Shown here: in pieces, positions 1-64,000 of the stretch
Layout of the letters: each line of letters opens with the position of its first letter
Numbering within the stretch: the first letter of the stretch is position 1
NCBI RefSeq assembly: GCF_020745735.1
Contig: NC_083412.1
Location: 59,486,320-59,550,319, forward strand
Length of the DNA stretch: 64,000 nucleotides
Direction of reading: 5' to 3'
Source: Hemiscyllium ocellatum
Taxonomy: Eukaryota
Made by a program: the position numbers and the translations under genes
Notes under the pieces: generated by a model
Told to the model about the DNA's origin: nothing
Seen by the model: the letters and a program-made list of their open reading frames with translations, nothing else
The model's database searches: none

Positions 1-240
1 GCATGGTACTCATCCACAAATTCTATCAACAAACACATCGACCTGGACCCAATATACCGGCCACTGCAGCTGACAGCAAGAACTGACAACCGGAAGCAGC
101 AGAGACAAACCATTATAAATGCCGGAGGAAAGATCACAGAAGCGCTTCATAGGAGGCTCCCAAGCACTGATGATGTCACCTAGACAGGGGACGAAACATT
201 TGCAACACAAACTCCCAGCTCGGCGAACAGAACCACAACA
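1..240 (+). mobile_element. Penelope-like element 3' end (family B), with a hammerhead-like motif at 167-200
   Basis: Same sequence family as 15170-15790 (GIY-YIG remnant), 24730-24845 and 31343-31720; contains CTGATGA-T-GTC...GAC-GAAAC. Confidence 0.65.
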
Positions 241-284
241 ATAAGTTTGAAGATGAAAGAAGTATTGTACAAAAGGATGTAGAT

Positions 285-990
285 AAGTTGTGAGTCGGCA
301 AAAATGTGCCAAATGTGGGAAAACGTGAAATTGTCCAATATGACAGGAAGAGTGGAAAAGAAGCATGTTGTCTAAATGGTGACACATTGAAGAGTCCTGA
401 GGTGCTGAGGGCTGTGCATGTTTTACTGCATGAATCATACAAGGTTGATATGCAGATACAGCAAATAATTAGCAAAGCTAATGGAATCTTATTATTTATC
501 ACAAGAGGAAGTAATTGTGAAAATAAGGTGGTTACTGCTTTAGTTAAACAGGTGAGACCACATCCAGAGTACTGTGTACAGTTCTGGCCACCTTACTTAA
601 GAAAACATGTAAATATGTTGGAAGTAATTCAGAGAAGTTTTATCAGACAAATACCTGGAATGGGCAGTAGTCTTATGAGCTGAAAATGTGTTGCTGGAAA
701 GGCGCAGCAGGTCAGGCAGCATCCAAGGAGCAGGAGAATCGACGTTTCGGGCATGAGCCCTTCTTCAGGAAGGCTCCAGCATCTGCAGTCCTCACTTTAT
801 CCTAGTAGTCTTATGTCGAAAGGTTGTACAGGTTAGGCTTATGTTCACTGGGAGTTAGAAGAGAAAGAGCTGACTTGCTTGAAACATATAAGATCCTAAG
901 GAGTTATGACAGGGTCTGTGTGGAGATAATGATTCCTCATTTGGAAAAATCTTGAATTCTGGTCACTGTTTATAAACTTCACTGATTTAA
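285..990 (+). mobile_element. Degenerate CR1 LINE RT C-terminal/3' fragment, interrupted by a Penelope-derived insert
   Basis: ORF 306-683 has CR1 motifs (VRPHPEYCVQFWPPYLRK, LEVIQRSF). Confidence 0.8.
678..803. mobile_element. Short Penelope terminal-repeat-derived insertion (inverted structure) with 12-bp TSD
   Basis: AGTAGTCTTATG at 666-677 and 804-815; intact hammerhead-like core on the minus strand at 741-768. Confidence 0.8.
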
Positions 991-1443
991 AACTGACATG
1001 AGACAGTTTGCATTTTCTCAGAGGCTCTTGAGGTTTTGCTTCTACCAACTTTTCAAGAAGAGAATTCCATAGTCCTTGAATATTTTTAAGGCAGAGCTGG
1101 ATTATTGGGAATGAAAATGATGATAACAAGAGGATAGGACAGGTTTATTAATAAAGGGATTCCATTTATCATGCACATTGAGGAGTTGAATCACCACAGG
1201 ATGTTGATGGCATTACATAGGTATTGTATTCTGCTGTAGGGTACAAATGCTGAGGTTTAGAGAATTGTGGTAGCGAGGCTTCATATGGGCTCCAGCAGGT
1301 TTGGTTCATAAATCACGCCAGCAACATTTGGAATATGACAGTCCTGATCCTTTCAATATCACAGAACTTGATAGTTGTTCATCACTTGCTGTAGTTTTTA
1401 GCCTTGGCTCAGGTAGTAAGGTTTTGTTCACACTTTACCCTGA

Positions 1444-1765
1444 GCCATGGTGGCTCAGTGGTTAGCGCTGCTGCCTCACCAGGGACCCAGGTTTGATTCC
1501 AGCCTTGGGCGACTGTCTGTGTGGAGTTTGTGCATTCTCCCCGTGACTGCAAGGGTTTTGTCCAGGTGCTTCGGTTTCCTCCCGCAATCCAAAGGTGTGC
1601 AGGTCAGGTGAATTGGCCATGCTGTTGTCCATAATGTTCAGGGGTGTGCAGGTTAGCTGCATTAGTCAGAGGAAGTGTAATAAGGTAGAGAAATGGGTCT
1701 GGGTGAAATACTCTTTGGAGGGTCAGTGCTGACTTGCTGGGCCAGACAGCCTGTTTCTACACTAA
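1444..1765 (+). mobile_element. HE1-type tRNA-derived SINE
   Basis: tRNA-like head GGTGGCTCAGTGGTTAGC...GGTTTGATTCC, conserved central TCTGTGTGGAGTTTG...GGTTTCCTCC domain, CR1-like tail; many similar copies in the window. Confidence 0.85.
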
Positions 1766-2189
1766 GATTTGTATGAATTTATGTGTATATTCTAGGCTAT
1801 TGTTTAATTGAAACAGGAGATTCCCACTCTTATATGATGTACTGGCTCAATGCAGCTGTAAAGGGCAAGTGGCAAGAACAGCCATTGAGAGCTGGTGACT
1901 TCTTTCCAGATACATTGTTGGGATCTGGTGATATGGCCAGCTGTTATTATTTATTACCTCTGGGTCCGAGTGGAATGGGAGTGGGAATGAGACCTGGTTA
2001 AAGCAGCCAGGAGCAGACACAAAGGCTACTTGAGTCATACCTGTTAAGTAACTTTCCAGTGAACTTTTGTGTCTTACTGAAAATCTCTACATGTAAGTTC
2101 AACAGTAACACTAGCATCATAGAGGCACCACAGAGGAGATCACTCAGTCCATCCAACATTACTGCTCTAAAAATAACAGATTAATAGTT

Positions 2190-2566
2190 ATTCATGAAGG
2201 TACTAGAGGCTGAGGGCTGACCTTATAGAGGTTTATAAAATCATGAGGGGCTTGGATAGGGTGAATAGCCAATGTCTTTTTGCTGAGATGGGGCAGTACA
2301 AAATGCGAGGGCATAGTTTTAAGAGTGGAGTGATACAAAAGAGGCCTGAGGGGCAACTTTTTCACACAGAGGGTGGTACGTGTATGGAATGAGCTGCCAG
2401 AGGAAGTGGTGGAGGCTGGTACAATTGCAACATTTAAAAGACATCCAGATAGGTAAACGAATAGGAAGGATTTAGAGGGATATGGGCCAAATGTTGGCAA
2501 ATGGGACTAGATGTATTGCGGATATCTGGTCAGCATGGATGAGTTGAATCGAAGGGTTTGTTTCTA
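2190..2566 (+). mobile_element. Older CR1 3' end, split by the younger CR1; its last bases resume at about 4996-5025
   Basis: CR1 C-terminal coding remnant and 3' UTR GAAGGGTTTGTTTC, continuing as GCTGTATATCCCTATGACTCTATGA after the insert. Confidence 0.75.
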
Positions 2567-4994
2567 CATAGAACATAGAACATAGAAGGATACAGCGCAG
2601 TACAGGCCCTTCGGCCCTCGATGTTGCGCCGACCGAGTCCTACCTAACCTATACTAGCCCAATAACTTCCAAATGCCTATCCAATGCCCGCTTAAATGAA
2701 CATAAAGAAGGAGAGTTCACCACTGATACGGGCAGGGCATTCCATGAACTCACAACCCGCTGTGTGAAGAATCTACCCCTAACATCTGTCCTATACCTAC
2801 CACCCCTTAATTTAAAGCTATGTCCCCTAGTAACACCTGACTCCATTAGCGGTAAAAGGTTCTTAGTATCTACCCTATCTAAACCCCTAATCATCTTATA
2901 CACTTCTATCAGATCTCCCCTAAACCTTCTCTTCTCCAATGAGAACAGCCCCAAGTGCCTCCGCCTTTCCTCATAAGATTTTCCTACCATTCCAGGCAAC
3001 ATCCTGGTAAACCTCCTCTGCACTCGTTCTAAAGCTTCCACATCCTTCCTATAGTATGGCAACCAAAACTGCACACAATAGTCCAGATGAGGCCTCACCA
3101 GAGTCTTATACAACTGCAACATGACCTCAGGACTCCGGAACTCAATTCCTCTGCCAATAAAGCCCAGTACACCATATGCCTTCCTCACAGCGCTATTTAC
3201 CTGGGTGGCAACTTTCAGAGATCTGTGTACATAGACACCAAGATCCCTCTGCTCATCCACACTACCAAGTAGCCTACCATTAGCCCAGTAATCCATCTTC
3301 TTGTTATTCCTACCAAAGTGAACGACTTCGCACTTAGCTACATTGAATTCCATTTGCCACATTTCCGCCCAGCTCTGCAACTTATCTATATCCCGCTGTA
3401 ACCTACCACTTCCTTCCTCACTATCCACAACTCCACCGACTTTCGTGTCATCCGCAAACTTGCTTACCCAGCTTTCAAGTCCTTCCTCTAGATCATTTAT
3501 AAAGATAACAAAAAGCAATGGTCCCAAAACAGATCCTTGTGGTACACCGCTAGTAACTGCGCTCCAAGATGAACATAATCCATCAACTACTACCCTCTGT
3601 CTCCTTCCAGCCAGCCAATTCCTAATCCAAACCTCTAATGTATCCTCAATGCCATACCTCCGAAGTTTTAGCATTAGCCTACCATGGGGAACCTTATCGA
3701 ACGCCTTACTAAAATCCATATACACAACATCTATTGCTTTACCCTCATCCACTTCCTTAGTCACCTTCTCAAAGAACTCAATAAGGTTTGTGAGGCACGA
3801 CCTGCCCTTCACAAAACCATGCTGGCTATCCCTGATCACGTTATTCCTACCCAGATGTTCATAAATCTTATCCCTTACCATTCTCTCTAAGACTTTGCCC
3901 ACCACTGAAGTCAGACTCACTGGCCTATAGTTACTAGGGCTATCCCTACTCCCTTTCTTGAACAATGGGACCACATTCGCTATCCTCCAGTCCTCTGGTA
4001 CTATTCCCGTTGACAATGACGACATAAAAATCCAGGCCAATGGCTCTGCTATCTCCTCCCTAGCTTCCCATAGGATCCTGGGGTAAATGCCATCAGGCCC
4101 AGGAGACTTATCTATATTCATCCTTTCCAATATTCCCAAAACCTCTTCCCTGCATATTTCCAGGGCATCCATTCTAATTATTTGTGATTCCATATTCACA
4201 TCAGCAACAGTGTCCTGTTCCTGAGTGAATACTGATGAAAAGTACTGATTTAATGTCTCTCCAATCTCCTCCGCCTCCACACACAACTTCCCACTACTAT
4301 CCTTGACTGGACCGATACCTACCCTAGTCATCCTTTTATTCTTGACATACCTATAGAAAGCCTTTGGGTTTTCCCTAATCCTACCAGCTAAAGACTTTTC
4401 ATGTCCCCTTCTCGCTTTTCTTAGCTCCCTCTTTAGCTCCTTCCTGGCTACCTTATAACTCTCAATCGCCCCTACTGAACCTTCACGCCTCATCTTTACA
4501 TATGCCGCCTTCTTCCCTTTCACAAGGGACTCCAATTCCTTACTAAACCACGGCTGCCTCACAAGGCCCTTTACACCATGCCTGACTGGTACATACCTAT
4601 CGAGGACACGCAGTAGCTGCTCCTTGAACAATCCCCACATCTCATTAGTGTTCTTCTCTTGAAGCCTGTTTTTCCAATCCACACAACCTAAGTCATGCCT
4701 CACTGCATCATAATTTCCCTGCCCCCAGCTATAGCTCTTGCCCTGCGGCGCACGATTATCCCTCTCCATCACTAAAGTAAAAGTCACCGAGTTGTGGTCA
4801 CTGTCCCCGAAGTGCTCACCTACCTCCAAGTCTAACACCTGGCCTGGTTCATTACCTAGAACCAAATCCAATATAGCCTCCCCTCTTGTTGGCCTGTCGA
4901 CATATTGTGTCAGGAAACCCTCCTGCACACATTGTACAAACACCGACCCATCTAATGAACTCGAGCTATAGCTCTCCCAGTCAATATCTGGGAG
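2567..4994 (-). mobile_element. Young 5'-truncated CR1 LINE with an uninterrupted 764-aa ORF2 segment (end of endonuclease plus full RT)
   Basis: ORF 2649-4943 has SDH, KSPGPDGI, YRPVSLTSV, QHGF, DFSKAFDKV, GVPQGSVLGP and FADD motifs; (ATAGAAC)n tail at 2567-2590. Confidence 0.97.
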
Positions 4995-5110
4995 AGCTGT
5001 ATATCCCTATGACTCTATGAGTAAGTGATATAAAATTTATTTAAACAGAAGTTAATAAATATATATTGGAAGATTTGTTTTTAAATGTATTATTTTCATT
5101 CCTTATGCAG

Positions 5111-5452
5111 AGACATTCACTTTAACCTGTGACCAGTATATCCATTCAGAGGTTGGTAAAGCTGTCACTCTCAAATGTTCCTTTGAGAGCCGTTCCAACA
5201 GTAACCCGGTCGTGATCTGGGAGAAGGTTGGCGAAAAACAAACCATCCACGAATACAGGGATAATCGAGATGACTTCAGTGAACAGCACAAGAACTACAC
5301 CAAGAGAACTGCAATCGCAGGCAATGCCGTCAACAGAGGAGATGCATCTCTTACTCTGAAGAATGTTAATGTTTGGGATGAAGGAACGTACAAGTGCTAT
5401 GTCAGCACCAACCATGGATTTGATGATGAAACAATTGAGCTGTCTGTATGGG
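5111..5452 (+). CDS. IgV exon of a B7/butyrophilin-family gene (resembles VTCN1/CD276/HHLA2 IgV), phase 1-1
   Basis: Acceptor TTTTCATTCCTTATGCAG (AG ends 5110), donor GTATGT at 5453; 342 bp; ETFTLTCDQYIHSEVGKAVTLKCSF...VIWEK...HEYRDNRDDFSEQHKNYTKRT...GDASLTLKNVNVWDEGTYKCYV; canonical C-W-C and the B7-type Q..Y..RT signature. Confidence 0.92.
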
Positions 5453-6649
5453 GTATGTCAGCTGTTCTGTTCTTTGTCTTTAATTACAATAATTTGTTTA
5501 AAGTTTTAATTTTTTACAATGATGGCCGATGACAACAAAGCGAAGGACAGATCTTATTTCTTATAGCAATGAGTTCTGATTTTTATCGAAAGGCAATAAT
5601 AATGGTGTCTCATCTGGATAGCTACACTAAGCAATAATGAAAATCTAATCTCTTAGTTCTATAGGATTCTCCTGGTCTCCCAGGTTGAGCCTATACCAGT
5701 AGAGTACAGAGTAATGAGAGCTGATCCTTTTGAAAATGAAATTCTATTGTAGATTGACAGGGTAGATATTGAGAGACTATCTCTCCCTTGTCAGAGGAGC
5801 CTAGAATAGGATAAACTGTTATTTTTAGAGTGTTAATTTTGGAATAGCCTTAATGGACTGTTCTATAATGACTATGTGACACTGAAATTTACTTTCAAAG
5901 ATTTTCAGCAAGACACAAAAGTTCTGTTGAAAGTCACCTCAAGGCATATGTCTCAACTACCCTGTGTGCCTACTTCTGGCAGCTTTAATTGTTCAAAAAT
6001 AATGGGTCTTTGTCTGCTTAGCTTTGTTATAGGGATGAGGAAGAATTTAGTCTCTCAGATGGTCATTCATATATGACATTCTCCCTGAGAGTGCAATTGA
6101 ATCATTGAAAATATTGAGGCTGAGTTACATTTTTTTGCTTCACAGATGAGTCAGGGTATGTGGGGGCAGGCAGGAAAATAAAGTTAAAGCTATTATTAGA
6201 AGAGCCATGATCTTATTTAATGGCGCAGCAGATCTAATGTGATGGATGGCCAATTCCCAGCTTCTATTTCTTAATCAACACGTGATCTTGCAGAAGGATC
6301 AGTGATTATACCATTTGTGCAGAATTCTCTACTGAAGCTGCAACGAGGGGGATCAAGAGATTAGTGGTGATGATGCAATTTGTCAAACTTCACCCTGTTC
6401 ATAGGTAGTCATTTGAACAATAACTCAATTCTGAAATTCTAATGAATCTAAATCCCTGATGTCCTTTCCAGAGTTGCTGAGGGAGAGAAGCTTTGTGAAT
6501 AAAAGCTAATAATTTGCATGGAAAAGCAGGGGATTGGTCTCTGTGTAAAAGATGATGTTCGTCAGATGTTAAAGGAACAAAAATATTTGAGCTGCTATTT
6601 GAACTCTATGGTAACAATAGAGGAAAATGAGAAAATGAAAGAGATTGAC

Positions 6650-7360
6650 AAGATTGAAAGTGAGCAGAAACCAAAAGAGAAAATGCTGGAAAATCTCAGC
6701 AGGTCAGGCAGCATCTGTAAGGAGAGAAAAGAGCTACTGACCCTTTGTTAAAGCTAAAAAAAAAGGGAGAAATAGGAAGGTATTTATACTAGAATGAGAG
6801 AAGGTGAGTCATGGCTCCAGATGCAAAGGTAGCAATAAAGAGGTGATAATGACAGTGCATAGAGAGATTATAGGGAGATTTGGAGCTGTGAATGACCAAA
6901 GCTGAAGCCAATGGGATGTGACAAAATATGGGGGGGATGGGTGAAGCAGAGGCAAAATGGAAAACAGGGGAGACGGGTAGCAAAGGGGGAAGAGGAGAGG
7001 AAAAAGATGATGTGAGAGTGGGAGCGAGAGAAAGAGAGACAATCAAGAAATAAGAGGTACAGAACAGTGAAAAAAAAATGAACTGAAATAAAATTGCTGA
7101 GCAGAATGAAAACAGAGGAGTCGAGATGGGATAACCATCTGAAGTTGTTGAATTCAGTGTTGAGACCGGCAGGCTGTAACGTGCCTAGTCAGAAGATGAG
7201 ATGCTGTTTCCCCCAGTTTGTGTTGAGTTTCACTGGAACATTGCAGCAGGCCAAGGACAGACAAGAGGGCATGGGAGCAGGATTGTGTGTTGAAGTAGCA
7301 AGCCACGGGAAGGTCCAGGAATTCTGTACGCAATCAGTGTACAAACAGCAAATGACCTGA
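6650..7360 (-). mobile_element. Degenerate Penelope-like 3' region (endonuclease tail and terminal repeat)
   Basis: GCTGGAAAATCTCAGCAGGTCAGGCAGCATCTG terminal motif and purine-rich tract resembling the other Penelope copies. Confidence 0.5.
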
Positions 7361-7834
7361 TTTCTACATTATCAAATGGCTACTTTCAGTTTTAGATGCT
7401 TTGTTGGGGAGGGGTGAGAATGGATGGAGTGAGGGGAGAAAGAGAATGGATACAACTGGGAGGATCTTTGTGTCTGAGTAGGGGAACATGGGCCCCATCT
7501 GATCTCTTCTCTGACCCCATCTCTCTTTCTCCCCCACCACCCGATCTTTTCATTGCTGACTAATCTTTAAAAATGAAGGTAGTTAAAGTTATATATTCAG
7601 AAATATAACTAAAGTCTGAAAATGTATGAAATGATAGACATCAAAAGGTAAAGAGCCAGGCAAAATGCAAAAGAAGTTAAAGCATAGAGCCACAGACGCC
7701 ATCTGTAGGTACAGCCTTTTTCATACAGGCAGCCAGCCCAGTGACAGACACTTTTTAATAAATCTCATTCACTAACCCATGTGTAAACGTCTTCCTGGAG
7801 TAACTGTGCAGAATGTTTGGCATAGTTAATTAAG

Positions 7835-9092
7835 GAGAAAGTGAGGACTGCAGATGCTGGAGATCAGAGCTGAAAATGTGTTGCTGGAAAAGCGCAGCAG
7901 GTCAGGCAACATCCAAAGAGCAGGAGAATCGACGTTTTGGGCATGAGCCCTTCTTCAGGAATCAGAGATGAGTTCGGTGGAGCAGGAGCAGGCTGAGACA
8001 ATGGGTCGGCCGGGGCAGTCAAGTTTGTGGATTATGGGCAGGAGGTAGGAACGGGCGGTGCGGAGTTGTGGGACTATGAGGTTGGAGGCAGTGGGTGGGA
8101 GATCCTCTGAGGTGATGAGGTTATGGATGGTCTGGGAGATGATGGTTTGGCGTTGGGAGGTGGGGTCATGGTCAAAGGAGGAGGTGTCTGCGAGCTGGCG
8201 TTTAGCCTCAACAGTGTAAAGGTCGGTGCGCCAAACTACTACCGCGCCTCCCTAGTCTGCCGATTTGATAGTGAGGTTGGGGTTGGAACGGAGGGAGTGG
8301 AAGGTTGCACGTTCCGAGGGTGAGAGGTTGGAATGGGTGAGAGGGGTGGAGAGGTTGAGGCGGTTAATGTCCGGCGGCAGTTGGCTAGGAAGAGATCGAG
8401 GGCAGGTAAGAGGCCAACACGGGGTGTCCAGGTGGATGGGGTGTGTTGGAGGCAGGAGAAGGGGTCATCAGAGGGTGGGCGAGAATCCTGGTTGAAGAAG
8501 TAAGCTCGGAGGCGAAGGCGGAGGAAGAATTGTTCGATGTCTCGCCGTGTGTTGAACTCGTTAATCCGAGAGCGTAGGGGAATGAAGATGAGGCCTCTGC
8601 TGAGGACTGATCTTTCATCCTCAGAGAGGGGAAGGTCTGGAGGGATGGTGAAAACACGGCAGGGCTGGGAACTAGGACCTGGTGTGGGGTTGGAGCTGGG
8701 AGTGGGGGCAGGGTTGGGCGTGGGGGCGGGGACGGAGATCGGCGTGGGGGCGGGGTTAGACTTGCGGGCGGGGTGGAGATCGACGGGGCAGGTTTAGATT
8801 GCGGGCGGGGCGGAGATTGGTGTGGGGGCGGGGTTAGGCGTGGTGACGGTGATGGGCGTGGGGGTGGAGTTAGGCGTGGTGACGGTGGTCAGGGTGGGGG
8901 CGGAGACACATGCGGCGTAGTGGTTGTGCAGGCTAGTGATGTCACTAGGGGCGGAAGTGGCTGCGGCGACGGCAACGCAGGGGGCGGAAGTGGCTGCGGC
9001 GACGGCAGAAACCGTGTTCCTGAATAAACGTCGATTCTCCTGCTCTTTGAATGCTGCCTGACCTGCTGCGCTTTTCCAGCAACACATTTTAA
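7835..9092 (-). mobile_element. Internally deleted Penelope-like element with inverted terminal segments and 15-bp TSD
   Basis: GCATAGTTAATTAAG at 7820-7834 and 9093-9107; RT N-terminal remnant matching 57500-58040; GC-rich Thr/Pro-coding repeats at 8680-9010. Confidence 0.85.
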
Positions 9093-9527
9093 GCATAGTT
9101 AATTAAGCCATTGGAAAATGCTAATGAGCAAAGAGACCTCAGCGTCCATAAGAAAAGGACTCCTTAATGATGGTGGAGTAAGCTGATAATCCTGATTAAA
9201 AATATATATCCTTTCTTAGGACTATACATAGAACACTGTAATAAAACAAGGAGGTGGTGTTGGAAAATGGCCAGTCACTGGTTAGGTCTCAATTAGAGTA
9301 ACATGGACAACTCGGGGCATACCATTTCAGTAAAGATGTAAAAATCTGATAAACCTTTTATCAGATGCTATCAGAAATGTATTATTTCAGTTTTGTGGAG
9401 AGATTGAAAAGTTAAGAGATGATTAAAGGGTGGCCTAATCAAGATTTTCAAACTGATCAGGGGTTTTGATACAACAGTTTCTTTCTTGACTTACTCTATC
9501 CAGTGAGTGAGTCAGTAACTAGAAATC

Positions 9528-9702
9528 CGACATTTCGGGCATAAGCCCTTCTTCAGGAATTCCTGAAAGCCATTCCTGAAGAAGGGTTTATGCCCGAAAC
9601 GTCGAATTTCCTGTTCCTTGGATGCTGCCTGACCTGCTGCTCTTTTCCAGCAACACATTTTCAGCTCTGATCTCCAGCATCTGCAGACCTCACTTTCTCC
9701 TC
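9528..9702 (+). mobile_element. Short fold-back Penelope-derived insertion with 15-bp TSD
   Basis: CAGTAACTAGAAATC at 9513-9527 and 9703-9717; inverted arms of about 33 bp at 9528-9560 and 9572-9604. Confidence 0.85.
9572..9607 (+). ncRNA. Minimal type I hammerhead ribozyme-like motif in a Penelope terminal repeat
   Basis: ATTC-CTGAAGA-A-GGGT(TTAT)GCCC-GAA-ACGT-C-GAAT: 4-bp stem I, core, stem II, palindromic ACGT stem III, GUC triplet; one extra nucleotide before stem II. Confidence 0.6.
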
Positions 9703-10141
9703 CAGTAACTAGAAATCATAGATTTCAAATTATTTGTATTTGAGGAGGAGTGCAGACAATATTTTCAAATATTCAACAAATAAAATACCGTGGCTGGGAT
9801 CTAGGACATTGTAAAGAGGTTGAAGTTGATTCTATAAATCACGACAAGTAGCTGTTGGTCAAGTAGTTAAGGCTGATAAATCTGTTGGTTACAGGAAAGG
9901 CAGGGTTATGGCATTTGGCAAAACAACACTTTCCAAGTATTGAGACAACAGGCTGAATGACTTCATGTCTATAATCCTGCATGATTCTTTGGCACCTTTA
10001 TTTAACTTCAATCCAATAATATCATAATAATGCACTCGATAGTGCCTGGTAGTAACATTTTTATTTGCTCTGCAATAAATGAATCTGTTATAAGTAACCA
10101 CAGTGTATGAAATATCTTAATGGTTCTTATGAAAACTGTCA

Positions 10142-10392
10142 CAGTAGATCACCACCACCACCACCCCACACTGCCCCCCCCGTACCCGCAGGGGATACAT
10201 TCCAAGACTTGCTACGGAAGCCCGAAGCCACAGGTAGGAGTGAACCCATTTATTTAAATGGGAAATATACCATCCTGGCAGCACCCTGGTCCCTGGTTCC
10301 GGAACGTTTCCTATAATATGTTCAGGGCATGAAAATGATTCCACGGATTCTGGTTCATCCTATATATTGTAAAACCGGTTGCAGTTTAACTG
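10142..10392 (+). mobile_element. Tigger/pogo-like (Tc1-mariner superfamily) non-autonomous DNA transposon remnant
   Basis: CAGT...ACTG termini with TA on the right; internal GGGGATACATTCCAAGAC resembles Tigger/MER2-type terminal sequence as I recall it. Confidence 0.45.
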
Positions 10393-10485
10393 TATAATTT
10401 CTTTCAGGATGGCATGTTGAAAATCAGAAATTATTCATTTATACTGTTATTAGTTATTATAATAACCACTATTTTTTTTTCTTAG

Positions 10486-10773
10486 CAAAGGGTACTGGAG
10501 ATATCCACATCGTCTGGCAAACTAATGATGATAATGATGACGTGCTGACTTGCAAATATTCAGGCTTGTACCCAGTACCAGAGGTTAGCTGGAAAGACAC
10601 ACATGGCAATGATTTGGACAGCATTAGTGAAACATACCTGTCCAGGGATGAAAATGGATTATACCATGTGGAACGTAACCTGAAGAGGGAGCGTGAAGCC
10701 AAAAATCAATGTATCTGCTCCATACAGCACAAGTGGATGGCAAAGTCCAAGGCTGCTCGAGCTGTATTCACAA
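10486..10773 (+). CDS. IgC exon of the B7/butyrophilin-family gene, phase 1-1
   Basis: Acceptor TTTTTTTTTTCTTAG (ends 10485), donor GTGAGT at 10774; 288 bp; AKGTGDIHIVW...LTCKYSGLYPVPEVSWKD.HGNDL...DENGLYHV...CICSIQH; in frame with the V exon (TGG G|CA). Confidence 0.92.
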
Positions 10774-11241
10774 GTGAGTTTATTTCTGAGATCAATGTTG
10801 ATACTAAAGGTAACTTAAATTATTATATAAGTTGTGGAGAAGAAGCATGTTAATAAGCTGACCTTAGAAGCTGAGAAAGGACTATTCTGAATTTGTTTCT
10901 CTTTTAAATGTATTGGGTTGTATAAGATTTAGGGTTTGGAAGTCACAGATTATCCAAAATAAACAATTAAGAATTCATCAGCAATGTTAAGGTAGTTGAC
11001 TTATTTCTTAAGAAGCAATAATTTAGATGTGGTACATAACCTAATAGATAGAAAAAGATATACAACACATAACAGGTGAGAAAGATTGACTGGTACCAAA
11101 TGGGAATACTGGTTGGGGAAAGTATAGCAATGCTAATCTCCATAGCTGCTCAGAATAATGTACTGACCACAGATTGGACAATGGGATGGATGAAGCTGAG
11201 CTCCATAGCTGAAAGTGGTAGTCTCATCTGTTTGCCAACAG

Positions 11242-11288
11242 CAGGCTTCTTCTCTCTCTTTGTTCTTTTGCCCCATTGCCTTTGCTGA
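11242..11288 (+). CDS. Candidate terminal exon A of the B7-like gene (hydrophobic tail TGFFSLFVLLPHCLC*)
   Basis: Acceptor TCTCATCTGTTTGCCAACAG (NAGNAG); phase 1 gives a 15-aa hydrophobic C-terminus and stop at 11286-11288; no transcript support. Confidence 0.3.
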
Positions 11289-11531
11289 GATATCAGAAAG
11301 CTCAGTATCTTCTCTTAGGTGAGGGTTGAAAGTGGTTATTTTTTCTGTTATCTTCATTTTGTTTTGTTGAGCAAGACAGTTTTTTTGTTGTTGTTGCTTC
11401 CACCTGTCCAATGATGTCTTTGACAATGTGAAACTTATTAATGATAGGACTGGTTTTACACATTAAGACCTTGTAAGAAATTGAAAGCAGCAGCAATAGT
11501 AATATGTCTTTACATTTCCTTTTTTTTCCAG

Positions 11532-11584
11532 ATGGGCATGACATGATTCGTCTCGATGATGGAGAACCTTCTGCTGATTTATAA
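11532..11584 (+). CDS. Candidate terminal exon B of the B7-like gene (hydrophilic tail NGHDMIRLDDGEPSADL*)
   Basis: Strong acceptor TTTACATTTCCTTTTTTTTCCAG (ends 11531); phase 1 is open to TAA at 11582-11584. Confidence 0.45.
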
Positions 11585-11879
11585 GTCAAAGGGCATGCTA
11601 CCATTGAAGCTTTTCACTGTTGAATAATTCTTCTATTCTTAAATGACTTGCAAAGCCTGTCCAAATGCAGGATAGTACTAGTACTGGTGTACTGGTTCAC
11701 ACTGAGCAGAGTGAGCTAATATGTGCTGTCAGAAAATATAAGAGCTAAAAGCAGGAATATGCAGTTCTTCCTTTCTAGTCGCTCTGCCATTTAGTATGAC
11801 CATAGGTGATCTCAACTCAGCCTCAATATTCTGTCCATGTCCCATAAGCCTTAAACCTGTAACTAATTAAAAATCAGTG

Positions 11880-12760
11880 TGTCTCATTTTTCAATTTATT
11901 CAGTTTCTAGACATTCACAGGCTGAGGTAAAACTGAGATGCGGAGAAACTACTTCTCTCAGTGAATCTGTGGAACCCACTGCCCCAGAGTGTATTCGATG
12001 CAGAATCAATTAACTGATTGAGGAAAGAAATTGATATGTTAGAACATAGAACATTACTGCATTGTACAGGCCCTTTGGCCCTCAATGTTGCGCCGATCTG
12101 TGGAACTAATCTGAAGCCCATCTGTCCTACACTATTCAATTTTCATCCATATGATTATTCAATGATCATTTAAATGCCCTTAAAGTTGGTGAGTCTACGA
12201 CTGTCGCAGGCAGTGCGTTCCATGTCCCTACTACTTTCTGAGTAAAGTACCTATAGAACATTACAGCACAGTACAGGCCCTTCGGCCCTTGTGTTTCTGA
12301 TGAAAAACGGGATAAATGTTTATGGCGAGCAGGCAGGAAAGTGGAATTGAGACCAGCATAAGATCAGCCATGATCATGTTATGTAGTGCAGTGGGCCCAA
12401 AGGGCTGAATTGCCTACCGCCGCTCTTAATTCCTATGTTTGTTTCTGTGTATGTGCCTATGTATGCTCCTATGTAATGAATTCCACAGATTCGCCACCCT
12501 TTAAGAGAAGTAATTCCTCCTCATCTCGTTTTAATCTGCTACCCCTTAACCTAAAGCTATGACCCTTCATTCTGGATTGTTTCCCATTCCCACTCCACTT
12601 CTACTGGTCAAACCTTTCTAACATCTCAACTAGTTCTCTTCCCATCCTTCTAAATTCTAGCGAGTTGAGCCTAAATTGCTTAGTCTCATCTCAAAAGATA
12701 AGCCTTTCACCTTTCGAATGGATCGAGTGAACCTTGGAACTGTGTCCAAAATAATTTTGA
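11880..12760 (-). mobile_element. Cluster of short CR1 3'-end fragments
   Basis: Repeated TAGAACAT...TACAG...CAGGCCCTTCGGCCC tails and CR1 3' coding remnants. Confidence 0.6.
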
Positions 12761-12837
12761 ACAATTTTCTGATATTTTAATTGATTTATTAAGCAGCAGT
12801 TTAGAAATGGTGCATTAGTGAATTAAAAAAGAAATTA

Positions 12838-13020
12838 GGCAGCATGATGGCACAGTAGTTAGCACTATTGCCTCATCACCAGGGACCAGGGTTCAGTCAC
12901 ATTGTCTGTGTGGAGGTCCCTTATTGGGTCTGTGTCTGTGTAGGTTTCCACCAAGTGTTCTGGTTTCATCCCACAATCTGAAGGTATGCAAATTAGGTGG
13001 ATTGGCTATACTGACTTATG
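12838..13020 (+). mobile_element. Degenerate HE1-type SINE
   Basis: GGCAGCATGATGGCACAGTAGTTAGCACT head and central domain. Confidence 0.65.
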
Positions 13021-13029
13021 AACATTATG

Positions 13030-14118
13030 AACAACTTATGAGGTATAGTTTCTAGATGACTAGATTGGAGGTGTAGTGGACAGTGAAGAAGGCTACCTCA
13101 GATTACAATGGGATCTTGATCAGGTGGGCCAATGGGCTGAGGAGTGGCAGATGGAGTTTAATTTAGATAAATGTGAGGTGATGCATTTTGGGAAAGCTAA
13201 TCTTAGCAAGACTTATACACTTAATGGACAAAGTGAGGACTAGAGATGCTGGAGATCAGAGCTGAAAATCTATTGCTGGAAAAGCGCAGCAGGTTCATGC
13301 CTGAAACGTTGATTCTCCTGCTCCTTGGATGCTGCCTGACCTGATGCGCTTTTCCAGCAACACATTTTCAGCTTATACACTTAATGGTAAGGTTCTTAGG
13401 AGTGTTGCTGAACAAAGAGACCTTGGAGTGCAGGGTCATAGCTTCTTGAAAGTAGAATCATAGGTAGGTAGGATAATGAAGAAGGTGTTTGGTATGCTTT
13501 CCTTTATTGGTCAGAGCATTGAGTACCGGAGTTGGGAGGTCTGATACAGGACGTTGCAGCTGTACAGGACGTTGGTTAGGTCACTTTTGGAATATTGCAT
13601 TACATCACATGCAATTCTGGTCTCCTTCCTATCAGAAGGATGTTGTGAAGCTTGAAAGGGTTCAGAAAAGTTTTACAAGGATATTGCCAGGGTTGGAGGA
13701 TTTGAGCTACAGGGAGAGGCTGAACAGGCTGGGGTTGTTTTCCCTGGAGCCTCATAGAGGTTTATAAATTCATGAGGTACATGGATAGGATAAATTGACA
13801 AAGTCTTTTCCCTGGGGTGAGGGAGTCCAGAACTAGAGGGCATAGGTCTAGGCTGAGAAGGGAAAGATATAAAAGGGACCTAAAGGGCAACGTTTTCACG
13901 CAGAGGATAGTATGGAATGAGCTGCCAGAGGAAGTGCTGGAGGCTGGTATAATTACAACATTTAAAAGGCATCTGGATGGGTATAAGAATGGGAAGGGTT
14001 TAGAGGGATATGGGCCAAGTGCTGGCAAATGAGACTAAATTAGGTTAGCTATCTGGTCAGTTTGGACGAGTTTGACCGAAGTGTTTGTTTCCATGTTGTT
14101 CATCTCTATGACTCTATA
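13030..14118 (+). mobile_element. 5'-truncated CR1 LINE (RT C-terminus and 3' UTR) carrying a Penelope fold-back insert
   Basis: WAEEWQMEF, QFWSPSYQKDVVKLERVQKSFTR, TRGH motifs; tail CTCTATGACTCTA. Confidence 0.85.
13228..13371. mobile_element. Short fold-back Penelope-derived insertion with 16-bp TSD
   Basis: CTTATACACTTAATGG at 13212-13227 and 13372-13387; inverted GCTGAAAA...CTGGAAAAGCGC arms. Confidence 0.8.
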
Positions 14119-14801
14119 AATTGCCCATAGTGTTCAGGGATTTTCAGGTTAGGTGAGTTAGCTATGGTAATTGTGGGGTTATGGGTATAGCATGGGAGGT
14201 TGGATCTGAGTGGGATCTGACCTTCAGAAAGGTCAGTACAGACTTGATGGGTTTCATGGCCTCTTTCTGCACTGTCAGATTTTACATGCTTTCAGTAAAA
14301 TACCTGCTACAAGTCACTTATTTATTTATTTCTTTTCTTTGCTCCTCACTATTCTCATTGACCCTGAAAGACTAAATCTTATGTCTCTGAATCTCTTGTC
14401 ATATATCTGATCACAGATCTTCCTTTGTCCTTGCTCACGCAGTTCTTGCTCAAATCCTATTACATTTCTCACTGTCTCACTTCTGATGGAAAGTCACAGA
14501 TAACTATTTTTATTAACCTGTTACAGTTCTCCAACATTTTCTGTTTTTATTCCACGTTTTCAGCACGCATAGTATTTTTCTTTCATAAAATGTCCCTCCT
14601 GATATCATCTCTGCATTCTGTCTTATTATTCCGAAGGTCGGGGGGTTTATCAGCTTTAGAATATTTCTGGTTTGTGGACTAAGAGCATGAGATAGAATGG
14701 CCTACAGAAACCTGTCAGCCAGCAACTTCCTGAAATTGATTTGTTATGTTATAACCAGTGTGTATTTTTCTTCAGTGCTTTCTTCTCTTCATTTTCTTTT
14801 T

Positions 14802-15108
14802 CGGCACAGTGGCTCAGTGGTTAGCACTGCTGCCTCACAGCACCAAGGTCCCAGGTTCAATTCCAGCCTTGGGCGACTGTCTGTGGGGAGTTTGCACATT
14901 TTCCCCGTGTCTGCATGGGTTTCCTCCAGGTGCTCTGGTTTTCTCCCACAGTCCAAAGATGTGCAGTTTAGGTGAATTAGCCGTGTTAAATTGCCCATAG
15001 TGCTAGATGCATTAGTCAGAGGGAAATGGGTCTGGGTGGGTTACTCTTCGGAGGGTCGGTGTGGACTAGTTGGGCCGAAGGGCCTGTTTCCACACTGTAG
15101 GGAATCTA
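14802..15108 (+). mobile_element. HE1-type SINE
   Basis: GGCACAGTGGCTCAGTGGTTAGCACTGCTGCCTCACAGC head, GGTTCAATTCC B-box-like motif, GAAGGGCCTGTTTCCACACTGTAGGGA tail. Confidence 0.88.
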
Positions 15109-15169
15109 TTCTTTTGCATTCCCTTCTTGCAAGAGAGAGAATTTAGAAATCCCATGTCTATAGGCCCTA

Positions 15170-15790
15170 ATTCATAGAACATATTATGTTTGTAATTTTG
15201 GAGAAGATCAGCAGTCTGCCGATTCCTGCACAACAGATTGAAACAGGAAGACACAACATGCTCACAGCCATCCTGCCATACTTCAAGGACATTTTGGAGA
15301 TGACGACCAGACTACTCCAGCCCTTGGGCATCATGGGAGCCCACAAACCTACCACCACACTGAAACAGCTCCAGATGAATTTAAAGGATGCCATACCAAC
15401 AACCAGCAGAATGAACGTCATACACAAAGTACCATGACTGCAACAAACATTACATTGGACAGACAGGCAGGAAACTAGCCACCAGGATATGTGAACACCA
15501 ATTCGCCACTAAAAGACATGATCAGCTACCACTTGTATCCTTACACAGAGATAATGAGGGACACCAGTTCGATTGGGACAATACATCCATCCTGGGACAG
15601 GCTAAACAAAGACACAAACATTCAAACTGGAACTCCATTAACAAACACATTGATTTGAATCCCATTTACCAACCTCTTAGAAAAAGAACTGGAAATGATA
15701 TCACCCACCATAATAGACCAAGACACATAAATAGCAACCAAAACAGTACACTGTCTGAGAACAAATCTTCCAGCTCAGTGAGTAAACTTA
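15170..15790 (+). mobile_element. Penelope-like GIY-YIG endonuclease remnant (family B)
   Basis: LPYFKDILEMTTRLLQPLGI..AHKP, NVIHKVP, YIGQTGRKL..R..EH motifs. Confidence 0.75.
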
Positions 15791-15934
15791 CAACCTGAAC
15801 TACAATCTGAGCTTTAAATCTTTACAAAAGTTGCAAACCAAGGGAATCCATATCTGAATTTTTGACAAGGTTAAGATAACTGACAGGCATGTGATTTTGA
15901 ATTAACCCTTAGTGAGATGCTGAGGGAATGTTTG

Positions 15935-17460
15935 GTATAGAACAATGAACATAGAAAAGTACAGCAAGAACAGGCCCTTTGGCCCATGATGGTGTGCCGA
16001 GATTTAATCCTAATGTAAAATACAGTAACAACCTACGCACCCCTCAACTCACTGCTATTCATGTGCATGTCCAGCAATCACTTAAATGTCCCCAATGACT
16101 CTGCTTCCACCACCACCACCGCTGGTAACGCATTCCATGCATTCACAACTCTCTGTGTAAAAAACCTACCTCTGACATCTCCTTTATACCTTCCTCCTAA
16201 TATTTCAAACTATGACTCCTCGTACTAGCCAATCATGCCCTGGGGAAAAGTCTCTCAATATTGACTCTATCTATTCCTCTCATTATTTTGGACACCTCTA
16301 TCAGGTCTCCTCTCTTCCTCCTTCTCTCCAGAGAGAAAAGTCTGAGCTTATTCAACCTTTCTTCATAAGGCAAGCCCCCCAGTCCAGGCAGCATCCTGGT
16401 AAACCTTCTTTGCACCCTTTCCAAACCCTCTGTATCTTTCCTATAGTAGGGTGACCAGAACTGTACACAATATTCCAAGTGTGGCCTCACCAGGGACTTG
16501 TAGAGCTGCAGCAAAACCTCACAGCTCTTAAACTCAATCCCCCTGTTAATGAAAGCCAAAACACCATATGCTTTCTTAACAACCCTATCCACTTGGGTGG
16601 CAACTTTGAGGGATGTATGTACTTGCATGCCCAGATCCCTCTGTTCCTCCACATTGCCAAGAATCCTGTCTTTAATCCTATATTCAGCATTCGAGTTCAA
16701 CCTTCCAAAATGCATCACTTCGCATTTATCCAGGCTGAACTCCATCTGCCATTTCTCAGTCCAGCTCTGCATCCTGTCTATATTGCGCTGCAGCCTGCAG
16801 TACCCTCTATACTATACTACCTCCAACCTTTCTGTCATCTGCAAATTTACTAACCCACCCCTCAACCTCCTCATCCAAGTCGTTTATAAAAACTACAAAG
16901 AGCAGATGCCCAAGTACAGACCCCTGTGGGACCCCACTCAACACTGTCCTCCAGGCAGAATACTTTCCATCTACAACCACTCTCTGCCTTCTGTCAGCCG
17001 GCCAATTCTGAATCCAGACAGCTAAATCTCCCTGTATCCCATACTTCCTGACATTATGGATGAACCTACCATTGGGAACCCTATCGAATGCCTTGCTGAA
17101 ATCCACATGCACCACATCCACTGCTCAACCATCAACCTGTCTTGGCACCTCCTCAAAGAATAAGATTTGTGAGGCATGACCTGCCCCTCACAAAGCCATG
17201 CTGACTGCCTTTAATCACACTATGCTTTGCCAAATAGTCATAAATCCTATCCCTCAGAATTCTTTCAAAAACTTTGCTGACCACAGATGTAAGACTGACT
17301 GGTCTGTAATTGCCAGAAATTTCCCTATTACCCTTCTTGAAAAGAGAAATAACATTCGTCTCCTTCCAATCCTCCAGTACGACTCCCGTGGAGAGTGAGG
17401 AGGCAAAGATCCTCACCAGTGGCTAAGTAACCTCCTTTCTCGCTTCCTGGAGCAGCCTAG
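15935..17460 (-). mobile_element. Frameshifted CR1 LINE RT region with 3' tail
   Basis: ORFs 17153-17416, 16807-17121 and 16233-16772 give consecutive CR1 RT motifs (YRPVSLTSV, DFSKAFD, GVPQGSVLG, FADD). Confidence 0.92.
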
Positions 17461-17524
17461 GATAAATCAGTCTTATCAATCTTAATGTTTTCCAAAATTT
17501 CTAGCACATCAACTTCAAGCTGTC

Positions 17525-17635
17525 CTTTGAAGCTGGACATAAGCCACACTTATCTGCAATTGCAACTAGATGAGGAATCCAAGGTGTACATCACAATTAA
17601 TACCCATGAGGGTTTGTACCAATGGCATTTGACTG
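17525..17635 (+). mobile_element. Gypsy LTR-retrotransposon RT fragment
   Basis: KLDISHTYLQLQLDEESKVYITINTHEGLYQ matches the Gypsy RT pattern KLDL..AY.Q..LDEES.....INTH.GLYQ. Confidence 0.7.
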
Positions 17636-17924
17636 CACTCTTTTCCAGCGAACCATTTTGCAATAATGCCAATACCTACATGATGTAAAAGTAATTTAAT
17701 TGCCTCAGTGAAAATTAAACCAAGACCGAGCCTGTGCTCTAAATTGTGAATATTTCTGAGTAAGTCCTTTATTCTATGACATGGATCGAATATTATCATT
17801 AGGTAGAAGTTTGTTTTTATACATGTATCCCTGATTACTTTTTATTATAATATTATTCTTATTTCTGTAATTAAGGAAGACAACAAATTGTGTAAGCTTA
17901 TAAAATGATTGTAGGAGATTTTTC

Positions 17925-18260
17925 TTTATTCAAGGAGTGCCAGTGTTGTTGGGTAGGTCAGTCAATCATTAACCATCCCTAATTTCCCAGAGGGCAATTA
18001 AGAGACAAAAACATTTTTGTGTGTCTGGAGTCACGTGTAGGCCAGATCAGGTAGAGACAGTAGATTTCCTTCCTTAACATCAGTGAACCATATGGGTTTT
18101 TATAACTGACAGTAACCACATGGTTGCCATTAGGCTAACTTTTAATTCCAGATTATATTCATAGTTTGCCACCTGCCATAATAGGATTCAGACCTGTGTC
18201 CCCAGGACATTGGCCTTGGTTTCTGGATTGCTAGTCCATTGACATTACCACAACATCACC
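17925..18260 (-). mobile_element. Second tRNA-derived SINE family; another copy at about 39690-40005
   Basis: Shared CTGGAGTCAC.TGTAGG.CAGA.CAGGTA core and GGATT.GAA.C.GGGTCCCC B-box-like end in both copies. Confidence 0.6.
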
Positions 18261-18839
18261 TGTTCAAGTTACTCCTGGAGCAGTGTTTTGTGTGACAGAA
18301 ATCATTTGGATTTTCTGATCTCAAGGATGCATTCCCTACTTCGTGTTCGATTCATATAAGACTCTGCACTTTTATCTCTTGTCTAATCATTTTGGATATT
18401 TGTTTCTGTGATTTTATTATTCTTGTGATTATTTTTTGACGCAAAAGATGCTTGAAATAAAGTTCAAATATCTAGGAAACATTGGTTGAATTTTCACTTG
18501 CCTTCTGCAAAATCTTTTGTCTCATTTATTTCTGCTGTATCCTCATTTATGATATTATTTTCTTACCTCTCATTTCCTGGAAAGCACTTGGTGCTTTAAG
18601 ATGTACCAGGTAAGTCAGTTTCAGCAGTTGAGGCGTGAATGGGATTGTCTTGGAAATGAGAAGATAATTGTGTTGGGCAGCGCCGACGGCAACTTCTGTC
18701 TTAACGCTTTGATGAATACATGTTCAGGATGGCAGTTGTTTCCTGTAACCTTTGAAAATTCTATAAAAGTGTTTCAAATTGTGTTCACGTTTTGATTTAT
18801 TTGTAAATGCTTGCAGACCTTCAGTAAGAGGATTTTCCC

Positions 18840-20190
18840 ATTTAGAAACTTTGCAATAACTTACTCACAGATGCTCAATTCGGCATCTATCAGGATTGCT
18901 CAGCTACTGACTTCATTGCGACAAAGCTGAACTCCAGAGGGGAGGTGAGAATAACTGACCTTGACATCAAGGCTGCTTTTGGCATCCAGGGGCCTGAGCA
19001 AAATCTGAGTCAGTGGGAATCAGGAGAAAATCTCTCTGCTGATTGGAGTCGTACCAGACGTAAAGGAAGATGATTGTGCTGGTTAGAGGTCAGTCATCTT
19101 ATTATCTCCAGGGTATTTATGCAGGAGTTCCTTAGGGTAGTGTCCTAGGCTGAACCATCTTCAGTTCCTTCTTTAATGGCCGTCCCTCCATCATTAAATC
19201 TGAAATGGGCATGTTTGCTAATGATATTCAACACTATTTTCAACTGACCTGATTGAAGCAGTCTATATCCAAATATTATGAGTCCTGGATAATATCCAGT
19301 CCATGAGCTGACAAGTGGCAAGTAAAATTTGTGCTTCACAAAGCATCAGCCTTCTACAACAAGAAAATTTAACCATCGTCCCTTGACATGTGAAAACATT
19401 ACTATCGCTAATTCTCCCACTGTCAACATTCCAGGTTACCATTGACCAAAACCTGAATTGGACTCTAAATCCTATGGCTGCAGGCTACACTTGTGATACT
19501 GAAGCATTCAAAGGTACAGATCAAGTGCTGAAAAATGGGATTAGATTAGTTAGGTGGATGTTTTTGACTAGTACAGACTCAATGAGCTGAAGGAAGGGTC
19601 TTTTAATATAAAACTGTACAATTCTAAGAGCAGGCCACAAACTAAGAATCTTGCAACAAATAATTCACCTCCTGACTCCCAAAGCCTGCATACTGCCTGC
19701 AAAGCTCAAGTCAGGAATATAGTGAATTATATTCCACTTGACTGGATGAGGGTAGCTCCACAGCACTCAAGGTATTTGATACCATCCATAACAAAACAGC
19801 CTGTTTAATCCACACCAAATCCTCAAACATTTGCTCTGACCACCACCAACACTCAAAAGCGGTGTATCATCTGCAAGATGTACTTCAGAAATCTACGTTG
19901 GCTCCTTAAATAGTGCCTTTCATACTACAAACCAGCCAACTAGAAGGACAAGGGCAGCAAAACACCACCACATACAAGTTTCCTTCCAAGACTTGGCATC
20001 CTAACTTGAAAAGATATCTTTCCTTCAATACCACTGGGTCAAAAACCTGGATCTCTCTAATGTCATTGTGAGTGCCCCTACACTGAGTGGACTGCAGCAG
20101 TTCAAGAAGGCAGATCACTACCACCATCTTGTGGGGAACTAGGGATGGGCAATAAATGCTGGTTCAGCCAATAAGGCCACAAGCCCTCAA
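18840..20190 (+). mobile_element. Old non-LTR retrotransposon RT and 3' end (CR1/L2-group, distinct from the young CR1s); related remnants at about 32700-32850, 36480-36920 and 55030-55740
   Basis: LDIKAAF, GVP.GSVLG-like and FA.D-like remnants; 3' end AACTAGGGATGGGCAATAAATGCTGG. Confidence 0.65.
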
Positions 20191-20632
20191 TGATTGAAGA
20201 CAAAAACGTGTTACCAAACTTTATACTCGCAGCCCCTCAAACAACACCCATGATGCTGTGCAATTCTATTTAAAATGTTTTAAGTCAGTAAGCAGATTCA
20301 GATGAGCAGGTGGTATTTTTGAACAGATTAGTCAACTATTAGCTAAAAATGTACAATCTGCTATTTTTCCCAGTAAATTGTTTTATGTAAAATGATGAAT
20401 TGACAGAATGGAAACTAATATATCACTTTTTAAACATTCAGAAAGATACCTTGACATGATTATTAATTGGGTTGCCTTTCAATGAAACCTTTCCTTGAAA
20501 TCTTCAGTTTCTTCCCAAAATATAGGTTTGATGAGATTGCAATGTGTGATTCACCTGTCTATTGATTCAAAATGTAGGCAGCATGCCAACATCAAAGATG
20601 TGAGCATATAGCTAGCATGTATATTGAGAGAC

Positions 20633-20935
20633 AATAGACAATAGGTACAGGAGTAGGCCATTCTGCCCTTCGAGCCTGCACCACTATTCAATATGATCAG
20701 GGCTGATCATCCTTAATCAATATCCTGTTCCTGCCTTATCTCTATAACCTTTGATTCCACTATCCTTGAGAGCTCTATCAAACTCTTTCTTAAATGAATT
20801 CAGAGACTGGGCCTCCACTGCCCTCTGGGGCAGAGCATTCCACACAGCCACCACTCTCTGGGTGAAGAAGTTTCTCCTCATTTCTGTCCTAAATGGTCTA
20901 CCCCATATGTTTAAGCTGTGTCCTCTGGTTCAAAC
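20633..20935 (-). mobile_element. CR1 3'-end fragment
   Basis: (ACAATAG)2 tail, GGAGTAGGCCATTCTGCCCTTCGAGCC 3' UTR and TRGHSL-type coding end on the minus strand. Confidence 0.75.
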
Positions 20936-21954
20936 TATCATGAATGACTTGCATTACTTAAATGAGAAGTGCATTGTGACTTGAACAGGAGTTGGGTGTT
21001 ATTTCTAATTGTCAACTGGGAGAAAGAAATCAGCAAATGAAAGAAGGGAATGGGCATCCCAGTTTTGTGATCCATCACTGAGCTTTCCTCAGAAAGAGCA
21101 GAAGGAATTCCAGACACAAGATGAGAAGGCAGTGGGATCAGATAACAATGGAGGTCAATTGCAGAAGTCAAGCCTAAGGACCTACGTGCTGTGCTAAAAT
21201 GCACTTAATGATCTGAGAAAAGTTTCAGCATCAGTGATTTTATTCTGATACAATTGTCCAGTCCCCATCGCTCACCAATAATTTATATTTACGTTTCATC
21301 TCACCCTCACATTCTTAGCACCATTGCACATCTCAAACACATAATTCTTAGCTTACACACACTGCCAACTGTTTAACCAGAACAGTTACAATACAACCTT
21401 GCCCTGCTGTGAAAGTTTTGTGGCTGCAACTGTTGGCAGATATCAGTTACAATCTCTTTGGTGAAGTACAGACATCTCAAACTTTGCTCATAAAGTTCAG
21501 GCAGATGAAATACGGGTATAATATCACAGTTCCTTCTATTTAAAAACGGTAATGGACCTAAAACTAGAGACACAGGAAGCTGCTCATAATGTATGTTAGA
21601 CATTACATAACTTATGCACGTGCACCAAAACAATTTTTGTGAAAGTTATCATAGTGTTGAGCTTTCTACAGGTCAGGCCCCTTTCAAACAGCTACAGGGG
21701 ATCTTTGTGGCAAAAACACCCGAAAAAGACATAGAATTGTATGAAAGGCTTTGACCCAGAAACAAGGAAGATTTACAATTTTAAAAGATCTATAGAATCT
21801 GTAATTTTATTGAATAATGTTTGATAGAACTTTTAAAGAGTTTGTATTAATTGCAAAAGTATCAAATGTAATTTTCATGATCAGTAGGAAATATTGCATG
21901 AAAATATTGGTCTAAGAGACCTGGTGATCCTTGACCTGGAAACAGTACCAATGT

Positions 21955-23750
21955 ATCAACATATAAATTAGGTGTAGGCCCCTGGATCCTGAGAACATGC
22001 TCTGCCATTCAATAAGATGGTGGCTGATCTGATTACTTCACTAACATGCCCATGCCCATAGCAATTCCATCCCTTTGCTTTTCAAGAATTTACCTATCTC
22101 TGAAATTAAAATATTCAAAGATTCTGTTTTCACCACCAATGGATGATGAGAATTCCAAAGATTCTCAACCCTTTGTGAGAAAGTATTTTTCTTAATCTCT
22201 GCCTGTAAGTGTGACTCCTTATTTTAACATTGGTGCCTAGTTGTAGATTCCTGTCAGGATCGTATGTTTCAAGAAAGTCACCTCTTACACTTCTAAATTC
22301 CAGTGAATATGCATTTAGCCTATTTAACCTCTCATCTAAAACAACCTACACATTTAAGGGATGAGTGTGATAAAAAAAATCTGAATTATTTCAATAAATT
22401 TACATCCTTCCTTCAACAAGGAGGTTAATACTGTACACAGTACTGCAATATGGTTTCACCAATTCTATATAAAACTGAATCATGGCCACCCTAAATCTGC
22501 ATTCAATCCCCCTTGCAATAAACAACAGCAGTGTTAGCTTTCCTAGTTACTTATATCATACTAATGTTCTGGATCACTCAGATCTGTTTTCACCTCAGAG
22601 CTCTGAAGTTTCTCATCAGTTAGACAATAGCCAGTTTTATTATGAACAACAAAAGAGTACATGAGAAACACAACAGGTCTGGCAGCATCTATGGAGAGAA
22701 ATGACTAGATTAGATTCCCTACAGTATAGAAACAGGCCCTTCGGCCCAACAAGTCTACACTGACTCTCCAAAGAGTAACCAACCCAGACCCATTCCCTGA
22801 CGCTACATTTATCCCTGACTAATGCACCTAACACTATTGGAAATTTAGCATGGCCAATTCACCTAACCTGCACATCTTTTGATTTTGGGAGGAAACCCAC
22901 GCAGACACGAGGAGAACGTGCAAACTCCATGCAGTCACCCGAGGCCGGGTCATTGGCGCTGTGAGGCAGCAGTGCTAACCACTGAGCCACTGCGCCACCT
23001 GTTAATAAGCAATAACATTTCAAACCAATATGACTCTTTTACAGATTTTATAAATCACATTGGAATAATAGTGGATTTCACATTTTCATGCATTATACTT
23101 TACTTGCCAAATTATTGTTCACTGTCTCTATATCTCTTTGTAGCCTACATATGTTCAATTGAAAACTCATTTTCCAACTAGTTTTGTGCCATCCTCAAAC
23201 TTAACCATATCACCATCCCAGCTATTTATATACATTGTAAATAGTTGATGTCCCAGCACTGATCGCTATGGTATGCTGCTCACTACAACTTACCCAAAAA
23301 AAATCTGTTTATGACTACTTTCTGGTTCCTGTTAGCTAACCAATCTTCTATCCATACCAACATGTAACCCCTTGCACTATGAACTTTATTTTCCAAAATA
23401 CCATCTGGAAATCTAAATACAATGCATCGAACAATTTCCCTTTATCCACAGCAAATATAATTTCTTAAAAGTATTCCAAATAATTTGGTTAAACATGATT
23501 TCCTTCCACAAACTGATATTCACTCTGTTCAATTGCCTCAATGATTTGTACTGCTTTGCTGTAGTGTCATGAATAATAATTTCTTACATTATCCCAATGA
23601 TGTTAGGCTAACTGGCCTGTAGTTCATGATCTTTGTCTATCCCCAAATAAAGGTGTTGCATTTGCTATTTTCCAACCTAACAGAATGTTCTCTGAATCTC
23701 GAGAATTAATTAAAACCATTATCAACTATCTCACTTCCACTTCTTCTAAG
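21955..23750 (-). mobile_element. Highly decayed CR1 fragments interrupted by an HE1 SINE
   Basis: Scattered RT remnant motifs on the minus strand. Confidence 0.5.
22705..22998 (-). mobile_element. HE1-type SINE
   Basis: Reverse complement of GGTGGCGCAGTGGCTCAGTGGTTAGCACTGC head; TAGATTAGATTCCCTACAG tail. Confidence 0.85.
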
Positions 23751-23971
23751 ACTCTGTGTTTGGGAAGAAGTAAGTTATTCGGAGAATTAAACACTTGCAG
23801 GGTCCAATTTAGACATAATGCATCACACAAGCCTTGAGTATTGGCAAATTTATTTGTGATATCACAGGGAGAAACGAGACCAGCTTGATCAGATGGTCCC
23901 AAGTCAATCCAACGGAATACAGATAGTCACGAGATTTTATAGGTTACAATTAAAAAAAAACTTTTTTTAAG

Positions 23972-24232
23972 ATTAGATCACTTACAGTGTGGAATAAGGC
24001 CCTTTGTCCCAACTTGCAACCCACCCCCTACATTTACCCCTTCACCGAACACCACGGGCACTTCACCTAGCTTTTTTTGACTGTGGGAGGAAACCAGAGC
24101 ACCCAGAGGAAACCCACACAGACACAGGGAGAATGTGTAAACTCCACACAGTCAGTTACCTGAGGTGGGAATTGAACCAGGGTCTCTGGTGCTGTGAGGC
24201 AGCAATGCTAACCACTGTGCCACTGTGCCACC
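23972..24232 (-). mobile_element. HE1-type SINE
   Basis: Head at about 24200-24232 and tail at about 23972-24010, same family as 22705-22998. Confidence 0.85.
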
Positions 24233-24845
24233 CAATTAGCAGACTGTTAGTTACAGAATAATGAGTAGGCATAAGGCAACTTGCTCAGCATTAGTTCCAG
24301 TCAGGTAGCGACTGGACCGTGTCAGTTAGTAGCTGATAAGCAGGTGTTAGTATATAACAGATCCTTGCAAAGAGAAGAATGGCTTCATGCAAAGAGATGA
24401 ATTTGTTTATCAGGTGTCTGCACAGCTGCAAGGCCAACCATCTCAGGCAGGCATGGAAACAAGCTGTCTACCTATGTAAGGCAAAATGGTTTCCACATAT
24501 TAATATGTGACAAAATGGCTTCCACAATTCTCCCACATTCTGGATATGTCTATCAAGACTCAAGGACACTGAACCTGCAACTCCAAAGATTTCCTCAGTA
24601 CCCCTTCCCTAGTAAGTTGTAAGATAGATGGAAAAGACAATGGACAGGTCAAGAGGGCAATGCCAAGTTGGAGGCTTGGGACTGGGATAAGGTGAGGGGG
24701 GAGGGGAAATGAGGAAACTGGTGAAATCCACAGGAAATGACTTCACCACAGGAAATAACAACACCAACCCAAAGAAACCCAAACATATAAATAGAAAGCA
24801 GGAATCATGTACAGTGCTTCGCCTGAGGCCCATTGAAGATGTTAG

Positions 24846-27236
24846 GAGAAAGTGAGGACTGCAGATGCTGGAGATCAGAGCTGAAAAATGTGTTGCTGGA
24901 AAAGCACAGCAGGTCAGGCAGCATCAAAGGAGCAGGAGAATCGACGTTTTGGGCATAAGCCGTTCTTCAGGAATGAGGAAGGTGTGCCAAGCAGGCTAAG
25001 ATAAAAGGTAGGGAGGAGGGACTTGGGGGAGGGGCATTGGAAATATGATAGGTGGAAGGAGGTTAAGGTGAGGGTGATAGGCCAGAGAGTGGTTGGGGGC
25101 GGAGAGGTCGGGAAGAAGATTGCAGGTCAAGAAGGTGGTGCTGAGTCTGAGGGTTGGGACTGAGAAAAGGTGGGGGAGGGGAAATGAGAAAGCTGGAGAA
25201 ATCTGCATTCATCCCTTGTGGTTGGAGGGTTCCTAGGCATAAGATGAGGCACTCTTTCTCCAGGCGTCTTGTTGCTATAGTCTGGAGAAAGAGGAGGCCA
25301 AGGATCTACATGTCCTTGGCAGAGTGGGAGGGGGAGTTAAAGTGTTCAGCCACTGGGCGGTCGGGTGGGTTGGTGCGGGTGTCCCAGAGGTATTCTCTGA
25401 AACATTCTGAAAGTAGGCGGCCTGTCTCCCCAATAGGAGGCTACATCGGGTGCAGCGGATGCAGTAAATGATGTGTGTGGAGGTGCAGGTGAATTTGTGG
25501 CAGATATGGAATGATCCTTTGGGGCCTTGGAGGGAAGTGAGGGGGGAGGTGCAAGTTTTGCATTTCTTGCGGTTGCAAGGGAAGGTGCCGGGAGTGGAGG
25601 TTGGGTTGGTGAGGGGTGTGGATCTGACGAGGGAGTCACGAAGGGAGTGGTCTTTCCAGAATGCTGATAGAGGTGGGGAGGGAAATATAGCCTTGGTGGT
25701 GGGGTCTGTTTGGAGGTGACGGAAATGACGAAGGATGATACGATGTACCTGGAGGTTGGTGGGGTGGTAGGTGAGGACCAGTGGGGTTCTGTCCTGGTGG
25801 TGATTGGGGGAGCGGGATTCAAGGACGGAGGAGCGGGAAGTGGAGGAGATGCAGCGGAGAGCGTTGTCAACCACGTCTGAGGGGAAATTATGGTCTTTGA
25901 AGACGGAGGCCATCTGGGTTGTTCAGTATTGGAATTGGTCCTCCTGGGAGGCGAAGGCGAAGGAATTGGGAATCTGGGATGGCGTTTTTACAGGGGGCAG
26001 GGTGGGAGGAGGTGTAATCTAGGTAGAGTCGGTTGGTTTATAGTAAACGTCCGTGTTGAGTCGGTCGTCCGAGATAGAAATGCAGAGGTCTAGGAAGGGG
26101 AAGGAGGAGTCTGAGACGGTCCAGGTAAGTTTGAGGTCGGGGTGGAAGGTATTAGTAAAGTGGGTGAACTGTTCAACTTCCTTGTGGGAGCACGAGACAG
26201 CGCCAATACAGTCATCGATGTAGCGGAGGAAAAGGTGGGTGTGGTGCCAGTGAAGCTGCGTAAGATGGACTGTTCCACATATACCCACAAAGAGGCAAGC
26301 ATAGCAAGGGCCCATGCGGGTGCCCATGGCTACTTCTTTGGTTTGGAGGAAGTGGGAGGATTGGAAAGAGAAGGTGTTCAGGGTGAGGACCAGTTCAGTC
26401 AGTTGAAGGAGGGTGTCAGTGGAAGGGTACTGGTTGGTTCGGCGGGAAAGGAAGAAGTGGAGGGCTTTGAGGCCTTCATGATGGGGGATGGAGGTGTATA
26501 GGGACTGGATGTCCATAGTGAAGATAAGGCATTGGGGGACGGGGAAGTGAAAATCATGGAGGAGGTGGAGGGCGTGGGTGGTGTCCCGAACATAGGTGGG
26601 GAGTTCTTGGACTAAGGGGGACAGGACCGTGTCAAGGTATGCAGAAATGAGTTCGGTGGGGCAGGAGCAGCTGAGACAAAGGGTTGGCCGGGGCAGTCAG
26701 GTTTGTGGATTTTCGGCATGAGGTAGAAACGGGCGGTGCGGGATTGTGGGACTATGAGGTTGGAGGCGGTGGATGGGAGATCCCCTGAGGTGATGAGGTT
26801 ATGGATGGTCTGGGAGATGATGGTCTGGTAGGGTCATGGTCAAGGGGGCAGTAGGAGAAGGTGCCCATGAGCTGGCATTTAGCCTCAGCAATATAAAGAT
26901 CGGTGCGCCAAACTACCACTGCGCCTCCTTTGTCTGCCGGTTTGATGGTGAGGTTGGGGTTGGAGCGGAGGGAGTGGAGGGCAGCACGTTGCGAGGGTGA
27001 GAGGTTGGAGTGGGTGAGATGGATGGACAGGTTGAGGCGGTTAATGTCGCGGCAGCAATTGGCTATGAAGAGATCGAGGGCGGGTAAGAGGCCATCACGG
27101 GGATTCCAGATGGTTGGGGTGTGTTGGAGCCAGGAGAAGGGGTTGTCAGAGGGTGGGCGGGAGTTCTGATTGAAGAAGTAGGCATGGAGGCGAAAGCAGC
27201 AGAAGAAATGCTCGATGTCTCGTCGTGTGTTGAATT
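24846..27236 (-). mobile_element. Large Penelope-like element (RT, GIY-YIG region and terminal repeat), frameshifted
   Basis: MDIQSLYTSIPH, AMGTRMGP, RYIDD, VYYKPTDS and TCTSTHIIYCIRCTRC motifs across ORFs 26019-26516 and 25275-25913. Confidence 0.92.
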
Positions 27237-30200
27237 AGTTAACCTACCACCACTCTCTGACTTCGACCGGTTAGCCAGTTTTCAATCCAATTGGCCAAGT
27301 TTCCCTCTATCCCATGCCTCCTGACTTTCCGCATAAGCCTACCATGGGGAACCTTATCAAATGCCTTACTAAAATCCATGTACACTACATCCACTGCTCT
27401 ACCCTCATCCACATGCTTGGTCACCTCCTCAAAGAATTCAATAAGACTTGTAAGGCAAGACCTACCCTTCACAAATCCGTGCTGGCTGTCCCTAATCAAG
27501 CAGTGTCTTTCCAGATACTCATAAATCCTATCCCTCAGTATCCTTTCCATTACTTTGCCTACCACAGAAGTAAGACTAACTGGCCTGTAATTCCCGGGGT
27601 TATCCCTATTCCCTTTTTTGAACAGGAGCACAACATTCGCTACTCTCCAGTCCCCTGGTACCACCCCCGTTGACAGTGAAGACGAAAAGATCATTGCCAA
27701 CGGTACTGCAATTTCCTCTCTTGCTTCCCACATAATCCTTGGATATATCCCGTCAGGCCCGGGGGACTTGTCTATCCTCAAGTTGTTCAAAATGTCCAAC
27801 ACATCTTCCTTCCTAACAAGTATCTCATCTAGCTTACCAGTCCGTTTCACACTCTCCTCTTCAACAATACGGTCCCTCTCATTCGTAAATACTGAAGAAA
27901 AGTACTTGTTCAAGACCTCTCCTATCTCTTCCGACTCAATACACAATCTCCCACTACTGTCCTTGATCGGACCTACCCTCGTTCTTGTCATTCTCATGTT
28001 TCTCACATACGCATAAAATGCCTTGGGGTTATCCTTGATCCTATCCGCCAAGGATTTTTCATGCCCTTTCTTAGCTCTCCTGATCCCTTTCTTCAGGTCC
28101 CTTCTGGCTATCCTGTATCCCTCCACTGCTCTGTCTGAACCCTGTTTCCTCAACCTTATGTAAGCCTCCTTCTTCCTCTTTACTAGACATTCAACCTCCC
28201 TCGTCAACCAAGGCTCCCTCACACGACCATTTCTTTCCTGCCTGATAGGTACATACATATCAAGGACGCGTCGTATCTGCTCCTTGAAAAAGTTCCACAT
28301 TTCCACCACATGCTTCCCTGACAGCCTATGCTTCCAACTTATGCTCCTCAAATCCTGTCTTACAGCATCGTAATTTCCCTTCCCCCAATTGTAAAATCTA
28401 CCCTGTTGTGCGCACCTATCTCTCTCCATAACCAAGGTGAAAGTCACAGAATTGTGATCACCATCACCAAAATGTTCACCCACTAACAAGCCCATCACTT
28501 GTCCCCAGTTCATTACCGAGTACCAAATCCAATATGGCCTCCCCTCTGGTTGGACAATCTACATACTGAGTTAGAAAAGCTTCCTGGACACACTGCACAA
28601 ACACCGCTCCATGTAATCTATTTGATCTAAAGAGCTTCCAATCAATATTTGGGAAGTTGAAGTCGCCCATGACTACGACCCTGTGGCTTCTGCACCTTTC
28701 CAAAATCTGTTTCCCAATCTGTTCCTCCACATCTCTGCTGCTATTGGGGGGCCTATAGTAAACACCCAACAAGGTGACTGCACCTTTCCTATTTCTGACT
28801 TCAGCCCATACTACCTCCAAAGGCAGATCCCCCTCAAACTGCCTTTCTGCAGCCGTTATACCATTTCTAATTAGCAATGCCACCCCCCCTCCTTTTTTAC
28901 CACCCTCCCTAATCTTATTGAAACATCTGTAACCAGGAACCTCCAACAACCATTCCTGTCCCTCATCTATCCACGTTTCCGTGATGGCCACAACATCATA
29001 GTCCCAGGTACCGATCCATGCCTTAAGTTCACCCACCTTATTTCTGATACTTCTTGCGTTGAAGTATACGCACTTGAGCCCATCTCTGTGTCCGCAAGTA
29101 TTCCCTGTCAGTGCTACCTTCTCCACAGCCTCCCTACATTCTTGGACATCCTGAAACACAGCTAGCTTACTTGCTGGACTACAAGTCCGGATCCCATCCC
29201 CCTGCCAAATTAATTTAAACGCCCCCGAAGAGTGCTAGCAAACCTACCCCCCAGGATATTGGTGCCCTTCTGGTTCAGGTGCAACCCGTCCTGTTTGTAC
29301 AGGTCCCACCTTCCCCAGAATGCAGTCCAATTGTCCAAATACCTGAAGCCCTCCCTCCTACACCATCCTTGCAGCCACGTGTTCAACTGCACTCTCTCCC
29401 TATTCCTTGCCTCACTGTCACGTGGCACCGGCAACAACCCAGAGATGACGACTCTGTCTGTCCTAGCTTTTAGCTTCCAGCCTAACTCCCTGAGTTCTTG
29501 AATGACCTCCCCACCCCTCTTCCTACCTATGTCATTGGTGCCAATGTGTACCACGACTTCTGGCTGCACACCCTCCCCCTTAAGGATTCTGAAGACACGG
29601 TCCGAGACGTCTCAGACCCTGGCTCCCGGGAGGCAACAAACCATTCGAGAGTCTCACCCATGTCCACAGAACCGCCTGTCCGTCCCTCTACCTAGAGAGT
29701 CTCCTATAACTAGCGCTCTCCTGCTCTCCCCCTTTCCTTTCTTAGTCTCAGAGCCAGACCTCACGTCACAGACCCCTTCACTGCAGCTTACCCCTGCAAG
29801 GCTGTCCCCCCCAACAGTTTCCAAAGCTGTATACCTATTTTTTAGGGGAACGACCACAGGGGAACCCTGCACTGCCTGCTTCTTCCCCTTCCCACCTCTA
29901 ACTGTTACCCAGCTACCTCTGTTCTCCGGCGTAACTATGTCCCTGTAGCTTCTATCAATCACCCTCTCAGCCTCTCGAATAATCCTCAGTTCATCTAACT
30001 CCAGTTCCAGTTCCCTAACTCGTTCGGTGAGGAGCAGGATCTGACTGCATTTCCTGCAGACGAAGTCGGCAGGAGTATCGGTGGTCACCCCTACCTCAAA
30101 CATCCTGCAAGAGGAACATTCCACTGCCTGCGCTGCCATGACTGTACACTTTGTCTCCAAAACAAGAACACTGAGTCAATAACACTGAGTCGCTTACCTG

Positions 30201-31342
30201 TGGACTTTAAAGTTAGGTTAGGTTAGAGGAGGAGGGTGGGAGGGAGGTCCTAGGAAGTAGGGCCTGAGGTCTAGAACACACCCGTTCAAATACTACTCAC
30301 TGTCTCAGGAGACATGGATGACCTGCTTAAAACATGGGAGCAGGACTTGGGACTAGAAATCTCTGAGGATATGTGGAATGACATTTGGGAAAATGCTAGA
30401 AGAATTGCTATCTGTAACAGAACTCAGGCTATCCAACTAAAGATACTTCATAGGGCCCATATAGCTCCGGCTCGACTGGCAAAATTTAAGGCAGGAGCAT
30501 CTCCAATGTGTCCTAAATGCAAAATAGAGGTGGGTACTCTTGTACATTGTCTGTGGACTTGTCAGAAAATCCGCAGATACTGGACTAAAGTGGCAAATAC
30601 CCTGACAGAAATTTTAGGAATGGAAATTAGGGTGGACCCTGTATCTCTCCTTTTGGGCTTTTCGAACCTCTCATCTCTGGATATGCATGGGAAGAGACTA
30701 TTTTCTATTCTCTCTTTCTGTGCAAGGAAAAATATTTTGGTGAACTGGGTGGCTGAGGGCCCCCTGGACTTTCAAATTGGCACAGATTAATTATGGAATA
30801 TATCCCCCTTGACTTCCTCACAAATATGGTGCACCGAAAGACTGAATTATCTTATAAAATATGGCAGCCCTTTTTGAATTATATAAATGCAGATATTTCG
30901 GCTATCCTAACAAGGGCTTTTATTTAGTGAAGATTTCAGACCGGGCTGCTCCGGGGCCCCTTAGGAGAGGAATCCTACGCGAATATGGGTTTTATTATAT
31001 TTGATGTTTATACATTCCGAGCATGTAAGAGACTTAGGTATACACTCTGGTTAGTTATAGGTTAGATTAGTAGAAAGTTGAGTTTTTTTTCTATTTTTTT
31101 CATTTCTTTTTTTTCTTTTTTTGTTTTCTTTCTTTCTCTTTTCTTTGTTAAATTATGACTATTGTATATATGATTTAATTGTACATCAATGTTTGTATTT
31201 GAGAGTTTTGTTTATTTTTGTAAATTTGCAAAAATGTTAAATTTCAATAAAAATATCTACAAAAAAAAATACTACTCACTTACCTTCCCGACCAGCTCTA
31301 CGCTCCGACCTCACTTCCGCCCGGTTCGCGCCGCTCTACGCG
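27237..31342 (-). mobile_element. CR1 LINE with intact 5' end: 5' UTR, ORF1 (zinc finger, coiled coil, SGNH esterase), ORF2 endonuclease and N-terminal RT; 3'-truncated at the Penelope junction
   Basis: ORF 29654-30160 CSSC..C..C, LELELDEL, GDS; ORF 29210-29569 HIGTND, DGLHLN; ORF 28476-29159 NARS, ETW, YRPP, GDFN; ORF 27239-28513 RT to DFSKAFDKV; CpG-rich 5' end at 31281-31342. Confidence 0.95.
30302..31266 (+). mobile_element. 5'-truncated L1 LINE (ORF2 C-terminal Cys-rich region, 3' UTR, polyA) with 14-bp TSD, inserted in the CR1 5' UTR
   Basis: CPKC...GTLVHCLWTC..I..YW motif; AATAAA then A-run at 31246-31269; AAATACTACTCACT at 30288-30301 and 31267-31280. Confidence 0.92.
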
Positions 31343-31720
31343 GTGAAAAGAGTTGTTGATGTCTCATCCCCTGTCAAAATGACATCTTCAGTGCTTTGGT
31401 TTCCAGTTGTTCATTGTAGTGGCCAGTACATTGGGTCTAGGTTTATATGCTTGTTGATGGAGTCAGTGGATGAGTGCCATCCTTTTAGAAGCTCTCATTC
31501 AAGGATTCCATCAACAGGCATGTATACCTAGACCCTACATACAGTAACATCTTACTGGAACTGGCAACCAGAAACAGCAGGAATGGAACCAAATAAATTC
31601 CAGAAGATACAGTACAGCAGCACTTCACAGGAGGCTCCAAAGCACTGAGGATGTCACTTACACTGGGAATGAAACATCTGCAAATCAACTTTCCAGCTTA
31701 GCGAACATACCTACAACGAC
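31343..31720. mobile_element. Head-to-head inverted pair of family-B Penelope 3' fragments
   Basis: 31431-31464 is the approximate reverse complement of 31504-31537; both arms run to degenerate CTGA.GATGTC hammerhead-like motifs. Confidence 0.7.
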
Positions 31721-34700
31721 GACAACTCTAAGTTTCTTCCCAGCCCTGAGAACAATGTCAATGTCCCCCTCACTATACTATCACCTACTTCTGGTATGTT
31801 GCTTCTTGCTCTCTCCAGTTGAGTAGCATGGTGCTATGATTGGATGACTCATCCACCATATGGCCCTCACTCTCATCTATATCAGCTGAGAAAATCTCAA
31901 ACATTTTGGACAATCACAAAGACTGAGACTCCTACAATCCTTTGGAGTCACTGTCAGAGTCACACCTTCCTGTCCCTGAACACTGAGCAAATTAGAACAA
32001 ACTGTCCTAAGGAGTGGGACCACCTCCTGTTACAACAATTCCAGTTAGCTTTCCTTCTCCCTGATATGTTACAGTCTCTGCTACTCAGCCTCCTGTTTGT
32101 AAACTTTAAGAATTAAAGTTCATGCTGCTGCAGAAAGTCACTGCTGTTTCCCTTGAATCACTGGTAAACAGCAGCTCCCACATTTTGCATTGTAACACAT
32201 CAAATACCTAACCATCATTTTTACACAATAATTGATTTATGGAGTTAGCTTCATGGGTTAACAAATCAATAAAGCCGACTCTAAATAATTTTAATACTGA
32301 GAGTAAATGTTACCTAAAGTGGGTTTCTTGCTGTTTTCAAGGTCTTGGGCAGCTTCTCCTTGTTGTAATACTGGATTTGTTCACGATTAGTCAAGCATAT
32401 ACTTATAGGGAGTTAATGATAACATATGTATCATTATGCCATGTGATGTTTGTGTATTAAGGTACTGGCCCCACCTTGAATAACAGCTTTCAAAGATATT
32501 CTGAACACTATGTATTTTCTAGTCCATCAGTATGAGTTTGTTAACCAGCTTGCTAAATGATAGAGCACAGGGAATATTGGTGTCTGTGATAAAATTGAAA
32601 TGTCGAAACTCAACTGCAGCTAGATGCAATGGAACATAATAGTATCCATGAGGTCAAGTTCCACATTGGTTAATGAAATGTTAATGCTGGTGTGGTAAAA
32701 GAAATGGGAGTATTTATCTCTGCTGGCTGCAAGTGACTGAATCTTGAAAACATGAAGCCAAGAAATCAGCCTTTGTTCAATAAAGAGTGCAGGAGGATAT
32801 GCTAGAAAAAACAGAAGGCATATTTAAAACTGAGGCATTAACCTGGTGAAGCTAAAAAAACAGAGCCACTTGTGTGTCTAACATCTTAACAGCAAAACAG
32901 CTAAGCAATTGCTCAACCAACAAATCAGATCTAAGCCTTACAGTCCTGCCACATCCAATTGGTAATAATGGTGGACAAATAAACAACTCAGTGGGAGAGA
33001 GAATCTCCAAAAATATCTCCATCCTGCGGAGCAAAATTTTTGCACGGCTGCAGTTTTGTGCAACACCACCCCCAATGGAAAAGGGTTTCCCAACTTTGTT
33101 ATGGACCAGGCCAGATCCCTCAAAACATTTCAAGAAGGTGGCCCAGCCCCTAACTTGGCTAGTTGGTTTAAGCATGTGTAAAGTGGATATTCCAGAAGAA
33201 ATGCCATTGGTCAAATCACTTAGTTTTAATCAAAACAGAATTTATTTAAACTGAAGTAGAGCATGCTGGGATTGTTGACTAAATTTGTAGAGCATGCTGG
33301 GATCATTGACTAATTTTTGTGCAATTTGTGCTAAATCATTGCTAAAGTGCTGACTGATGCAGGAGCAGACAAAAGTGGAAGTATGACCATCACCAAATAA
33401 AACCACAAACTCAAAACAACTTGTTGTTGCAGTTTCAGCAGATCGGAAACTGCTCAGATAACAGCCATGGGTCTTTCTGTCTGAAGAATTTATTACATGA
33501 TTGAAATTGTATGCTTTGCTGTAACTCAAAAATATAGAGGGCATTGAATTTTGTAATTGGAGAGATAGCTTGGTCAAAGCCTATATTTGAGGTGACCTCA
33601 CTGCTCCCAAAGCTCTTGTTAAATAAACTGTATCTGATTCACTGCTAAATTTGAATTTGTGCATTGTTTTTCCTACAACGACAGGATTACTGAATGCAAC
33701 ACAAACAACAGAAAACAGAATACCGAATAACTAAACCTCTCCAAAAAACCAACAGATCATCCCAATTAAATGATGCTGTTTCAAATACTTGCAACAATCC
33801 CCATGAACATTCCTTTGCACAAAAGGTAAAATCGAACACAGGTCCTTACTGGAGAGAAGTCAGAGAGAGTATCAGTCCAGACCTGCTTCTCTGGGTTCTG
33901 CAGCTTTTCCACACAACTGCTGAAAAACCAAACGAAACCAGAGGAAAGCTGATCAGGGAGAACTGGCCACTCCCCTTTCTTTGTATAAGTGTCTTTTTAA
34001 TAAAAAAACTTGAAAGACTTCTGCCTGGGGCAATATCTGTTAGCTATTATCAATTGTCCCTAAACCCTTCAGCCCCAGACTCTTCAGAGTCTGTGTTGTT
34101 TATGACCTTTCTGAAAAAAAAAGTCAAGGACACATAACCTTATTAAAGTAGCAATTTCATTACTACTTTAATACAACTTAGGCTCAACTGCCAGTGTGAA
34201 TGCACTTGCCCAGCAACCAATTGTCAAACCATTCCCAGACACAAGATCTTTTTTCAGAGGCAATCGGGAATAGAAGAGACACATGACAAATGAGCAATTA
34301 GAAGGCTACCGCAACTGAGCACTGGACAGATTACAACTTAGAAATACAAATACAAGTACTTGGATAACCACAAAGGTTTCTAGAATATGTAACCAACCCA
34401 GATAATGCAAGGTTATTACTGATCATGGTATTACACCATTAAGGAACAGAGGCTAACTCAAACTGATGTACAGCACATCAATCATGTGTGAAGACAGTGG
34501 TGAAGAAAACTTGGATAATATGATTATGTGGTAATATTGAATGACAGCAACATTTGGTTTGAGGGGTGGAATGGCCTGTTCCTACTTCTTATGACCTTAT
34601 CATTGGATACTTGTTAAATTTTGTGATGGTGCGTGCCTCTACCAGCCTTCCAGGTAATGTATTCCAGATACCCCCCACATGCTGGGTGAAAATATTCTTC

Positions 34701-37269
34701 CTTAAATCCCTCCCAAACCCCCTTTACCTTGAATCTATGCTCCCTTAATAATGATTGGTCTTATAAGAGAAAAAGTTTCTCAGAGCTATATCAAAGTTTA
34801 AATTGTTATTTGGACGCACAGAACTTGTGTATTAATTGAGTATGGGTTTTGAAGAACAGTCACTTGGATCCGAAACTTTAATTTTGTTTCTCTCTCCACA
34901 AATACTGCCAGGATTGCTGAGTTTCTCCAGCATTTTTCTGGTTTAATTGAGTATTCATGGATGTGTCTTTATTAATACTGCACTGTACCAAAAATGAATT
35001 GCTCATCTTGAAAAGTCTGTTTTAACTGTTTGCATAATGATCAAACTGAGAACATTTGGCTTTGGTTAGGATGATTTCATGTTTGGAAGAAGGGGGCTGT
35101 TTCATGGTCAGTATATTCGTATAGGAGGCATTGTTATGCTATCGTCACTATATCGTAGCATGTGACATGAGACTTTAAAGATCTCAGAATCTATGTTAAC
35201 ACCGTCCGTTTGATTTATTGCATACTGATGCGGGCAAACTACTCTTCGTCACCAACAGATTAATGTTACTCCAGACATTGTGGGGAGAATCTTTTTACGG
35301 GCCTGATCGATGGCAAGAAATGTGTGTTTAAACATTCCTCAACGCACCTTTAGTAGAGAGCCGGTGGAAATCCAGGAAAAAAAACGAAATGACCGTCTTT
35401 CACTGAAATTACAATTAAAATGTTACTTTATAGTCCTGTTCCTCGTTGTATTGTCATGTTCTCTTTTCAAGAAAAACAGGTTTAATTTAGAAATCAATGT
35501 CATTTTGAGGAGGCAGAAGAAAGGAACTGAGGTAAAAAATTGGGACAATTTGCTCTCTGAACAGTGTGATGGACTCTAAGAATTTAAGATTTGTTTTTTG
35601 TGACAAACCAAACTGAAAAAGAAACAACTTTCTGCAATATGCAAATGAGATTAGCAATCAAAACCTAAGGTTTCTTTGGAAAATGAAACTGGTTGCCGTC
35701 AAGTACTGTAATAGGACCAGGACACATCTGAGCTTAGATACTGAGGCCAGAAGTGTTGGTTAGACAAACTAGAGAATTGGGATTGGGAAAACTGGCAGTT
35801 GCTGCAGCTGCTTCTTTTACTTGAAGTCGATGTTGATGGGTCTACCTCCATCAATACCACTATAAGTAAAGTTGAAGTGTTGCCACAGACATGAACTATT
35901 TTGCTCAGTGTTGTACCCATGGATTGGTTTGGTGCTGCTGTTTGCTGGGGATTCGACTAAATGCTAGAAACAAAGGGAGCCAGAGGTCAACTTGTTGTGA
36001 TTCACTACTTTGAGATTCTCGATGGTTCAGATTAGTGCTATATCTGAAGTGTGGACTGCCTCATAAATCTAGGACATATTGGTGTCATAGCTGATATTTC
36101 CTGTATAATTTGTAGCTCATATTGACCACCGTGCCTTAGTTCCCTCTGAAACTGTTAATTTTAGTTTGCCTAGTACAGTAAACGATTTAAAGTGGAATCT
36201 TATTTGATGACAACCAGTTTCATTAACCCCAGAAAGCTTAGGTTTTGATTTCTAATCTCATTTGCAAGTTGCAGGAAGTAGTTTCTTTCTTTTTCTGGTT
36301 GGTTTGTTACAAAAACAAATTGATTCCTTTTTTTCGGGGTCATCTGGGAAGCTCATCGCGACAGAAATACTGTCGGAGTTGGGCGGGGGACCGGCTTTAC
36401 CATTGGCTGAACTGTACTCATCATCTAAATACTATGACTACAAAAACCAGGGTGGGAGTAGAACAGCCTGCGGGGAATAATTCACCAGCTGACGCCCGAA
36501 AGCCTGTCCACTAGCTGTGTAGGTGCAGTTCAACAAAGCACATCAAGCACATTCAACTCAATACCATCCAGGACAAAACAGCTCACTTGATGGGTAGACC
36601 ACCCACAACTTACACATTCTCCCACAGCAGCAGTATTGACAAGATACATTGCAATAACTCACTTTGGCTCCATAGGTCATGGTTTCCAAATAGATCAAGG
36701 CCAGCAGTTCCATCTCCTGCGAATTCCCCTCCAAGGTCACACCCCAACTGACTTGAAATTATCCCGCAATACCTTCGCTGGCACAGGGGGGAGAATGTGG
36801 CCAGTCCTTCCCTACCTTGGGTGTAGCAACTTGCCAAAGACTGCAGCAGTTCCCCACCACCTTATCAAAGACAAGGAGGGAACGACAAAACTGCAGGCCT
36901 TGCCGGGGGCACCCACATAAGGAGTGAATCGAGAAACGAAATTGAAGAGGAACTAGAAGAAAATGGTCTCGAAAATACTCGTAAAATTGGAAGCTGCACA
37001 CACCGATCAAAATTCATATTCAGGCCTAATATTCATCATTCACACCTCACAGCCTTCAGGGATTTCATGAACTAACTGCAGATTTTCTCAGTATTACCTG
37101 AATTCTAGATAAGATCCATTATTTGAAATTCATGTGGTTTTTAGATGTAATTATTTCGAATTTTTAAGGATATTTACTATGTTAGGTTGGAGCGAATCTA
37201 TCGGTTAATTTAAAATTAAACGATACCACTTTAATCTCCTGTAAACCGTGGTACAGGATTTGTTGGTTT

Positions 37270-37489
37270 GCTCATGAAGGGGAACTTAACTTGCTATTGC
37301 ACAGAAGCAGTGAATATCCCGGCACTGACCGGTTGAGTGTTGCTATTCCTTTCTGTCTGTGAGCAGCAGTGAGTGTGATGTGAGTCAGTGAGCGGTCCAC
37401 CCCCCGCACCAAGGTCGCTGTGACCGGCATTTCCTGCACAATGACCAACAGCTCCAAGTAACCAGTGAGACAGCGTCATCCTCAGGAAC
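37270..37489 (+). promoter_or_regulatory. Putative proximal promoter/5' UTR of the VJ-C1 receptor gene
   Basis: GGGGAACT (PU.1/Spi-like) near 37280, TGAGTCA (AP-1) at 37381-37387, CATTTCCTG (reverse-strand ETS core) near 37428; motif matches only. Confidence 0.3.
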
Positions 37490-37526
37490 ATGGGCTCAGC
37501 TCTCAGGCTCTGGCTCTTCCTCTTGG
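37490..37526 (+). CDS. VJ-C1-ITIM receptor exon 1: leader MGSALRLWLFLL(G)
   Basis: ATG in good context (GGAACATGG), hydrophobic core, donor G|GTAAGG, phase 1, 95-bp intron to the V exon. Confidence 0.88.
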
Positions 37527-37621
37527 GTAAGGATTGCCTTTGATTCCAGGGAGCAATCATTGCAGTTAGACTCGGGCTCTGTGGAGATGATGTTCCCATT
37601 TGTTGTCACATTATGTTCCAG

Positions 37622-37957
37622 GGCCTGTTGTCCCTCTGGAAGTGATTGAGTCTCCTCCAGCTCTCTCCCTCCTGAGAGGGCAGACCGCTCGGATTAACTG
37701 CAGCCTGATACCGGGAGAGGAGCGGGCGGAGCTGGTGAGATATTATTGGTGTCGGGCAAGAGACAATCCTGACTTCAGCGGCAACGGATCCAGGAACTTC
37801 CTGCAAAACAGCCCTCGTGTGTCAGTGTCAGAGAGTTTCCTCATTATCCGGGAGCTGATGGTGAATGATTCTGACACTTACCGCTGTGTGGTTCTCAGAG
37901 AGAAACCTCGGCCCTGGAAATACTTCCAGGGAAATGGAACAACATTGAACATCCAAG
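37622..37957 (+). CDS. VJ-C1-ITIM receptor exon 2: germline-joined VJ-type IgV domain
   Basis: Acceptor TTATGTTCCAG, donor G|GTAATT; 336 bp; LEVIESPPALSLLRGQTARINC...YYW...FLIIRELMVNDSDTYRC...FQGNGTTLNIQ. Confidence 0.95.
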
Positions 37958-38002
37958 GTAATTGTGGAAGATCCGAAATATTCAGCAGGAAGGGCTGCAT
38001 CT

Positions 38003-38022
38003 GGAGAGAGAGAGAGAGAGAG
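38003..38022 (+). repeat. (GA)n microsatellite in the V-C1 intron
   Basis: Direct reading of GAGAGAGA run. Confidence 0.9.
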
Positions 38023-38413
38023 AAACAGGTCATGGGTCAGGTTGGTCAGAACTGGAAGAAGTTGGAGGTTTAATAGTTGAACAGTTTATCAAAGTGGTTT
38101 ATCTGAGCCGTGCCCCAGAGACAGCCTGACCTGCTGAGTGTTCCCAGAATCCGCGAGGTTTTGTTGCTGATTCAGTGTCTGGACAGAATAGACAGGGAGA
38201 GTCTATCCCCATGTCCCAAACCAAGCGGTACAGGTTCACATTGAAGATCATCCGAAACAGAGTCCACATATGGGCTCGGTTTTACCCGCACTGCCCCGGA
38301 CTGGGACAGAGACAGATTTCATCATGAATTTCAAAACATTCTGAAGAGAAACATTTCTCAGAGTTTCCGAATAAGGCGGCTGTCGAACCAGCAGGGACAC
38401 GATGGGCCAAATG

Positions 38414-38610
38414 TCAAGGTGAGAGTGGTGCTGGAAAAGCACAGCAAGTCAGGCAGCATCCGAGGAGCAGGAGAATCGACGTTTGGGACAAAAGCCCTTC
38501 AGCAGCCCTTCATGTCAGGCTCACTGAAGCTCCAGCCTGACCTGATGTGTTTTTCCAGCACCACTCTCATCTTGACTCTGACCCCCAGCATCTGCAGTCT
38601 TCACTTTCGC
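38414..38610. mobile_element. Fold-back Penelope-derived insertion with 16-bp TSD in the V-C1 intron
   Basis: CACGATGGGCCAAATG at 38398-38413 and 38611-38626; inverted arms TCAAGGTGAGAGTGGTGCTGGAAAA / TTTTCCAGCACCACTCTCATCTTGA. Confidence 0.85.
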
Positions 38611-39258
38611 CACGATGGGCCAAATGGCCTGGTTCTGTGCAGTGAGCTTTCTCTGAGAAGATGAAGGGAGAGTGAAATAACTCAATGTGTGAGAGAAGGA
38701 AACAGAAACAGTGCCCAGAATCACAGAGACAGAGCCCACACTGGGATGTTGTGTGGGAGCACAGGGTCTGCCCGGGGGTAACCTGGAATCTTACATTAAC
38801 CACCCACCAGCAACACCTGCTTTTCGATCGGATCCTTTCAGTCCCATCCTTTTCAACACTTAGTTTGAAGAAAACCACCCAAAAGACAAAGCTGAACCCG
38901 AAAGATCCGATTTCCAACAAGTATAATGCCAAATAAAACGAATATGGTCTTGGGAAAAAAATGTTTGTTTATCATTAACTGGGACATCCTGCTCCAAAAA
39001 AAACACAACCCCAGCGCGTGTCGGGACGAAACTGGGTCTCCCCGGTTCTCATTCTGACCCACATTGTGAGGAGGGATCTGTCTCCTGGTGTCGGTGATTT
39101 GGTAATCGGGGTACAATTTATTAAACCCATTCTGCACTGTCCCATTGAGTATCCAAGTTTCAGGCAGTTTTAACCATCCCTCTCCTTGCTACCTGCCGAT
39201 TTCTATTTGCTACAGTGAAGATTGACACAATGTGTGTTGTTTTGATGTGTTTATTTAG

Positions 39259-39558
39259 CGAAACCTGAAATCTATCTGACAGCGGATCCCCAGGATGAAG
39301 GTGTTGGGATACAGACACTGACTTGTTTGGCTGCGGGATTTTTCCCGAGGAATCTGACCATTTCCTGGATTGTTGAGGGGGATGTCTCCTACCAGGAGGA
39401 GCCGGGCTCGCTGACAGTAAACACGGACACCAGTTACAACCTGAGCTCCCGGCTGCGGATTGCAAAGCCCCAGCGGGAGCAGGGAGCCGCCGTCTCCTGT
39501 CACATTCAGCACAGCACCTTCACTGGGTCAGTGAGGACAAGGCTCAGAGCCAGTCCAG
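39259..39558 (+). CDS. VJ-C1-ITIM receptor exon 3: C1-set Ig domain
   Basis: Acceptor TTTATTTAG, donor G|GTAGGT; 300 bp; AKPEIYL...LTCLAAGFFPRNLTISW...TSYNLSSRL...VSCHIQHST has the C1 signature C..GF.P..I...W, Y.L.S.L, C.V.H. Confidence 0.95.
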
Positions 39559-40194
39559 GTAGGTGCCTCACTAATACTGACCACACCACAGGACTCCCAG
39601 TTATAGCCAAGGGGGCTGGAAAATTAACAATTCCATTATAAAACACGCAGTATTGGAGATAGAATAACAGGAAAGAGTCCTTAATTCGTTTCCGGGATAT
39701 CGATATCTGACCATTGATTGCCCATGGCTAATTGTCCATTGGACAGTTAAGAGTCAACCGCTTTCCTTTAGGTGTGGAGTCACATGTAGGTCAGACCAGG
39801 TAAGAACACTTTCCCTCCCGAAAGGCCATTAGATAGGGGTTTCTACAATCGGTACATCCTCATTAGACTCTTAATTCCAGATTTTGTTTTTCTTTGAATT
39901 CAAATTCCCCCAGTTGCCCAGGCAGGATTGGAATCCCGGGTCCCCCGAACATGACCTGGCTCTCTCGATGAGCAGCAGTGCAGTATGTTAGCCGTCTCGC
40001 AAGGCACTCTAAATTCCATTAAAATTAACAGGATGCTAACGCTGAATTTATTGGTAATGATCGGAAATAATGATGTGAATGGAAATGGGCAAAAAATAGC
40101 CCATCGGCTGGGGAGCCGGAGGTGGAAATCTCAAACATTGACCTTTCCCGTGGCACATCGTCACCGCCCTAGAATCGATTCGGAGATGTCGGTG

Positions 40195-40345
40195 TTGGAC
40201 TGGGGTGTACAAAGTTAAAAATCACACAACACCCAGGTCTTTCATCGGACAACCACCTGGTGATGGAGCAGCGCTCCGAAAGCTTGGCTTCCAAGTAAAT
40301 CTGTTGGACTATAACTTGGTGTTGTGTGATTTTTAACTCTGCGCT
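40195..40345. mobile_element. Fold-back remnant of a third Penelope-like family (C); another copy at about 43725-43850
   Basis: Inverted AAGTTAAAAATCACACAACACC / GGTGTTGTGTGATTTTTAACT arms; degenerate hammerhead-like GGAGCAGCGCTCCGAAAGCT. Confidence 0.65.
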
Positions 40346-43300
40346 CGAATTAACTTCCAACATTGTTTTTTATGGACTTTAATTCGGTCGAACAGGTGGG
40401 TTTGCTTCAGTCACCCTGTTAGAGCACACAATAACCTTGAGAAACATTAAAAAAACAGAAGGCAATTCCTAGCTAGTTTCCACCCTTTGTTTTCACACCG
40501 AGCTGTGTCAGAGAGCCCCTCTCTAAGCCACATTTCCAGAGCGGAATCGTTCCCTGCTCCCACACCAGGCGGCTCTCAGTGAAATGTCAGTATTGACTGA
40601 AGAGTAATTCTGGCTTCAGGAATGAAGAGAAAAGGAGCCGCCGGATACAGAACAGGCAGCGTTTATACAGCACTAACCAGAGGGGGAATTATAACTCTGT
40701 AACAGATGTCAGCAGGGCCACATTGACCCAGTTCATTCAGCAGGACCACTGCATTGCTGACAGAGTCACCATGACTTCAGGCCAGACAGGAATACAGGAG
40801 GAAAGGCGGGAATTACAGGGAATGGGAGAAAGTTCCGTCAAACTATCACGGCGACACAAGCAGTGGGCCGAATGGCCTCCTCCTGTGCTCCCATTTATGA
40901 TTCTCTTCAACAGCCACATGCCATTTAGCCGGTTGGCAGGTTCCCAGAGCGTGTGAATAGAATGAACCTGTTATATTCTGTGGGCGACAGCTATTGACAT
41001 CACCCCGCCGCTTCACTCTGTTCTAGGTGTGTACAGGCAGTGATCACAGCTCCTATTACACCACTGTCACTGGCCGGGTGGAGAATAGACCATCTATAAA
41101 TCCCTATTCACATGAGTTTCTTTGGTTCATTACCACAGACCGGTTGGGATTTTAGATGCAGGATCGTAGCCACAAGAAAAGGAAACCCATTCAGTCCATA
41201 CCCACAGCGTGGCTCCTATCCTTCCTTATTAAGGCTCAGGCAGTTAGGTTATCACCCGGATTCCCAAACTTCACCTTTTTGAAAAAAGACTGAGAGAAAG
41301 AAATATCCCTTGCCATGATCTTGAGATTTAAGGGAACGATTGCCAAAGAAACAGCGAGGGGACAGGTTGAAAACGTACAAATGGAGCTACGATCCAACAG
41401 CACCTTTGAAAACCGCTATGAGCCAAATTCTAGTGAGGATTTGCGTGTCAGGCAGAAGCTTAGAACAGGAAACTCATGACCAATTTAAAACTCTTGGAGA
41501 ATGAGTGTGCCGGGCATAGCTATAGACTGGCACTAGTTGGTTGTGGCACAATGTGTTTTTGGTGTGCGCCAAGGCAACAGTGTCATCCTCGCTCAGCAGA
41601 TTACAGAACCAAAATGCTGGAAATCTGATATGAAAACAGAAAATGCTGGCAATTTCTGAAAATGAGGTAGTGTCTCTGGAAAGGAGTCCAACATTGCAGG
41701 TGGTGATCTTTCATCAGAACACTAATGAGAGAGCAGGACTGTAGTGCCTTATTTGGGAATAGAAGTTTGGACGGGAGGAATTATAAAATATATTAATATG
41801 TTAATATGGGCTGTAGTAAATTATTCCCTCTTGGAGGCTGCCTTGGATGGTTTCTGTCTGCAAACTTCAGTATGCAGTTTGAAACCAATCTTGTTAAAAA
41901 TTTGCTATTTTGTGCTGCCATTAAAATAACGACCAGATCAAAAAGACTAAAAAAAACTGACCAACAAAGAAAAGCAGATATGTTGGTCCTAAATGTATGT
42001 CACTTGTCATGAAGTTGCAAGACTGTTGGTTAGGGAAGTGGCTTGTCCTAATAATCTGTAGCTCTATCAATCAAGTACAAATAAACAGTAACAGGGATGA
42101 TTTAGAAATTACAGAAGATGGATGTGAAGCCTGAAGGCACGAACTTTATTCTCAACAATATTTACCCAGTGCCTTTATTTCACTAAACCACTTGAAGCAC
42201 CTCCCAAAAGTCTTATCAGTCAAAATGTAACACTGAATCACATCTAAAAAATCAAATTTAATACATCATACCATCAACCTATTCTCTTTCCAAATCCAGG
42301 CAATTCTGCAACTGAAGCAATTAACATTCAGAAATAAAAAATATAGGTATTTCACAGTAAGTAGTACCGTTATAATCTCACGGAGGCCACAACTGCTTAG
42401 TGAGAGAAAGGGTCTTTGTATTTTGTGAACATGCTCCAAATACCTTTTCATGAAAATACAAATATAAACATCAGTATTTTTGCAGCTTATTTGTCATAAG
42501 TAACTTTGTTGGGAGGAACCGTAAAATAAACACACCTAGAAATGTAACAATCAGAAACGTTAAAAAGCCTTTCTTAGTTGATCACCTCCTGTTTGGAGCT
42601 AATAAAGAATGAAATAATTAATCTTTTGATTTTAGTTCTGTCTTTTAATTGTATTGGTTCTGACTGTCTCCAATTTCAACTTTCAAATTAAATGATCAAT
42701 TATATTGGCAATGTCCAATTTAAGTGAACTAGTTTAAATTTTCTTTTTGGACACAACTGGCAGTTAATAATAGTAACTGACAGTTTGAAACATTGATAGT
42801 TACCATGTCTGCATTGAAAACAAAATATTACAAATCATTTAAAAAAGTAACAGTACAGCTGTATTTCAACAAGTATATTAGGTGAGTTCTGAAAAAGGGT
42901 CACTGGACCCATAATGTTAACTCTGATTCCTCTCCACAAATACTGCCAGACCTGTTGGGTTTTTCCAGCAATTTCTATTTTTGTTTCTGATTTCCAACAT
43001 CTGCAGTTCCTTCGTATGTTTTTTAATTGGAGGAGGGATTGGGAAGAAAAGTAATGGAGGCACACCATGAAGTAAGTTTGAAATTGCCAATAATTTAAAT
43101 AGGTGCTCAATTTACACGGTCCACTTCCAGCCTGTGTAACTGCAGTGGAAAAAGAGGAGTGGGTTCAGTAAACGTTGTTAAACATCAGTTTTCTGCATGC
43201 AAATATGCATGGATGATTCGTTTATTTGTATCTCACCTTGGTAAACTTGTTAGTGGTCACAAAGAGTTTAGAGAATGGAGGTTTAGCAGGCTGACAGTTT

Positions 43301-43779
43301 TAAAAGTTATTTTTACTTAATCTGTATAGCTGTTCAGTGAAAATTGAAAATACTGTAAGAATATCTCTTAGGCTGTTGTGCATAACTATTTTCACAATAC
43401 ATTAAAGGGTAACATCTCCCCTTTATTTCAGTGAAATGATTCTATATGCTGACACAGTGAGATGTGACTTCCCTTCAGGCAGTGACAAAACTACTCATGA
43501 ATAGCATGATTGTAATGATAAAGACTCAATGATGGTATGGAGCTTGTCCTTCAATTAATAAATAATTTCTACACTTTTTGGGGAAATTTTAGTAGAAATG
43601 GGATAATGCATGTAATATTACTGTTACACAACTGGAACTAATTTTGGCATCATTTCTTAATGGCATTCTATTGGATGAAATCTATTTATCCATTTCACAC
43701 AGACAAGTCAACTCAAAAACTTCGAAGTTAAAAATCACACAACATCAGGTTATAGTCCAACAGGTTTAATTGGAAGCAT

Positions 43780-43808
43780 TAGCTTTCAGAGCGCCGCTCC
43801 TTCATCAG
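43780..43808 (-). ncRNA. Minimal hammerhead ribozyme-like motif (family C Penelope repeat)
   Basis: Minus strand reads CTGATGA-A-GGAGC(GGC)GCTCT-GAA-AGCT-A: palindromic AGCT stem III. Confidence 0.5.
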
Positions 43809-44033
43809 GTGGTTGTGGAGTACACAGTTGTAAGGCACAGAATTTATAGCAAAGAATTTATATCAAAAAAATTCAAGTGACAGATAATAAGTATATTTCT
43901 GATTTAACATGTAGGTTAGAGAATATAATTGAAAATTTGAATTTCAAAGTATTGCATATTGTGTAACCATTCTTGATCTTATTTGTAATTAATTATTATT
44001 AATGGTTTGAATTGTTTCAATTGTAATTTGAAG

Positions 44034-44138
44034 GTTTTTCTAAGTATTATTACCTCGGCCTGCTGAGTCTTATCCTTATTGTACCGTTTTGTCTTTGGAT
44101 CATAAAGAGTCAATGCTATAAACAGAAGAATGGAAAAG
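44034..44138 (+). CDS. VJ-C1-ITIM receptor exon 4: transmembrane exon (G)FSKYYYLGLLSLILIVPFCLWIIKSQCYKQKNGK
   Basis: Acceptor TTGTAATTTGAAG, donor G|GTAATC; 105 bp, phase 1-1; about 20-aa uncharged hydrophobic segment followed by a Lys-rich stop-transfer stretch. Confidence 0.8.
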
Positions 44139-44299
44139 GTAATCAGATTTTTTTAAATGGCTGAATATATTGCATTGAAAATAGTGCATAAGTATTACAT
44201 GAAATAATTCTAACAAAAATAACCATTGGAAAAATTCATATTCCACAGGCAATAAGAGCTCAGGATAACAGATAGTTAGCCATCTAGGAGAGCAGGAAA

Positions 44300-47200
44300 A
44301 GACAGAAAGTGCAGGAGTCATCGGTCCTAATGCCACTCTCAAACTGTTTGTCAGTGTTAAGACTATTTCAAGTGATGAGTTATATAACTAGAGCAATGGA
44401 GCCAAATAGTGGAGATTGGGGAAGATAGATCAAATGATGGGAGATATGGTAAATTTAAAGAAACTGACAAGGCAATAGCACAAGGTATTAACATGGGTAA
44501 TGATAATCAGTGTGGCAAGAAGCTTAACATTTAAGATTGCATCATCAAATAAGGCATGCTTTTGCGCAAAAGGCAGAACTAAAAGCTCTGTATCTGAATG
44601 CATTCATAACAAAATGTCAGACAGGAAGAAATATATCTGATTTGATAGCAATTACAGAGGTACGACCACAACATGAGCAAGACTAGGACCTATATATTAA
44701 ACGCTTCAAGATGCTTCAAAAGGACAGGAAGCTCAGAAAAGGTGTTGAGGTAGCTGTGTTAATTAAAAATGAATTTAGTACACAGTAAAAGATAACATTT
44801 GCACTAAAGATCAAGGTGCAGAATCAGTTTCGGTAGAAATAATAGACGGTAAATGTAAGAAGTGCCTTGTGGGAGTATTTTACAGTACTGTACTGTAGGA
44901 TAGAATATACTTGAATATAATGGGGAATTATGCAACAGTTATCAGCATAATCAAAAATGATTTAAATCTACATAGAGATTGAATTAATGAAATTGGCAAG
45001 GCAGCATGGAATATCAGTTCATGTAATGGTCTCAGGGCAGTTTCTTAGAGTCAACCAAAGAGAAAAGTTATTCAAGAACTCATAAGGTGCAATGACAGAA
45101 GACTGACTATTGTTCTGATTGTAAACAAGGCTCCAGGAAGCCAAAGTCAAAACATGATTAAATTTTGTTTTCATTTTGAGGACAACCAAAGTGGGTTGAA
45201 GACTAATGTTTTAAACTTAAATAAAGGCAATTGCAAAAGTGTGAAAGCGGTACTGGCCAGATTGAATTGGGAGATTACGTTAAAGGATAGGACAACATCG
45301 ATGCAGTGGTAGACATTTAATACATCTTTCATCATTATCAGCAAAAATACATTTCAGTGAGAAAGCATTTTGGTGAAGAATTAAAAATTTGTGTACCAGT
45401 AAGGAAGTTTAAGATAATATTAAATTGAAAGAAAAAGTGCACAATTCTACAAAGATTAATCCTAAGTCAGAGTTATTAACAATATATATTAGTGACTTGG
45501 TTGTGGAAAGTGAATGCACTAAAGCCAAATTCATTCATGACACAAAAATAGGTGGGAAGGCAAATGGTGAGGAAGACACAAAGAGTCTGCAAAGGAATAT
45601 AGACAGGCTAGGCAAGTGGGTGAGAAGTTGGTTAATGGAATATAATGTGGGTAAATGTGAGGTTATCAAATTTGGCAAGAGGAAGAGAGGAACTGAATAA
45701 TATTTAAATGGTTAAAAACTGTAGAAAGCTATGGAACAGAGGGATTTGAGAGTTCTTGTCCAAGAATCACAGAAAGCTACCACTCAAGTTGAGCAAGTAA
45801 CAGGGAAGACAAATGGAATTTTGGCCTCTAGTTTAAAGGGGGAGGAGAATAAATATAGGGAGATTTTGCTAAAATTGTGCAAGGCACGAGACAGATCACA
45901 GATTGAATGTTGTGAACAGTTTTGGTTCCCTTATCTATGGAAAGATGTACTGACTTTGGGGGCAGTTCAGGGAAAGTTCACAAGGCTGATATCAAGTACG
46001 AAGGGACTATGTTCTGTAGTGAGGATTGTGCCTGTATTCATTGGAATATAGAAGAATGTGAGATAACCTTAATGAAACATATACATTCTTAGGAGACTTG
46101 ACAGGTTAGACGCAAGAAGATTGTTTCACCTTTTGGGAGAATCTAGGACCAGAGGGTATGATCTCAGGATAGATCAGAGATGCGGAGAAATTTCTTCTCT
46201 CAGTGGGTAATGAGGCTGTAGAATTCTTTGCCACAATAGACTATCGAGGCTATATATACTCAAGGCTGAGACAGGCAGGCTTTTAATTAATGAAGGAAGT
46301 GAGGGTTGTAGGGAAGTGTTAGGAAAGTAGATTTGAGGGTCATCAGACAAGTCGTGATCTCATTGGATGGCCTGCTTCTGTTCCTATGTCTTAGGATTTT
46401 ATGATCTAAATTGAGACGGAATTCTGAAACAAAGAATGACAAAAAAACTGGATGAATTTAGAATATGAGAGAAAGCTAAGTAGGAATATAAAAACAAATC
46501 GTAAGACTTTCTACCAGAATTTGAAAAGGGAAAGAAGAAAGTGAGCATTGTTCCACTAGCAGGGGGAAGAATGCGGAAAAAATGGGAACTAAAGAAATGA
46601 TTGGAAGGGTGAACCAACATTTTGTGTATGTTTTCAATGGAGAAGGCACAAATAGCATTTCAGAAATACTTGAAAACCAGGAGCTGAAAGGGAGAGAGGA
46701 ACTTAAAACAATGCAATTATAATCACTAAGGAAAACATACTGAAAAAACAGTGGCTCTGTGGTTAACACTTTAGCCTCGCTGTGTCAGGGAGGATAGGTT
46801 TAATTTCAGTCTGTGTGGAGTTTGCATGTTTTCACTCTGTCTGCGGGTGCTCCAGTTTCCTCCCACAGTCCAAAGATGTGCAGTTTAGCTGGATTAACCA
46901 TGCTAAATTGCCCATAGTGTCCAGGGATGTGCAGGTTAGGTGGACTAGCCATGGGCATCGTAGGGTTACAGGGATGGGGTGGGTCTGAGTGGGATGCTCT
47001 TTGGTGGTTCAATAGGCTGAATGACCTGATTTGCCACTGCAGGGATTCAATGATTCTATGAAAACAAATGTAACAGAAAGCTTAAAAGTCCCTAATGCAC
47101 AGTGGTATGGTCTTAAAGGAAATGCTGATGAAATAATTGATGTATTGATTCGAATTTTGTAAAGTTTGTTGGATTCTGGAAAGAGCTGAAAAATGTGTTA

Positions 47201-48990
47201 CTGGAAAAGTGCAGCAGGTCAGGCAGCATCCAAGGAGCAGGAGAATCGACATTTTGGGCATAACCCCTTCTTCAGGAATGAGGAAAGTGTGCCAAGCAGG
47301 CTAAGATGAAAGGTGGGGAGGAGGGACTTGGGGGAGGGGTGTTGGGAATGCGATAGGTGGAAGGAGGTTAAGGTGAGGGTGATAAGCCGGAGAGGGGCTG
47401 GGGGCGAAGAGGTCGGGAAGAAGATTGCAGGTCAAGAAGGCGGTGCTGAGTCCGAGAGTTGGGACTGAGATATGGTGGGGGGAGGGGAAATGAGGAAGCT
47501 GGAGAAATCTGGATTCATCCCTTGTGGTTGGAGGGTTCCTAGGTCGAAGATGAGGCACTCTCCTCCAGGCATCGTGTTGCCATGGTCTGGTGATGGAGGA
47601 GGCCAACACCTGGATGTCCTTGGCGGAGTTAAAGAGAGAGGGAGTTAAAGTGTTCTGCCACGGGGTGGTTGGGTTGTTTGGTGCGGGGGTCCCAGAGGTG
47701 TTCTCTGAAACGTTCTGCAAGTATGCGGTCTGTCTCCCCAATGTATAGGAGGCCACATTGGGTGCAGCGGATGCAGTAAATGATGTGTGTGGAGGTGCAG
47801 GTGAATTTGTGACTGATATGGAAGGATCCCTTGGGGCCTTGGAGGGAAGTGAGGTGGGAGGTGTGGGCGCAAGTTTTGCATTTCCTGCAGTTGCAGGGGA
47901 AGGTGCCAGGAATGGAGGTTGGGTTGGTGGGGGGTGTGGACCTGACGAGGGAGTCGTGGAGGGAGTGGTCTTTCCAGCACACTGATAGGGGAGGGGAGGG
48001 AAATATAGCCTTGGTGGTGGGGTCTGTCTGGAGGTGGCAGAAATGACGAAGGATGATACGATGTATCTGGAGATTTGTGGGGTGGTAGGTGAGGACCAGT
48101 GGGGTTCTGTCCTGATGGCGATTGGATGGGCAGGTTCAAGGGCGGGGGAGCGGGAAGTGGAGGAGATGCGGTGGAGAGCATCGTCAGCCATGCCACCACC
48201 AACCTCCAGATACTGCATCCGCTGCACCCGATGTGGCCTCCTATACATTGGGGAGACAAGCCGTCTACTTACAGAACGTTTCAGAGAACACCTCTGGGAC
48301 ACCCTCACCAACCAACCCAAACGCCCCGTGGCAGAACACTTTAACTCCCTCTCCCACTCTGCCAAGGACATGCAGGTCCTTGGCCTTCTCCATCGCCAGA
48401 CCATTGCAACACGACGCCTGGAGGAAGAGCACCTCATCTTCTGCCTCGGAACCCTCCAACCACAAGGGATGAATGCAGATTTCTCCAGCTTCCTCATTTC
48501 CCCCCGCCCACCTTATCTCAGTCCCAACCCTCAGACTCAGCACCGCCTTCTTGACCTGCAATCTTCTTCCCGACCTCTCCGCCCTCACCCCCTCTCTGGC
48601 CTGTCACCTTCACCTTAACCTCCTTCCACCTATAGCATTCCCAATGCCCCTCCCCCAAGTCCCTCCTCCCTACCTTTTATCTTAGCCCGCTTGGCACACC
48701 TTCCTCATTCCTGAAGAAGGGCTCATGCCCGAAATGTTGATTCTCCTGCTCCTTGGATGCTGCCTGACCTGCTGCGCTTTTCCAGCAATACATTTTTCAG
48801 CTCTGATCTCCAGTCCCCATTTCTCCTAGTGGATTCTGGAAAGGTCTCAACAAACTGGAAAATAGTCAACAAAGCTTCTCTGGCAAGAAAGGGAGGAAAA
48901 AGAAAATAAAACAGTACATGCCTATTGGCCTAACATCTGCCACAGGGTAAATACAAGATTCATTTCAATAAGTTGCAGCTCACACCTCAC
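44300..48990 (+). mobile_element. Old fragmented CR1 LINE, interrupted by an HE1 SINE (about 46752-47055) and a Penelope element
   Basis: ORFs 45425-45700 and 45731-46051 with DTKIGG, MEYNVGKCEV, QFWFPYL remnants. Confidence 0.7.
47184..48829. mobile_element. Large fold-back Penelope-like element with 14-bp TSD
   Basis: TGGATTCTGGAAAG at 47170-47183 and 48830-48843; minus-strand arm to about 48190, plus-strand arm from about 48205, about 600 bp mutually complementary; GIY-YIG region YCIRCTRCGLLYIGET. Confidence 0.9.
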
Positions 48991-49604
48991 CAGTACCTGG
49001 ATAAATGTTCTCAGAGAAAAACATGACAGTGGCTGTGGAAGATTTAAATTAAACTCACAGGGAAATGGGCAGCAGGATGCAAAAGTGGCAAAACAACATA
49101 ATGTACATTCACTGAGAATGATGGATAGAACCAGAGAGGAAGTGCTCCCATGTTGAATAGGAGATGACTAAGAAGGACTACAAGGAATACTATGACATTT
49201 TGAATGCCCACACTTAAAAAGGCAAAGTCTAGTCAATAATGTTGATGAGCCACAAGCACAAGCTGTGTGAGAATTTGATGTATTGGCAATAACAAACATG
49301 GCTTATAAACTGTGAGGACTGGCTACAAAATATTCAAGGAGAAAGAGTGTTCAAAAATATATGAAAGGGAGGCAAGGCAATGGCACTGGGTCAGGAAGAC
49401 ATCTTAGTCTTGGAGACAGAGGGTAGAATGTATTTGCATTGAATTGAGAAGTTAGAAAGGTATGACGTGTGCATTTTCTTACCCAGGGTGATTGTCCAAA
49501 TTGACCAAGAAGTTGCGATTATAGGCTACTTTTATGGTTGAATTTCATTTATAGGTACCATTGTACTTCATAGTAAGACAGTTCTAACATTGAAATACTT
49601 ACAG

Positions 49605-49663
49605 ATTCATCATCCCATGGTAAAGATGTTGATGATCAAGTAATGGAAAAATCAGAATGTGCA
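49605..49663 (+). CDS. VJ-C1-ITIM receptor exon 5: cytoplasmic linker (D)SSSHGKDVDDQVMEKSECA
   Basis: Branch-like TTCTAAC then TTACAG acceptor, donor GTAAGT; 59 bp, phase 1 to 0, exactly bridging the TM exon (phase 1) and last exon (phase 0). Confidence 0.7.
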
Positions 49664-52375
49664 GTAAGTAGATTGTTTTGATATATTCCTTCACTTAACT
49701 TGAGCTACGCTCCACTGAGCTGAAACTATTATAAAGTATTATCAGTTAAATAAATCAGTTGTGAACATGCTGCATTAGGAACACAAAAATAGCGTAAGGT
49801 TTAGGATTCACTTCATTTGTAAGGTGTAAGTCAATTGCAATCGTATGTTTATGCTAAGTAACCTGTTCAAATATTTTATTACACACCTCGGAAGCAGGTG
49901 GGACTCAAACTCACCTCCTGACTCAGAGGGAGAGACATCACCACTGCACCGTTAGAGTCCTTAATTACAATTAAAGGCTGAGTCAACAGAGTAACTTAAA
50001 AGGTTAACTAATCTTAGTTACTTACAAGATCAATTCAGACACAAACATTTTTCTTAAGTTTCACAGAATTTGTTAATCTTATCAAGACATAGATAAAAGT
50101 AACATTACTCAACAAAAGCAGCATTGTCAATCAATTGCTTACTGCCTGTGATCTGTCTCCTTTGGTTCAAGCTCTTACCTCAAAGCATTTTCACATTTGT
50201 TATGCTGCATTTAAATAAGCTTGGACCCTTAAACAACAACAAAAGCCGGAAAGCATTGATCTTACCTTGACTGGAACATAGGAATATTCTTATGTTTTAC
50301 AGAAGTATTTTTACAGATAGCCATATCAAATAGAATATAATTTCATTCCTGACTTAGAGTCATAGAATCACAGAGATGTACAGCATGGAAACAGATCCTT
50401 TGGTCCACATCGTCCATGCCGACCAGATATCCGAACTTAATCCAGTCCTATTTGCTAGCACTTGGTACATATCTGTCTAAACTCTTCCTATTTATATTCC
50501 CACACAGATACCTTATAAATGTTGTAATTGCACCAGTCTCCTCTGGCAGTTTGTTCCATACACATCAATACTCTTTGCCCCTTCAGTCCCTTTTAAATCT
50601 ATGCCCTCTAGTTCTGGACTCCCACACCCCACAGAGAAGACGTTGTCTACTTAGCCTGTCCATGCTCCTCATGAGTTTATAAACCTCTGTAAGATCAGCC
50701 CTCAGTCTCTAGCGCTCCGGGGAAAACAGCACAAAGCCATGTTGACTATCCCTAATCAGTCTTTGCCTTTCCAAATACATGTACATCCTGTCCCTCAGGA
50801 TTCCCTCCAACAACTTGTCCACCACTGATGTCATGCTCACTGGTCTATAGCTCCTTGGGGTTTCTTAACCCCTTTCTTAAAAAAAAGGGCACCATGTTAG
50901 CCCATCTCCAGTCTTCCGGCACCTCACCTGTGACTATTGATGATATAAATATATCAGCAATGGGTTCAGTAATCACCTCCCTAGCTTCCCACAGAGTTCG
51001 AGGGTACACCTGATCTGGTCCTTGGATTTATCCACCTTTATGCCATTCAGCACCTCCTCTTCTGTAATATGGACACTTTTCAAGATGTTACCATCTATTT
51101 CCCCACATTTTAAATCTTCCATGTCCTTCTCCACAGTGAACACTGATGCAAAATACTTGTTTATTATCGCTCCCATCTCCTGTGGTTCCACCAATAGGCC
51201 GCCTTGCTGGTCTTTGAAGGGTCTTATTCTCTCCCTAGATACCTTCTTATCCTTAATGTATTTATAAAACCCCTTTGGATTCTCTTAACCCTATTTGCCA
51301 AAGTTATCTCCACTTTTTGCCCTCCTGATTTCCCTCTTAAGTATACTCCTGTTGCCTTTATATTCTTCTAAGGATTCACTCGATCTCTCCTGTCTATACC
51401 TGACATATGCTTCCTTCTTTTTCTGAACCAAAACATCAATTTTTCTAGTCATCCAGCATTCCCTACACCTACCAGCCTTTCCTTTCACCCTTACAGGAAT
51501 ATATTTTCTCTGGACTTTCGTTATCTCATTTTTGAAGGCTTCTCATTTTCCAGCCGTCCCTTCACCTGCGAACATCTGCCCCCAATCAACTTTTAAAAGT
51601 TCTTGCCTAATGCCGGCAAAATTGGCCTTCCTCCAATTTAGATCTTCAACTTTTAGATCTGGTCTATCCTTTTCCATCACTATTTTAAAACTAATAGAAT
51701 TATGGGTCGCTGGCCCTAAAGTGCTCCCCCACTGACACCTCAGTCACCTGCCCTGCCTTATTTCCCAAAAGTAGGTCAAGTTTTGTACCTTCTCTAGCTG
51801 ATATATCCACATACTGAATCAGAAATTTTCTTGTACATATCTAACAAATTCCTCTCCATCTAAATCTTTAACATTGTGGCAGTCCCAGTCTGTGTATGGA
51901 AAGTTAAAATCCCTGTCATAACTTATAGATAACTGAGATTTACAAATTTATTTTTCAATTTTCTGTTGATTATTGGAGGGGTCTATAATACAATCCAAAT
52001 AGGGTGATCATCCCATTCTTATTTCTCAGTTCCACCCAAATAACCTTCCTAGTATTGCTAGGAATATCCTCCCTAAGTACGGCCACAACCCTCATCAAAA
52101 ATGCCATTTACTCATATCTCTTGCCACACCGTCTATTCTTCCTATAGCATTTGTCTCCTGGAACATTAAGCTACCATTCCTGTTCATCCCGGAGCCACGT
52201 CTCTGTAATTGCTATGGTATTCCAGTCCCATTTTCCTAACCATGCCCTGGGTTCATCTGCTTTCCCCTGTTAGGCTTCTTGCATTGAAATAAATACAGAT
52301 TAATTTATCAGTCCTACCTTGTTAGATTAGATTACCGACTTTTAGATTACCAACAGTGTGGAAACAGGCCCTTTG

Positions 52376-52970
52376 GCTGAAAATGTGTTGCTGGTTAAAG
52401 CACAGCAGGTTAGGCAGCATCTCAGGAATAGGGAATGCGACGTTTCGAGCATAAGCCCTTCATCAGGAATGAGAGAGAGTAGCCAAGCAGGCTAAGATAA
52501 AAGGTAGGGAGGAGGGACTTGGGGGAGGGGTGATGGAGGTGGGATAGGTAGAAGGAGGTCAAGGTGAGGGTGATAGGCCGGAGTGGGGTGGGGGCGGAGA
52601 GGTCAGTAAGGAGATTGCAGGTTAGGAGGGCGGTGCTGAGTTGAGGGAACCGACTGAGACAAGGTGGGGGGAGGGGAAATGAGGAAACTGGAATGTAGTT
52701 CGGAGTCCGTGTGGGATCAGTCGGTTCCTTAGGCAGGTGCTGAGGAAGGAGATGTGGCTGAGGTAACGAGTCTGTTTGAGAACGTGGCTGAAGAGTTTCT
52801 GTGCAGAGGAGATGACCTGGGGGGTGCAGTGAGAGAGAGACTCACTGAAATCCTTGTAGAGGGAGGAAGAGAGCTTCTTCAAGGAAGGCATCCTTGCAAG
52901 AGGATTCGCAGTAGGTTAAAATCTTCGAGTAAAAAATGAGGTCTGCAGATGCTGGAGATCACAGCTGAGA
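52376..52970 (-). mobile_element. Non-autonomous Penelope derivative: end of upstream terminal repeat, ORF start, downstream terminal repeat
   Basis: ORF 52622-52891 MPSLKKLSSS...HISFLSTCLRNRLIPHGL; CTGATGA hammerhead-like motif on the minus strand at about 52439-52466. Confidence 0.75.
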
Positions 52971-52974
52971 CCCT

Positions 52975-53215
52975 CTGAAGAGCAACCCACCCAGACCCAT
53001 TTCCCTAAATCATGCACCTAACACTATGGGCAATTTAGTATGGTCAATTCACCTAACCTGGACTGTGGGAGGAAACCGGAGCACCCGGAGGGGACCCATG
53101 CAGACACGGGGAGAATATGCAAACTCCACACAGACAGTTGCCCAAGGCAGGAATTGAACCCAGGTTCGTGGCGCTGTGAGGCAGCAGCGCTAACCATCGA
53201 GCCACCGTGCCGCCC
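52975..53215 (-). mobile_element. HE1-type SINE; its tail lies at about 52322-52375, separated by the Penelope derivative
   Basis: GGCGGCACGGTGGCTCGATGGTTAGCGCTGC head on the minus strand. Confidence 0.85.
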
Positions 53216-53417
53216 CATGTTCTCTGCTTTGTCTCTGCCTACCCTGACTGTTTGACTCGCTCCTTTTCCCAACTGTACCTGTCTCAGACTGATCTCTTTC
53301 CTCACTATTTCCCTGGGTTCCACACACCCCACCTTACTAGTTTAATTCCTTCCAAGCAGCTCTTGCAAATCTCCCTGTCAGTATATTAGTCCCCTTCCAA
53401 TCCAGGTGCAATCTATC

Positions 53418-53715
53418 ATTAGATTACATTACAGTGTGGAAACAGGCCCTTCGGCCCAACAAATCCACATGCGACCCGACCCGCATACCCCTACATTTAC
53501 CCCTTACCTAACACTATGGGCAATTTAGCATGGCCAATTCACCTGACCTGCATATCTTTGAACTGTGGGAGGAAACAGGAGCACCCAGAGGAAACCCACG
53601 CAGACACGGGGAGAACGTGCAAATTCCACACAGTCAGTCGCCTGAGGCAGGAATTGAACCCGGGTCTCTGGCGCTGTGAGGCAGCAGTGCTAACCACTGT
53701 GCCACCATGCCGCCC
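53418..53715 (-). mobile_element. HE1-type SINE
   Basis: GGCGGCATGGTGGCACAGTGGTTAGCACTGC head on the minus strand; TAGATTACATTACAGTGTGG tail. Confidence 0.88.
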
Positions 53716-56396
53716 ACTTATCCTTCTTATACAAGTCACTTCTACCCTAGAAGAGATTCTAATGGTTCAAAAATGTGAACCTTTCTCCCCTGCACCAGCT
53801 CCTCAGGCACACATTGATCTGCTCTATCCTCCTATTCCTACCCACACTGGCTTGTACCACCATGAATAATCCAGATATTACTATCCTTGATGACCTCTTT
53901 TTTAAATTCCTGCCCAACTTCTTATATTCTCCCTTCAGACTCTCACCCTTTGTCCTTCCTATGTCATTAGTTCCAATGTATACAATGACCTCCTGCTGGT
54001 CCCTCTCCCATTTGAGTATATTCTGCACTCTGTCCAAGATATCCTTGATCCTGGCACCTGGTAGACAACACACCATTCTGATTTCTCGCTATTGGCTGCA
54101 GAAACATCTGTCTGTGTCTCTGACTAAAGAATCCCCCATCACAGTTGATCTCGTGAAACCTGACGTACCCTCATTACATTAGAGCCAGACTTGGTACCAG
54201 AAACATGGCTGTTCGTGCTACATTCCCCAAAGAGTCCATCACTCCACATGTTTTCCGAAACAGCATACCTGTTTGAGAAGCTGATAACAGCAGGAGACTC
54301 CTTCATGACCTGCCTCCCTCTCCTATCCTTCCTGGAGGTAACCCATCTACCTGACTGTATCTGCAGTTTTTCTCCCTTCCTATAAGCGCCATCCATCACA
54401 CCTCCTAACTCCTGTAAATTCCTCATTGCCTCTAACTGCTACTCCAACTGATCCATGTAATCTGACAGGATTCACAAACAAAGACATAATAATCATACAT
54501 ACATAATAATCAGTAATATGGAAATTTTCCCTAATCTCACAGATCCAACATGAAGAGCACATCATTCTACTAAAGGCCATCTTTTTACCTTAACAATCTA
54601 CAGACCCAGAAAATAGCACAGTCTTACTGCTCTAAAAAAACACTGCTCCAAGATAACTCATTATAAATGTTTTATATTTTCAAATATTAATCAAGGGACA
54701 GAGCTCAATAAAATATATAATCAAAAAGGAGCCACTTCACTCACTATTGCAGATTTACAAAAAAAAAGACAGCTTGCTTACATTTAAAAACCATGCACTT
54801 AGCTGCTCCTATGCTGTGAGCTCTCCCACACAGATTCCTCCAAGGTTAGCTGTGATTTTGCTGTTAGTTAATTTTACTTCGATTCACTCCAACGTCCAGA
54901 GATACTTGAACTCAAATAGCAAATCCTTCAAAATGTACTCATTGATTTCAATGAGATTTGACTGCCTAGGGTAAAATCCCGAACTGTTATTGCGTTCCTT
55001 TAAATAATACTGGGAGCAACATCTATTGAACTGTTGCTCTGCTGAGTGTGCCACACCCAAGATTAGTACAAGAATCCATCAACAAATTATCATTGACAGC
55101 TTTCCATCCACGGAAGATGGTGAACATACAGCAAACAAATTCACACTTTTGCTCATGGCTGAAGAAGTTAATCCTCAAGAGTTCTGTCTCATATTCAACT
55201 GAATACTAGTATAGGTTGTTTTGCAGTATTGGTGTTGTTGTCAAGCTGCTGTAATAACCATTGGTCATTGTAGCACTTCACAGAAGGTGTTGCCATTTTC
55301 CAGTATTATTAGCTAGTGATTCCCTGGTGCAATATTCTCGAGCCTTCAGGTCATACTGGTAATCATTCTTGATGTGGAGCTTTGAACCTCTTGTTGGTTG
55401 ATTGGTATCACGATTCTCATCAGAAAGAAAATTCTTGGTCATACAACTGTCTTTCACACTCTGAATTTGCCCGGCAATCCAATCATGTCACCCATGGTTG
55501 ATGATTGTTGCAAACCTGCAAACTGTTTTTGAGGTTACTGTTATGTTCGTGACTTAGCTGCAAGTGGTCTGTGTTTCGCAGCCATGATAGATAGACCCAA
55601 GCACACATCAATATGTACAAAAACAAACTTCTGTAAAATGATGAATCATGAATTTCAAAAAGTCTTCGTTTTATTTGGCTCTCTGCATACTTGAGATAAA
55701 TAATAACGTGATTGTTCATTCACACTTCCACAACAGTGCCTGAGATTTATGTCCTGCCTAACTAATGATCCAATTTATTGAAGTAGGAATGTAACCATGA
55801 ACAAATCAGTAATTTTTGTAAACATCAGTTTTCATTCTACTATTCCTGGAGACATTTAATTGCACCCAAATATCAAAGTACATGTCATGTAAATTCAACA
55901 TAATATTGCTTGACTAAGGAGGGCGTGATGATGGTGATGTTCATCAGGCAAGTGTCTGCACGTACATATATGCACATGTACTTTACTCACTAAGTATTCA
56001 AGAATATAAACCTTTCTCTGCCCCTATGACAGTAACATTCAATTAAATTGCACTATTTCAGTTGCTACCAGCTAAAAATGAGGATATTGCAAGTAAAATC
56101 TTCTACAGTATGGATGATTGAACATAGGATGATGCTTTCTCAAGTATCCAACACTAAATTAGTGGCAAGAAAGTGTGATTGAAGTAAATTTTGCCTCCAT
56201 TGCATATTGAATACTTGGCAGATTATTTAACATTTGGAAGAGTAATTGATTATAATACATTAACAGTAAATGCAAGAGAAACTCAATTGGTTTGGCAGCA
56301 TCTGTGGAGAGAGAAACAGAGTTAACATTTTGAGTCAGAGGAAGGTGGATGCTCCTTGCAAGAGTTAGAAATCCAGCAGGCTGGGCATCATGCAAT

Positions 56397-58040
56397 TATG
56401 GCTGCAAATGTGTTGCTGGTCAAAGCACAGCAGGCCAGGCAGCATCTCAGGAATAGAGAATTCAACGTTTCGAGCATAAGCCCTTCATCAGGAATGAGAG
56501 AGAGTAGCCAAGCAGGCTAAGATAAAAGGTGGGGAGGAGGGACTTGGGGGAGGGGCGATGGAGGTGGGATAGGTGGAAGGAGGTCAAGGTGAGGGTGATA
56601 GGCCGGAGTGGGGTGGGGGCGGAGAGGTCAGGAAGAGGATTGCAGGTTAGGAGGGCGGTGCTGAGTTGAGGGAACCGACTGAGACAAGGTGGGGGGAGGG
56701 GAAATGAGGAAACTGGAGAAATCTGAATTCATACCTTGTGGTTGGAGGGTTCCCAGGCGGAAGATGAGGCGCTCCTCCTCCAGCCGTCGTGTTGTTATGT
56801 TCTGCCGGTGGAGGAGTCCAAGGACCTGCATGTCCTCGGTGGAGTGGGAGGGAGAGTTAAAGTGTTGAGCCACGGGGTGATTGGGTTGGTTGGTCCGGGC
56901 GGCCAGGAGGTGTTCTCTGAAGCGTTCAGCAAGTAAGCGGCCTGTCTCCCCAATATAGAGGAGGCCACATCGGGTGCAGCGGATGCAATAGATGATGTGT
57001 GTGGAGGTCTAGGAAGGGGAGGGAGGAGTCTGAGACAGTCCAGGTGAATTTCAGGTCGGGATGGAAGGTGTTAGTAAAGTTGATGAACTGTTCAACCTCC
57101 TCGTGGGAGCACGAGGCAGCGCCGATACAGTCATCGATGTAGCGGAGGAAAAGGTGGGGGGTGGTGCCAGTGTAGTTGCGGAAGATGGACTGTTCCACAT
57201 ATCCTACGAAGAGGCAGGCATAGCTGGGGCCCATGCGGGTGCCCATGGCAACTCCTTTAGTTTGGAGGAAGTGGGAGGATTGAAAAGAGAAGTTATTCAG
57301 GGTGAGGACCAGTTCAGTCAGTCGAAGGAGGGTGTCAGTGGAAGGGTACTGGTTGGTGCGGCGGGAAAGGAAGAAGCGGAGGGCTTTGAGTCCTTCGTGA
57401 TGGGGGATGGAGGTGTACAGGGACTGGATGTCCATAGTGAAAATAAGGCGTTGGGGACCGGGGAAGCGAAAATCCTGGAGGAGGTGGAGGGCGTGGGTGG
57501 TGTCCCGAACGTAGGTGGGGAGTTCTTGGACTAAAGGGGACAGGACCGTGTCGAGGTATTGGGAGATGAGTTCGGTGGGGCAGGAGCAGGCTGAGACAAT
57601 GGGTCGGCCGGGGCAGGCAGGTTTGTGGATTTTGGGCAGGAGGTAGAAACGGGCGGTGCGGGGTTGTGGGACTATGAGGTTGGAGGCGGTGGATGGGAGA
57701 TCCCCTGAGGTGATGAGGTCCTGGATGGTCTGGGAGATGATGGTTTGGTGGTGGGAGGTGGGGTCATGGTCAAGGGGGCGATAAGAGGAGGCGTCCGCGA
57801 GCTGGCGTTTGGCTTCAGCGGTATACAGGTCAGTGCGCCAAACTATCACCGCGCCTCCCTTGTCTGCGGGTTTGATGGTGAGGTTGGGATTGGAGTGGAG
57901 GGAGTGGAGGGCTGCATGTTCTGAGGGTGAGAGGTTGGAGTGGGTGAGAGGGGTGGACAGGTTGAGTCGGTTAATGTCACGGTGGCAGTTGGCTATAAAG
58001 AGGTCGAGGGCGGGTAGGAGGCCAGCACGGGGTGTCCAAC
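56397..58040 (-). mobile_element. Young Penelope-like element: long RT ORF, internal deletion, endonuclease C-terminus and terminal repeat
   Basis: ORF 56926-58056 with KPADKGGA, RFYLLPKIHK, GRPIVS, GVAMGTRMGPSYA, RYIDD; CTGATGA hammerhead-like motif at about 56463-56490. Confidence 0.93.
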
Positions 58041-58405
58041 CATACTTTAAAAACAAGGTTCATTTTGCAAAGGTGTGGACAATTCATTAGTCTGGACTTG
58101 GCACTGGCAATTTAACCAGAGATGGGCTGATTGAATGCCAACCAATGGTTTCAGAGAAGTGTAAATCAGGATTGTTAAGAGGCCAATATGAGTATCGTCC
58201 ATACACCAAAGTCAGAAATCTATTTTAATTGCTTGTTTTTGAAAATTTGCTATTGATATTGGAATATTGATATTTCTATGTGGCTATGAATTATCAAACA
58301 GGAAGACAAGATTCATGCTAACTTAGTATCAAACCATAAATTGAAATGTCCTCATTTTTAATTCATCTTGTATTCTTATTTCTGTTTCTTGTTCCTATGT
58401 TACAG

Positions 58406-58657
58406 GATAATATTTCTCTCAGCAATGAAACTCTTCATTATGCATCTGTTCATGTCAAAACTCTTCCAAAATCGAAACAAAAACAGGAATTGAAAAGACC
58501 AGAGCAGGGCCAGACAACAGAATATGCCGTTCTAAAGGTCAAAGATAAAAATAATCAATTCTACAGAGATTACTCAGTTGCCAGCATTTGCCCCACATCA
58601 AACATAAAGCAAACTGCTAACTACATAGGAACCACATACGCTTCTCTTAAGAAATGA
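58406..58657 (+). CDS. VJ-C1-ITIM receptor exon 6: tail with LHYASV (ITIM), TEYAVL and TTYASL (ITSM-like)
   Basis: Long polypyrimidine tract ending TTACAG at 58405; phase 0; 83 codons to TGA; motifs at 58433-58450, 58517-58534 and 58631-58648; spliced CDS totals 1089 bp (362 aa plus stop) with no internal stop. Confidence 0.85.
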   Translation, partial: DNISLSNETLHYASVHVKTLPKSKQKQELKRPEQGQTTEYAVLKVKDKNNQFYRDYSVASICPTSNIKQTANYIGTTYASLKK

Positions 58658-59228
58658 ACATTTCATATCATTTCAGATCATTCGTTTTCTCAAGGGCAAT
58701 TAAGAATGCCACCAAATTGCTGAGCTAGTCAGCAACTCTAATGTCTTCAAAAGTGTGATTTGGGTAGGGAATGGTTTTGCAATTGTAAATGCATAAACAA
58801 ATGTATTTTTAAAGTGGTTTCTGTGCTTCAAGTTGGATGTTGACATTCATTCTTCCTTTCGACTGAAATTAAATCAACTATTAATCACTTGAATGGTTTG
58901 GGTATATCGTAAACAGTATGTCACAGAGTTCATAGAGATCAAACTTAAGATGACTGCTGTAATGCCTTTTGATGGTTAATTATTCCACAAATCTGTCAAT
59001 TATGCTGCAATTCCCTGTATGGGTCCTTCCATTCTCCTGTTTGTATCATAAAAGTTTTGAAACTTCAGACCCTTAAGGGCCCATTGTTTTATCAAAGGGT
59101 TAATTCAATGTTAAATGCCCCCCTTTGTAATTGGTGTTGAGGTAGCATACCTTGTTGGCTGCCAGTGAATTCAAAGACAAGCCATCTGATGTCTGGGAGC
59201 TATTGTGTGAATTTCTGTGTCAATTTTA

Positions 59229-59234
59229 AATAAA
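59229..59234 (+). promoter_or_regulatory. Candidate polyadenylation signal for the receptor gene
   Basis: First AATAAA I found after the stop codon; ATTAAA at 58868 is an alternative. Confidence 0.3.
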
Positions 59235-60827
59235 AGGTCAGATTAGCCTTATTAAAGAAGTACATAAATTTATAATTGCTTGGTCATGGTAACTTGTGAG
59301 AAAAAGATTAATCTTCCTCCATGGTTCATGGTTTCCTCTTTATCTGTGGATGCTTCAGCCGTTCTGCAGAGGCTGCATACCTGTGCCCCCGCAGCTCAGG
59401 CATTGCCTCAACTGGTCCCTCAGTTACATGGAAAGTGGCCACAATCTTCACAGAAAGGAAGCCAGAGGTGCGAGTCAGTTGTGACCCCTTCCTCTGGGGT
59501 AAGAAGAGGCTCACAATGTAGGTCTGTCTGAACGCAGAGCTCACCAGATTGGGTCAATCGATAAGTGGGTCACTGTGGTCTGTTATGTTGCATGTGGGTA
59601 TTAGGTTTGAATCAAAATAAATGAATTCACTCTTTGTTTCAAAGGTATGCATGGCTTTTAAAACATTATGCAAAACACTTTAAGTTTGTAAACCAAACAG
59701 TGGCTCTGACTGGTGACAGTGGAGGCTGCAGCCAGCAATCCAGCTATATGATGGTACGATTACATAAGTCTAACTGCACATTTGTCTCTCCAATGCCAGT
59801 AACTGTCTGAGATATCAATTGCCTCAACACCCATCTCTCCACTTGATGTCTTCTTTTTCAATGCAAGCAATGAGACTTTTCAGCCAATTCAAGCAATTCA
59901 AATAAAATCCCAGCCTGTTGACTCATCTTATTTATTCATCATGCCACACTCATTAGACATGATTACTGAAGGTTTCGGATACCCAGGCACATCCCACAAA
60001 ATTACATTGTGTCTAAAGTTGGGCCTTTTAACAGGGAACAAAACAGAAGTTTTTGGAAAACGAAGCAGTCTGACAGCATCTGTCAAAAGAAATCAGAGTT
60101 AACATTTCTTTTGCAGCTCTTTGGGGTTTTATTTCACCTTTTAATAGGATATCAATGAGTAGGATTGCTGAATGAGTAGATGTGTGTCTGGTTTACCAGC
60201 CGTGTCCTTTGCTGTGTTTTACGGTATAGCAGAGGGCAAAAATGGAAGAAGGCTTTTCAGCTGTGCCATTCGGCAGTTATTTTGTTTGCTCACCCACCTC
60301 AGTTACATCCTGTTTCAGGATGGGAAAATACCAGCCTTGTTCTCTACTCTACCCTTTATATCTTAACCATCCAATATCGGCTCTGATCTCCTTCCCAACC
60401 TTCAACCCACCATCATCCAGAACCAACTTGACTCTAGCATGGATCTGCCTAAATTTATAGGCCACAGATAATATATTATTGTACTAAAAAATAAAAGCTT
60501 GCATGACTTGGAGGAAATGAGAGGCAAAACTACTTTAGAACTATCTGTGGTCAGATTTTGGTCATGCATTTCAGCAGAACTATATTAACCGCGCAAGAAA
60601 AACTTTCCATTCAGACTATGACTAAGGTCATATCATGGTAAAAGCTCATGTCAAGGAATGAATTAATCATTGGCAAGGTTGATTGCAGCAAAAACATATC
60701 CTCTGTGTAATGCTGGCCCTTCACAGAGCAAACTCAAAAAAAAGTGACAAACTGCTCAATACACACACTTATTTTTAGCTTGTGGTATGCTTAACAGCCA
60801 GTTATCTCGACAGTGAAAGAAAGACTA

Positions 60828-62782
60828 GGAGAAAGTGAGGACTGCAGATGCTGGCGATCAGAGCTGAAAAATGTGTTGCTGGAAAACCGCAGCAGGTCAG
60901 GCAGCATCAAAGGAGCAGGAGAATCGATGTTTCGGGCATGAGCCCTTCTTCAGGAATGAGGAAGGTGTGCCAACCAGGCTAAGATAAAAGGTAGGGAGGA
61001 AGGACTTGGGGGAGGGGCGTTGGGAATGCGATAGGTGGAAGGAGGTTAAGGTGAGGGTGATACGTCGGAGAGGGGTGGGTGCTGAGAGGTCGGGAAGAAG
61101 ATTGCAGGTCAAGAAGGCGGTGCTGAGTCCGAGGGTTGGGACTGAGATAAGGTGGGGGGAGGGGAAATGAGGAAGCTAGAGAAATCTGCATTCATCCCTT
61201 GTGGTTGGAGGGTTTCTAGGCGGAAGATGAGGCGCTCTTCCTCCAGGCGTCGTGTTGCCATGGTCTGGCGACGGAGGAGGCCAAGGACCTGCATGTCCTT
61301 GGTGGAGTGAGAGGGGGAGTTAAAATGTTCAGCCATGGCACCCGCATGGGCCCCAGCTATGCCTGCCTCTTTGTTGGATATGTGGAACAGTCCATCTTCC
61401 GCAGCTACACTGGCACCACACCCACCTTTTCCTCCGCTACATCGATGACTGTATCGGCGCCGCCTCGTGCTCCCACGAGGAGGTTGAACAGTTCATCCAC
61501 TTTACTAACACCTTCCACCCCAATCTCAAATTTACCTGGACCGTCTCAGACTCCTCGCTCCCCTTCCTAGACCTCTTCATTTCTATCTCGGGCGACTGAC
61601 TCAACACGGACATTTACTATAAACCGACCGACTCGCACAGCTATCTAGATTACACCCCCTCCCACCCTGACCCCTGTAAAACGCCATCCCATATTCCCAA
61701 TTTTTTCGCCTCCACCACATCTGCTCCCAGGAGGACCAATTCCAATACTGAACAACCCAGATGGCCTCCTTCTTCAAAGACCGCAATTTCCCCTCAGACG
61801 TGGTTGACGATGCTCTCCACCGCATCTCCTCCATTTCCCGCTCCTCCAATCACCACCAGGACAGAACCCCACTGGTTCTCACCTACCACCCCACCAACCT
61901 CCAGATACATCGTATCATCCTTCGTCATTTCTGCCACCTCCAAACGGACCCCACCACCAAGGATATCTTTCCCTCCCCTCTCCTATTAGCGTTCCGGAAA
62001 GACCACTCCCTCCACGACTCCCTTGTCAGGTTCACACCACCCACCAACCCAACCTCCACTCCTGGCACCTTCCCCTGCAACCGCAAGAAATGCAAAACCT
62101 GCACCCACACCTCCCCACTCACTTCCCTCCAACTCCCAAGGGATCCTTCCATATCTGTCACAAATTCACCTGCACCTCCACACACATCATTTAATGCATC
62201 CGCTGCACCCAATGTGGCTTCCTCTACATTGGGGAGACAGGCCGCCTATTTGCAGAATGTTTCAGAGAACACCACTGGGACACCCGCACCAACCAATCCA
62301 ACCACCCCAATGGCTGAACACTTTAACCTCCCCTCCCACTCTGACAAGGAAATGCAGGTTTTGGCCTCCTCCATCACCAGACCATGGCAACACGATGCCT
62401 GGAGGAAGAGCGCCTCATCTTCCACCTAGGAACCCTCCAACCACAAGGGATGAATGCAGATTTCTCCAGCTTCCTCATTTCCCCTCCCCCCACCTTATCT
62501 CAGTCCCAACCCTCAGACTCAGCACTGCCTTCTTGACCTGCAATCTTCTTCCCGACCTCTCCACGCCCCCACCCCCTCTCTAGCCTATCGCCCTCACCCT
62601 AACCTCCTTCCACCAATCGCATTCCCAACAACCCCTCCCCTAAGTCCCTCCTCCCTACCTTTTATCTTAGCCTGCTTGGCACACCTTTCTCATTCCTGAA
62701 GAAGGGCTCATGCCCGAAACATTGATTCTCCTGCTCCTTTGATGCTGCCTGACCTGCTGTGCTTTTCCAGCAACACATTGTT
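60828..62782. mobile_element. Large fold-back Penelope-like element with 17-bp TSD (one mismatch)
   Basis: CAGTGAAAGAAAGACTA at 60811-60827 and CAGTGAAAGAGAGACTA at 62783-62799; minus arm 60828-61333, plus arm from 61334 (GTRMGPSYACLFVG onward). Confidence 0.9.
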
Positions 62783-63214
62783 CAGTGAAAGAGAGACTAC
62801 AAACATCTTAAATGTTTAAACTTATACAATTTATTATGTAGAATCTATATAAGAGGTCTATAGTTCGACACAAATTTTAATTTATTGCTAAACAATGTGT
62901 GCAGTTTTCTTTTCTTTTTGAATCTAAGAGTGGAAGTGGCTGAAATAGGAGGGACTTCTGCTCGGGGATGGGTTGGAATTTTGCACTTGGTTACTTAGTT
63001 GTCAAATGATTACATCAAGCGTTGGTGCTACACCACATTTTATGGGCTAAAGTGTTCTAAAGCCCATTGCGACCGTACAGGTTCCAACATCCAGATGCCA
63101 CGTTTAACAGGGACCCAGAAAACATTTCACTCTCTGCAACCCAAGAGCATTGATCAATCTCTACTCGTCATTCCCCCCTCACCCCTGGAGATGTCAGAGA
63201 CCAGGCCAAAAGGA

Positions 63215-63365
63215 ATGCCTGGTTTAAACAATGCATCCCTAGAAGTTCTCCTGAAGGCCGATCACAGAGATGTTATTTTCCCTACAGTTGACAACAAGAG
63301 GCTGCTGCAGAGGCCCGCATGTGGGAGGGTTAAGCAAAACTGGCCCCAGTGCCGCAAGAGGGCAG
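63215..63365 (+). mobile_element. Degenerate Myb/SANT-like DNA-binding fragment, probably Harbinger-derived
   Basis: PGLNNASLEVLLKA.HRDVIFP...W.QCRKR resembles the Myb/SANT pattern (F....LE.LL..V....VLF...W.QCRK(K/R)); central helix missing. Confidence 0.5.
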
Positions 63366-64000
63366 GTATCTCTGGCCACTCAACTCTTTATGCTCCCAGG
63401 AGTGTGAATTAACATTGTAAGGTTGTTACTGAAGCATAATGTTACACAAAAGCTTGGGTGCCAGGTCTCCATCAAATGTGCAATCAGTGTTTGCCATGTG
63501 TCATTGCAGCTACCCAGTGTAACAGTACTGAAATGACAGTGCCATCGCCTCTTACGCATCTGCTAGAGTTCACACTTAAAACATGAAAGGAACTGTAACA
63601 CCCAGCAACTCATATCAATGACATACACCACTTTGTGGAGAATTTGCACATCTCATAACCTTTCACCAAAGGCTCGCATGGGACAGTGACACAACCACAA
63701 AAGATGAGCTTTTGAGTTGATCACCTTTAATATTCAACTCCGTTTGCCTTGGTCAGGTTTGCTGGGGTCAGCTATTGTGCATCCCTCGTTGGGTCAGGCT
63801 TCATTCCCAACTCTGGAGGCATTTAATAACGACAAACCTGACTGGGACTTCTCAGCAACATGGAGACGCTCATCACTAAAGCTCTGAATGTTTGCTTTAA
63901 GAAATGTTTTAGTTACAAATGAGTCAAGTAACTGAAAAGGTGTTAGTTTATTGGTGCTTAGGGAAAGCAGTATATCCTACTTGGTGCACACCTGATAGAT

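What the first reader, a model, noticed from the sequence alone, without database searches (positions are those of the whole stretch)
37490..58657. Complete non-rearranging VJ-C1 receptor with an ITIM/ITSM tail
Seen: six GT-AG exons with matching phases (1-1-1-1-0) splice into an uninterrupted 362-aa ORF: leader, V domain whose G strand carries a J-like GNGT motif in the same exon, C1-set domain, uncharged TM, linker, three-tyrosine-motif tail. The leader-V intron is only 95 bp, as in Ig/TCR V genes, and no RSS interrupts V and J. Established: C1 domains are confined to a few jawed-vertebrate families (Ig, TCR, MHC, B2M, tapasin, SIRP, B7-H6), and a germline VJ-C1 gene is the proposed substrate for the RAG transposon insertion. 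Inference: an inhibitory, antigen-receptor-like molecule of cartilaginous fish, either a one-C1 SIRP-like receptor or a member of a poorly described VJ-C1 lineage. The ORF track shows only fragments; three exons are invisible to it.
Basis: partly seen in the sequence, partly recalled or inferred. Interest (0 to 1): 0.88.

Follow-up and report, generated by a model that had tools for sequence, protein, structure and literature searches.

The report
Shark SIRP-like inhibitory VJ-C1 receptor
This is a real epaulette-shark gene for a small antibody-like surface receptor with an inhibitory tail; it is already in RefSeq as "SIRP-alpha-like", is conserved in sharks and rays, and lies in a B7/TTF2 immune gene neighbourhood rather than at the SIRP locus.

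Summary
The six GT-AG exons (phases 1-1-1-1-0, 95-bp leader intron) splice into a 362-aa ORF. That ORF is residue-for-residue identical to the RefSeq model [quoted passage not shown] of Hemiscyllium ocellatum, so the gene is real but already annotated.

Orthologues with the same layout occur in at least 12 sharks and rays (45-79% identity). No relative closer than about 32% was found outside elasmobranchs.

The V exon carries an in-exon J-like GNGT and no RSS. The second domain is clearly C1-set. The TM is uncharged. The tail has one ITIM and two ITSM-like motifs, and a fourth tyrosine motif kept in other sharks is degenerate here.

The "SIRP" label rests on architecture. SIRP-alpha is only narrowly the best whole-protein match. 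The V-domain profile matches TCR V-alpha/delta, VNAR and IgL V better than any SIRP V, and there is one C1, not two. The neighbours are a VTCN1-like B7 gene and, next to a 95%-identical tail-less twin, a TTF2-type helicase, as at human 1p13.1.

Best reading: the inhibitory member of a conserved paired-receptor family, a new member of a known kind. Other agents of this scan noted similar VJ-C1-ITIM genes elsewhere in this genome and followed up the twin.

The parts
37490..37526 (+). Exon 1: ATG and first part of the split leader (12 codons + 1 nt)
   Evidence: GT donor; identical to the RefSeq model P0055
37527..37621 (+). 95-bp leader-V intron (split-leader arrangement as in Ig/TCR/UrIg V genes)
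   Evidence: the split leader is described as canonical for antigen-receptor genes in PMC12227049
37622..37957 (+). Exon 2: end of leader plus complete V-set domain with germline-joined J-like G strand
   Evidence: Pfam V-set 35.1 bits. Family V profile best matches TCR V-alpha 39.9, V-delta1 38.9 and VNAR 38.7 bits. No RSS.
37930..37941 (+). J-like G-N-G-T motif (also an N-glycosylation sequon, N117)
   Evidence: the G strand is interrupted at residues 116-118 in the AF2 model; G116 and T119 are invariant in the family
39259..39558 (+). Exon 3: single C1-set domain (C147, W161, C205-x-x-x-H209)
   Evidence: Pfam C1-set 48.9 bits; atlas features 0.96 to C1-set clusters; PDB matches to Ig CH, UrIg2 and SIRP C1 domains
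44034..44138 (+). Exon 4: stalk and uncharged transmembrane helix (residues 228-256) with conserved Pro
   Evidence: AF2 helix 228-256; conserved in orthologues; the homologous exon is present in the Narcine locus L001
49605..49663 (+). Exon 5: 59-nt cytoplasmic linker that shifts the phase from 1 to 0
   Evidence: present in the RefSeq model and aligned in orthologues
58406..58657 (+). Exon 6: cytoplasmic tail with tyrosine motifs and stop codon
   Evidence: predicted disordered
58433..58450 (+). ITIM L-H-Y-A-S-V (Y291)
   Evidence: Y291 is invariant in alignment A1
58517..58534 (+). ITSM-like T-E-Y-A-V-L (Y319), followed by the conserved KVKDKNN
58565..58582 (+). Degenerate fourth motif R-D-Y-S-V-A (Y335); an ITIM (VxYSxV) in Stegostoma, Scyliorhinus and Heptranchias
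58631..58648 (+). C-terminal ITSM-like T-T-Y-A-S-L (Y357)
5059..5529 (+). Context, not part of the gene: open frame containing the IgV exon of an upstream B7-family gene
   Evidence: Pfam V-set 55.8 bits. Best single-domain PDB match is VTCN1/B7-H4 at 67.1 bits; CD276 gives 38-42 bits per domain.
10398..10850 (+). Context: open frame containing the IgC exon of the same B7-family gene
   Evidence: Pfam C2-set_3 (butyrophilin-type IgC) 53.6 bits; PDB matches BTNL8, BTN3A and CD276

Best explanation
The locus encodes a functional type I membrane glycoprotein. It is the ITIM-bearing (inhibitory) member of an elasmobranch-wide pair of non-rearranging VJ-C1 receptors. Shown: the gene structure, the domain identities, conservation across sharks and rays, the uncharged TM, the conserved tyrosine motifs, and the existence of a tail-less or charged-TM counterpart gene next to a TTF2-type helicase gene. 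Inferred mechanism: the membrane-distal V domain binds a still unknown ligand on other cells. Src-family kinases then phosphorylate Y291, Y319 and Y357 (plus a fourth tyrosine in other species). The phosphotyrosines, spaced as pairs, recruit tandem-SH2 phosphatases (SHP-1/SHP-2) and damp activation. The counterpart, with a near-identical ectodomain and, in rays, an Arg in its TM, would signal through an ITAM adaptor. In function this is what SIRP-alpha and SIRP-beta do. In ancestry it is more likely a separate VJ-C1 lineage sitting in the VTCN1-TRIM45-TTF2 region (human 1p13.1 equivalent) than a SIRP orthologue.
For: The model is identical to RefSeq P0055. There are full-length orthologues at 45-79% identity in Stegostoma, Mustelus, Scyliorhinus, Heptranchias, Heterodontus, Cetorhinus, Pristis, Hypanus, Mobula, Narcine and Hemitrygon. 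The V, C1, TM and tail exons lie in the same order in Narcine DNA. V-set and C1-set are both above Pfam thresholds. The AF2 model gives V + C1 + TM helix + disordered tail. LHYASV, TEYAVL and TTYASL are conserved, and a fourth VxYSxV motif occurs in other sharks. Paired partner: P0061 on the same chromosome has a 95% identical ectodomain and no ITIM tail. The ray proteins P0069 and P0062 have a conserved Arg-containing TM and no tail. P0061 and P0069 both abut a GRF-zinc-ribbon/SNF2 helicase gene. In the ectodomain tree the tail-less/activating-type forms group with the ITIM forms of their own lineage (99/98 and 95/94 support), the pattern expected of homogenised paired receptors. Whole-protein look-alikes are led by SIRP-alpha.
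Against: No expression or splicing data were available to me. The RefSeq model is itself a prediction, and the one probable cDNA-derived fragment (P0022) could not be traced to a contig. Phosphatase recruitment and ligand binding are inferred from motifs only. The annotated epaulette-shark twin P0061 ends without a recognisable TM, so its 'activating' nature rests on the ray proteins and on another agent's note. The lineage-specific clustering could also come from repeated duplication rather than gene conversion.
Confidence: 0.8

Rival explanations
1. It is a true orthologue of tetrapod SIRP-alpha that has one C1 domain instead of two, either because it lost one or because tetrapods gained one. 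The RefSeq name would then be correct.
For: SIRP-alpha is the top solved-structure match for the whole protein (74.8 bits, colinear from V strands F-G through the first C1). It is the top reviewed-protein fold match (E 1.7e-16) and the nearest cluster by language-model features (0.96). The ancestral tail has four tyrosine motifs in two pairs, which, from memory, resembles SIRP-alpha. The family has an activating-type partner like SIRP-beta. Rays have two C1 domains (P0003, P0053).
Against: The margins are small: IgA scores 65.8 and UrIg2 65.1 bits, and nectin, TAPBPR, CD200R, the B7s and TCR-beta lie within 3-4 logs. The family V profile finds TCR V-alpha/delta, VNAR and IgL V but no SIRP V among the best 60. 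The SIRP-alpha alignment covers only the last strands of the V domain. The two C1 domains in rays are near-identical recent duplicates, not the diverged d2/d3 of SIRPs. The neighbours are a VTCN1-like B7 gene and TTF2, as at human 1p13.1 (PMC11565109), not the SIRP cluster, which from memory lies at 20p13. No tetrapod SIRP was retrieved by any homology search, though that tool has limited sensitivity.
Confidence: 0.2
2. It is a third relic of the non-rearranging antigen-receptor precursor family, kin of UrIg (MHC-linked) and UrIg2 (linked to Ig/TCR). It was retained on the chromosome-1-type MHC paralogon and later acquired an ITIM tail.
For: UrIg2 is first or second among solved structures for the C1 exon and the C1 profile (67.8 and 121.8 bits summed) and aligns colinearly from V to C1. 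The V profile is closest to rearranging antigen-receptor V domains. It has a split leader with a short intron and a single VJ exon, as described for UrIg and UrIg2. It is linked to B7 and, according to scan notes, NCR3-like genes, which are classic proto-MHC markers.
Against: Per domain, UrIg2 scores 16.8-26.9 bits, no better than IgG CH3 or IgA (29.7-32.6 bits), so its high rank is a sum over three domains. The UrIg2 V domain is not among the best 60 V matches. UrIg is secreted with three C domains and UrIg2 has about nine; both are disulfide-linked dimers without ITIMs. No conserved interchain cysteine is seen here. Membership of 1p13 in the MHC paralogon is from memory and was not tested.
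Confidence: 0.15
3. The V exon derives from the neighbouring NKp30/NCR3-type VJ family and was joined to a C1 exon by exon shuffling, so the gene is an NCR3 relative rather than a SIRP or UrIg relative.
For: The nearest V-domain relatives outside the family are VJ-only ITIM receptors of frogs, a newt and a turtle (P0005, P0045, P0026, P0017, P0040, P0070). Scan notes s1-203494 and s1-203673 place an NCR3-like gene about 37 kb upstream. The paddlefish relative P0012 is auto-named after the NKp30 ligand.
Against: No NKp30 chain appears among the best 60 solved-structure matches of the V profile. None of the non-family relatives is named NCR3. I did not see the NCR3-like gene myself.
Confidence: 0.1
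4. The model is a prediction artefact or an unexpressed pseudogene.
For: Only computational models were available; introns 3-5 are long (4.5-8.7 kb) and full of retroelement debris.
Against: The ORF is intact, and the same six-part protein is predicted independently in more than ten species with conserved TM and tyrosine motifs. The exon order is conserved in Narcine DNA. The uninterrupted fragment P0022 spans V to tail.
Confidence: 0.03

Closest known systems
SIRP-alpha / SIRP-beta (signal-regulatory proteins; PDB 2wng, 4i2x; UniProt P78324)
   Same: Both have an N-terminal V domain with a germline J-like G strand followed by C1-set domain(s), a single-pass uncharged TM, and a multi-tyrosine ITIM-type tail. 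Both families are paired with a tail-less, charged-TM partner with a near-identical ectodomain. SIRP-alpha is the best whole-protein match in PDB, AFDB/Swiss-Prot and the atlas.
   Different: There is one C1 rather than two. The V domain does not retrieve SIRP V domains. The gene lies between a VTCN1-like B7 gene and the TTF2 region, not at a SIRP-type locus. No CD47-type ligand information exists. Identity is only about 16% over the structural alignment.
UrIg and UrIg2 (non-rearranging shark VJ-C1 genes; PMC12227049; PDB 9dmx)
   Same: All are elasmobranch-restricted, with a single-exon VJ, a split leader, C1-set constant domain(s), and linkage to MHC-type gene neighbourhoods. UrIg2 is among the top C1 matches.
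   Different: UrIg has three C domains and is secreted by the liver. UrIg2 has about nine C domains. Both are disulfide-linked homodimers with no ITIM. This gene has one C1, an inhibitory tail and a paired partner.
Ig light chains and TCR alpha/delta chains
   Same: They share the V-J-C1 two-domain layout. Light chains dominate the fold matches, and TCR V-alpha/V-delta, VNAR and IgL V give the best V-profile scores.
   Different: V and J are joined in the germline with no RSS. The tail is its own long signalling tail, and there is no charged TM for CD3 or Ig-alpha/beta association.
NKp30/NCR3 and amphibian/reptile multi-VJ ITIM receptors
   Same: All have a non-rearranging VJ domain with a GxGT motif. 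The unnamed frog and turtle VJ-ITIM proteins are the nearest V relatives outside the family. Scan notes report an NCR3-like gene nearby.
   Different: Those proteins lack a C1 domain. From memory, NKp30 is activating with a charged TM.
PRARP (non-rearranging IgSF genes of chicken, Fu et al. 2019, cited in PMC10751288)
   Same: It is cited as a non-rearranging VJ gene family regarded as a remnant of an antigen-receptor precursor. The alligator V-J-C1-TM-LIYADL protein P0071 (53.5 bits to the family profile) might belong to it.
   Different: This could not be compared: the paper is not held and no PRARP sequence was available.

Membership tests
SIRP family | N-terminal V-set domain with germline J-like motif | tested here: met
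   V-set 35.1 bits; GNGT in the same exon and no RSS; G-strand bulge in the model
SIRP family | Two diverged membrane-proximal C1-set domains (d2, d3) | tested here: not met
   There is one C1 exon and no second C1-like exon anywhere in the window. Rays have two, but they are near-identical recent duplicates.
SIRP family | V domain groups with SIRP V domains | tested here: not met
   The family V profile finds TCR V-alpha/delta, VNAR and IgL V, with no SIRP chain in the best 60. The single V exon finds no SIRP at E<=0.01. A formal tree was not possible.
SIRP family | Cytoplasmic tail with four tyrosines in ITIM-type motifs (alpha form) | tested here: inconclusive
   There are three consensus motifs here and four in other sharks. 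Homology, as opposed to convergence, with SIRP-alpha tails could not be tested because no SIRP tail sequence was retrievable.
SIRP family | Paired activating member with basic residue in TM and no ITIM | tested here: met
   P0069 and P0062 (rays) have a conserved Arg in the TM and no tail. P0061 in the same shark has a 95% identical ectodomain.
SIRP family | Conserved synteny with the tetrapod SIRP cluster | tested here: not met
   The neighbours are a VTCN1-like B7 gene and a TTF2-type helicase beside the twin. This matches human 1p13.1. The SIRP cluster's position at 20p13 is from memory.
SIRP family | Binds CD47 | not testable with these tools
   This needs binding assays.
UrIg/UrIg2 family | Single-exon VJ with split leader, non-rearranging | tested here: met
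   feature as described in PMC12227049
UrIg/UrIg2 family | Three or more C1-type domains; disulfide-linked homodimer | tested here: not met
   There is one C1 and no conserved extra ectodomain cysteine. Dimerisation itself was not tested.
UrIg/UrIg2 family | V and C domains cluster with UrIg/UrIg2 in trees | tested here: inconclusive
   UrIg2 ranks high only by summed score. Its per-domain scores of 16.8-26.9 bits compare with 29.7-32.6 for IgG/IgA CH3. Its V domain is not in the best 60.
Ig C1-set domain (Pfam PF07654) | Score above the gathering threshold and better than C2/I-set models | tested here: met
   48.9 bits against a cut-off of 21; C2-set_2 gives 20.3; atlas 0.96 to C1-set clusters
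Rearranging antigen receptors (Ig/TCR) | V and J separated by RSS-flanked DNA | tested here: not met
   V and J are continuous in one exon, with no heptamer or nonamer.
Paired inhibitory/activating receptor systems | Two linked genes with near-identical ectodomains and opposite signalling ends | tested here: met
   The physical distance in this genome (about 99 kb) comes only from scan note s1-191580.

The most novel reading that the evidence does not exclude
This pair is a third, previously undescribed lineage of non-rearranging VJ-C1 genes, alongside UrIg (MHC) and UrIg2 (Ig/TCR complex). It would have been retained in elasmobranchs on the chromosome-1-type MHC paralogon, between TTF2/TRIM45 and a B7-H4-like gene. 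That would place a VJ-C1 gene on a third descendant of the proto-MHC, and hence before both whole-genome duplications. Its ligand may be the adjacent B7-family protein, in the manner of NKp30 and B7-H6. From memory, the receptor of mammalian B7-H4 is unknown, so this would give a candidate class for it.
Probability: 0.15. Interest if true: 0.8.

Novelty: new member of a known kind. Interest (0 to 1): 0.5.

Why it matters
Non-rearranging genes that join a VJ-type variable domain to a C1 constant domain are the proposed raw material for antibodies and T-cell receptors. The published shark examples (UrIg, UrIg2) are presented as rare survivors. This family shows that elasmobranchs keep at least one more such gene pair. 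It is wired as an inhibitory/activating receptor system and sits beside B7 genes and, according to scan notes, NCR3-type genes, in a region matching human 1p13.1. It gives comparative immunologists a concrete extra taxon for V and C1 phylogenies, a test of whether SIRP-like paired receptors predate bony vertebrates, and a candidate receptor to try against the neighbouring B7 ligand. It is not a new principle: the gene is already in RefSeq, and its design matches the SIRP-type paired receptors.

Tried and rejected
1. I could not obtain genuine SIRP, Ig, TCR or UrIg sequences for domain trees. All three word-indexed homology searches returned only the elasmobranch family plus two reptile proteins, so no formal V or C1 phylogeny against named families was possible. 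I used profile-versus-PDB rankings instead.

2. The C1 profile ranking is dominated by multi-C1 heavy chains because scores are summed over domains, so it is uninformative about the nearest family.

3. Fold searches do not discriminate between families. TM-scores are low because of the interdomain angle and the disordered tail.

4. A weak Pfam DUF4578 match recurs in four of eight tails (20-25 bits, below the cut-off of 27). I could not find out what that family is, so I drew no conclusion.

5. I tried to trace P0022, a probable cDNA-derived fragment, and also P0012 and P0002, to contigs. None is on record.

6. The PRARP paper and the first UrIg paper are not held.

7. I tested whether the B7 neighbour of the elephant-shark relative P0024 is the same B7 gene as in this window. 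It shows only 28% identity, so it is a different B7 paralogue and not evidence of an orthologous locus.

8. Epaulette-shark DNA outside the window could not be fetched. TRIM45, the NCR3-like gene and the twin's TM exon were therefore not seen by me.

Full report
OBSERVATION.
I spliced the six proposed exons mechanically. Every acceptor is AG and every donor is GT. The exon lengths are 37, 336, 300, 105, 59 and 252 nt, which gives phases 1-1-1-1-0. The joined 1089 nt translate without interruption into 362 aa plus a stop. The leader-V intron is 95 bp, and the other introns are 1301, 4475, 5466 and 8742 bp. The J-like GNGT lies inside the V exon at 37930-37941, 14 residues after the YxC cysteine. 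Neither the V exon nor its flanking introns contain an RSS heptamer or nonamer.

Pfam calls the V exon V-set (35.1 bits, cut-off 26). It calls the next exon C1-set (48.9 bits, cut-off 21), with the C2-type model below threshold. Language-model features agree on C1-set. No other V- or C1-like exon of this family exists in the window.

An AlphaFold model built on a 23-sequence alignment has two confident beta-sandwiches. Its G strand is interrupted exactly at G116-N117-G118, the TM helix runs from 228 to 256, and the tail is disordered.

THE GENE IS REAL AND ALREADY ANNOTATED.
An exhaustive HMMER search with the V exon found only about five representatives clearly above the generic V-set background. 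One of them, a 367-aa catshark protein, aligns end to end with the spliced product at 61% identity. Searching with that protein returned named RefSeq models. Its annotated CDS spans 21,168 bp, exactly 37490-58657.

Orthologues are annotated in Stegostoma (79%), Mustelus, Scyliorhinus, Heptranchias, Heterodontus, Cetorhinus, Pristis, Hypanus, Mobula, Narcine and Hemitrygon. Their automatic names vary: SIRP-alpha-like, SIRP-beta-1-like, Ig kappa-like, TCR-beta-like and Ig heavy chain Mem5-like. In Narcine genomic DNA the V, C1, TM and tail exons lie in the same order. The TM, the motifs LHYASV and TEYAVL-KVKDKNN, and the C-terminal TTYASL are conserved. Other sharks carry a fourth motif (VDYSTV, VQYSAV or VHYSTV), which has decayed to RDYSVA in the epaulette shark.

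WHAT FAMILY?
Three word-indexed searches found nothing closer than the elasmobranch family itself, even at E<=10 for the ectodomain. More distant colinear V-C1-TM proteins exist:
- paddlefish P0012, 32% identity, auto-named B7-H6-like or tapasin-related;
- elephant shark P0024 and sawfish P0035, about 30%, a separate paralogous lineage with 100/100 support;
- alligator P0071, V-J-C1-TM with LIYADL.

The nearest V-only relatives are unnamed VJ-ITIM proteins of frogs, a newt and a turtle.

Against solved structures, SIRP-alpha is the best whole-protein match at 74.8 bits. It is followed closely by IgA (65.8), UrIg2 (65.1) and SIRP-gamma (65.0), and the SIRP-alpha alignment covers only the last V strands plus the first C1. 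A profile of the family's V domains matches TCR V-alpha (39.9 bits), V-delta1 (38.9), shark VNAR (38.7) and light-chain V domains. No SIRP or NKp30 chain is in the best 60.

The C1 exon matches IgG/IgA CH3 (29.7-32.6 bits per domain) at least as well as the UrIg2 domains (16.8-26.9). UrIg2's top rank is a sum over three domains.

Fold searches put light chains first in the PDB. Among reviewed proteins SIRP-alpha comes first (E 1.7e-16), with nectin, TAPBPR, CD200R, the B7s and TCR-beta within a few logs. Language-model features put SIRP-alpha clusters first at 0.96.

My reading is that the "SIRP" label reflects overall architecture. The V domain is antigen-receptor-like and the C1 is a generic, deep-branching C1. 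I could not fetch SIRP, Ig, TCR or UrIg sequences to make the trees that would settle this.

GENOMIC CONTEXT.
Upstream on the same strand lie two Ig exons of a B7-family gene. The V exon lies within 5059-5529. Its best single-domain match is VTCN1/B7-H4 at 67.1 bits, against 38-42 bits per CD276 domain. The butyrophilin-type IgC exon lies within 10398-10850. The rest of the window is retroelement debris.

A second gene on the same chromosome, P0061, has a 95% identical ectodomain and no ITIM tail. It abuts a 1218-aa GRF-zinc-ribbon/SNF2/helicase-C gene. From memory, that architecture is TTF2's. In Mobula hypostoma the tail-less relative P0069 abuts the same kind of gene. P0069 and Hemitrygon P0062 share a conserved TM with an embedded Arg.

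Human 1p13.1 carries PTGFRN-CD101-TTF2-MIR942-TRIM45-VTCN1 within 200 kb (PMC11565109). Notes from other agents of this scan are leads I did not verify. They place the twin about 99 kb upstream between TTF2 and TRIM45, with an NCR3-like gene just downstream of TRIM45. The locus therefore looks like the shark equivalent of human 1p13.1 and not the SIRP cluster, whose position at 20p13 I give from memory. The elephant-shark relative P0024 also sits beside a B7-type gene, but that gene is a different B7 paralogue with 28% identity.

PAIRED RECEPTOR.
In a maximum-likelihood tree of V-C1 ectodomains, the tail-less or activating-type forms group with the ITIM forms of their own lineage. Hemiscyllium P0061 groups with P0055 (99/98), and Hemitrygon ACT groups with Hypanus INH (95/94). 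Yet the position beside the helicase gene is shared by a shark and a ray. The simplest account is an old gene pair whose V-C1 exons are homogenised, as in other paired receptors. Repeated duplication is the alternative.

MECHANISM (inferred).
The V domain engages a ligand. The tyrosines of the ITIM and ITSM-like motifs are phosphorylated and recruit SHP-type phosphatases. The twin signals positively through an adaptor bound by its TM arginine. None of this was testable here.

LITERATURE.
UrIg and UrIg2 are the published non-rearranging VJ-C1 genes of elasmobranchs. They are presented as retained only there (PMC12227049; PMC10751288). Neither paper mentions SIRP-like or ITIM-bearing VJ-C1 genes, and full-text searches found no description of this family. 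PRARP (Fu et al. 2019) is a possibly related family that I could not read.

VERDICT.
The gene is a new, so far uncharacterised member of a known kind: non-rearranging, SIRP-like paired IgSF receptors. It is already present in RefSeq under an automatic name. Its antigen-receptor-like V domain and its position in a B7/TTF2 neighbourhood give it moderate interest for the origin-of-antigen-receptor question.

Noticed in passing
window 5059-5529 and 10398-10850 (+): There is a B7-family gene upstream on the same strand. Its IgV exon is nearest VTCN1/B7-H4 (67 bits) and its IgC exon is of the butyrophilin/CD276 type. The leader and TM exons were not located. Scan note s1-203674 reports a leader exon 5.7 kb before the window start that may belong to it.
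   Followed up: partly
window 58565-58582 (+): A fourth tyrosine motif, an ITIM (VxYSxV) in Stegostoma, Scyliorhinus and Heptranchias, has degenerated to RDYSVA in the epaulette shark, with a 3-residue deletion just before it.
   Followed up: yes
window 58406-58657 (+), residues 269-325 of the protein: A sub-threshold Pfam DUF4578 match (20-25 bits, cut-off 27) recurs in four of eight family tails. I could not establish what that family is.
   Followed up: partly
window 37930-37941 (+): The J-like GNGT is also an N-glycosylation sequon (N117) on the G-strand bulge. The Asn is present in some family members and replaced by Glu or Lys in others, so a glycan at the would-be V-V dimer face is not conserved.
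   Followed up: partly
window 2652-5006 (-), 27242-29234 (-), 25278-26696 (-), 47304-48512 (-), 56631-58059 (-), 61112-62580 (+): There are several reverse-transcriptase-bearing retroelement fragments (RVT_1 up to 121 bits), some with GIY-YIG-like ends suggestive of Penelope-type elements. They fill the intergenic DNA and introns 4 and 5.
   Followed up: partly
L001 27415-27667 (Narcine bancroftii): The tail exon of the electric-ray orthologue matches in two different reading frames (27415-27564 and 27587-27667). A frameshift or assembly error therefore removes the last tyrosine motif from the annotated protein P0004.
   Followed up: no
P0003 (Hypanus) and P0053 (Mobula birostris): Ray orthologues carry two near-identical C1 domains in tandem. 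This is a recent exon duplication reminiscent of the C-exon duplications described for UrIg2, IgW and IgNAR.
   Followed up: partly
L002 24222-26594 (Callorhinchus milii): The elephant-shark V-C1-TM relative P0024 is followed 7.6 kb downstream by a B7-type gene (V-set + C2-set_3). It is a different paralogue from the one in this window (28% identity).
   Followed up: yes
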